64,000 nucleotides of DNA from Paraspadella gotoi (GCA_051294375.1 CM119266.1:9308538-9372537); one strand, 5' to 3'. Shown: positions 1 to 64,000, counted from the first letter of the stretch. Program-made: numbers and translations. The notes: generated by a model not told the origin, from the letters alone.

Positions 1-55
1 ATCTCTCTCTCTCTACGTCTCTCCTTCTTCTCTCCTCTCTCTCTCTTCCCTCTTC

Positions 56-87
<32 letters not shown>

Positions 88-639
88 TCGAATTTTCTTT
101 CTCCATAATTTGCAGTCGTTAAGAAACTCGGCGGAAAGAAGAGACAATCCCCATGAATTTTAATTGTCTTTGTTTTTTTTTTGCTTCCAAGGATTTCTAT
201 CTCCTCTTCTCGTTCTAACAGTAAAAATTCTCATTAATGGAAGAAACAGCGAGAGAGAAATGTAAAAATACAATAATTTAAAATATTTTAATTTAAAGTT
301 TATTAACTTATTCCAGATATAAAGACATGGAACACTTTAAACTGGAAGGTTAAAATTTATAATCTTTAAAACATTTTTTTAATATTTTTCTATGCATACA
401 AGCAACTTGAACATTCTCATGCATACGAATTAAATGCGACCGTGATATCAATAATGAATTGACGTCTCTCCAAAAGTTTTAGCTAGGAATGTCATAGTGA
501 CTCTCTCTCGCTCTCTCTCTCTCTCTCTCTTCTCTCCTTCTCTCTCTCTTCCCTCCTGGCTGGCTCCTTCCCTCCCACCCTCCCTTTCCACCCCCCTCCT
601 CTCTCTCTCTCTCTCTCACCTCTCCTCTTTCTTTCCTAC

Positions 640-1165
640 CTCTTCCTCAGAAACAGAGGCGAGATTGGCGTCTCCTGCCCGTGATCATCCTCCTCCTTGC
701 GCGCACCCGCGTCTTGAGTCTCTCGTCTTTTCTTCCTGAAAAAAAAAACCAACAAAAATAAACACAACAAGAAAGGAAGCTAGGAAAAAAACAACGAAAA
801 CAAGAAAAAATAAACAAAACAAACAAAGAAAACAGAATAGAGATTTATCTGATAAAATCAAAAGCTCTTGGGATTCTACAGATCTATGCTACGCAACCAA
901 AAACTACGAGAAAGAGAGAGAGATGACGAAGACGAGAGCACCGACGAGAGAGAGAGTGAGAAGAGGAGAGAAGACGAGAGAGAAGCGACTGAGAGAGAGA
1001 CAGACGGGAGGAGGGAGACCAGACGAGCACTGATGAGAAGGACAGACAGACGATGAGGAAGGAAGGGGACGAAAGCGATTATTTAACCAGAGACGCCGAG
1101 AGAAGGGAAAAGCCCCTCCGCAGCGTTTTGCACTCCAGCAGGCGACGCCATTAATTCCTCCCCGT
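640..1165 (-). CDS. Probable further kinesin neck/coiled-coil exons (~1165-1090 and 735-640), indel-degraded
   Basis: GC-richer islands among AG microsatellites. 735-640 is bounded by ttttcag| and |gtagg and codes E/K/R-rich sequence; ~1165-1090 resembles EENARLLE. Frames are broken. Confidence 0.35.
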
Positions 1166-2987
1166 GGAATCGAAGCTCTTCGTTCTCTTTGCTCTCTCTC
1201 CTCTCCTGTTCTCTTCATCCTGCTCTCTTCTCTCATCATCTGCTCTGTCTCGGTCATCTCATTCTCGGTGCTCTTCCTCTTCTCGTCTCTACTTCTCTCT
1301 CTCTCATTCTCGTCTCTCTTCTATCTCTCTCTCTCTCTAACTCTCTTCTCTCTTCTCCTCCGGTAAAAAAAAACAAACATTTTTCAAGCAGCCCGCAGGC
1401 CGGCAGCCGACCGCCCAGCCGCTCGTACGCTGGCAACTAAAATCTAGCAGGAGAAAAGCAAAGAGTACATTTACCTTCTTTAATGAATGACTCCCGTCGA
1501 CCATAGATTTGGAAAAAAAAAATTATGTTAAATCAAAAAAATTCAAATTTAAACATGAATAACAGTTTCGATTAACAGATGAAAAAACCTGTGAGAACTT
1601 TAAATTTCAATTCGTTTCTTTCGCATTTTAGACATTCGCCGTCAAATTTCACTGTTCGCCCCTTCAGTTAATACCAAAACCCAGTCCCGTTTATCTTCAA
1701 TTCCCGCGTGTAAAATGACAAAAATAAAACGAAAATAAATAATTTTTAAAAATTTCCCCCCCCTCTCCCCCACCCCCCATTCCCCGTCTTCTAAAAAAAC
1801 AACACGCCGCAGAGTAAGAACCCTTCAAACTCTCCCATTTGTATTAGCCCCTTTCGTTGCATGGACGTCTCGAAAACCCGTAGCCTTTCGGTACCCCTGC
1901 CCCGGGCGACGGCGCCCGCCCCTGCGACCGAGCCACGCTCGGCCAAGTTGGACTCGATTTACGTCGGGGTCCGAGCGTCGCATCAGCGAGAGCAAGGGGG
2001 AGGGTAGCGGGAAGGGTAGCGGGTAGGGCGTGAGCAAAGATGGGTGGTGGCGCTTGTCTCCATTATCACCCCTCCAACCTCATCTTTCCTCCCTCGTCTC
2101 TACCTCTACCTTACCCCCCACCCCCCCACCCCCCACACCTCTTTCCTTTTCGCCTTCACTCTTTCGAGTCTAAAATAACCACCCCCAAAAAAAAAAAACT
2201 CTCGAATTCCCGAGGCGCCACCAACGCTAACTCAGAATTTTAAGGAATTGAGAGACGAGAGATGAAGACGGAGAGAGAGAGGAGACGAGAGAGAGCAGAG
2301 AAGCGATGATGAGAGAGGACGAGAAGCAGAGAGATCGCAGAGAGAACGGGAAGAGAGAATAGAGGAGATCTTTTTTTTTCTCGGGGTGAGTTTTCTTCGC
2401 CACCGTCGGAATTATCCGGAGGGTCTGAAATTGATGGCGAAAGACAAACAACACACAAACAAGATTTTCTTGCAACCAACAGAAGAAATCGGAATCACCG
2501 ATTTGATTATCAATAGATCGCGGTATGTGGGTTTGATCCCCGGAATTTTTAGGGAATCGGGACGCAGCGCTAATGGTATTCGTACGAGACGATAATCGCT
2601 GCTTATGTCTTGCGCCGCGTTGTCATGTTCAAACATATATTTCTGATTTATTAACTCTTGTCTGTTCGAAAACATTGTAAACTTACTGTTTAACTAAGTT
2701 TACCAAACATTAGAAAGACAGTGGGTCGGAGATTGAACCCAAGTAGGTATTACGGCCCAATGGGAGTGTGCCCTTGGATTGAACCCACAAAAGACGATTT
2801 GCGCCCAACAATGTGGCCCAACATGTAAAAAGTAAACCCGTCTAGTTATATTTGCAGTTGCACATGATAAGAAGCGCCGACAATGTTCTCATATCACTAA
2901 TTTGGTAAAGTGCGAACTAACGAATGGATTATATTGCCAACAAACCATTAGGAAAAACAACACATATCACCGCCCTCCCCCAAGACA

Positions 2988-3161
2988 CTTAGAGCTCCCG
3001 TATGCAGCTTGTGTGCTGTGGAGATTTTAATTGACGACGGCCTTTGTTCTATGGGATCAATTCTTGGCCGGTCGGCGTTAGCGGGAGAGTGCCTCAGTGC
3101 TCTCGTCGATGCGTTGATTGTTCCGCGGGAAGAAGAGGGGCCAGGCGATCATATGGTTTTA
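2988..3161 (-). CDS. KIF28: Next kinesin exon (end of motor domain and neck), corrupted by indels
   Basis: Minus strand reads cag|TAAAACCATA.GATCGC...ACTCTCCCGCTAACGCCGACCGGCCAAGA...AACAAAGGCCGTCGTCAAT...CGGGAGCTC, recognisable as (S)KTIMIAALSP...LSTLRYADRAK..NKAVVN...IREL with many 1-bp indels typical of uncorrected long-read sequence. Boundaries approximate. Confidence 0.7.
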
Positions 3162-3745
3162 CTGGCAGAGTGAAAAAGGAGGGGGCGGGTGGGGGAGAGA
3201 GGGGGGAGAGCGGCAGTTGAGAGAGAGATTGAGAGGCAGGCAGTGAGAGGGAGAGGAGGAAGATGAGAGGGCGGCGCAATCATTATGGTTTTACTGGGCG
3301 CGGTGCGTAAAGGCGGACAGGGGTGCGTGGGGGAGAACGAGAGGCGGGAGAGGCGAGTGGGAGTGGAGGAGCAAGTAGGAGAGAGAGGGGCGGCAGATCA
3401 TTCATGGTTTTACTGGGGGTGGAAAAGAGGAAGGGGGGTGGAGAGAGAAGGGGCGAGAGGGAGTGGTAGTCGAGAGCAGTAGGAAGAGAGAGGGCGGCGA
3501 CTCATTGTGATTTTTACTGGCGCAGTGGAAAAGAGAAGGGCTGCGAGCAGAGAGAGGGGGAGAGGGCAGTGCGGAGTGAAGAGGGTAGCGAAGAGAGAGG
3601 GCGGCGATCATTGTTGATTTTACATGCGGAGCTGGAAAAGCAGGGAAGGTGGTGGAGAGACCAGAGAGGGGGAGAGGAGGTGGGACGTGACGAGACGAGG
3701 AAGACGCAGAGGGCGGCGACTCCATTGTGAATTTTACTGGAGTCG
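3140..3745 (-). repeat. Tandem ~110-130 bp repeat containing the kinesin 3' splice site and exon start
   Basis: About six copies of gcggcgatcat(t)atggttttactgg (minus strand cag|TAAAACCATAATGATCGCCGCCCTCTC = KTIMIAALS) near 3150, 3285, 3405, 3505, 3615 and 3730, separated by purine-rich spacers that are polypyrimidine tracts on the minus strand. Confidence 0.8.
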
Positions 3746-3778
3746 GAAACAGAGGACCAGGCGTGGAGACGAGACGAG

Positions 3779-3810
<32 letters not shown>

Positions 3811-4493
3811 TGATGAGAGAAGCAGCAGAGAGACAGAGGATGCATGAGACGAGAGAGAGAGGGACTGGGAGAGATAGAAAGCTGGAACGAAAAGATGCGA
3901 AAGAAAGAAAAAAAGAAAGAAAGAAAGAAAGAAAGAAAGAGAACAGAAAAGATTTAAACTAAAAAGTCAAAAACGATGAAAACAAATAAGTAAATAGTAA
4001 ATAAAGCAAAGAAAGAATCCGACAAACAAACGAAGAAGCGAACAAACGAACTAACTAAATAACTAAAGAACTAACGAACCAACTAACAAAAAAAACCTAA
4101 CAGAACCAATCAAACCGAAACGCGCCAATTGATATACATACATTACATACATCTCTCGTCAATCAGGAAATTCGATATCACGAAAGGAGAAAAAAAAATC
4201 GACTGCGACGACAGATGTCGCTTTTTTGACGTCAAACGTCGATATATTTGATTAATTTTGTTTTCGACGACCTCCATTTTTTTTTGCTCTTTTTCTGATA
4301 GATGTATATTTATCAATTTATGTTTACTTTTTTTATTTATTCATCCTCACATGTGCACAACTATGTTTTTTGTATCCTTCCAGTGGATAGCTCTGAACAA
4401 CTAATAGATCAATCATTCAATCAATTAGTAAGTCAATCAATCGATCGTTCGATCAAAATCTATCAAATCTATCAAATCAAACCAAACCTTTAC

Positions 4494-10829
<6,336 letters not shown>

Positions 10830-11112
10830 GTTGCCGTTGATCTCACGCCGCTGAGAGAAAAATTAATCACAAATTCTTCTATTTTAAATTCGCCATTTGT
10901 CCGATGTTCACATTTTTTCTGATTCTTTTTTCAAATTTTTTTAAAAATAATAATCAATGATGAATAATGTTGATTAAACAATTAAATAGCGTAAAAAAAG
11001 TTCTTTGGTGGAATCTGGAATATTGTTATATTGTTATATTGTTATCGGATCCAAAGTCAATTCGCGCCGCCGTGGAGTTTTTAATCGATCGGGTCGTAAC
11101 AGGTGAGGTTCC

Positions 11113-11127
11113 GTTGCCAAGGGAAAC
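11113..11127. promoter_or_regulatory. Candidate RFX X-box upstream of the kinesin ATG
   Basis: GTTGCCAAGGGAAAC resembles the GTNRCC-N0-3-RGYAAC X-box with one mismatch; it lies ~285 bp 5' of the ATG at 10829. Confidence 0.4.
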
Positions 11128-11789
11128 CGCGATAACATTAGATAAGCGACGAAGATAAAGTTCTTTTTTTAGGTCGTCTTATGTTTCGAGGTTCCTGTGG
11201 CTCGTAACAAAAAAGCAAAGGGGAAAAAGAAATTTGACTTTCCAAGAAATTGTTTTTTTGTGTTTTTTTTTTTAATTAGATGACGACATCGTTTTGTTGA
11301 TTCGTCCTCCTGAACCCGATTAATTTCTTTCCGGGAATTGCGTGACGAGGCTCGAACGAGTTTTATTCGATTACAATTTGAGATTTGGAATTTTAGAATT
11401 TTTTTTTAATTGACTTTTGTTCGTCGAAATTATGAGTTTGGAGCAGAGCGCCTCTTTTGGCATTGAGAAATCATCTTTATCATTAACGAACAAAGTAGCA
11501 ACGGACTGTGGTTTAGCGGGAAAAAGTTTTAAACTTTACTTATTAAATACTAGAAAAATCGAATTAGATTGTTTAATGTTTAATATTTATCTCTTCTGAG
11601 TTTATCGTCTAGTGAATGTATGGAATATACAAAAGTTGTCAAATTGTTTGTTAAAACTTTTAATTTATTTAAAACAGGACTCTCCTTCGCACGTTATTTT
11701 TTGCTGCAAAGTAAGGCAAATTTCTTACCCATCAATTTCTCTCTCTTTCTCTCTCTCTCCCTCTCTCTCTGTCTCTCTCTCTCTCTCAA

Positions 11790-11985
11790 ACCGGATTAAA
11801 TAAAAAGTTCTTTAGGTTGTTGAAACTGAAAAGATATTTTTAATTACAAGTTTCGACGGACGCTTTGAATTCTGCGAGCAGGTCGAATGAAAAAAAACCA
11901 ATTTTGTTTATTTCTGAAAATAATTTTCTTTTTCGATATCCTGCCCACAACGGAGTTTTCTCGTCTCTCTCTCTCTTCTCTCTCT

Positions 11986-12031
<46 letters not shown>

Positions 12032-12055
12032 CTCTCTCCCTCCCTTCTCCCTCTC

Positions 12056-12107
<52 letters not shown>

Positions 12108-12691
12108 TCTCTCTCTCACACACATTTCATTCTCTCATGCTCTGTCTCTGTCGAGCGGAGAGAACACACACTTCCAAAAAAAAAAAAATTAAAAAAAAAA
12201 TATATGTAAACGAGAATCTTGCTTCCGAAGATTTTGCCTTTGACTTTTTGATTCACAGTCTGAGCGACTGAGCTCTCCGGACATTGCTGTCGTCGTCGTC
12301 GTTGTTGTCGTTGTTACCGACAGATAATCATAATGAATCGAATGAAAGACTTTCCCTCTCCGATCAGAGGTCGTCTCGTGTTTCGTTCTCCGCTCATCGA
12401 CGAAGTCTTTCAAATCTCTTCTTCTTCTTTGGAGAAACAAGAAAATCCGAATTGCAAATTAAATTGCAAATTGCTCGTGGGAAATCCCTCTCGTAAAGAG
12501 ATCGGGGTGGAGGGGTGGGGGAAGGGGGGGAGAAGGATGATGGTTGGAGTGGGAAGGGAGGTGGGTTAAGGCTGCGGAGGAGATGGTAAGTTCTTCTCCG
12601 TGAGAGAGGTTTGGGGAAGTTGGGTTGGAAGAAGATTCTAGGAAATGTGAAATGGATCTGTAGACACAAAGGAGAGGAGAGAGGAGACGAG

Positions 12692-12726
<35 letters not shown>

Positions 12727-12732
12727 CAGAGA

Positions 12733-12790
<58 letters not shown>

Positions 12791-14148
12791 CGAGAGAGAG
12801 AGAGAGAGAGAGAGATACCAATTAATGATGAGGAACGTTAATGATGCAATCGGAGAACGGTTAGACGGGGGCGGAGCAGGAGGCGGAAAAACGTCGACTG
12901 AAAAATAAATGAGGGAACGACGACGACGACGACGACGACAACATTGACAAGACGAAGCGCGACGATGAAAAAATGAAAGACCGAGGAGGATTAAGGTTGA
13001 TTGAATTGTAAAAATTCTAAAATGGCGCCGAGGAGAAAAAAAAAGGTTCTCTTCCGAGGAGCGCCACTCTTTACTTTCAAGCTTTTGTCTTTTGTCGTAA
13101 AATGTTATCCTGTTGATGTGAAGGAGTTTAATGAAGCCCAGCGATTATCGAAAATCATTGCGCAAGTAAAAACTAAACAATAGAACATTTAAATTTTGAC
13201 GGTAATAAGTTAGCATCGAATTCTTTCGAGGCGGCGAAAATAAACGGAATGGAAGATTTTTCTGCCAAATTTCCGGTGAAATTTCCGATTTTTCTCTCGT
13301 TTTTTTTTCCGTTTTGTGATTTTCCACACATTTTATCACTTTTTTTTTTTATCGTGAAGTCCAGAGAAGGAAAAGTTCGGTTTCTTAGGATTTTTCGGTG
13401 ACGTTTGGGACAGGATAGGATGACGTTGGCAAGAAGTTTTTTAAAAATTCACGAAAAAAAGAGGGAGTCAGAGAGAGAGAGANNNNNNNNNNNNNNNNNN
13501 NNNNNNNCGTGAATTTTTAAAAAACTTCTTGCCAAGTCATCCTATCTGTCCAAACGTCACCGAAAAATCCTAAGAACCGAACTTTTCCTTCTCTGGACTT
13601 CACGATAAAAAAAAAAGTGATAAAATGTGTGGAAAATCACAAAACGGAAAAAAAAACGAGAGAAAAATCGGAAATTTCACGGAAATTTGGCAGAAAAATC
13701 TTCCATCCGTTTATTTTCGCGCCTCGAAAGAATTCGATGCTAACTTATTACCGTCAAAATTTAATGTTCTATTGTTTAGTTTTTACTTGCGCAATGATTT
13801 TCGATAATCGCTGGGCTTCATTAAACTCCTTCACATCAACGGATAACATTTTACGACAAAAGACAAAAGCTTGAAAGTAAGAGAGTGGCGCTCCTCGGAA
13901 GAAACCTTTTGTTTTTCTCCTCGGCGCCATTTTACAATTTTTACAATTCAATCAACCTTAATCCTCCTCGTCTTTCATTTTTCATCGTCGCGCTTCGTCT
14001 TGTCAATGTTGTCGTCGTCGTCGTTTCCCTCATTTATTTTTCAGTCGACGTTTTTCCGCCTCCTGCTCCGCCCCCGGTCTAACCGTTCTCCGATTGCATC
14101 ATTAACGTTCCTCATCATTAATTGGTATCTCTCTCTCTCTCTCTCTCT

Positions 14149-14189
<41 letters not shown>

Positions 14190-14201
14190 TCTCTGTCTCT
14201 G

Positions 14202-14243
<42 letters not shown>

Positions 14244-15425
14244 GTCTCCTCTCTCTCTCCTCTCCCTTTGTGTCTACAGATCCATTTCACATTTCCTAGA
14301 ATCTTCTTCCACCCAACTTCCCCAAACCTCTCTCGGAGAAGAACTTACCATCTCCTCCGCAGCCTTAACCCCCTTCCCTTTCCCACGCCCATCATCCTTT
14401 CCCCCCCTTCCCCCACCCCTCCACCCCGATCTCTTTACGAGAGGGAATTTCCCACGAGCAATTTGCAATTTAATTTGCAATTCGGATTTTCTTGTTTCTC
14501 CAAAGAAGAAGAAGAGATTTGAAAGACTTCGTCGATGAGCGGAGACGAAACACGAGACGACCTCTGATCGGGAGAGGGAGTCTTTCATTCGATTCATTAT
14601 GATTATCTGTCGGTAACAACGACAACAACGACGACGACGACAGCAATGTCGGAGAGCTCAGTCGCTCAGACTGTGAATCAAAAAGTCAAAGCAAAAATCT
14701 TCGGAAGCCAAGATTCTCGTTTACATATATTTTTTTTTTAATTTTTTTTTTTNNNNNNNNNNNNNNNNNNNNNNNNNTCATTTAATAATAAGATATCCTG
14801 ATAGCTATGGTGGTTTAAGGCCTCAATCACTCTTACAAAATAAATAAAATACCATAGAAGAATCTCTGACAGTTTATTAACTCCTGACATGAGACACAAA
14901 ACATACAAGGAAAATTTCCAACAACAAAAGACGCACCAGTACGAAAAGTCGAAGGCGAATTTCTTTCGGTTCTTCGTCTGAAATTAAAAAAAACAATAAG
15001 TGTTATCAATTTCTTGGCAAAAAAAAACAAAACAAAAAAAAAATTATATTTACTCTCATAGTTTCATTTCGATATTACAATCATTTTCCATCATTCACAG
15101 AAAAACAAACACAAAGAACCCGCTCACGATCCTAATCACTCTATCACAAACACCACCACTCCCCCCGCTACTCCCCTACTACCCCCCCATCAAAACCTCC
15201 GGGGCGACTCTCTCTCACTCGGCGCGTCCAGATTCTTGATGAAAGTTTGATTCCTTCCATCTCGATGCAACATTTTCGATCCACGCTCTTTCTCTTCTCC
15301 CGTTGAAGGGACGAACTCGCACGGCCACCTTGACGCTGAATTAGAGGACGAATAAAATGAATTTGTGTGTGAATGAGTGACAGACAGAAGACAGACAGAC
15401 AGACAAGACAGACAGACAGACAGCC

Positions 15426-15468
<43 letters not shown>

Positions 15469-16561
15469 AATAGATAGATATCATAGATACTACAGATAAA
15501 TGGAAAATGGAATGGAAAAATGGAAAAATAGGATAAATAAAAATAAACAAATAAATAATTAAATAATAAATAAATAATTAAATAATAAAATACAATTACA
15601 GATTCGCTCATGTTGCCGTTGATCTCACAGCCGCTGAATGCAAAAATTAATCACAAATTCTTCTATTTTAAATTCGCCATTTGTCCGATGTTCACATTTT
15701 TTCTGATTCTTTTTTCAAATTTTTTTAAAAATAATAATCAATGATGAATAATGTTGATTAAACAATTAAATAGCGTTAAAAAAAGTTCCTTGGTTTGGTG
15801 GAATCTGAAATATTTATAAATACTGTTGATACTATGTTATCGGATCCAAAGTCAATTGCGCCGCCGTGGAGTTTTTAATCGATCGGGTCGTAACAGGTGA
15901 GGTTCCGTTGCACAGGGAAACCGCGATAACATTAGATAAGCGACGAAGATAAAGTTCTTTTTTTTAGGTCGTCTTATGTTTCGAGGTTCCTGTGGCCTCG
16001 TCAAAAAAGCAAAGGGGAAAGAAATTTGACTTTCCAAGAAATTGTTTTTTTGTGTTTTTTTTTAATTAGATGACGACATCGTTTGTTGATTCGTCCTCCT
16101 GAACCCGATTAATTTCTTTCCGGGAATTGCGTGACGAGGCTCGAACGAGTTTTAATTCGATTACATATTTGAGATTTGGAATTTAGAATTTTTTTTTAAT
16201 TGACTTTTGTTCGTCGAAATTATGAGTTTGGAGCAGAGCGCCTCTTTTGGCATTGAGAAATCATCTTTATCATTAACGAACAACAGTAGCAACGGACTGT
16301 GGTTTAGCGGGAAAAAGTTTTAAACTTTACTTATTAAATACTAGAAAAATCGAATTAGATTGTTTAATGTTTAATATTTAATCTCTTCTGAGTTTATCGT
16401 CTAGTGAATGTATGGAAATATACAAAAGTTGTCAAAATTGTTCCTGTTAAAACTTTTAATTTATTTAAAACAGGACTCTCCTTCGCACGTTATTTTTTTG
16501 CTGCAAAGTAAGGCAAATTTCTTACCACATCAATTTCTCTCTCTTTCTCTCTCTCTCACTC

Positions 16562-16615
<54 letters not shown>

Positions 16616-17306
16616 CTCTCCTCTCTCTCTCTCTCTTCTTCTCTCTGATTTCCCTCTTTTTTTCGTGAATTTTTAAAAAAACTTCTTGCCAATCATCCTA
16701 TCTGTCCCAAACGTCACCGAAAAAATCCTAAGAACCGAACTTTCTCATTCTCTGGACTTCACGATAAAAAAAAAAGTGATAAAATGTGTGGAAAATCACA
16801 AAACGGAAAAAAAGCGAGAGAAAAAATCCGGAAATTTCACGAAATTTGGCAGAAAAATCTTCCATCCGTTTATTTTCGCGCCTCGAAAGAATTCGATGCT
16901 AACTTATTACCGTCAAAATTTAAATGTCTATTGTTTAGTTTTTACTTGCCGCAATGATTTTCGATAATCGCTGGCTTCATTAAACTCCTTCACATCAACG
17001 AGATAACATTTTACGACAAAAGACAAAAGCTTGAAAGTAAAGAGTGGCGCTCCTCGAAGAAACCTTTTGTTTTCTCCTCGGCGCCATTTTAAATTTTTAC
17101 AATTCAATCAACCTTAATCCTCCTCGTCTTTCATTTTTTCATCGTCGCGCTTCGTCTTGTCAATGGTTGTCGTCGTCGTCGTCCGTCGTCGCTTCCGCTC
17201 ATTTATTTTTCAGTCGACGTTTTTCCGCCTCCTGCTCCGCCCCCGTCTAACCGTTCTCCGATTGCATCATTAACGTTCCTCATCATTAATTGGTATCTCT
17301 CCTCTG

Positions 17307-17369
<63 letters not shown>

Positions 17370-17378
17370 TCTCTTTCT

Positions 17379-17409
<31 letters not shown>

Positions 17410-17994
17410 TTTCGTCTCCTCTCTCTCTCTCTCCCTTTGTGTCTACAGATTACCATTTCACATTTCCTAGAATCTTCTTCCACCCAACTTCCCCAAACCT
17501 CTCTACCGGAGAAGAACTTACCATCTCCTCCGCAGCTTAACCCACCTTCCCTTCCCACGCCCAATCATCCTTCTCCCCCCCTTCCCCCACCCCTCCACCC
17601 CGATCTCTTTACGAGAGGGATTTCCCACGAGCAATTTGCAATTTAATTTGCAATTCGGATTTTCTTGTTTCTCCAAAGAAGAAGAGAGATTTGAAAGACT
17701 TCGCGATGAGCGGAGACGAAACACGAGACGACCTCTGATCGGAGAGGGAGTCTTTCATTCGATTCATTATGATTATCTGTCGGTAACAACGACAACAACG
17801 ACACGACGACAGCAATGTCGGAGAGCTCAGTCGCTCAGACTGTGAATCAAAAAGTCAAAGCAAAAATCTTCGGAGCCAGATTCTCGTTTACATATATTTT
17901 TTTTTTAATTTTTTTTTTTTTTGGAAGTGTGTGTTCTCTCCGCTCGACAGAGACAGAGCATGAGAGAATGAAATGTGTGTGAGAGAGAGAGAGA

Positions 17995-18051
<57 letters not shown>

Positions 18052-18110
18052 GGAGAGGGAGGGAGAGAGAAGAGAGAGAGATGAGAGAGATAGAGAGAGA
18101 GACGAGAGAG

Positions 18111-18144
<34 letters not shown>

Positions 18145-18312
18145 AAACTCCGTTGTGGGCAGGATCGAAAAAGAAAATTATTTTCAGACATCAAAACAAA
18201 ATTGGTTTTTTTCATTCGACGCTCGCAGAATTTCAAAGCGTCCGTCGACAACTTGTAATTAAAAATATCTTTTCAGTTTTCAACCTAAGAAAACTTTTAT
18301 TTTATCCGGTTT
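11790..18312. other. Complex direct/inverted duplication around two 25-N gaps (probable assembly artefact)
   Basis: 11790-13480 is the reverse complement of ~16600-18312. 13508-14752 is the reverse complement of ~12180-13455. 14778-16600 repeats ~9980-11790. The gaps at 13483-13507 and 14753-14777 are each exactly 25 N. Differences are mostly homopolymer indels. Confidence 0.85.
14936..15611 (-). pseudogene. Redundant frameshifted copy of kinesin exons 1-3 (likely assembly duplicate)
   Basis: ATG AGC GAA TC at 15611; [11 protein letters not shown] and KFAFDFSYW exons are repeated with 1-bp indels inside the duplicated block. Confidence 0.7.
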
Positions 18313-19158
18313 TGTCCATATAATTTTGTACATTTCAAACGCAACTTATTTTGTTATATTTATTAAATTGTGACCTTAGCCTTAATAATTCGTCATTCTT
18401 TCAACAAACAATAAATCTTTCTGACTTTCGACGGGATGTGCTGGCCTCTATACCTCTTGGCTCTTAAAGATCCTGCAAGCTTTTAATCAAGACTTCCTAA
18501 CATTCTTGAACTATAACTGTTTGGTTTGTATAAAAATTTCAAACTTCCTTGAGTTTAAACGATAGATTTTCAGTTGGTGTGTGAGCGGTTAACCGAATCT
18601 CCTCGACCACCGGTGTAAAAAATACCGCACGAAATAAAAAAAAAAGTGCTTATGATCTGTCGGAGACCTTGAACTGTTTTTTGATGGGCGGGGTTTCGAG
18701 CCGGTAGAAGGAGAGAAGGGCGGACAGAGCGGGGATATTTCTTGTCTCCTTTACTCTTCTTGCTTTAAGCCTTGAGCTTAAAAGAGAGAGATTTTTGCCG
18801 GTTTCGATGCTAATTTAATCCGGGGAAAAAATGATGAATGTGATATAAATCTTATAGCGGATATAACGTTATTTCTTGAGGATTGATTCCTAACGGCTAA
18901 TCGAATTTCATAAAAGGGTGGACGGGTTGAGGGGGGGTGACGGCCGCTAAAACTAAAACGACGATCGAAGCGACTTTGAAAGTGACGTCATTTCATATTT
19001 TTTACAAAATTGACGGACGTATTATTCTCAACGAAGCGGCTGAACGGTCAACAGTCGATAACAGGGATGAAAAAAAAAAAAAAAATTACTACGTAACAGT
19101 TCTGAATATCTTAAAACTTTTAAGTTTTAACATTATATTTTGCAACCGATTCAATAAA

Positions 19159-19361
19159 GTCACGTGATCTTCAAAGAAAACTATTATTTAAAAAAGTTAA
19201 AAAACTCAAATGACGTTAATAACGTGATTCTTGAATATCTCGCTCGATCTTTTAATTTGCCACGTGACCCAAAAACCGAAACAAGTTCGTTGTCACGTGA
19301 CGCTAGTCGCGCCCATTTTGAATAACGATCACGTGATCACGTGAATCAAAGGTCACGTGAC
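19159..19361. promoter_or_regulatory. Cluster of six CACGTG E-boxes (two perfect GTCACGTGAC, USF/MiT-TFE 'CLEAR'-type)
   Basis: CACGTG at 19161, 19261, 19294, 19330, 19338 and 19354; YY1-like CCGCCATTTTG/GCCATCTTG motifs follow near 19940 and 20470. Confidence 0.5.
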
Positions 19362-21089
19362 GCGAATCGCGGTTCACCTTCGTATTCGCTCCGACCGCAA
19401 AATTCGATTTTCATTCGTGGATTTTTCTTCTTTTTTTTTAAGAAAAAGTCCAACGAGAAAATGTTTATTGGTTTTTTTCTCGAATTTATCTAAGATAGTG
19501 TATATTTACAGTATAATAATTTATAAATCATACCAATATATTATGATAATATTCTGACACTTTATATTCTGGCGAAGGGCGGTTTTGAAGTACAAATAAT
19601 CTTTCCTTCTGCAGAAAAGTTTGGAATAATTCTGATTTCTCCAATTTCCATTTTGCCGCTGCCGCCGCCGCTGCCACCGCTGCTGCCGACGCGGTTGTTG
19701 CCGCAGATTTTCTGTTTTTCTTTTCCAAATTAAAATTTTAAGCTAATTGATAAAAACTTTAAATAAAAACCGAAAAAAATCCAAAGATTCAAATCTACAT
19801 AAAACTAAATTTGTAATAAAAGTTTCGATTCGATCGTCCGAGCCCCCAATTATAATTAAAATGAATATTTGTATTAAGTATTATTAATTAATATCGACGG
19901 TTAAACCTTTATTTTAAATTTATCGCTTCTCAGACTACCGCCGCCATTTTGTATTTTCAATCGATGAGAATGAAATTAAAGAAGAAAGTAAAACAAAAAA
20001 AAATCTTTGCGCGCGAATTTTCAAAAAACTCACCTTTTTACGAGTTACCCTTGTGGTCATGTTGATAACAATATGAACCCTCACTCGCGTCTTGTTTCAG
20101 TGTCTTCCCTCTTTCCCTCTCATCTCCTCTCTCTCTCATCTCTCTATCTCTCTCTCTCTCATCTCTTCTCCCATCGTCTCTCTTCCTCTCTCTTCTCTCT
20201 CTCTCTCGCTTACCTAACCGACCCTTTTCCTACCTTGTCGTCGACAAAAAGGTTTTTTTTTAATCTTCTTTTTTTTTTCTATTTATTACCACAATTTTAT
20301 TTCTCTTTTTCGTCGACTCGAAGGTATGGAGATTCTACAATTGGTCGTCGGTCTGTATTTCATGTCGACAAACGATGAGAAACCTCATCACTCTTACTAC
20401 ATTCCAAGGCTCCTTATTCTTTCTCTTAGAACATTTCATTTTCTCATCTCTTTAAATTAACCTCCTTGCTCCGCCATCTTGAATCGGAGTTTGTCGAATC
20501 GAATTTGAGCTGAAACATTTCTTGTCCTGGTTTTATTAATACTGGCTGTTATTTCTCTTCGTATTACTCTTTCTTTTTCTGCTTCTCTTTCTTTCTCATT
20601 TATTCTTTTCTTCTCTTCTTCTTCCTTCCTCTTGTTTTATCTTTTCTTAATACAAATTTTTTTCAATATTCTTAATTTTCTTGTTTCTCCTTTCATAATT
20701 CTTTACCTCTTCTTCGTTTGATTTCTCTTTCAATTCTTGTTTCCACCCCCCCATTCGAAGAAGACTTTAAATTTTGAATAAATTCTGGTTGTTGTTTTGT
20801 TGTAGTTGTCTCTTTTTAATGCGACGAAACTTTTTTTTTTTTTTCAACGCAAAATATTGAGATAAAGGAGACACTTCGAATTGAAATGAATGAGAGTTTG
20901 TAGAACATTTTTAAAAAGTTGACGTCAATAGGAGAATCCTCATATATGATAAATTTGAAACACACAGAGTTTTTTTAAATAAATTAAATATTATACATAA
21001 ACTTTAAAAAAAATCGTTATTAAATCCTAGCAGTCAGATAAAATGAAAATTGAGGAATTCTTGATTTTTCAATTTCTGCCGTTCCTTGA

Positions 21090-21129
<40 letters not shown>

Positions 21130-22150
21130 CTCTCTCATCGTCTCCCTCTCTCTCTCTCTCTCTCTCGTCTCTTCTCTCTCTTCTCTCTCATTTTTTTCTT
21201 TAAATATTTAATCAAGACCTGGTTCTTTCATCTCATTCTTTCTCTATGATGTCGGTCAACAATTGATTTCAATCTCGATTTTTTTTATTCTAACCCCCCC
21301 CTCAACCCCCCTCCTTAACTTCCCCTTCCCCCCCCCCCTCGCCCATTCCCCCCCTTCATCGAATTCTTTTCAAGTTCGACTTTTTTATTTTCCAAAAAAA
21401 TTCTTTTCATTTTCCCAAACTTTTTTTTTTTCCCCCTCAGATTTCTCAGTCAGATTTTTTTTTTCTCCTTCTCTCCCTCCATTTTCTCTCCCGCCCATCC
21501 AAGTGTCTAAATTGAACTGTGCGTCCAAAAAAATATCAGTCTGTCCGTAGCTCCGCCCTTCCGCTAGTCCGAACATTTGGCCCGGTCCGTCCGTCCGTCT
21601 TTCCAATCGTCATATAACGTTTCGCTAACGCGTGAGCATCGGTCTTTCTTTTCCGAACGATTTCTTAACTATAGGCCGGAGGCAATGATGGGCGTGTCAT
21701 TTTTGATTTGTGAAATTATTACAACCGACATAAAATTATCCATTCATTCAATAAATAGGCTTGACTTAGTCAATTAACTTTGGACATGCTGTGCTGGGTA
21801 AAAAACTCCTCTCTTACAAGATTCCATCACATATCAAATAGATTCTGTGATTTTCTTTCATTCTTCACCGGTTTAACACCGTCCGTCAATCACGCCTCTT
21901 TTGTACTCACACGCTTGGTTCACAGTCGTGATTTCTCTTGTTTCACCGGGCAGTCAATCGGCTGTCACGGTGACCCAAACGGAGATCCTGCCCCCAAGGC
22001 TTTTCACTTCTTTTCCCCCCATCCGTCTGTCCGTCTGTCCGTTTGTCCGTCTTTCCGAAGAAATTTGATTCTCGAAAATCGCGAAGAATCGTGAAGTCGA
22101 GAATTCTCTCGATAGAAGAGGAGCTGAGAGCGGAAAAAAGTGGAGAGAGA

Positions 22151-22213
<63 letters not shown>

Positions 22214-22440
22214 AGAGGAGAGAGAGAGAGAGACCACAAAGAAGAGCGCGGAGGCTTTGCAAGAAGCTTATTACGCTTTTTTTTTAATTCTTATCCTTTT
22301 ATTTTAAAGGGTTTTATCTTTCGTTTATACATCGATCGTTTTTTTGTTATTCATTCAGATTCGGTGTTTTGAGGCTAAAGCAATACAGATGAGGAGAGAG
22401 AGAGAGAGAGAAGAAGAGAGAGAGACTGAGAGAGAGAAGG

Positions 22441-22482
<42 letters not shown>

Positions 22483-22524
22483 TCTGTAAGAAGTGCTTGA
22501 GGATGATATCGGTCCATGTGTTAT

Positions 22525-22565
<41 letters not shown>

Positions 22566-22584
22566 TGATGAATGATGATGATTA

Positions 22585-22637
<53 letters not shown>

Positions 22638-22655
22638 AATGATGATGACGATGAC
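22525..22655. repeat. (GAT)n microsatellite
   Basis: gatgatgat run; a second (GAT/GAC)n run lies at 24983-25088, inside intron 3 of gene 1. Confidence 0.9.
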
Positions 22656-23004
22656 TACGCTGATCATTAAGACGCTGATGGCGGCCACTAACGCTACGTG
22701 AAAATTTATTTTGATACCAAATGAAAATTTACGATATTCAGAAGTCATCAATATTTTTAAAGCCGACATTTTTTTCGATTCATTACGATNNNNNNNNNNN
22801 NNNNNNNNNNNNNNNNNNNNNNNNNNNNNNNNNNNNNNNNNNNNNNNNNNNNNNNNNNNNNNNNNNNNNNNNNNNNNNNNNNNNNNNNNNNNNNNNNNNN
22901 NNNNNNNNNNNNNNNNNNNNNNNNNNNNNNNNNNNNNNNNNNNNNNNNNNNNNNNNNNNNNNNNNNNNNNNNNNNNNNNNNNNNNNNNNNNNNNNNCCCA
23001 AGCC

Positions 23005-24993
23005 ATGGCGACCTACTACGACAAGGCGTTCGACCTTGCCCTCGCCGAAGAGCGATTCCAGGTGGTGCGTCCCTGGTGGGACTTGATCAGTCAGATGACC
23101 ATCCAGTTCTCGATGATCATAGCCCTGACATCGATCTCGCTCGACGTCTTCTCTCAGTTCGGGTCGGGGATCAAGTGCACGCCGAGGAACGGGACCTTCG
23201 AGATCGGGATTCAGCAGGTGGTTGGGGAGAGTGGGTGGGAAAGAGGTGGGGGTTGGGTAATCGGGGAGGGCCTCTTTTTCCCAAAGTGCCCCATTTCATC
23301 TTAAATTCGGAATTAAAATAATTATCATGTTTAAAGATTAGATAAAAGGTTGGTTTTAAGGATTTGGTTAGTGAATTTGATTAGAGTTAAGGATTATGGT
23401 CAGAGATTAGGGTTTTAAGGACTAGGATTAAGGTTTAAAATAAAAGGTCAAAATTAAGTTCAAGGATTAAGGAAAATAGAAAATAGAAAAATAGACCCGA
23501 AATGCTGAACCCCGCTTCGACAGAACCTGTTCATCAATTCGGCCTGCATCGAGCATTCTGTGAGCTTCTACGTGGAATACTTTGGCTACGTCATGTTCGT
23601 CCAGTCGCTCCTGCTTATCGCCGTCGATAATTTCTGGCTCAACTGGAGCCGCACGAAGAATCGACTCAAGGTTGTGGATGAGAGAGAGAAAGAGACAGGG
23701 ATAGAAGATATTTTGGTATTAATATATGCCTGAAATAGTTTCCTCTTTTGTTTGCTCATGAGTATATTTAGTATAATATTATTAAGAGCACTCTTATTAG
23801 CGCGGAGCATAAATACAATAGATGATATATGGCCTCTTGTGCCCCCTTAATTTTTTGAATTTGATAATAGTAATATGCCCCAAGATAAAAAAAAAATGAA
23901 AATACTCTTATGGACACGCTGTCGCTGAGTATATCACGTATATATCACGTATAAAGTTTTTTTTATAAAAGGACTAAAACGACATAAGTGACGTAAAATG
24001 ACATAATGACATAATGACTAAAGTAATAATTTTTTTATGACTTAATGATATATTGACTAAAGGACCAAACTTGACTAAAACGACATAAAATGACGTAATA
24101 ACTTAATGACGTAATGACGCAATGACATATCGACGTTATGACGTAATAACTAAAGAACCAATCGTGAAGCTTTCGATTTTTAATGAATGCCATTGATAAG
24201 TTAGTAAATAAGATGCAGATCGTCATTTTATCAGGTTTGGATCCTTTGAAGGTTATCCTAGAAATTAATAGGCTAAATGAGTACTAATATATATATATAT
24301 AAATCTTATTCCGGCCAATTGGTATCATTTACGTCATTAGGTGTCATCTAATACCGATGATTTGTTTTTCTTTTTAAGAATGATATGAAAAATAATATTA
24401 ACTGCTGCAACATGCAAATGAGAATAAGAAATTAAATTACTATTCGAAATAAATCAAAAGTTATTCTTCACCGTTATTCTAGGCCTTCAACGACGTGGTG
24501 CAAGAGGTCCACCACTCCGTCGTCAAGCGAGAGTCGGTCAACAAGACCCTGAAGAACGTCGTCGCTAAGGGCGAGGAGGTGGAGGAGGAAGAGGAGGAGG
24601 CTAACGTGGCGAGGACGCTGTCGGCGCTGGCGTCGTCCAAGAATCAGGTTGAAAGGGGAAAGTTGGGAGAGAGGGAAAAGTGGAGTGCAGGGAAAATAGG
24701 ATCACGTGGAGATGGGGAAAAATAAAAGGAATTTCTTTAAAGTGACGGAGAAAGTTTAAATCGGTATTGTTTTGGTAAAACTTGGTCAAGAATATCTTAA
24801 AATGTCCGAAAACTTTTTATATTCACTGCGTATCATGAATCATCAACGTCCATTCATCAATCATCATGATCATCATCCTTCATCAATCATCAATCAATCG
24901 CAAATTATCTTCAATAAGTCGGAACCATTAAACAGTGGCGGCCTTTATTAGAGGGTGATAAAGATATGGATAAAATTAACACTGATGATGATA

Positions 24994-25040
<47 letters not shown>

Positions 25041-26975
25041 AATGATGATCATGATGACGACGATGACGATGACGATGATGATGACGATCTCTCACCTTCC
25101 AAGGTCCAAACGGCCGAGGCTGAAGAGGCCCTCCGACTCAACGAAAAGCTCCGCTCCTTCTTCCGCTCCAGTCGCGAATCCAAGCTGCTCTCCTTGGCCT
25201 ACAAGACCAAGACCCTGGCTCGGCTCCTGCTGGCCTTGCTCTTCTTCTTCGTCGCCCTCTACTACTTGATCAAGAACGTCTTCGATTTCGACTTCCCCTG
25301 CGACCTACCCGTGCTGCGGCACGAGGAGAGCGGCTCCGTACCGACGGCGCAGTTCTGGTGCGTCAACGTGACGGCCACTTTCTCCCGAATGCTCGTCGTC
25401 GCTTTCATCGTCGTCATCGTCGTCAACATCGTCGCTTGCGTGGCGGCGCTGATCGGGTGGGATTCGGTGCTGGCGCATCTGCCCGCCATCTTGGACGATT
25501 ATATCGGGGAGGAGGAGGAGGAGGAGGAGGAAGGGGATGAAGCGGCTCTGCGGGAATCGACGGCGACGTTTTCGGCTGCGGCGCCGGAAAAAGTCGGACT
25601 GACGCCGCGCGGCGTCGCGGAATTTGCCAAGACGGACGATGTGGTGTTTCTGTTGTATTTGCTTAGACAGGTGATTGAAAATGTTGAATAATGGGATCGG
25701 GTTTGAAAGAGAAGGTGGAGTGGGCGAGCGGGTGGCTTAAGCGTTGGTTCGGTAAAGAGAGACGGTTTACACTAAACAGCCAATAAAAATTGGAAAAGTG
25801 TCCAGGGAACGAAAAAAATAAGGTCAAAGTTTGACCCTAAAAAGAAAGAGAAAACAATTGAGGGTCAGGTTGAAAGTAAGGTCAATGGTTTATTTTTTCG
25901 TCAACACTGTCCGTGATTAATAGGTTGAATATCAAAGTTTTTAAATTTAAATGGTTAAACCTCAATAACTGCCACCTCGCGGTTCCGTTACACTTTAACT
26001 AGAAAAATGATACCCAGGGAATGAACTTGGGACGCACGGTTAAGACGAGTAGAAAAATACCGTTAATCCATTGAGTCGAGGCTTGGAACGGACAGTGACC
26101 TTGTGGCTTTCAGTCGTACTACCCCCACCACCCTTTCCGCCCCTCCCTCTCCCCTTCCACCCGCCCTTCCACATCCTCCAGACCAACGAGACGATGTTCG
26201 CCGAAGTGCTCGACTTCGCCTCAGCCGATTTCCACCACGAGCTCCTCGAGTATCTCTCCAACCGCGCCTGGCCTCTGGAGAAGCTCCAGTCGCTGGTCCG
26301 CCCTCCTCCGGCCACGCCCACCTTGAAAATCGTCGACGCCAACCTTGTCCTGGTTCCGCCGGCGACTCGTCATCTCCAAGACCTCGTGGAGATCGATCTC
26401 AGTTCTAACAATCATCTCTACGATCTTCGAAATCTCACCGGACAAAAGTCGCTCAAGTATCTAAAGCTTCGCGGATGCAACGTGGAATCGATCGACGATC
26501 TGCTGGAGCTCAAGACTCTCGTCTACCTCGACGTCTCCGATAACAAAGTCTCCCGCGTCCCGGAAGAGATCGTCCGCTTGGTCCGGCTGCGTTACTTGCT
26601 CCTCAAGGACAACAGGCTTCGGCGTCTGCCTTCGGAGATTCTGCTTCTTCCGGCGCTAAATTATCTCAGCGTCGAGCGCCGTCTGTTGGAAGGAATCGAT
26701 TCGGACGGCGTCTATTTTGAGCGCCACCCATTCATCCACGGCGCCTTCGTGCGGCGCGTGCCGGAGACGCCGCCGCCGGCGCCGCCGCATCCAGGATTGA
26801 TTCTGGACGCGGCATCGCCGGGGACGGAGTCGGCGCCGGCGCCACACGCAGATTTGCCGGCCATCGACGCGGCGCCAGCAGAGGCGGAAGTGCCGGAGAC
26901 GTTGAGTTCGATGGCGCCGATGAGCGAAGCGGAGAGTCTCGGCGATCCCGTTGAGGGAAGCGAGGGATCGCCGAC

Positions 26976-26982
<7 letters not shown>
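23005..26982 (+). CDS. LRRC8: LRRC8-like (volume-regulated anion channel / pannexin-like TM domain plus LRRs) protein 1, 630 aa
   Basis: Exons 23005-23217, 23524-23670, 24483-24647, 25104-25670, 26182-26982, all phase 0 with GT-AG. Translation: MATYYDKAFDLALAEERFQVVRPWWD (cf. LRRC8A YRILKPWWD), IKCTP, NLFINSACIEH..VEYFGYVMFVQSLLLIAVDNFWLNWSRT (cf. YVDAVCYEN..AKYFPY..SNFWFKFPRT), EAEEALRLNEKLRSF (cf. EGEQAKALFEKVKKF), FDFPC..FWCVNVTATFSR, DVVFLLYL, NRAWPLEKL (cf. NNEWTLDKL), then ~6 LRRs and a Pro/Ala/Glu-rich tail. Confidence 0.92.

Positions 26983-27064
<82 letters not shown>
26981..27064. repeat. (GA)n microsatellite directly after the LRRC8-like 1 stop codon
   Basis: Perfect GA run of about 40 units, one of many (GA)n tracts in the window. 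Confidence 0.95.
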
Positions 27065-27065
<1 letters not shown>

Positions 27066-27946
27066 GCATTCATGAACCTTAACCTTGATTTTTCCTTCCT
27101 AAATTTCTCTGCTCATTTTCTATTCATGAATCTTGATTTTATAAGCTTCTGAATATTTTTTTCTTTTTAAATTTCTCGCTTTTTTATCCAAAGACTGTTT
27201 TCGTGCTTGATAAATCTATCTTTAATAATAAACGGTAAATGAAGCTTAAAGTATAGCTAAAACGAAAACAGGATTTTATGGAGCATACAGATTAACTGAA
27301 TTCTCTTTCTCAAATGAAAAATTGACTTTTAGTCCGAGAGGAGAATAGTTTATCTTTTATATCCAGACTCCTTCTTTATCCTTTCAACGTTTTATTATCC
27401 TCGTTTGCAAATGGAACTTGAAAAAACTCTATCTCTCTCCTTTCTTCTCTCTCCTCGTCTCCATTGTTAGAAACTTGTAAAAACGGAGTCGCAAAAAACC
27501 AAACAAAGCCTTGCCAATGCCAATGCCAATGCCTTATACGCTTTTATAGTAGAATCGATTGTTACCAAGAGCCTTTTACGAGATTGAATAATGAATATGT
27601 AACTTTTATGCCTTGGATAATTAGTAAATGATTATTTATAGCTTTAAACCTTTGTACAGAAAATATTCATGATTTTTTTTCGAGTGATAACATATCCTTT
27701 CCAAAGTCAGGGGCAAGACGTCTTATTTATTAAATTAAAGGTTAATTTTTATATTGGTTGTAGCAATTTCGCATGCCCCGATTCTTTTTTTTATTTTAGA
27801 GAAACGAGAAATATATCAATCTAAATAATTATTTTCTCTAATTAAAGAAAAATCAACTAATTTCGACATCCGAGTCTACAAACTGAGGATTTATTCCCCC
27901 GAGGAATAAGAAAGTGAACGACGACGACGACGACGACGAATAAAAA

Positions 27947-30900
27947 ATGGCGTTCGTCGGAAAAGCGTTGGAATTAATTTCGCCAGAAAAAGGGTTGGAG
28001 TCGGTCCGACCGTGGTGGGACGTTGTCAGCGGACTCATTGCAGGTGATGGGTTATTGCAGGTGGTTCTTCATTGCTGGCGATTTGTATTCACTATCGAGT
28101 ATCACCTTAATTTTTTATGAAATTTTTTTTTTCTATCGCTCGAGGGTTAATTACGCTCTTTAGATAATCGGCTCGCTCTCTGTCTCTCTCTCTCTTTCTC
28201 CGTCTCTCTCTCTCTCTCTGTCTCACTCGCGCCAAGGCGATTCCCGGTTTTAGCACCTGCCGTTCATACATTCTGTCGTTAAATGTTCCACCATTTCTAT
28301 CTGCTCTCTCTCGATTAATCTTTCTCGCTCTCACGCTGGTTCTTTTTTTTCTTTTATTCCTTTCTTTCTTTCTTTTCTGTTTTTTTTTTCTTACTTTCTT
28401 TCCATCTTTCTTTCTTTCCACCTTTCTTTATTTCTATCTTTCTCTCTTTTCCGTCTTCCTTTCTTTTTTTTCTTTCACAGTCTCTCAGTCTCTCTTTTGT
28501 CTCTTTCTTTTCCTCATTAGCGCGACTTTTTCGATTCTTCAACAGAAGGGGGTAACCAACTAGGTCTCTGGGTGTCTCTCTCTCTCTCTCTCTCTCTCTC
28601 CCTCCATCCCCTTCCATTTTCCTCTCTCCCTTTCTACTTCGTTTTTTCTTCTTTAATTTTTACCTTCAGTTTTTCCGCGCAATTTTCCTCCATTTTCTCC
28701 GCGTTATGACAGATCGTTATGACAGATCGTTATGATAGGTGTCCCTTTACCGCCGTCGACGTCGCCGGGAAAATTTCTCTGGCGAGAAAAACCGCCATTT
28801 GCTTCTTGGCTGAAAAAAAAAAATGTGAATCCTGGCTTCATTCAGTCTCTGTTGATTTTTTAATATTCATTCTCATTATCTATATCAATTAAAACCGTGT
28901 TTAATGTCTCTTTGACACTTGAGAATACTATAAATTTAAACCACATGTGATTGATTAAAATAAATTACGTTTGTTTCTTAAATTGGGTTTTTGTTTGTAT
29001 TTTTTTTTTACGTTTAAAATAATTGACAAAAGATTAAAATGTAAAATATAAAAAAATATAAATAAAATGATTAAAAACATATGAAATACTAAAAAATATT
29101 TTAAAATATAAAAAGCCAAAATCAGTGAAACAGTAATTTTACTATTCTCTCTCCCTCTCTCTCCCTCTCCCTCTCCCTCTCTCCAGACGCGATGACGGTC
29201 ATCTCTCTCGTCTCCATCTCTCTCCAACTCTTCGGCGGATTCGGCTCCGCAGTCAAATGTATTCCAGTTTTGCCCAACATCGACCCGAAGAACGAAGTTG
29301 TCGACCAACTTCCGTGGAGGTGAGTGTACGTCGGCACAGCTGCGTCGGCACAGTTGCATCGTCAGTTGCGTCGGTAATAGCATCGACACAATTGCGTCTT
29401 ACAGTTGCCTCGTCAATTGCATTGAAAATCACGAGGGTTATGACATCAGCGGTTATGTTGGCAGTTGCATTGACACAATTGTATTGGAACAGATACGCAA
29501 TTACGGCAATTACTTCAGTAATAGAGTCGAGGGTTGAATCGACATAATTGTGTCGGCATAGTTGCGTTGGCACAGTTGCGCCTGTAATAGCAACGATGAT
29601 TGCATTGGCCGTTGCATCAACACAATTGTATTAGCATCATTGCCTAGGCTTTTGCGTCTGCATTTCCATGGGCACTGTAGCATCAACACAGTTGTCTGTA
29701 GAATAAAACTAATGTGGAAACATATATTAAAAGTTGAGACTGAATTGGACTAGCCTCAAGAAGGGACGGCTCCTCGGGTGAGGGATGGGAAGAGGAGGAT
29801 TAAGATCGTGGTTGCTTCAACGCATTTTTGTGGGCGGTTACATTTGTAATAGTGTCTGGAGCTAATTGGCAGTATTTGAGTCAACGGTTACATCGAAACA
29901 ATTGCGAACAAACAGTTACGACAACACAGTTGCGTCGGCATTGGTCTCCGCATTTGCGTTGGCAAATCTACTCCGGCATTTATGTCGGCATCCGCGTCGA
30001 CATCGATTGCCGCTTCGGCTTCAACTTTAATTTCCCCTTTGTTTCTAGTTTCCATCTTTTTTTTTTTTGTCAGTTTTCATGAATAAATTTCGGTTTAACG
30101 AATCCGGTTTTAACGAGGTTCATGAATATTTTAAGATAACGATTAGGTTTAGAGAGAATTTTGATCGTTTTCACGGCCTTCGGAGTCCAAACGAAATAAA
30201 AGAGATTAGATTTAGTAAGTTAACTGAAATGATACAAACAAACAAACAAACAAACAAGGTATTTTCGTCTTTACCAATGTTGAGACTTTTCCTTTTTTTC
30301 CCCCCCCAACAGCCAGAGACAACTCGTGGATTCTTGGTGCGTGGAAAAAGACATGAGGTTTTACGCTAAATACTTGGGTAAGTGTTTTTTTAACTTATAT
30401 ATCGCGCATCCTTCGATTAGAAATGTTTTATTAAGTTTTTCCTTTCTTTAAGGATACATCCTCTTCATTCAAGTTTGGCTCCTGATGGCCATCGACAATT
30501 TTTGGCTGAAATGGTCCAAGTCTGGTAAGTACGACAATACGCATGACTTTCTGTATTATATACCCTTTGTATCATTTCAAACTTTTTGTCCTACAATTTT
30601 TCTTCATTCGCTTCCTTTTCTTCCTTCCACAATTTAACCTCTCGATTCCCTTTCTTTCCTTCTGATCTTTTTTTCACCTCTCCTTTGCCCTCTTTCTTTC
30701 CATCCCTCTCTCTCTCTCTCTCCAATTCCTCTCTCTTCCTCTCCCTCTCCCTCCCTCTCAGCCTGCAAGCTCCGCGCCTTCATAACTCTGACGGAGCGTT
30801 GCACCAAATCCAAGTGCGACCACGAGATGATAAAGATGCAACTGAAGAGAGCGACTGGAGAGAAGATTGACGGAAGTGGTTTCAAACAAGGTCGTTGTTG

Positions 30901-31591
30901 TTGTTGTTGCTTGTTTGTGTTTTAAAGAATTTATATCTATTTCCTTATATTGTTTAACTTAAAAAATTACGTAGTTACTTGTTTTGCTATTTTAAGTTTT
31001 TATATTCTAAAATATTTATTCGTTTAAACCCTATTTTTAATTTATATTTTCTATTTACTCTTTTTTTTAATTATTTAATGTTATTGTTGTGTTATTTGCC
31101 ATAGTTTGGTCCATGATTGCTTATAATTCGATCAAATCATCAAAAAAATTATTTGGGCTTTCGTCGAACAGGTTTTAGCTCAAGTGAGTTGGCGCGAAAT
31201 TCTGGTTGTTAACATTGTATTCTAAAAATAGATTGGGCGCCGTTGTCAGACGTCATTGATGTGGCGTTGATGTAGCTGTGATGTAGTATTGACGTTCGCC
31301 GCATTAACTTCGCTTCCGTCGTGAGCGACCGCGTGACTAATAACTCGTCCCGTGAGTTTTAAAATATTTCAGCCGATGTCATATTTCCATTCGCTTTTGC
31401 TATTTTTAACTTTCGTTGTCTTCGTCCCACTGGAAATGTTGAAAATGGCCATATTTATATATTTTTTTTTATAGTATTCTCCTTTCTTCTCCCTTATTAC
31501 AGTTTTCTTCTTTTTCTATCATGTTTTTAATCTGGTGTCCCTCTCTCTCATTCTTCCTCTTCCTTCTACTTTATACCTTCTCCCTTCCCCA

Positions 31592-31651
<60 letters not shown>

Positions 31652-34600
31652 TCCGCACATTCTCTTCCTTCTTCAACTCTGTCCCTTCTTTTCCTCCTCT
31701 GGGATTTCAAACTCGGGGTCGTCGTCGTCATCGTCATCGTCGTCGTCGTCGTCCTAATCGTCGTCGTCGCCTCGGATTCAATTTGCATCTAGCGGCCGCA
31801 GCCGTAGCGGCCGCCGCCGCCGCCGCCTACTAACTTCCATTAACGTCCGCTCATCATTTTGCCTCATATATTTTTTATTAATTTTTTTTTCTACGAGCGT
31901 TGACGTTTGATTTGACGACTCCGCTAAGCGCGGCGCTATTGCGCAGGCGCGTAGCTCGGAGCGAATATTAGCTTGAAAAGAGAATATATATGAGGCGTTA
32001 ACTGTGCCGTTTATGAAATTGTAACAATCTGTTTATTATTTTCAACAATAAAACTTTCGTAATTACTTTTTTTCTTTGCCAAAAAGAAAAAAAAATTGGT
32101 ACAACCAAAATAAAAATTACCCATTCATTTAATAAGTAAGCTATCTTGAGTGATAATTACGAGAGTAATAATTATATTTAATTAAAACAATCTTTTTCGC
32201 TTTTTGACCTCGAAATTCGTGGCTCGAAAGCGTTTAGCGATTATATTCTAAACAACTTAATTATTGTGCTTTACCGTCAATCACTTGTCTCCAATATCGA
32301 ATGTTATTAACTTCAAAAGGTCAACTGGTCAAGATCGAGGAAAAGGAAATTCAAGAGGCTCTCATTCTTTCGGACAAATCAATGAAGATTGTCGACGTAG
32401 AGATCAAATCATCGCTACTCGCCAATGTTAGTGGAAAGAAAATAAAATGAAATATTAACAAACTTGTTAGAACCATATTTATATCTTTATTGCCTGTAAC
32501 TGGAGAATCAGTTTGGGGATATCAAACGAAATATTTTTGGAAGAAAAAATTGTCAACATACATCAAGAATTAGATGCATTTTTAACGGTTTATTATTATT
32601 ATGGAAAAACTTAAATACTGCAATATGCAAATTAGATTTAAGTGTCTTTCGAGAAAGAGAAACAAAAAAAAAACAGAGAAATGGCAAACTAAGACACAAA
32701 AAAACGAAAATGGAACAAAATATTTAAAGATGGAAAAATAAATAGCTAATAAGATAAGTCATTACTAATCTCACAAGATTTAGTATGTTCATGAATTTTC
32801 CCCCAGATTTACATCACTAAAACTGTCCTCAAACTCGTGGTGGCGCTGATCGTCTTCGGGATGGCCTTCTACCGTCTGGCGATGAAGGACTTCCGCTTCG
32901 CCTTCGCCTGCGACGTCCACCGCCTCAATCATCACCCGGATGTGGAAGGGGAAAGGGCAGGCGGGAACCTTACCTTTTATCCGGTGGGTGAGGTAGAGAG
33001 AGAGAAGGAAAAGAAATAANNNNNNNNNNNNNNNNNNNNNNNNNNNNNNNNNNNNNNNNNNNNNNNNNNNNNNNNNNNNNNNNNNNNNNNNNNNNNNNNN
33101 NNNNNNNNNNNNNNNNNNNNNNNNNNNNNNNNNNNNNNNNNNNNNNNNNNNNNNNNNNNNNNNNNNNNNNNNNNNNNNNNNNNNNNNNNNNNNNNNNNNN
33201 NNNNNNNNNNNNNNNNNNNNNNNNNNNNNNCAAAGACAAAGTGAGGGATAAATAGAGTTATTGATAGACAGATTTACAACCAGACAGAAAGACAGAGAGA
33301 AAGACAAAGTAAAGTAAAAAGAAAGGGCATTAAAAATAATGTCACCGATGTTCTCATTCCCTAACACAGATATCCAATCACGAACGATTTTCTTGCACCA
33401 ACGTCGTGGGTCCGTTTTCTCGCTACGTCGTCATCGCTTTCCTCATCCTTACCGTCGGTTACATCCTCGTCTCATTCTTCGCGCTCCTCATGTTCTTTTA
33501 CATTCATCATCCGCTCAGAGAGGTAAAGAGGGATGTAATTGGTTGACCTTTAATTTTTTTTTTTTCATTTTCTTTTTTTTTTTTTTTTTTTTGTTAGTTC
33601 TTTTTTTCCTTATTTCTTATCGCTTTTTTGTTCATTGTGTTCTTTTTCTCGAAAGTCAGCCATTTAGAATAGCGTAATAGAGCTTATGTTGATTTTTTTT
33701 CTTAAATTCCTAAAATTATTTATATCAGTATATTTTTATTAGTAAATACTAAATATTAATACTAAAAATTTATATTTATCAGTAAAACATACATATCACT
33801 ATAATCTCTCCCCCTCTCTCTCCTACGAAAAAAAACAAGAAATAGAAACATAGAAAATTGGATTTGCTGTAGTCGCTGGAGCGACGGTCGTTGTTTTGAT
33901 GTTGTTCGGAATCCCGTCTTCATAAAATTCCCGCAAATTCAACCCGGAACCATATATTTGCCGAAACCGGGAGCCAAAAAAAAAAAAAGAAACTCCGAGA
34001 GAGAGAAAGAGAGAGAAAAAAAAGAAAGTTTCCATATTTCCATCCCAGAAATTTCCCCCACTCCCTCCACAAAAAAAAGGGTTCATCTGGGATCGAAATA
34101 TTTATGTTCTTCTTCTCCCAAAACTGGGATAAAAATCGAGTCACGTGAGACTCACGGAAGTCACGTGATCCGAATGTGTGAGTCGGTGAGTTCGTCAAGT
34201 CAATCATGTCTTTTTTTTTTTAAATCGCTGATTTGTATAAATCTTTTAGATTAAATAATTTTAACTTATTTAGAACGAAAATCTCGAGCAAGTGAAAATA
34301 TGGCACGAACTTATTATCACTAAAGATCCCCCGCCTAATGTTTTCACCAGTGATCAGTGGTCACACATGCATGGGAAAATGAAAAAAATTCAAATTTAAA
34401 ATTGTAAAAAAAATAAATCTGATATCGCGTAGGAATTTATTGATTATGATATCACGAGCCGTCATGATTAACGATTTTCGCGATATGGTGGCGCTACGTG
34501 ATCACGTGACTCATTCCCATTCATGGAAGCGCCAGCGGCGTCGGCAGCGTCGGCAGCGTCGCCTCCTTTTTTCTGTCAGAAATTGGTATTCTTTGATGGG

Positions 34601-37600
34601 GTTTTTTTCTCGTTGTTTATTGCGAAAGAAGCGACGGCGAAACGTAAAAATAAGATGAGATGATTAAAGGAAGACAGGAATGGAATAAGAGAGAGCCAAT
34701 GGGACTCGTATTTGTCATTAAATTTAACGTAGCGGTATGATGTGGCGTGAAATAAGATTACGTGAGACTTAGTAAAAGTTAAGTAATCGTTTGAAAGTTG
34801 CCCTTAAAATAAACAGAATAAAAATAAAATAATTAAAAAGATACAAAGAAGTGAAGTAGTTTCATTAAGCTAAGTGAAGGCCCAGGTGAGATATTGTTAA
34901 TTCTCATTTGCATATAGCAGTACTTGATTAGTTTCGTTATTAGCAAGTTTCGAGATGTCTCGGAGCACGAACATCCTCACATCTCAGCGCGAACTCGTGT
35001 CCCTTTTTAAACTACCGCTCTGTTTGTAATTATAAATAAAAAAGTTATCAGTTCTTTCTTTAACAATTTTAAATTCTCGTGAGGAAAGGCGTGTTAAAGC
35101 TTCTTGCTTCACATAAGAGAAAAGCAAGAGTTACATTAGAAATTTCTTTGCCATCAAATGAACTCCATATGGTACGTTATGAACTTTTAAGGAAGTTGCT
35201 GACTTGCTGCAACGTAAAGAATAGTATTTCTTCGTGGTTATTTTATATGTAATTTATGTATAAGTCATGACGAATGAACGGACGCATCAGCTATTTGAGC
35301 GTTAAACTACAATTCATATTTGTCGACACCAGCAGACTCCCTTATGTCTTTGTTAAGCTTACATTATAATAGTCGTATCAGATGACGCCGAGTGTAGAAA
35401 ATGTTTATTATTTTCTATGCCACGAGGGTCGCGCGTTCGATTCGTCGGCTGTAGGTTAAACTGGCATTAACATGAAATCCAAGGATTTTCTTCATGAACA
35501 TCTGGTAAAAATACGAAACAAAAGAAAATAAAAATCCAAAAATTATACACGATTGCAATTGGATGAACAAAAAAATCCAGTTTTCTGATTTGTTGATCGA
35601 TCAATTGTTGACGAGGGTAAANNNNNNNNNNNNNNNNNNNNNNNNNNNNNNNNNNNNNNNNNNNNNNNNNNNNNNNNNNNNNNNNNNNNNNNNNNNNNNN
35701 NNNNNNNNNNNNNNNNNNNNNNNNNNNNNNNNNNNNNNNNNNNNNNNNNNNNNNNNNNNNNNNNNNNNNNNNNNNNNNNNNNNNNNNNNNNNNNNNNNNN
35801 NNNNNNNNNNNNNNNNNNNNNNNNNNNNNNNNNNNNNNNNNNNNNNNNNNNNNNNNNNNNNNNNNNNNNNNNNNNNNNNNNNNNNNNNNNNNNNNNNNNN
35901 NNNNNNNNNNNNNNNNNNNNNNNNNNNNNNNNNNNNNNNGGGTGAGTACGAAGTGAGTACGAGGTGATTACGAGGTGAGTACGATGTGAGTACGAGGTGA
36001 GTACGAGATGATACACACGATGGAATCAGAATCGGAGGAAGTTCAAGTATTTCGAGATCAAGGGCGAGTTCGACTTTGGGGTTTGAAAAGAAAAGAGGAA
36101 GAAAAGTGGTACTATTTTTCGAAAGCGCCACATTTCCGTTCCTTTAATCCTAATATTTATTCTTAATCTTTTAAAAATTAATCCAATCTTTAAACAAAAT
36201 CATTAATACTAACCTAATCTCTTAATCCTCGTCCTTAACCCAAATCCATAACTTAATCTTTCAGCATAAAATCTAATTTCATTCCTAATTTAAGATGAAA
36301 TTGGGGCGGAAATGGAAAATATGGCCAGGAAGGCAAAGTAGGGTGAAGCAGTGAGAAGTAAACGATTCCTGTAGTATACGAGGGGGCTTAGAAACGACGG
36401 TAAAAAGCTGATGAATTAAGGGAGGGGAAAGGGGTGACAAGTAATATGGAAGTTGCAAAATTACTTGTTTATTTTTTAGATTTAAAATAACTATCATTTA
36501 TGATTTTNNNNNNNNNNNNNNNNNNNNNNNNNNNNNNNNNNNNNNNNNTTTGAATCGAAAAAAAAAATATTTTTTTTTGTTCTTTTTTATTTTATTCCTT
36601 GTTCTTTGTTCTTTTATTTCTCTGTCTTTCGCTTTTATTCGATTGTTTTCACTCTTGGCGCTAAATTTTAAATTTGAAAAAAAAAGGGAAAAAAACTTTG
36701 TTTTCCCTCTGCTTCTTTTCCTTTTCCTCTTCTCTGACTTTTCAGTGATAAATTTCTTTTTCATTTAGGTTTTCGCTCTAATTTTCTTTCGATTTATATT
36801 CCTCCTTTTTTTCTTTCTTTTCTTCTTTTTATTTTTAATTCTCCTTCGGAGACAATCGCATAATTCTTTTCTCCTCCCTTCTCTGTTTCAATGTTTCCCC
36901 TCTTCTTCAACTCTTTATCCCTTTAACCCCCATTGCCTTTCTCCACGGGCAGGTTGAGAGGTAGACACATTTTAAAAATATATTTATATTTTAACTAAGA
37001 TGGTTATCCTAAATTAAACAGCCCAAGCTTCAATAAATGGCTTAAAATAAAAAACTATATATAATTTTGTANNNNNNNNNNNNNNNNNNNNNNNNNAAAA
37101 AGAGAGAGATATTAAATAAAAAAACTATATAATAATTGTTGTTAATATTTTATAAACATAACCTAGATAATAATTATATAATAAAAGACTATAATCCTAT
37201 AGTCATTTATATTGTTTTAAATGTGGCCCTTTAACAGTTGTGAAGAGGCCGGCGCCATTTCATCCACACACCCCTAGTCTCCCCACCCACCTACCAAATT
37301 TCAAATTCCTTCCCCCCCCCGTACGCCCCCGCCCCATCCCCCCATCGCCAGATCTTGCAAGCCTACGAGAAGACGATCTTCAAAGAGGAAATGGAGATGA
37401 AGATCGAAAATTTGATGCGAAACCGAACGAGAGACATCGTCTTTCTGCTCTTCTTTCTCTATACGACGAACAAGGAAACTTTTAAGGTATTTTTAATCGT
37501 GGGAATGTTGAGAAAGAACGAGCGATACGAATTGTAATTCATTTCCAGATTCAAACTTTTTCATGGATCAGTAACAATAAATCAATAAATAAAGAACATA

Positions 37601-38865
37601 AATTTTTGAAGGGCAATGTTATAAATGACCATTCTACGAGAGTATTTCTATATTTCATATAGTAGATCAGATTAATAAATAAACTTTCTTTTTCCCAAAA
37701 ATTATGTATCCGTTTCATACAAAGGTTCTTAACTATCTAAGATTCTACATTTTTTTTTTTTTTTACTTGACCAAATTTCTTTTTAATCAATTCTGTCCAA
37801 AATCCGTGTAAAATTAAAAGAATCTTTAAATCTTTTATAATAATAAAAGACGAGTAATATTTTGTTCCCAGCTTGTTTACAGTCAGGCACCCCAAACAAA
37901 ACAAATTTCCAACCGCGCGACTATAATTCCGAACAAAAGGAAAATTGGCTTTTTGCTTTTTTTTTCGCCCAGCGACACAATTCGATTAAGAAAGAAAACA
38001 AGGAAACGAAATAAAAAAAATCCAAAAAAATTTAAAAATTGGCACTATTTTCGTGAGCGCCCCATTTAGATTAAAAATCTTGAAGCTTAATTTTAACTTA
38101 ATATCTAGCTCTAATCCACTAATCCTTAACTTTAATCCATAAATCTATTTTCTAACCTTAAACCCTAAACCTTAAACAAAATCTAAAACTTGAAAAGGGG
38201 CGCTATCGGAAAAGAGGGCCCCAAAATTAAGGCTTTCGTTTGCAACTACGAATGTTGTAACGAAAAGGAAAAAAAGGGAATTTTCTTTCTCCCCCTAACG
38301 GAGAAAGAACGAAACAAGATATTTATATGCGGTTTTTTTATGTTTTTTGTTTGGAGAAAATGTTTTTTTCCTTGAAGCAAAAGAAAAACCTTGAAAACAA
38401 ATTTCGCAAATTGTATTACAAAGGCCCGTAGAGAAGTGGGTGGCATTGAATCTTTAAATTAGACACTATGCATATTAGACAAATTTGACAATTAGACAAA
38501 TAGACAATTGGACAAATTAGACAGTATGCATATTTCTATTATAGTTTAGAGTTTACACGGTTATATAGTATAGTATAGTAAGGTTCGTTCTATTTGGGTT
38601 CTAACTCTACCTCTAAGCATCCTTTAATGTTTATTGTTCAATTCCAGTCTCCCTACTTAAATACTGGCTTGTCTTTCTACAACGTTCTTTCATAAATTAC
38701 TCGACATACCACGTCTCTTCCATGCCCCACCATGTCCCGCCCCATGCCAGAGCTTCAAAGAATTTCTCTCTCCTCTCTTTCACGACGACTTGATTCGTTT
38801 GGCGACGAATCGGAAATGGAATACGGCAGAAATGGAGAGACGGAAAATATCATTCGGGCGAGGTC

Positions 38866-38939
<74 letters not shown>

Positions 38940-40931
38940 CGATGTTTGATTGATTTGTTGATTGATCGATGTTTGATTGATCTTTGATTGATTGATAGAT
39001 TAATTGTTTGATTGATTAATTGATATAATGATTGAATGTTGAAAGATTGATTAACGGTTGATTGATAGATTATTTGATTGATGGTTGGTCGACCGACTGA
39101 TTGCTTGCTCAAATGAAAGTTTTAGTTAACCTGATACTTTCCTATTTCTTTTTACCTTTTTTTAAAATTTTAATCTTAATTCAAATAATTTGAGAATTTC
39201 AACTTCGACACAATTTTTTTTTTCTTTTCTCCTTCAGACGATGACGGGTTCTCCATTTCTCTGGCGGACGTTGAACTCACTTCGCTTCCCGCTTGCTTGT
39301 TCTCTGTCACCAAGCTCAAAGTGAGTGCTTGTCTGAGCCGGGTTATTGTCCGGCCACGTCATAGAATCGACATTTTTTTTNNNNNNNNNNNNNNNNNNNN
39401 NNNNNNNNNNNNNNNNNNNNNNNNNNNNNNNNNNNNNNNNNNNNNNNNNNNNNNNNNNNNNNNNNNNNNNNNNNNNNNNNNNNNNNNNNNNNNNNNNNNN
39501 NNNNNNNNNNNNNNNNNNNNNNNNNNNNNNNNNNNNNNNNNNNNNNNNNNNNNNNNNNNNNNNNNNNNNNNNNNNNNNNNNNNNNNNNNNNNNNNNNNNN
39601 NNNNNNNNNNNNNNNNNNNNNNNNNNNNNNNNNNNNNNNCCCTCTCTCTCTCTCTCCAGGAACTGGACCTCTCCTTCAACGAGAGTCTCGTTAATCTAGA
39701 AGGAATTGAGAAACTGGTGGACCTCGCGGTTCTTAAAGTCGAGTCCTGCAAAGTGAGTTGTAACTTGTATGAGTCTTAAATGAAATACATTTTACATAAT
39801 ATCGTATTTATCTCCAATGAGTATTAGCGTTTTAGCTTACGAGCGTTATTGCTTTGACATGGAACTATTTATTCTTCAATTATTTTTTTTAAATTTTTTA
39901 AACTATTTTTTCGTCTAATTTATTTATTTATTCATTTATCTATTTATTTATTTATTTTTTATTTTATTATCTATTCATTTTGTATCTTTTCATTCATTTA
40001 TTTATTTCTTTATTCATTCATTTATTAATATTTATTATTTTTCATGATTTTCATCCTCCGAATTATCCTCTAAAAATCATTTGGCATGACTTTAATTAAT
40101 AAATATCTAAAAAATTTTTTAAAAAATTTTTTATAATATTTGTTAATATTCTAAAGCTGTGGTCCCCAAAACCGCAGAGCGATTATTCTTTTATTTATCC
40201 TCCAGAGATTCAAGAGCACGCCGGAGAATTTCTTCTTTTTTTTAAAATCCGTTCTCCGATGCTATTTTTAGCTCAAAAAATGGTTCGCGTTCTGAACGCG
40301 TTAGCCCCCCCCCCTCTAATTCGTTCCTTCTTTTTTTATTTTTCTTTCTTTGCTTTTTTTTTTGCGTAAAAGCACTGAGAAAGAAGATGATGATGACGAT
40401 GATCGAACCGGCGACGAAAAATGGCGTCGTAAAGCTATTAAACGCCGTCTCGCTCTCTCGCTCGCTCGTTCTCTCACTTTCTTTCTTTTTTTTCTAGGTT
40501 TCCTTCTTTCTATTTCCTAGCTTTCTATCTTTTTTCTTTCTTTCTTTCTTTCTTTCTTTCNNNNNNNNNNNNNNNNNNNNNNNNNNNNNNNNNNNNNNNN
40601 NNNNNNNNNNNNNNNNNNNNNNNNNNNNNNNNNNNNNNNNNNNNNNNNNNNNNNNNNNNNNNNNNNNNNNNNNNNNNNNNNNNNNNNNNNNNNNNNNNNN
40701 NNNNNNNNNNNNNNNNNNNNNNNNNNNNNNNNNNNNNNNNNNNNNNNNNNNNNNNNNNNNNNNNNNNNNNNNNNNNNNNNNNNNNNNNNNNNNNNNNNNN
40801 NNNNNNNNNNNNNNNNNNNNNNNNNNNNNNNNNNNNNNNNNNNNNNNNNNNNNNNNNNNNNNNNNNNNNNNNNNNNNNNNNNNNNNNNNNNNNNNNNNNN
40901 NNNNNNNNNNNNNNNNNNNNNNNNNNNNNNN

Positions 40932-40969
<38 letters not shown>

Positions 40970-43900
40970 GATCACATCTTTCATCTCTGACCCGCTCTTG
41001 CTTGTGGAATTTGAAAATGTCAGAAAACTGAGCGAAGGGAAATAAAGATTTGTTTAGTTATTCTTTAAAAAATAATGAAACAGGTTTACTTTTACCGAGC
41101 GATCTTCCGGAAGCAAATGTTATAATCCTTTCGTTTTCACACCCCCCCTCCGATTTTCCCGCCTTCCTTCCCCCTTCCCCTCTGCCCCGGCCAACTTTCA
41201 CCACCCTCAACTTACCCTCCCTTCAGCTCCAAGACCTTACCCCGGCGACGCGCCTCCCTAACCTCCAACGCCTCCAAGCGGCGGACAACAGCTTCGTCGG
41301 TCTCCCCGAAGGCTTCGAAAGTCTCGAGCAGCTGACTTACCTCGACGTCTCGCAGAACGACAGCCTCACCGCCTTACCGCTGGGTGAGATTCGTCGTCGT
41401 TGTTCGTGGGGATTTTGTGTTCATCCGATGATAGGACAATAAAAAATAAAATAAAATTAAAAAACCGATGAGTTATTATTTATGAATTACATAAGGGAGT
41501 GGTCTTTTCATACAATTGAAACATTNNNNNNNNNNNNNNNNNNNNNNNNNCTAATGTTGTTCAACCAGGACATCCAGGTGGTCACACATTGCATTGGAAA
41601 ATTGAAAAAAAAAAAATTCAAATTATAAAATTGTTTTATAAAAAAAAATAATCTGATATCGGGCGTTCGAGCGAATTTATGATTATAATCACGAGCCCGT
41701 GCACGATGATTAACGATTGTTTTCGGCGTATATTCATATTTGTGTCGACACCAGTAGAACTCCCTAGATGTCTTTGTTAAGCCTTACATATAATAGTCGT
41801 TATTCAGATGACGCCCGAGTATCGAGTAGAGAAAAATGTTTATTATTTTCTATGCCACGAGGTCGGGTGGTCACCCCTATTCTAGCGCGTTCGATTCGTC
41901 GCGTCTGTAGGTTAAACTGGCCTAACATTGAAATCCAAGGATTTTTCTTCGTATGAACTATCTGGTAAAAATACGGAAGCAAAAGAAAATAATAAAATCC
42001 AAAATACCTATACACGATGCACATTGGAGTTCATGAACAAAAAATCCATGTTTTCTGATTGGTTGATCGATCAACTTGTTGACGAGGGTAAAAAACCCTA
42101 TTTTATTTCCCTTGTTTTTTATCGCCTTCAAGAGATTAAATCTTTTTTCCCCCCCCATATTCGCGTCTAAAGAGACGACGAGACAAAGAAGGAAAGGAGT
42201 CGGAGGCTGAAGCCAAAGCTCGGGGGGAGGTTGTTGTTGAAGTGAGTGAGAAGGGAATTAGAGCTGTCAGGGTGCAGTACGAGAGGGTGAGTTACGAGGA
42301 GTTGAGTACGAGCGCGTTTGAGTACGGGTGTGATCACAAAACGGATGGGAATCAGATCGGAGGAAGTTTTCAAGTATTTTGAGACAAGGGCGCCTGAGTT
42401 CGACTTGGAGTTTGAAAAGGAAAAGAGGAAGAAAAGTGTCGCGATTTTTCGAAAGCGCCCCATTTTCTTTCTTTAATCCTAATATTTATTCTTAATCTTT
42501 TAAATCATTAATATAATCCAATCTCCAAAATCCTCGTCCTTAACCCAAATCCATAACTTAATCTTTAAGCATGAAAATCTAATTTCTTTCCTAATTTAAG
42601 ATGAAATTGCGGGCGCGGAAATGGAACAATATGGCCAAGGAAGGCCAAAGTTTAGGGTTGAAAGCAGTGAGAAGTAAACGATTTCCGTGTAGTATACGAG
42701 GGCTTTAGAAACGAACGGGTACAAGTAAAAGAAAGGTTAGCAAAATTACTGTGTTTCACTAAGTTTTTTTTTTATTTTTAGATTTAAATAACTATTATTT
42801 ATTAATTTTTTTTTGAATTGGTTAAAATATTTTTGTGTTAAATATTTAAATTATAATATTATTTATCTGTTCGGGTATGGCGGACGTTTAGTGTTGTCTT
42901 CCTGGAATAAATGTAATAAGTACATAAAGGGTAGTAAAGTTCATTGACGACAAACAATTTCAAGGTGGACGTATTTAGGAAAATTGTAGTGGATGTGAAT
43001 GAAAGAGATTTGCAGACCGTGGGAGATGAAAGCGCCTGGAATAAGGCGGACGTGCCGGAACAGGTTAGGGTTGGACAAGCGGGAGTGGGGGGGTGGTGGT
43101 GGTGGGGTCGATAGGGTGGGGTGTGGAGGGTGGGCGGGTGGGTGAGATCTAATCAAAGCCGCGACGCATTGCATTGCGGAAGGGAAACTCGTGGTCACGA
43201 TGCGTGGACTTGTTTCCCTTTGAATCGAAAAACAAAATTATTTTTCTTTGCTCTTTTTTTATTTTATTCCTTGTTCTTGTTCTTTATTTTCTCTGTCTTT
43301 CGCTTTTATTCATTGTTTTCACTCTGCCTCGCTAAATTTTAAATTTTTGAAAATAAAAGCGTGGGGAAAAAAAACTTTGTTTTTCCCTCTGCCTTTCTTT
43401 TCCTTTTCCTCTTCTCGTGACCTTTTCAGTGGCATAAATTTCTTTTTCTAATTTAGGTTTTCGCTCTAATTTTCCTTTCGATATATTGTCTCCTCCTTTT
43501 TTACCTGTATTCTGTTTTCTTCTTTTTGGATTTTCAATTCTCCTTCGAGAACAATTCGCCATAATTCTTTTCTCCTCCCTTCTCTGTTTCAATGTTTCCC
43601 CTCTCATCTTTCACACTCTTTTATCCCATTAACCCCCATTGCCTTCCTCCACGGGCCCTGGGTTGGTGCTCCCTTTGAGAGCGTTTGACGACGTGTAGAC
43701 ACATTGTTAAAAATATATTATATTTTAACTAATGATGTGTGTATCTCTAAACTTAAACAGCCCAATCTGCCTCAATATAATGGCTCTACCCTTAAAATAA
43801 ATAAAAACCTATATATAATTTTGTAAGCTTATTATAACATAAGCCTACGAAGTAATAATTATTATAATAATAAGACTATAATCCTATTATCATTTATGCA

Positions 43901-46236
43901 TTGTTTAATGTGCCCTCGGTGCCGACCCGATACGCCGGGTAAACAAGTTGTGAAGAGCGCCCACGGCCATTTCTCCACACCACCCCTTGTCCCCCACCAC
44001 CTACCAACATTTCAAATTACCTTCCCCCCCCCTCCGCCCGCCCCATTCGCCCAGATCTTGCAGGCCTACGAGAAAGACGATCTTCAAAGCAGGAAATGGA
44101 ATGAAGATTCGAAAATTGATGGAAAACCCGAACGAGAGACATCCGTCTTTCTGCTCATTTCTTTTTCCTATACGACGAACAAGGAAATTTAAGGTATTTT
44201 TAATCGTCTAGGGGAATGTTGAGAAAAGAACGAAGCGATGCGAATTGTAATTCATTTTCCAGATTCAAACTTTTTCATGATCAGTAACAATAAATCAATA
44301 AATAAAGAACATAAATTTTTGCAAAAGGCAATGTTATAATGACCATTCTACGAGAGTATTTCTATATTTCATATAGTAGAATCAGATCTAATAAATATAA
44401 AACTTTCTTTTTCCCAAAAATTATGTATCCGTTTCAACAAAGGTTCTTAACTATCTAAGATTCTACATTTTGTTTTTTTTTTTTTTTACTTGACCAAATT
44501 TCTTTTTAATCAATTCTGTCCAAAAATCCGTGTTAAAATTAAAAGAATCTGTTAAATCCTTTATAATAATAAAAGTACGAGTAATATTTGTTCCCAGCCT
44601 TGTTTACAGTCAGGCACCCCCAAACAAAACAACATTTCCAACCGCGCCGACATTATAATTCCTCCGAACAAAAGGAATAATTGCTTTTTGCTTTTTTTTT
44701 TCGCCCAGTACGCACACAATTCGATTAAGAAAGAAAACAAGGAAACGAAATAAAAAAAATCCAAAAAAAAAATTAAAAATTTGGCACTATTTTCGTAGCG
44801 CCCCGTCCCCATTTAGATAAAAAATCTTGAAGCTTAATTTTTAACTTAATATCTAGCTCAATCCACTAATCCTTACTTTAATCCATAAATACTATTTTTC
44901 TAACTTTAAACACCTAAACCTTAAACAAAATCTAAAACTTAAAAGGGCCGCTATCGGGAAAAGAGCGGCCCCAAAATTAAGGCTTTCGTTTTGCAACTTT
45001 ACGAATGTTGATAACGAAAAGTAAAAAAAGGGGAAATTTTCTTTCCTCCCCCTAACGGAAAAAGACACGAAAACAAGATATTTATATTGCGGCTTTTTTT
45101 ATGTTTTTTTTTGGAGAAAAGGTTTTTTTGCCTTGAAAGACAAAAGAAAAACCTTTGAAAACAAATTTCCAAATTGTATTACTAAAGGCCCGTAGAGAAT
45201 GGGTGGCATTGAATCTTTAAATTAGACCACTATGCATATTAGACAAATTTGACAATTAGCACAATAGACATTGGAACAAATTAGACAAGTATTGCATATT
45301 TCTATTAGGTAGTTCTCGAGTTACACGGTATATAGTTATAGCTATAGTAAGGTTCGGTTCTATTTGGGTTCAACTCTACCTCTAAGCATCCTTAATGTTT
45401 ATTGTTCAATTCCAGTTCTCCCCTACTTAAATACTGGCTTGTCTTTTCTACAACGTTCTTTCATAAAAAAAAAAAAAAAATATAAAAAATATTACTCGAC
45501 ATTACCACGTCTCTTCCATGCCCCACCATGTCCCGCCCCATTGCCAGATTGCTCAAAGAAGTTTCTCTTCTCCTCTCTTTCACGACGACTTTGATTCGTT
45601 TGCGACGAATTCGGAAATGGATACGGCAGAAATGAGAGACGGAAGAAATATCATTCGGCGAGGTCTTGATTGATTTGATTGATGGATTGATTGATTGATT
45701 GCATTGACTTGATTGAGTTGATTGATTTGAGTGATTGATCGATGGTGATGATTGTTGATGATCGATGTTTGATTGATTCTTTGATGATTGATAGATTAAT
45801 TGTTTGATTGATTAATTGACTATAATGATTGAATGTTTGAAAGATTGATTACGGTTGATTGATAGAATGTATTGATTGATGGTGGTCGACCGACTGATTG
45901 CTTGCTCAAAATGGAAGTTTTAGGTTAACCTGATTACTTTCCTATTTTCTTTTTACCTTTTTTTTAAAATTTAATCTTAATTCAAAATTTGAGAATTTCA
46001 ACTTCGACACAATTTTTTTTTCTTTCCCTTCAGACCGAATGAACGGGTCTCCATTTCTCTGGCGGACGTTAACTCACTTCGCTTCCGCTTGCTTGTTCTT
46101 CTGTCACCAAGCTCAATGTGAGTGCTTGTCTGAGCCGGCGTTTATTGTCCGGCCCAAGTCATTAAATCGACATTTTTTTCAATTACTCTCGCAAATCTCT
46201 CAGTTCGCTATCCTGAATCTCTCTCTCTCTCTCTTA

Positions 46237-46267
<31 letters not shown>

Positions 46268-46338
46268 TTTCTCTTTCTCTTCTCTCTCCTCTTTCTCTCT
46301 CTCTTCTCTCTCTCTTTCTCTCTCTCTCCCCTCTCTCT

Positions 46339-46371
<33 letters not shown>

Positions 46372-46435
46372 CTTCCCCTCTCTCCTCTCTCTCATCTTCC
46401 CCCCTCTCTCTCTCTCTATCTCTCTCTCTCCTCTA

Positions 46436-46484
<49 letters not shown>

Positions 46485-49393
46485 CTCTCTTCCCCTCTCT
46501 CTCTCTCTCAGGAACTGACCTCTCCTTCAACGTAGAGTCTCGTTAATCTAGAAGGAATTGAGGAAACTGGGTGTGCGGAAAGCCTTCCGCGGCTCTTAAA
46601 AGTCGGAGTCCTACCAAAGTGAGTTGTAACTTGTATGGAGTCTTAAATGACAATACATTTTACATAATATCGTACTTTACTCCACATGAGTATAGGATGC
46701 CGTTTTAGCTTGACGAGCCGTTATTGCCTTCTGACATGTAACTATTTCATTTCTTCAATTAATTTTTTTTAAATTTTTTAAACTATTTTTTCGTCTAATT
46801 TATTTATTTATTCATTTATCTATTTATCATTGTATTTATCTTTCTTCAATTTTACTTATCTATTCATTGGGTGTATCTTCTCATTCTATTTATTTATTTC
46901 TTTACTTCATTCATCATTTAATATTATTAAGTATTCTTAATTTTTCATACATCCTCCGAATTATCAACTCTAAAATTCAGTTTGGCATGACTTTACATAA
47001 TAAATACTTAAAACAATTTTTTAAAAAATCTTTTGATAATATTTGTTATATTCTAAAGCGTGGTCCCAAAACCGCAGAGCGATTATTCTTTTTATTGTAT
47101 GCCTCCAGAGATTCAAGAGCACGCCGGATGAATTTCTTCTTTTTTAAATCCGTTCTGCCGATGCTATTTAGCTCAAAAATGGTCGCGTTCTGAAACTCGT
47201 TGCCCCCCCCCCCCCCTCTAATACTCGTCTTCTTTTTTATATTCTTTCTTTGCTTTTTTTTGCTTTTTTTTGCGTAAAAGCACTGAGAAAGAAGAGATGA
47301 TGGAGAGATGATCGAACCGCCGACGAAAAATGGCGTCGTAAAGCTATTAAACGCCGTCTCGCTCTCTCGCTCGCTCGTCTCTCACTTTCTTATTCTTTTT
47401 TTTTCTAGGTTTCCTTCTTGTCATTCTCGCTGAGCTTTCTATCTTTTTCTTTCTTTTTTATCTTTGTTCTTTCCTTCTTTCTTTCTCTTTCTTTCTTTCT
47501 TTCTTTCTTCTTCTTTTTTCTTTTCCTTCTTTCTTTTCTTTCCTTTCTTTTTCCTTCTTTATTTCCTTCTTTCTTTTTTCTTTTCTTCTTTCTTTCTTCT
47601 TTCTTTTTCTTTCTTTTCTCTTCTCTCTTCTCCTCCTGACTCTCTCCTCTCTCTCTCTCTCTCTCTCGTCTCCTCTCATCACACCGCACCCTAACCACAT
47701 AACGATTTCTCCGTCCTGAGGGAAAAGAAAAAGTGGTTCTCGCTTCCTCGGCTTCCTTGTATTTGTCGTCGGAAAAGGATGCGCATTAGGGAGGAGAGAG
47801 GAGAGAGAGAGAGAAGAGAGAGAGATGAGGAGCAAGAGAGACAGAGAAGAGAGGGTTTTAGATCACATCTTTCATCTCTGACCTCGCTCTTGCTTGTGGA
47901 ATTTTGAAAATGTCAGAAAACTGAGGGCGAAGGGAACATAAAGATTCTGTTTAGTTATTCTTTAAATAAATAATGAAACAGTTTACTTTTACCGAGCGAT
48001 CTTCCTGGCAAGCAAAATGTTATATCCTTTCAGTGTTTTCACACCCCCCTCCTCCGATTTTCCTCGCCTTCTCCCCCTTCCCTCTGCCTCCGGCCAACTT
48101 TTCACCCCCTCAAACTTACCCTCACCTTCCGCTCCAAGACCTTTACCTCCGGCGACCGCGCTCTCCTAACCTCCAACGCCTCCAAGCGAGGCGGGACACA
48201 GCTTCGTCGGTCTCCCGAAGGCTTCCGAACAGTCTCGAGCAGCTGAACTTACTCGACGTCTCTCAGAACGAACAGCCCACCGCCTTACCGCTGGGTGAGA
48301 TTCTCGTCGTTCCGCTTTGTGGGATTTGTGTTCATCCCGATGCATAGGGACAATAAAAAATAAAATTAAAATTAAACAAAACCGATGATTATATTATGAA
48401 TTACATAAGGGGAGTGCCGTTCTTTTCAATAACAATTGAAACATCTTTTGAAATATTTTCCACTTCATTGATAGGAAGCTCAGGTACTCTCGGAGTGAAT
48501 AAACGAGACTGTGAAAGAGTCTTGATTGAAAACATTGCAGGACCTGTATTGGTCATTCATCTTGTAAGACGTGATGGAGGCCTTAAACCACCCAAAAGCC
48601 TGTCCAAAGTCAGGGCGCAGATAGCTATTTATTAAATGAATGCGATTAATTTTTATATTGGTGTACAATTTCATATAGTTTGCATCTATTAATTAATAGA
48701 ACAAGTCAACAAAGGGAGAACAAAAGGGGAGCAAGTTTAATTCCCAAGCTTTGCTCGGGGTGAAATAAATAAAGAAAGACTCTTTGAGTGTTCCTCTCCA
48801 CGGAAATCTTTAGTAAAAGGCGAAAGATTTGTGCGCTCTGAAGAGAAACCAGAGTTGAATTATCGGAGAAAAGACAAAATATGAATAGCCTTACGGTTTT
48901 CTCGCATAGGGACTTGTTTATAATAAAAATTTGTCATTCTAATTTATTTTTTGAACATATGCAGTTCCTAATATTTAAATTATTTATCGTATACATTATA
49001 CAAGTTATTTTTGTTCTTTAGAGTTTTCAATAAATTACTTATAAAAAATAAAGAATAGAGTAAAAGTGTTTTCTCTAAAATACTGCAATATGCAAATGAA
49101 TTTGTTACGCTTAATTTTCTTGATTTTTTACTCTTTCTAACTCCTCTTCCTTCCTTTTATTCTCTTTTAGTTGTAATATTTTCAAACCTTTTTTACTCTA
49201 CTGATCCCCGACTCTTTGCTTTACCCTGTCTTCTACTGCAGCTCTCAACACGATGCCACGCCTGACAGAGGTCCATGCGGACAGACGCCTGATCGAGGCC
49301 ATCGACCCCACGGGCGAAGTCTGGGCGCCTATCAAAGATATGGAGAACGTTTTCCGAAGAGTCGGTTCCAAGTTGAGATTCGACTGGGCGTGA
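27947..49393 (+). CDS. LRRC8: LRRC8-like protein 2, 554 aa, 14 exons
   Basis: Phase-consistent GT-AG exons 27947-28043, 29187-29319, 30313-30377, 30453-30524, 30762-30890, 32320-32426, 32807-32983, 33370-33522, 37352-37486, 38751-38862, 39238-39320, 39660-39752, 41227-41383, 49242-49393 (1665 nt including stop). Translation: MAFVGKALELISPEKGLESVRPWWD..VKCIP..PWSQRQLVDSWCVEKDMRFYAKYLGY..IDNFWLKWSK..FAFACD..FSCTN..DIVFLLFFL..NRKWNTAEM..LKELDLSFN..LTYLDVSQN..RFDWA*. Collinear with gene 1. The span is inflated by the 41551-48444 duplicate. Confidence 0.88.
29330..30005. repeat. Degenerate intronic minisatellite (cacagttgcgtcgg / gcatcgacacaattg units)
   Basis: Reiterated cagttgcgtcggca and catc(g/a)acacaattg motifs at 29335-29700 and 29890-30000. 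Confidence 0.65.
34901..35132 (+). promoter_or_regulatory. snRNA-type promoter (extended octamer plus PSE-like box) with no recognisable known snRNA downstream
   Basis: ATTTGCATATAGCAGT at 34906 matches the U5 upstream element ATTTGCATATTGCAGT in the same relative orientation. TCACATAAGAGAAAAGCAAGAGTT at 35109-35132 shares the exact 14-mer GAAAAGCAAGAGTT with the proximal promoter of U5 copy 2 (54087-54074, minus). Confidence 0.55.
35167..35302 (+). ncRNA. Candidate unidentified small nuclear RNA (possibly SL-RNA-like)
   Basis: Start inferred from the 35-nt spacing in the U5 copy 2 promoter. Stems TACGTT/AACGTA, AACTT/AAGTT and AAGAA/TTCTT are followed by the U-rich Sm-like TAATTTATG (35250-35258). 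The 3' end is a guess. Confidence 0.3.
35940..36007. repeat. 11-bp tandem repeat (gtgagtacgag)
   Basis: About six units next to an N gap; each unit resembles a consensus donor GAG|GTGAGT. Confidence 0.8.
38866..39105. repeat. (GATT)n microsatellite with a degenerate extension
   Basis: ttgattgattga run immediately after the exon 10 donor. Confidence 0.9.
41551..48444 (+). other. Error-rich second copy of 34335-41525, including frameshifted LRRC8-like 2 exons 9-13 (alternate haplotype or gap-fill artefact)
   Basis: Starts right after a 25-N gap (41526-41550). Collinear with 34335-41525, with exon copies near 44056, 45550, 46034, 46512 and 48132 riddled with 1-bp indels. It supplies sequence where the first copy has N gaps. 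Confidence 0.88.
48742..48856 (-). ncRNA. RNU5: U5 spliceosomal snRNA (copy 1, antisense in the last intron of LRRC8-like 2)
   Basis: Minus strand ACTCTGGTTTCTCTTCAGAGCGCACAAATCTTTCGCCTTTTACTAAAGATTTCCGTGGAGAGGAACA has the invariant loop I GCCUUUUAC and is close to metazoan U5. 3' hairpin CCCGAGC-AAA-GCTTGGG. Confidence 0.95.
49082..49099 (-). promoter_or_regulatory. Octamer-containing distal sequence element of U5 copy 1
   Basis: ATGCAAAT at 49090-49097, i.e. -234 to -241 from the U5 5' end, the same spacing as in copy 2. Confidence 0.7.
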
Positions 49394-49908
49394 GGGCACC
49401 GAGATTGAATTCAGAAATAGCGCCGGGATGGAATCGAAAAACACCTCGCAAATCTCATAGGATATGAATTTAACTTAAAGGGCGGCGCGAAAAAGAAAAC
49501 AAATCCACTAACTTTAATCTAAACAATATCAAGTTCATAGACTTATCCGATTTTTTGACTATTCACAACTAGTGGACAGCAATTAACTCATTTTTAAATT
49601 AATCGCCGAGCGAATGATAAAAAAAAAGTTTTTCTAGTCAAAAATATATATATCGGCTATTTTCCGGGTCATTGCTTGACACCGAAATAAAAAATCCCCT
49701 TGAGTTGCCATTCTGCTTTTTTTTTCTTACTGGAATAAATAGAGGCCTGGTTTTTTCCGGAGCAGGGTCAAAGGCAGTCCCTTTTTTTTTATCGGTAGAT
49801 TGGCAGCATATGAGGTCGTTTCGTCAGCGGATATCGAGAGAATCGGCTAAGAAGGGGTTTTCTCCTGCCATCCCCTACCGCCAAAGAGCACCCCGACTTC
49901 AGTCCTCA

Positions 49909-49940
<32 letters not shown>

Positions 49941-49985
49941 ATCGTCGTCATAAACGTTATTACCTTTGCCGTCGACGTTAACGTC

Positions 49986-50105
49986 GTTGTCTTGGCAACG
50001 CGTTACTCTTCCCCGTTAACGATTCCAAATGAAGCGGGAGGAAAAAACGGATGCAATCATTTGCCGTTGCCAAGACGCAAAGGCGAACTTGGTTGCCATG
50101 GTGAT
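49986..50105. promoter_or_regulatory. Cluster of RFX X-box-like motifs
   Basis: GTTGTCTTGGCAAC (49986-49999), a GTTGCCAAG half-site (~50066) and GTTGCCATGGTGAT (50092-50105) in a CpG-rich patch. Confidence 0.4.
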
Positions 50106-50608
50106 TCAACTGCGCAACGAACGCGTTAACGACGGATTTGTTCCATTAGTAGGGCGTCTGCCGGAATTGAGCGGTGGCCGATTTAAGAACTATCAAAAAG
50201 ATTTCAGAAGACTCTTATTAATTTGGCCAAAACTTTTTTTTTTGAAACGGCGATTTTAATTGTCGTTATGTAGTTATGTTTTTTCGGTCGGCACTATTTT
50301 GCTAATATCTCGTATTTGTGATGTCATTTACAACGATAGTGAAAGAAAACTTGAACATAGGCTTTTACTGAGCCCGCTAACTCTCACATTTATTCTATTA
50401 AAAAATTATTGTTATGATTCTTTCTTTTCGTTGTTGCATACTTAAAACTTGTTTTTCTTAAAAAAATCATTAAAAATTTGCTTTCTAGGTCCGTCCGTCC
50501 GTCCGTCCGTCCGTCCTGTGCATCCTTCCTTTCCTTCCTTCCTTCCTTTCCTTCCATTCCTCTTCGCCATTTCCTGTTTTGACGCGGGAAAAATTGCCCC
50601 AAAAATGT

Positions 50609-50642
<34 letters not shown>

Positions 50643-51056
50643 TTTTTTTTTTTTTTAATCTTTTCTCTCCCGTTCTCCCTCGTTCATAAATTTGTGAGAG
50701 TTTTGGGTGGAATAGGGGACGCGGAGAGGAGAGAAGAAGAGAGAGAGAGAGAGAGAGAAGAAGAGAGAGAGAGAAGAGAGAGAGAGAAGAGAAGAGAGAG
50801 GAGAGATGGAGAGAGGAAAGTGAAATAGAAACAGTAGAAGGTGTTAGCAATGGTGGTTTCGATGGAATTGAATCGTGTTGCTCGCGTAAAATAACTCGGG
50901 TTAATCACAAAAGGAATTAGACGACATGGGAAAAAGCATGTCTCGAAAAAACATGAAAGAGACCAATAGAATCACGATGCAAAGATCACCAGTTGTGGTA
51001 AGTGAAGACTGATCTCTGATCTCTGATCTCTGATCAATGATCATAGTGGATAAGAT

Positions 51057-51198
51057 AATTTGTGGAATCGTGGTACAAGATCAAAGTAAAGAGTATGAAT
51101 TGAGTGGAATCATAGTGTAAGATCAAAGCGAAGAGAATGAATTTGTGGAAGCGTGGTACAAGATCAAAGCGAAGAGAATGAATTTGTGGAAGCGTGGT
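51057..51198. repeat. ~41-42 bp minisatellite, about 3.5 copies
   Basis: aatttgtggaa(t/g)cgtggtacaagatcaaagcgaagagaatg units; tcaaag recurs at 51081, 51123 and 51164. Confidence 0.85.
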
Positions 51199-52536
51199 GC
51201 GGGTTGGAGAGGGAGAGATTTTTATTGTGCTCGAACGAGAAAATATATTTCATCCCGGGATCGAGTCCCGGTTTTTCCTCGACTCCGAGAAGCTAAATTC
51301 AATTAGCATAATGATTCCAGGTGAGGAGAAGATTCTACCGACAAGAGTGATGGTGGGGGGGCGGGAGGTGGGGCGGAATGAGTTTGCATCTGATGAAAAT
51401 TAGGGAAAGGCGGAAAATGAAGGAAAGAAAAGAAAAAAGATGGAAGAAAGATAAAAAAAAAAAAAAAAGGAAAGTGAGAAGGGGAAGGGGAAGAAATAAT
51501 ATAATACGAAAAAATTTTAAATTATAAAGGTTAAAAAAACAGGTGATTAGAAACAAAATTTAATAAGGAGACTTTTAAAGTTTAAAAAGTCTATTAATGT
51601 AAAAAAAAAGGAAGACAATACAATTCTGGAGATTAGAAAGGAAAAAAGTAAAAAAAGTTTCAGACGTGAATCAAAATATGCAGAATTTTGTAAAAAATTT
51701 AAAATTAAAAATCTTTTTTTTTTCTAAAAATCTATTTTTATATAAAAAAAGTAGAATTTCTAAAAAAGAAAAGTCGAAAAAATGCAGGAAAAAGTGAAGG
51801 AAAGAAATTGAATGTGGGTTTTTCGTGAGGAGATTAAAAGGGAGTCACCTCCTTTGAATTTCGATTCGATATCGTGAGAAACAAATGGAAATTCTTTTCT
51901 TTCACCAACCGATGCTGATCATTGGTCTTGCTTTTTCTTCGATGTCAACTTTCCTTCAAATGTTCTTTGAATTTGTTGATTTTGTTTGTACTTAGTTGTA
52001 ATTGATTGTAATTATACCAATTTAAAAACCAACCGCTTTAAAAAGTTAACAAGTAAAGATCGATATTCTATAGGGTCATTTCACATGACCTCATTCTTTA
52101 GTAATCTCAAGGAGAACAGAGTTCCGATTCAAATTTTATTATCTTTACAAAAAAACGAATATCTCCTGATCCTTTTAAAGGAAATTAATTAATTAAATTC
52201 AATTAAAACAATTAAATCAATTAGATCAATTAGATCATTTAAATCAAATAAAACAATTAAAGCAATGTAACCAATTAAATTAATTAAAACAATTAAAACA
52301 ATTAAATCAATTAAAACAATTAAATTTACCAAACGTAAAAAAATCAGATGAATACAATTTCAATTAATCGACAATGCAGAGTCTGCAGTCTGCAGACAAC
52401 ACGTAATGCAATGAGGATAGCGATAAATTAATGTTTCCTCCATGACGTAGATGGGACAACTGAAGGCGAAGACGTTATTCCAACAACTGAATTCCAATCC
52501 AATGAATTGTCCATATGTCAATTAAATACGAGTCCA

Positions 52537-53075
52537 ACGACGAAGACAGCGATGAAGACAACAACGAATTCTATTTTAACAACGATTCCAACGACGAATT
52601 CAATTCCTACAACAAAAGACAATGACGAAGACCATGACCAATTCCATTTTAACGACGATTCCAACGAGGAATTCAATTCCTACGACAAAAGACGATGACG
52701 AAGACCACAACGAATACTATTTTAACGACGATTCCAACGACGAATTCAATTCCTACGACAAAAGACGACAAAGACCACGACGAATTCCATTTTAACTACG
52801 ATTCCAACGACGAATTCAATTCCTGCGACAAAAGACAATGACAAAGACCATGACGAATTCCATTTTAATGACGATTCTAATGACGAATTCAATTCCTACG
52901 ACAAAAGACGATGACAAAGACCACGACAAATTCCATTTTAACGACGATTCCAACGACGAATTCAATTCCTACGACAAAAGACGATGACGAAGACCACGAC
53001 GAATTCTATTTTAACGACGATTCCAAGGACGAATTCGATTCCAACGACGAAGGCGACGACGATTCCAACGACGAT
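52537..53075. repeat. 73-bp minisatellite, about 7 copies
   Basis: The tttaa(c/t) anchor ends at 52580, 52653, 52726, 52796, 52869, 52942 and 53015 (period 73, one unit 70). The period is not a multiple of 3, so it is non-coding. Confidence 0.92.
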
Positions 53076-53924
53076 TTCGACCAAATCGTCCCGCGACTCC
53101 TTCCCCTTTTTTTTTTCTCCTCGTCGTCGTCGTCCCTCTCGTCGTGGGTCTCGTCGTCGTAGTCGTCGTCGCTTCCGGCGCGCGTCTTTGGCGCCACGAA
53201 TCCGCTTCCGGTTTTCACTCCTTTCTTACGACGCAAGTGTGACCCACCCAAGAAGGGGAATGTTTTAAAAACAATATAGCCAACTTAATTAGTACCGATT
53301 ACAAACGATTAAGTGATCACGAAAAAAAAGTCGATTCCCGTCGTTTAAAAATGTTTCTTGCAACTCGGATTAATTTTCCTCGTCCCCGGATGTAACAATG
53401 TGAACCGCCGACTTCAATTTCCGGCGGATATATTTAAACATAACATCCGGGCTCTCGGCGCCGATTTCCAGAATTTCTTTCTCGACATCGAATCCGAAAT
53501 AATAAAAAAAAGGGAGAAATTAGCTTCATTTTGCTCTTTTTTTTTCCTCCGTGAGATTTCGGAACTTTTCCCTCGTTTTTTTTTTTTCGCTAAAAACAAA
53601 AAATAAACTAAAAGAAAACAAAACCGGACGGAGATGTTTCGGCGAAACGAGGAGAAAGATAAAAACGAAGTTGGACGCTGGAAACGGGATGACACTTTTT
53701 CGGTGAGAAGTCGAGTCTTTCATTTTTTATTATCGGGTTAGGGTTGAGTTCAGTTTCATTGTTGTCAAATAACCAGAAACGTGTATATGTATCATGAATC
53801 ATGAATCATGAATGAGAGCTACATACCTTAATAAAATAAAGCATATAGATATTGATTCATCGATACTAACACTAATCTTTACTAAGCTCCCGCTATCTAA
53901 GTTTATTTAATAAGTTGTTTTAAT

Positions 53925-54039
53925 TCCCGAGCTTTGCTCGGGCTGAAATAAATAAAGAAACACTCTTTGAGTGTTCCTCTCCACGGAAATCTTTAGTAAA
54001 AGGCGAAAGATTTGTGCGCTCTGAAGAGAAACCAGAGTT
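53925..54039 (-). ncRNA. RNU5: U5 spliceosomal snRNA (copy 2)
   Basis: Same U5 body as copy 1 with loop I GCCUUUUAC; perfect 3' hairpin CCCGAGC-AAA-GCTCGGG. The flanks are unrelated to copy 1, so this is a real second locus. Confidence 0.95.
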
Positions 54040-54264
54040 ACTGAGGAGAATTCATTAGGGTACTTAAGGCTTAAACTCTTGCTTTTCGAAGGTAAACTAT
54101 AAAAGCAAGCAAAGTACATTGAAAACTATTAAAAAAAGGGACCATTATTAAAATTTTAACTTCACATCGATAATCGTATAGAATAGTTTTAATTTAAAGA
54201 TCAAAAGAGTTTTATGAAAAGGTTTTGTATCACTATTAAAGTTTAAAAAGTTTACTATTCAAAC

Positions 54265-54284
54265 ACTGCAATATGCAAATGAGA
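54265..54284 (-). promoter_or_regulatory. Octamer-containing distal sequence element of U5 copy 2
   Basis: ACTGCAATATGCAAATGAGA, with ATGCAAAT at 54273-54280 (-234 to -241). A PSE-like TTTACCTTCGAAAAG lies at 54096-54082 (minus). Confidence 0.7.
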
Positions 54285-57200
54285 TTTTTTGACATCCGAA
54301 AATTGGTCTTTTTTCTCTTTGGACTACGTCCCTCCAAAGAAAGGGAGAGAGAGAGAAAGAGAAAGAGAAAGAAAGAGAGAGAGAGAGAGAGAGAGAAGCG
54401 TGACCCAAAAGATTTCTGACCGGAAGTGACCGACAAATCGATTCCAGTCTCATGGGGCGACATCCGTTAAGTGGCGACCGGCGTAGTAGGTCCGTGGCGT
54501 CGTCGTTGTTGTTGTTGTCGACGTGGTCGTAACGAGGAAGGATTATCGGGTTTCGCGAAGAAGGTGGAGCCAGATGCGGGATTTCCGAGTCAGATGGCAT
54601 CAGGTGTTTCGTCAAGAAGAGGGATCGAGCGAGGTGTCGCTAAAAATCTCAATTTCTTCTACTGAAAGAAAAAAAATTCATGGTATTTTTTATTGGTTCC
54701 ATTTTCACTTCGAAGTCCCGGAGTTCCCCGTTTAGGAAATTCCTACAGTAATAGGCCGAAGGGGAGTCGATTCTCACCTTCTTTTTTTTATTCCTTTATT
54801 TCTTTCGTTTTATTTCCTTACTTTCTTCTTTCACCTTAATTTTTTTTTCCTGTTTTTGTCTTATTGCAACATTTTATAAAAATATTTCTTTTTCAAGAAG
54901 CAAGTAAAATAAAAAATAAAAACTTTTCGATTTCTAAAGAAGAGCCACGCCCAAGCCACGCCCATCCCACCTGGCACCCGCTTCCGGTCGGTGCCAATCT
55001 CTGGCCTAACGACGACACCTCATCCTCTTTTGGTCGAAGGAACGAAAACAGGTGGAGCAGGTGGAAGGTGTTGGATGGCGGCAGGTGGCGCGGGTGCTGA
55101 CATCGAAGGCGTGGAAAGACATTCTATTACATACTCCTAATTAAGTTATGTAATATTACTGTAACATCGAGATAAATATAAATATGCGATTTTATTCGAA
55201 TACAGTATGTATCCCAAAAAATTCATTATATTTGTATTTATATATTAAAAAACACTTTAGTTAATTATAAAAAAAATATAATTTAGTATTTGACCAGGAA
55301 TAAAATTGCCTATCCAATCAACTATTTTAATTTCTATAATAAAAAAGTTGAAGCTAACTAATAATAAACAAAATAATAGAGCTCAATTTATTATTGATAG
55401 CAAGTCTTATGCCATAAGACGTAATAAATAATATTTTTTCTCGAGGCTCCTACACCACTTTACCATGTAGACCATTACGATTAATTTTTACTGAGAAAAA
55501 AAAGTATTTTGAGCTAGAGTAGCAAATTAATTTTTTTGTTCTAAATATGATGTCTCCAAAACAAAACTTAAAAATTTTTTTTGGGAAATATCACGAAAGG
55601 GAAATAGACCATACCGAGTTCCATCCCAGACTCACATTGCATATCAACGTCATTCCATTCCTATGTATTATAGCTGAAGAATATAGCTTTTCCCCTGGCA
55701 ACTAATGTAGAGGAACTAGCCAAGACCCGGTTCTGGTATTTCTTACAGTTAAGAGACAGACATTTAATTGTTTACGAGTAGCCGACCAAAGCGCAAAATT
55801 CGAATTTTAGCAGAGTAGCCCCGAACTTCGGAAAAAGAGTGTAAATCCGTGATAACAGGCCATGCGCATAGATCAATGGCACCCCGTGCGCAAATATCTG
55901 CCTCGTTTCTGTTATACCTGATCTTATCATGAGGTTTTTTACACTTGCCTAGCCTGCTGTCTTGTATTCAGCCGTTTGGCCAAATTTTGCCGGCGGGGCT
56001 TTTATCGAAGTATGATGAGATATTTTGAGCTAATCGTTTTTCGAGCATTTCTCTGAAGACTCATAAACTCACGTTTGTTCCTGTGGACCAGAACTCCGTT
56101 TTTACGAGTTTCCATATGAACCTTTTTACGAAGAGAATAACAACTTACGTAGAAACTTTATTCTGCGTTATTTCTGTACAACATGCGGCACGGCGTGACG
56201 TTAGGAATGCTCGTCTGCTGCGCACGAAGAACAAACATTCTTCCACCACCGCCGTCTACCTCCTTACCAACGTCTTAGCGATGCCCACCAGGCGTTGGGC
56301 GCTTGGAAGGCGATATGACTGCCCTCCCGCCATCAATTGGCCCGCCGATTAACAGTCCACCAATAAGAGACTTCCTGTACTGTCGACGAAAGCGACACAA
56401 TTGTAAGGTTACTATACTGGCTCAGTAAAAAATAGCGTGACCCATGCCCATTCACACGCTTCTCTATAATGACATGTTTCAAAAATTTCTAGATCCGTCA
56501 TTGGAGATATACGAATATTCAAGACTGACCTTTGCAATAAACGGCTTTCCAAAGAGTCAGAACCGTAATCCGGGGAGCAGGAGTCAGTAATTTACCTTAC
56601 AAATTAGATTAGTAGCATTCGTTTAATATTCTCTTCGCTGTTCAACTCCCTTCTGCGATGATCTAAATTCCAAACAGCAGCATTTATCTAGGTGCAACGT
56701 AATTTTGTTACCCGCATTACGACTACCGCGTTAAATACTTTTACTCAATTTACACGTCGCTATGCTTATTTATTCAATTCCTTAAGCGTTATTGCGGTCA
56801 ATGTGTTCAGTTTGCGGTAGTTCGACAATAATCAATTGGTTTCGAGTTAAATTATATGGTTTCGTTTCAAGTTCGCTTTCAAGTCCAACAACATTGTCGC
56901 CAAATCAGCGTCGTACGATAATGTCATCCACATCTCCGTAGACGACCCGCATGCTCGTTCATAAGCACATCAGAGACCAACATGATCGCCGCTCGCGTGA
57001 TGGAGTTCTTGGCCGGAGCGGGATGCATTCCCGCGTCCACGCATCCACGGAACCTATATTTCGACGCGTACGGATTCCCTACCAGCAATCGACTGATACA
57101 AAGGGAGCAGACGCGTCATCCAATTCCGTTATTCCTCTCTACGATGCGACGAATGAGCCAGCTCTCGAGTGAGGGAGTCGCTAGCCTTCCACCATCACCC

Positions 57201-60169
57201 GTCATACGGCGTCTACATTGTCAAAACAGAGTTCTTGTCAAGGTGGCGAGCCTGAGCAGTGTGCGCTAGCATTGATTGGCGAAGAGGTACATAGATATCG
57301 GACCCTCAAGATCATCCATCGCAAGGGAGCGCATTCTTTATTGAGTCGAGCTGGATTTTTTACGACATTTACTATTAACCAAGCCCGCGTGAGCACAAGC
57401 AACTCACTTCGCGTTGTATTTCATTATGTAATCACTCATCAACATTCACACCCAAACCAATCACAGTACTCACCATACAAGGAAGACAACAATCATCTGG
57501 ACCTACATCACTCTAGACAACGGGTGCACTATCCTCATCAACTCACACAGCAAACCACCTAGCAACGCCGAAAAGAGCCTTCTATAGCTACGTTCATCTA
57601 CTAACAACCTTAACTGACGATTCCGGTCGCGTTAAAATCCCATTTGAACACCGCGCATGTTATGTGCAAAAACGACAAGTCAGCATTCACGCGTTCAGCA
57701 TACTGGACTGAGCTCGCAATCCGTCATCCACACCATAGAGGTCAACCATGTCGAACGGTCTATGTACTCGAAGACACTATTCCAATTCCGTCTCACGCAC
57801 AAGGTGCGATTATCCAGCTTAGGTAACTGTATCCTTCAACTACATTAATTTAATACACAACGTACCTGACAACGATCATCCAGTGCCATGCCACAGTCAT
57901 GTCAATGTAGATACTAGATCAGCCACAATCTACTGAGTGATCGTGTTGCGTCTATGTCGATGCCAGCTACGACAAGCCTGATGCTATGGACTACACTTAC
58001 TGAAAAGCCTCCTAATATACGTGTCTATATCTGTTCCAACACCACCCGAATCTACCCAATTGTATGCGAAAAATCTACCTAACAAAACGAAAGGAGCTCA
58101 TTCTAACAACCCAGCACTCAAGCACCTGTCAACACTTTTGTTCCTTGTCAGGCCCCCGCTCTTAGTGTCTATGCTACACACAATGTAGGAATAACATATT
58201 AATACCATTTGCACACTCGAAATTCGATTTCAGCGCTCGACATCCGATCATGGCTAAGTCAATGAAATCTCTCGCGTTCATTGGTCCTTCCTCGCCAACC
58301 GTATGCAAGACACTTAGGCGTGGCACACTTTTTCGCGGTCCTGACAACGTACCTCTTCGCTCTTCCCGTACTTCCCGCACTCTATCTTCGGAAACGTAGA
58401 TTGTAGAACATTTACAATTCGTATGACTAAACTACCGACAACGCCAGCTACAACGCTGAAGGATGGATTCTAGCGATCTCAATATGACGAATTTCTGCAA
58501 TTAGAATATTATTCTTTTAATAAACAAACAGAGATTATCATTTTGACTATCATTACGAACATTATATTATTACTGTACGTTTATACTTCATATTTAGAGT
58601 TTAGTATCACAAATTTAAAGATAAGATCAGAACCTGATTGATAACAAGAATTGGAAAGTTTCTACAGATTGAAAAACGAATTTTTAACTTATCTTCTTAC
58701 ATATATTTATATATGACAAAAAACACCTACGAGGCTTTTAAGATAAAAAAGCTACTGACAGAGTGCATTTTTGACACTGGCTACATTTACATGAGGAAGA
58801 ATACACACTTTGATCATCTGAATTGTAAAAAAATCACAGAATTTCATTATATTTTGAAAGGGATGGAGATAACCGATACCTGACGAACAGATAGTGAAGA
58901 CCAGATTTAGTATCTAATAAATAACTTATACATCTATACAACAAATTTAGTTACTTATTAATTGCTCCTTTATAATAATTCAACTTTAAACAAAAACAAA
59001 AAAAAAAAGAACGGTAAATAAATCTTACACTGACGAAATGCGACTAATTCCGAAGAATCTTTTGCTAAAACCTAGAAACATGTCTTCTGGGTCGTCTGGC
59101 GCGACCGAAAAGTCCTGGACGATACCACTTGTTCGTAGATCCCTTAACCGTATCATTTGTTTCTGGTGGTTACATTGGGTCGGGTCCATGGGAGAGTGCT
59201 GCGATGGTCACGATGTGCTACTTCTCTCGCATATATGCACAAAACTGCAACACAATTCTCTTTTAACTTCACGTTGTTGTCGTTTCAACTACCCACACAT
59301 CTCCTTCGACGCTAGTCGCGGATCACGAGTTGTAGCTTCATCGTACTCGAGACTTCCGGTATTTTGTGCACGCAGACCGCAAATAATCTGTATATTACGC
59401 CTTCGCAGCGTCGGCGAGTCAACTTTCAAGTGGACATTCTATTGTTGTGATCAACCGTACTTGACTAATTTTGATTGTTTCGGAATTTTGATTTCTATGG
59501 TTGACCATTCTCATAATTGGGGTATCTGACGAAATTATTTCGAGGCGTAAATGAATCGTTATAAGTGTAATTAGTATGCAGGTAATCTTGTTACCACCTC
59601 GATCAATCTGTAGTCGTGCAACTTACAATATTTGCATGTAAGCGATCTAATTCTTGGCAGGTATCTCGCTATTAATTCCGTCATCATTGAGACAGTATTT
59701 GGTACAACATTTCGATACCACTTGGCAGGTATATTGCCTGGGACAATTGCATCAGTCTGCGCAGCGTAATTGCTGGTACATTGTCAGGTTGGCAGGTTAA
59801 CTTGCCTAGGTAATTGTCATTCTGGCAGGTAATTGCTTGTATTGTCAGTTGCAGATCACGCGCTGGTAAACTTTGTCCAGTTTGGCAGGTAATTAGCCTG
59901 GTTTAATTGTCAGTTGGCCAGTGTAATTACGGATACAAGGGCATCTGTGGATTAGCACTCTCTTACGTGATCAGCATCCCCAGAGTACTTAGTCTGACCG
60001 ACGATAGCCGCGATTTTAGCTTGTGCAGTGTATTTGTGACTTTTAGGATTCGTGATTTCTCTGTAGAGGCTGGTGCGATCTGCAACGTAAATCGTCCAGT
60101 GGATAATACGATCTCTAATTGGGAATAATCTTGGCAAAATTGTAGTACATGACTTGTTATTCTGGATTA

Positions 60170-61766
60170 TCGATTCCACCTCCGTTTCCAGCCTCGTTCG
60201 GTCGATGTTCGACCTTCGTCCAATCCGCATGCGTTTCGCCCTCGTTCGGAACATCCGGAAACGACTCCTCCCTCTATCGGCCTTGCTCTGCCGAACCAAA
60301 CAGACCTGCACCCGTGTGCGACTCGACGACTGCCGCCATGTCCGCCGAGCCCCGTCTTCACTCGAGCGAACGAGCTGGGCGCCTTATCATCTCCGCGCCT
60401 AAGTCGCCCCGACTCATCTCGAGACGATCCGACGCGCGAACAAGGTCGAGCGAACCGACGAAGGCGTTCGCTCGGCACAACAGGTTTACGGGTGAGCGAG
60501 GAGCGAGGCAAGGAAGTCCAGCTGCGAGGACACTACCTCGCGCCCCCCTGGCAGACACTCGAGAGATGCAAGCCCATTAAAGTGAAGAAATCAAACTCTC
60601 TGGATTCAGAATCGATCACACCTGACGGAATTCTTCATCCGTGACTAATCTACGCCTGACTCTCTTCCTTTGTCTTTCTCATGCTGGTTTCTCGACTTCA
60701 CTCAACAAACGAGCAATCAAACATGATATTCATGGATATACGGTTTGAAGTAATAAAATTAGCTATATCGTCTATATATGATAATGGTCCATTAAACGCT
60801 TTTTTTTTACTTTTTCTTGCGACTTCAAATTTTCTTATCTATTAATTCATTATATCATATTATTATTATTTATATTATTGTTCTTCTGCGTGATCTAATT
60901 ATAAGTAAGATCCCTTCACTTTACAGATTCTACTATCTATCTTTTTATTTTAATTACAAAAATAAACATCTTATTATCCCTTCATCATCTTAACTATCTC
61001 ATTAATCCTTCTGGTATGCAACTAATTGTATATTATAAACTTGACTGATATACTACCTTTATCTCTCGTCTTCTATTTCTCTTCTAACGAGGTCCTTAAT
61101 TTCCACGGACTATGCGCTGACATAAATCACCAAAGACTCCGTGTCATCCAGACACGGAGAGACCTCATTAGCGACTGACCCGGCAGGCATGCCAGGCTCG
61201 CAGTCGCCTCAACAATCCCTGCCAAACAGGCTCACACACCGGTGGTTTCTAGCTTCACCCGGTCGGTGTCACCCTCGGACCACTTAAGAGGCGCGCACCG
61301 GCGAGTCCGCTGAAGCACCCTGCGCCTAGTAAACATCGCGTGTTACAACGTGCACGTGCATCCGCCAAGGCTCCAATGGAACTAGCACATCATATGACTA
61401 TTGAACGGCTGTCCTGAATCATTCAACACTTATCAATAATTACTTGTCTCTTCAGACACGTTTGACTCACTGCAAGTCAGAAAGACCGCCTTTAGTATCA
61501 CAGTGATACATCACGTTTCCTCTTCTTTCTCACATTCACCATTCTGTTCCTTTTTCAATCTCGTTTTATAAGTTTATATATATCCGTTTTTTAAACATAA
61601 GAACAATTTACCTTCATTCATTTTACAATTTTAATTAATTAATTTTGTTTAATTAAACTGCGTTTTTTTTCTTTATTTTTCTTATTTTTGATTTGCTCAG
61701 ACTTAGTCTATATTTGTTTTTTTGAATGGATGAATTTGTACTGAATCAACCTCGTTGCTATTCGTC
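60170..61766 (-). other. Noisy inverted copy of ~62544-63862, ending at a 25-N gap
   Basis: cgattccacctccgtttccagcctcgttcg (60171) is the reverse complement of ~63833-63862; 61440-61600 mirrors 62545-62700. The gap 61767-61791 is 25 N. Confidence 0.75.
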
Positions 61767-62676
61767 NNNNNNNNNNNNNNNNNNNNNNNNNAACGGATAT
61801 ACTATAACTTATAAAAGATTGAAAAAGGAACCAATGCATTGGCAATGGTGAATGTGAGAACAGAAAGGGAAACATGATTATCACGTGATACGAAAGGCGT
61901 CATCTTTACTTCAGTGAGTCAAACTGTGTCCTGAATTTAGACTCGTAGAGAGAATAAGACGAGAAAGGTACATATATAATTTTAAATAAACAATATTCAT
62001 AGCAGAGAGTTTAATAGATAGTAGATAGAAGATAATAGATAGTTTTTGTTATTAATAAAAAAATATATATAGTAGAATCTTAAAGCGAGGATCTTACTTT
62101 AATTAGATCACAGAAGAACAATAATACAATAGTTTGTGGTTTAAATATAAAAATTTAAGTGCAAGAAAAAGTAAAAAAGANNNNNNNNNNAGACATTCTA
62201 TTACATTCTCCTAATTAAGTTATGTATTATTACTGTTACATCGAGATAAATATAAATATGCGATTTTATTCGAATACNNNNNNNNNNNNNNNNNNNNNNN
62301 NNNNNNNNNNNNNNNNNNNNNNNNNNNNNNNNNNNNNNNNNNNNNNNNNNNNNNNNNNNNNNNNNNNNNNNNNNNNNNNNNNNNNNNNNNNNNNNNNNNN
62401 NNNNNNNNNNNNNNNNNNNNNNNNNNNNNNNNNNNNNNNNNNNNNNNNNNNNNNNNNNNNNNNNNNNNNNNNNNNNNNNNNNNNNNNNNNNNNNNNNNNN
62501 NNNNNNNNNNNNNNNNNNNNNNNNNNNNNNNNNNNNNNNNNNNAACGGATATACTATAACTTATAAAAGATTGAAAAAGGAACAAATGGTGAATGTGAGA
62601 ATAGAAAGGGAAACGTGATTATCACGTGATACGAAAGGCGTCTTCTTGACTTCAGTGAGTCAAACTGTGTCCTGAA

Positions 62677-62907
62677 GAGACAGTAATTATTGATAAGTGT
62701 TAATGACAGAACCGTTCAATATAAGCAGTCCCTGAGCTTCGGATCAGGCTGTAACACCATGTTACAGGCGGGTTAAGCGCCCCGTCCCTCTTAACTGCGA
62801 GGCCACCACCGGGCTAAAACCCCGGACCTTTTGGGTTGGGAGGCGACTGACTTGCCTCCGGCACCAATGGCCGCTGATGAACGGTTGGTGGATTTTAGTC
62901 CACCATA
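62677..62907. mobile_element. ~230-bp highly structured insertion flanked by the 8-bp direct repeat GTCCTGAA
   Basis: GTCCTGAA at 62669-62676 and 62908-62915. The sister copy near 61925 has a single GTCCTGAA (empty site). The interior contains at least six hairpins and a 9-bp long-range closing stem. Confidence 0.5.
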
Positions 62908-63097
62908 GTCCTGAAATTAGACTCGTAGAGAGAATAAGACGAGAAAGGTATATATACAATTTTAAATAAACAATATTCATACCAGAGAGATTAATAGATA
63001 GTAGATAGAAGATAATAGATAGTTTTTTTTATTAAAAAAAAAATAGATAGTAGAATCTTAAAGTGAGGATCTTACTTTAATTAGATCACAGAAGAAC

Positions 63098-63131
<34 letters not shown>

Positions 63132-64000
63132 NNNNNNNNNNNNNNNNNNNNNNNNNNNNNNNNNNNNNNNNNNNNNNNNNNNNNNNNNNNNNNNNNNNNN
63201 NNNNNNNNNNNNNNNNNNNNNNNNNNNNNNNNNNNNNNNNNNNNNNNNNNNNNNNNNNNNNNNNNNNNNNNNNNNNNNNNNNNNNNNNNNNNNNNNNNNN
63301 NNNNNNNNNNNNNNNNNNNNNNNNNNNNNNNNNNNNNNNNNNNNNNNNNNNNNNNNNNNNNNNNNNNNNNNNTCACAGAGAACATAATAGTAATAATAAT
63401 CATAATAATAATAAATAAAAATTTAAGTGCAGGAAAAAGTAAAAAGAAAACGTTAGACTTATATAATAGACGTATATAATTTATATAACTCAAACATTCA
63501 AGAATAAATTATCTTTTGAGAAGTGAGCAACATGAGAGAAAAGGAAGAAGTAGCGTTTATCACGAAAAATCCTCTATCGATCGAATCCAAGATTTTCTTC
63601 ACTTTATGTCTTCGATTCTCGGCGGAGTCCTCGGCACTGCTTCCTCCTCCTCCTCCTCCTACTTTTCCGGCAACCCTCTCGTCACCTTCCGCCCCGAGAG
63701 GCGTCGGAGAAGCGCCCACTCTTCCGTCGACGCCGGCGCATGCGCATGCGTCGACGGTCAAGTGTTTGTCCAGAGCCAAGAGGAGGATCGTTTCGACGAG
63801 GGCGACGACGGATTGGACGAAGGTCGACATCACGAACGAGGCTGGAAACGGAGGTGGAATCGTAATCAGAATAACAATCATTACTACAATTTGCCAATTA
63901 TTACAATTAGAATCGTTTATCACACTGACATTTACGTGCAATCACAGCCTCTACAGAGAAATACAATCAAAATCACAAATACACTGCACAACTAAAATCG

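What the first reader, a model, noticed from the sequence alone, without database searches (positions are those of the whole stretch)
23005..49393. Tandem pair of 'short-LRR' LRRC8-like channels with pannexin-like extracellular loops
Seen: two spliced genes share the LRRC8 hallmarks (PWWD before TM1, NFW after TM2, four extracellular Cys, W-containing linker) but carry only ~6 collinear LRRs, and the two EL1 cysteines are only 21 and 29 residues apart. Known: vertebrate LRRC8A-E have about 15-17 LRRs and EL1 C54-C113 spacing of 59, versus C66-C84 (18) in PANX1; LRRC8 is thought to derive from a pannexin-plus-LRR fusion. Inference: a divergent LRRC8 subfamily structurally between pannexins and VRAC subunits, whose two adjacent paralogues may co-assemble as a heteromeric channel.
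Basis: partly seen in the sequence, partly recalled or inferred. Interest (0 to 1): 0.85.

Follow-up and report, generated by a model that had tools for sequence, protein, structure and literature searches.

The report
Short-tailed LRRC8 channels outside chordates
Two neighbouring intact genes in an animal genome, likely an arrow worm's, encode relatives of the vertebrate swelling-activated channel LRRC8 with about six leucine-rich repeats instead of about fifteen; they likely form a large-pore channel for ions and small solutes, and they suggest that this family is older than chordates and likely began with a short tail.

Summary
Two intact + strand genes (630 aa, 5 exons; 554 aa, 14 exons) carry a four-helix LRRC8 pore and about six LRRs, with EL1 cysteines 21 and 29 apart. 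Spliced contigs join gene 1's exons; full-length orthologues of both rule out hidden LRR exons.

The 'halfway to pannexin' reading fails. A profile scores LRRC8 at 114-154 bits and pannexins at 22-29; predicted folds match LRRC8 at Z 22-27 and pannexins at 15-16.5. EL1 spacing ranges 19-52 inside the family, and a Hydractinia homologue also has 21. Short LRR tails also occur in cnidarian homologues (Xenia, in RefSeq).

The genes form their own branch (99/99) outside vertebrate LRRC8; its position is unresolved and no pannexin root was available. Earlier unchecked notes call the genome an arrow worm; I did not test this. If true, this is a protostome pore-plus-LRR LRRC8, against reviews calling the family chordate-only, and short tails are likely ancestral. 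Neither gene has the R103 filter arginine (Ile, Trp). Heteromer and swelling gating are untested. The scan earlier noted LRR-less LRRC8-type pores in other genomes, not this family.

The parts
23005..26982 (+). Gene 1, LRRC8-family subunit, 630 aa, 5 exons (23005-23217, 23524-23670, 24483-24647, 25104-25670, 26182-26982): 4 TM helices, short EL1 (C58-C79), Ile69 at the R103 filter position, linker, six LRRs (about aa 409-535), acidic Pro-rich tail
23005..23217 (+). g1 exon 1: N-terminus, PWWD, TM1, first EL1 Cys
   Evidence: PF12534 E 0.0099; covered by spliced contig
23524..23670 (+). g1 exon 2: EL1 helix, second Cys, TM2, NFW
   Evidence: PF12534 E 6.5e-11; joints on both sides
24483..24647 (+). 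g1 exon 3: intracellular loop 1 with poly-Glu tract
25104..25670 (+). g1 exon 4: TM3, EL2 with two Cys, TM4, start of linker
   Evidence: PF12534 E 1.2e-4
26182..26982 (+). g1 exon 5: linker end, all six LRRs, tail, stop
   Evidence: LRR_4 E 9.3e-10, LRR_8 E 2.9e-8
26983..27946 (.). 964-base spacer from g1 stop to g2 start, same strand
27947..49393 (+). Gene 2, LRRC8-family subunit, 554 aa, 14 exons (27947-28043, 29187-29319, 30313-30377, 30453-30524, 30762-30890, 32320-32426, 32807-32983, 33370-33522, 37352-37486, 38751-38862, 39238-39320, 39660-39752, 41227-41383, 49242-49393): EL1 C57-C86, Trp76 at the filter position, about six LRRs, no long tail
   Evidence: 66% collinear with full-length P0005/P0095
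41732..48444 (+). Indel-rich second copy of 35312-41524, with frameshifted copies of g2 exons 9-13; probable assembly artefact that inflates the last intron, not extra LRRs
   Evidence: 80-88% identity; 148 gap openings against 59 mismatches in the longest block, and gaps in 5 of 5 exon copies

Best explanation
The two genes encode old paralogous subunits of the LRRC8 family, each with a four-helix pore, a helical linker and about six LRRs, which likely assemble, alone or together, into a six- or seven-subunit large-pore channel that would release anions and small organic solutes, likely on cell swelling. Shown: intact genes, splicing of g1, family membership by profile and predicted fold, short LRR tail, orthologues of both genes in other data sets. 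Inferred from known LRRC8 and pannexin structures: ring assembly; disulphides C58-C261/C79-C241 and C57-C269/C86-C236; an outer constriction at Ile69 (g1) and Trp76 (g2) instead of LRRC8A's Arg103, hence weaker anion selectivity and likely no block by DCPIB. Inferred by analogy only: swelling or ionic-strength gating (about 55%) and co-assembly of the two subunits (about 45%). Evolutionary reading (inferred): a short tail is the usual state outside vertebrates, and the 15-repeat arch is likely a vertebrate expansion.
For: Orthologues score above the PF12534 cut-off of 25 bits (P0002 104.7, P0005 71.5); Innexin is not listed for P0002 and gives 15.7 bits, below cut-off, for P0005. P0002 aligns with LRRC8A through TM2-TM4 and the linker into the first LRR. 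Models match LRRC8A 7xzh at Z 27.0, rmsd 3.0 over 414 residues, and Z 27.5, rmsd 3.4 over 434. P0002 I69 aligns with LRRC8A R103. PMC10043284 (passages) equates LRRC8A R103, PANX1 W74, PANX2 R89 and a PANX3 Ile, and reports that PANX2 R89W is non-selective and R89 mutants are DCPIB-insensitive. PMC9399500 (passages): LRRC8D has F143 there with a wider pore, and LRRC8A needs a partner for near-native current. Each gene groups with its own orthologues (96/97 and 100/100), so the pair has been kept across species. Post-linker tails: 164-267 aa in 9 of 9 family rows; 173-185 aa in 5 of 10 anthozoan-like rows (2 more carry a caspase domain after 5-6 cores, 3 look truncated); 381-406 aa with 13-16 cores in 8 of 8 full-length vertebrate-type rows.
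Against: No functional data. Identity to vertebrate-type pores is only about 21% (18-25%), so gating need not be conserved. PMC9399500 reports that LRR truncation of LRRC8A reduces current and trafficking, so a six-repeat tail may not support VRAC-type gating. PMC6363415 (passages) says VRAC has been detected only in vertebrate cells. The intracellular loop that PMC6028502 (abstract) calls essential differs in length and make-up between g1 and g2 orthologues. The models were built with vertebrate LRRC8 rows in their alignments, which favours an LRRC8-like fold. The tree has no pannexin or innexin outgroup, so 'short is ancestral' rests on parsimony over unrooted groups. Some cnidarian-like rows are gene calls on contigs and may be cut short.
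Confidence: 0.55

Rival explanations
1. Same family and pore, but not a volume sensor: each paralogue forms its own homomeric large-pore channel (ATP or metabolite release), and the short LRR is a docking or sensing module for another signal.
For: g1 and g2 are about 30% identical, share 0 of g1's 4 intron positions and differ in intracellular loop and tail. The cytosolic half of this family is swappable: caspase-fused rows P0036 and P0069 and LRR-less rows such as Hydractinia P0105. g2 has Trp at the position of PANX1 W74.
Against: The linker and first LRR are collinear with LRRC8A; vertebrate paralogues of this family work as heteromers (PMC9399500); the genes lie head to tail 964 bases apart.
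Confidence: 0.28
2. One reading: a relic lineage structurally between pannexins and VRAC subunits, close to the original pannexin-plus-LRR fusion.
For: EL1 spacing of 21 is near PANX2's 18 (C81-C99, PMC10043284). In the best tree the family lies with the LRR-less group, apart from anthozoan-like plus vertebrate-type rows (95/86), which would make it early-branching if the root lies there. The pore half of P0002 alone drew pannexin-like Atlas clusters at 0.89-0.90 (a lead only).
Against: Profile: LRRC8 114-154 bits in 26 of 56 matched sequences, pannexins 22-29 bits in the next 26. Fold: pannexins Z 15-16.5 at rmsd 3.7-6.2. EL1 spacing varies 19-52 within the family and 39-90 among vertebrate-type rows. 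Both groups joined by the 95/86 branch are long-branched, and the alternative placements are not rejected (p-AU 0.126 with vertebrate-type, 0.141 with anthozoan-like). Whole P0005 drew only LRRC8 clusters at 0.97.
Confidence: 0.12
3. The family reached this lineage by an old horizontal transfer (for example from a cnidarian), so it says nothing about an origin before the cnidarian-bilaterian split.
For: PMC9399500, citing Abascal and Zardoya 2012, invokes transfer for Nematostella. A clade with anthozoan-like rows is not rejected (p-AU 0.141) and both have short tails. None of the 20 clusters looked up among the more distant hits carried a name from another protostome.
Against: Intron-rich genes, deep paralogue split (path 2.59 changes per column), several further paralogue-like rows, and equal distance to vertebrate-type and anthozoan-like pores (21.2% and 21.6%). 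Most hits are unnamed, so missing protostome names are weak. Unchecked notes report LRRC8-type pores in copepods and other invertebrates.
Confidence: 0.12
4. Artefact: truncated or mis-assembled copies of an ordinary 15-LRR LRRC8, or contamination.
For: The assembly is error-prone here: 8 N gaps between 22 and 50 kb and noisy duplicated blocks.
Against: All g1 LRRs and the stop lie in one gap-free exon covered by spliced contigs. Independent full-length orthologues end at the same place. Nesting with LRRC8A-type rows is rejected.
Confidence: 0.02

Closest known systems
LRRC8A-E (SWELL1/VRAC subunits; PF12534 + LRR; PDB 7xzh, 6g8z, 6m04, 8b40)
   Same: Short N-terminus and PWWD, four TM helices, four extracellular Cys, NFW, helical linker running into the first LRR; best sequence and fold matches.
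   Different: About 6 against 15-17 LRRs (PMC9399500); EL1 spacing 21 and 29 against 39-90 in vertebrate-type rows; Ile and Trp instead of LRRC8A's R103 (LRRC8D has Phe); about 21% pore identity; separate branch.
Anthozoan LRRC8-like proteins (Nematostella EDO31227.1, partial; Xenia XP_046862342.1 and XP_046862351.1)
   Same: Pore plus short LRR tail of about 5-6 scored cores and about 180 aa after the linker.
   Different: Long EL1 (52-70, with an extra Cys pair), separate branch (94/94), about 22% identity. Only their existence in Nematostella was seen in print, not their short tails.
Hydractinia 'LRRC8C-like' XP_057316428.1 and related LRR-less proteins
   Same: PF12534 pore with PWWD and the same EL1 spacing of 21.
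   Different: No LRR; about 17% identity; own long branch (100/100).
Pannexins PANX1-3
   Same: Same superfamily fold, short EL1 (PANX2 18), Trp (g2, as PANX1 W74) or Ile (g1, as PANX3) at the outer constriction.
   Different: Far weaker profile and fold scores; no LRR; Innexin model below cut-off.

Membership tests
LRRC8 family | PF12534 Pannexin_like pore domain above the curated cut-off | tested here: met
   g1 exon 2 alone 42.3 bits; orthologues P0002 104.7, P0005 71.5, P0008 76.6 against cut-off 25. The spliced window proteins were not scanned whole. The distant member P0018 scores only 9.7.
LRRC8 family | Four TM helices with two Cys in each extracellular loop | tested here: met
   Sequence; models of P0002 and P0005, mean pLDDT 82.6 and 86.4. 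Disulphide pairing inferred from PMC10043284.
LRRC8 family | Helical linker after TM4 followed by a C-terminal LRR domain | tested here: met
   Alignment to LRRC8A 368-430; LRR Pfam hits; six LRR strands in both models.
Vertebrate LRRC8A-E clade | 15-17 LRRs | tested here: not met
   5-6 scored cores against 13-16 in 8 of 8 full-length vertebrate-type rows.
Vertebrate LRRC8A-E clade | Nests among LRRC8A-E in a pore-domain tree | tested here: not met
   Vertebrate-type rows form one side of a 100/100 branch without the family; nesting with three LRRC8A-type rows rejected, p-AU 0.0004. Nesting with the other subtypes was not tested separately. Row labels are mine.
VRAC (functional) | Arg ring at the R103 position of the essential subunit | tested here: not met
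   Ile69 in g1 and P0002, Trp in g2 and P0005, Tyr in P0008, Leu in P0018. A further paralogue elsewhere in the genome could carry Arg; no whole genome was held.
VRAC (functional) | Swelling-activated, outwardly rectifying anion and osmolyte current | not testable with these tools
   Needs electrophysiology.
VRAC (functional) | Heteromeric hexamer | not testable with these tools
   A full ring exceeds what can be modelled here; needs co-expression or cryo-EM.
Pannexin/innexin family | PF00876 Innexin above cut-off; closer to PANX than to LRRC8 | tested here: not met
   PF00876 15.7 bits (cut-off 25) for P0005 and not listed for P0002 or P0008.
Pannexin/innexin family | Position relative to pannexins in a rooted tree | not tested
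   No pannexin or innexin sequence was returned as a usable protein, so the tree has no such outgroup.

The most novel reading that the evidence does not exclude
A protostome lineage (likely arrow worms) keeps an expanded family of complete pore-plus-LRR LRRC8 channels. With the cnidarian short-tailed homologues this puts the pannexin-LRR fusion before the cnidarian-bilaterian split, not at the origin of chordates, with about six LRRs as the ancestral state. The adjacent pair forms a natural minimal heteromeric volume-regulated channel with an uncharged Ile/Trp filter, showing that the 15-repeat arch is not needed for volume sensing.
Probability: 0.3. Interest if true: 0.75.

Novelty: new variant of a known kind. 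Interest (0 to 1): 0.52.

Why it matters
Two reviews read here describe LRRC8 as a chordate or vertebrate innovation, with Nematostella explained by possible gene transfer (PMC6363415, PMC9399500). An old, intron-rich, multi-paralogue LRRC8 branch in a likely protostome argues for a much older family with wide losses. How VRAC senses volume and what the LRR arch does are open questions; truncations of LRRC8A are hard to read because they block trafficking. A natural six-repeat, arginine-free pair is a ready-made comparison for gating, selectivity, DCPIB block and six- against seven-subunit assembly. Limits: the taxon is borrowed from unchecked notes, short-tailed cnidarian homologues already sit in RefSeq, and no function is shown.

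Tried and rejected
No whole genome is held for this window, so further paralogues and innexins in this organism could not be counted. Sequencing-run search: no RNA holder listed on record; one run held 0.86 of the words. Read support for g2 was not obtained. Complex prediction of the pore-and-linker parts of P0002 and P0005: no answer, score 0.26 against a mark of 0.34, controls not folded, alignments not used; no evidence either way. Two scans of metagenome contigs found no locus (0 of 260 and 0 of 332 pattern matches confirmed), so a planned check for an arrow-worm spliced leader on transcripts could not be made. A profile search for more named relatives returned 6 proteins, one new. Operon idea: the chaetognath genome paper defines operons by under 250 bases between genes; the coding ends here are 964 apart and the UTRs are unknown, so it is neither shown nor excluded. 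That paper's main text has no mention of LRRC8, innexin or pannexin, and 0 of 3 supplementary files held had any of six related terms; other supplements may not be held. Extra LRR exons in N gaps or in the 41.7-48.4 kb copy: rejected. A hidden linker exon in the gap at 35622-35939: rejected, g2 is collinear with P0005 without it. Filter residues of P0007, P0010 and P0012 were set aside because these short rows appear to begin in intron sequence just before that exon. PANX1 C66/C84 numbering was not found in PMC3928549 and stays recalled. Look-alike search of earlier findings by sequence: nothing.
Full report
Observation. I rebuilt both genes from the sequence. g1 has 5 exons (23005-26982, 630 aa) and g2 has 14 exons (27947-49393, 554 aa); 17 of 17 introns are GT-AG and both frames are open. 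Of 14 exon pieces scanned, 4 hit PF12534 and 2 hit LRR models. The paralogues are 29.8% identical, E 1e-70, and share none of g1's 4 intron positions, so the duplication is old.

Are the models right? Contigs of run X1 cover g1's exons with few differences; 3 of 4 introns are listed as GT..AG joints at the modelled places and the fourth is bridged within one contig. The run is guessed to be RNA, is one study and may be related to the source of the assembly. Runs X2 and X3, from other organisms, hold diverged pieces of exon 5. g2 has no read support here. Its model is collinear with two full-length proteins, P0005 and P0095 (66% over 564 columns), and g1 with P0002 (59.6% over 589). These end after the same six repeats, so the N gaps hide no LRR exons. 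The block 41732-48444 repeats 35312-41524 at 80-88% with gaps outnumbering mismatches (148 against 59 in the longest piece) and gaps in 5 of 5 exon copies. That pattern fits a raw long read used in assembly (inference), not extra repeats.

Family. P0002, P0005 and P0008 pass the PF12534 cut-off; Innexin does not. A profile of nine pore-and-linker sequences (five of this family, four LRR-less relatives) matched 56 PDB sequences at E up to 10: 26 LRRC8 at 114-154 bits, 26 pannexins at 22-29 bits, 4 unrelated. AlphaFold models of P0002 and P0005 (pLDDT 82.6 and 86.4; alignments of 45 and 44 rows that include vertebrate-type LRRC8) show four membrane helices, a helical linker and six LRR strands. 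Their 26 best structural matches are all LRRC8 (Z 22-27.5); pannexins reach Z 15-16.5 with higher rmsd. The proteins are LRRC8-family members, not intermediates.

EL1 spacing is 19, 21, 21, 29, 37 and 52 in the six family members where it can be read, 21 in Hydractinia XP_057316428.1, 52-70 in anthozoan-like rows and 39-90 in vertebrate-type rows where my script found both Cys (two vertebrate-type values, 84 for P0029 and 114 for P0027, start at a wrong Cys, and P0054 failed). PANX2 has 18 (PMC10043284); PANX1's 18 and LRRC8A's C54 are recalled. So a short loop is probably the old state of the superfamily, with repeated insertions, and carries little phylogenetic weight. For LRRs, a rough scorer found 4-7 cores in 9 of 9 family rows, 5-6 in 7 of 10 anthozoan-like rows (3 others look truncated) and 13-16 in 8 of 8 full-length vertebrate-type rows. 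Named anchors are Xenia RefSeq proteins of 548 and 582 aa and a partial Nematostella protein. In two rows a caspase domain follows the short LRR block, so those counts are not truncations. Short tails are thus shared with cnidarian homologues.

Tree. From 92 hits of a search of 1.84 billion representatives and cluster members, 60 rows covered at least 230 of 363 profile positions. I dropped 22 (near-copies and poorly called rows) and added 5 partial rows, giving 43 rows and 398 columns. Four groups each form one side of a branch: this family 99/99, vertebrate-type 100/100, anthozoan-like 94/94, LRR-less 100/100. Labels are mine; only four rows in the tree carry a source name (Nematostella, two Xenia, Hydractinia). 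g1 and g2 each group with their own orthologues. The best tree separates the family plus LRR-less rows from the rest (95/86), but both are long-branched, and a clade with vertebrate-type rows (p-AU 0.126) or with anthozoan-like rows (0.141) is not rejected. Nesting with three LRRC8A-type rows is rejected (0.0004). There is no pannexin or innexin outgroup, so no root. Mean pore identity is 21.2% to vertebrate-type, 21.6% to anthozoan-like and 16.6% to LRR-less rows (a subset of 29 rows).

Organism. I could not test it directly. Two earlier, unreviewed notes on other pieces of this genome call it an arrow worm. My own results fit a little-studied animal: spliceosomal introns, a kinesin neighbour, one run holding the DNA, and close relatives only as unnamed assembly products. 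I put arrow worm at about 80%. A chaetognath genome paper reports a burst of tandem duplication in this phylum (PMC12460157, passages), which fits a tandem paralogue pair.

Mechanism. The residue ten before the second EL1 Cys aligns with LRRC8A R103. PMC10043284 equates that site with PANX1 W74, PANX2 R89 and a PANX3 Ile, reports that R89W removes anion selectivity, and ties DCPIB block to the arginine. g1 has Ile and g2 has Trp; P0005 has Trp and P0008 Tyr. This is the one pannexin-like detail with functional meaning, but non-A vertebrate subunits are also uncharged there (LRRC8D F143, PMC9399500; Leu, Ile, Phe or Tyr in many rows). I therefore expect a ring-shaped large-pore channel, wider and less anion-selective than LRRC8A, passing ions and organic osmolytes. 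Swelling gating and co-assembly are analogies with VRAC, at about 55% and 45%. The main rival is two homomeric release channels gated by something else (0.28).

Literature. Passages read: PMC6363415 (Lrrc8 not identified in invertebrates; origin at chordates), PMC9399500 (Nematostella homologues, possible transfer; 15-17 LRRs; truncation effects), PMC10043284, PMC12460157 (plus a term search of 3 supplementary files), PMC2566580 (plus one supplement), PMC6391747, PMC3928549. PMC6028502: abstract and outline only. Abascal and Zardoya 2012 was not read; it is cited through these reviews and may describe the Nematostella tails. A search for LRRC8 with chaetognath found 0 papers; the listings showed no study of short-LRR or protostome LRRC8. 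Most subscription papers and bioRxiv supplements are not covered. Unreviewed notes of this scan report LRRC8-type pores without LRRs in copepods, a likely sea squirt, another invertebrate and squamates, so the pore domain may be widespread outside vertebrates; none describes this family.

Verdict. A real, intact, expressed (g1) pair and a new variant of a known kind: a separate short-LRR, arginine-free branch of the LRRC8 family. The 'between pannexin and VRAC' reading is not supported. The value lies in the likely protostome host, which bears on the age of the family, and in a natural short-tailed channel for testing what the LRR arch does. Interest 0.52; 0.75 if the novel case holds (probability 0.3).

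Noticed in passing
window 4502-10554, - strand: Exons of a kinesin motor gene (Pfam Kinesin in 3 of 5 pieces scanned); it reads like a kinesin-3/KIF28 type (recalled label, not tested).
   Followed up: partly
window 9981-18312: The 5' part of the kinesin locus is repeated several times in both orientations at 94-95% with gaps outnumbering mismatches; probably another assembly artefact.
   Followed up: partly
proteins P0036, P0069 and cluster members P0098-P0104: Anthozoan-like LRRC8 pore plus short LRR fused to a caspase domain (Peptidase_C14 E 6e-29 and 1e-47): a channel-caspase fusion that I did not look up in print.
   Followed up: no
proteins P0105 (Hydractinia XP_057316428.1), P0070, P0074, P0081, P0086, P0093: LRR-less PF12534 proteins with short EL1 forming their own branch; P0105 is named LRRC8C-like by NCBI although no LRR family is found in it.
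   Followed up: partly
protein P0018: A much more divergent third type of the short-LRR family (547 aa, EL1 spacing 19, long branch 2.7), source organism unknown; with P0003, P0004 and several fragments it points to more paralogues than the two in this window.
   Followed up: partly
window 24483-25670 and 26680-26982: g1 carries poly-Glu tracts in both intracellular loops and a 71-aa tail with 12 acidic and 0 basic residues; the first acidic tract is also in P0002.
   Followed up: no
window 27890-27903: A pyrimidine run followed by AG lies about 44 bases before g2's ATG; it could be a trans-splice acceptor if the host trans-splices, but such sites are common by chance.
   Followed up: no
window 52525-53078: Tandem repeat with a unit of about 72 bases, 84-88% between copies.
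   Followed up: no
window 60011-64000: Several inverted matches between 60011-61588 and 62544-64000 (77-87%), possibly a fold-back element or an assembly effect.
   Followed up: no
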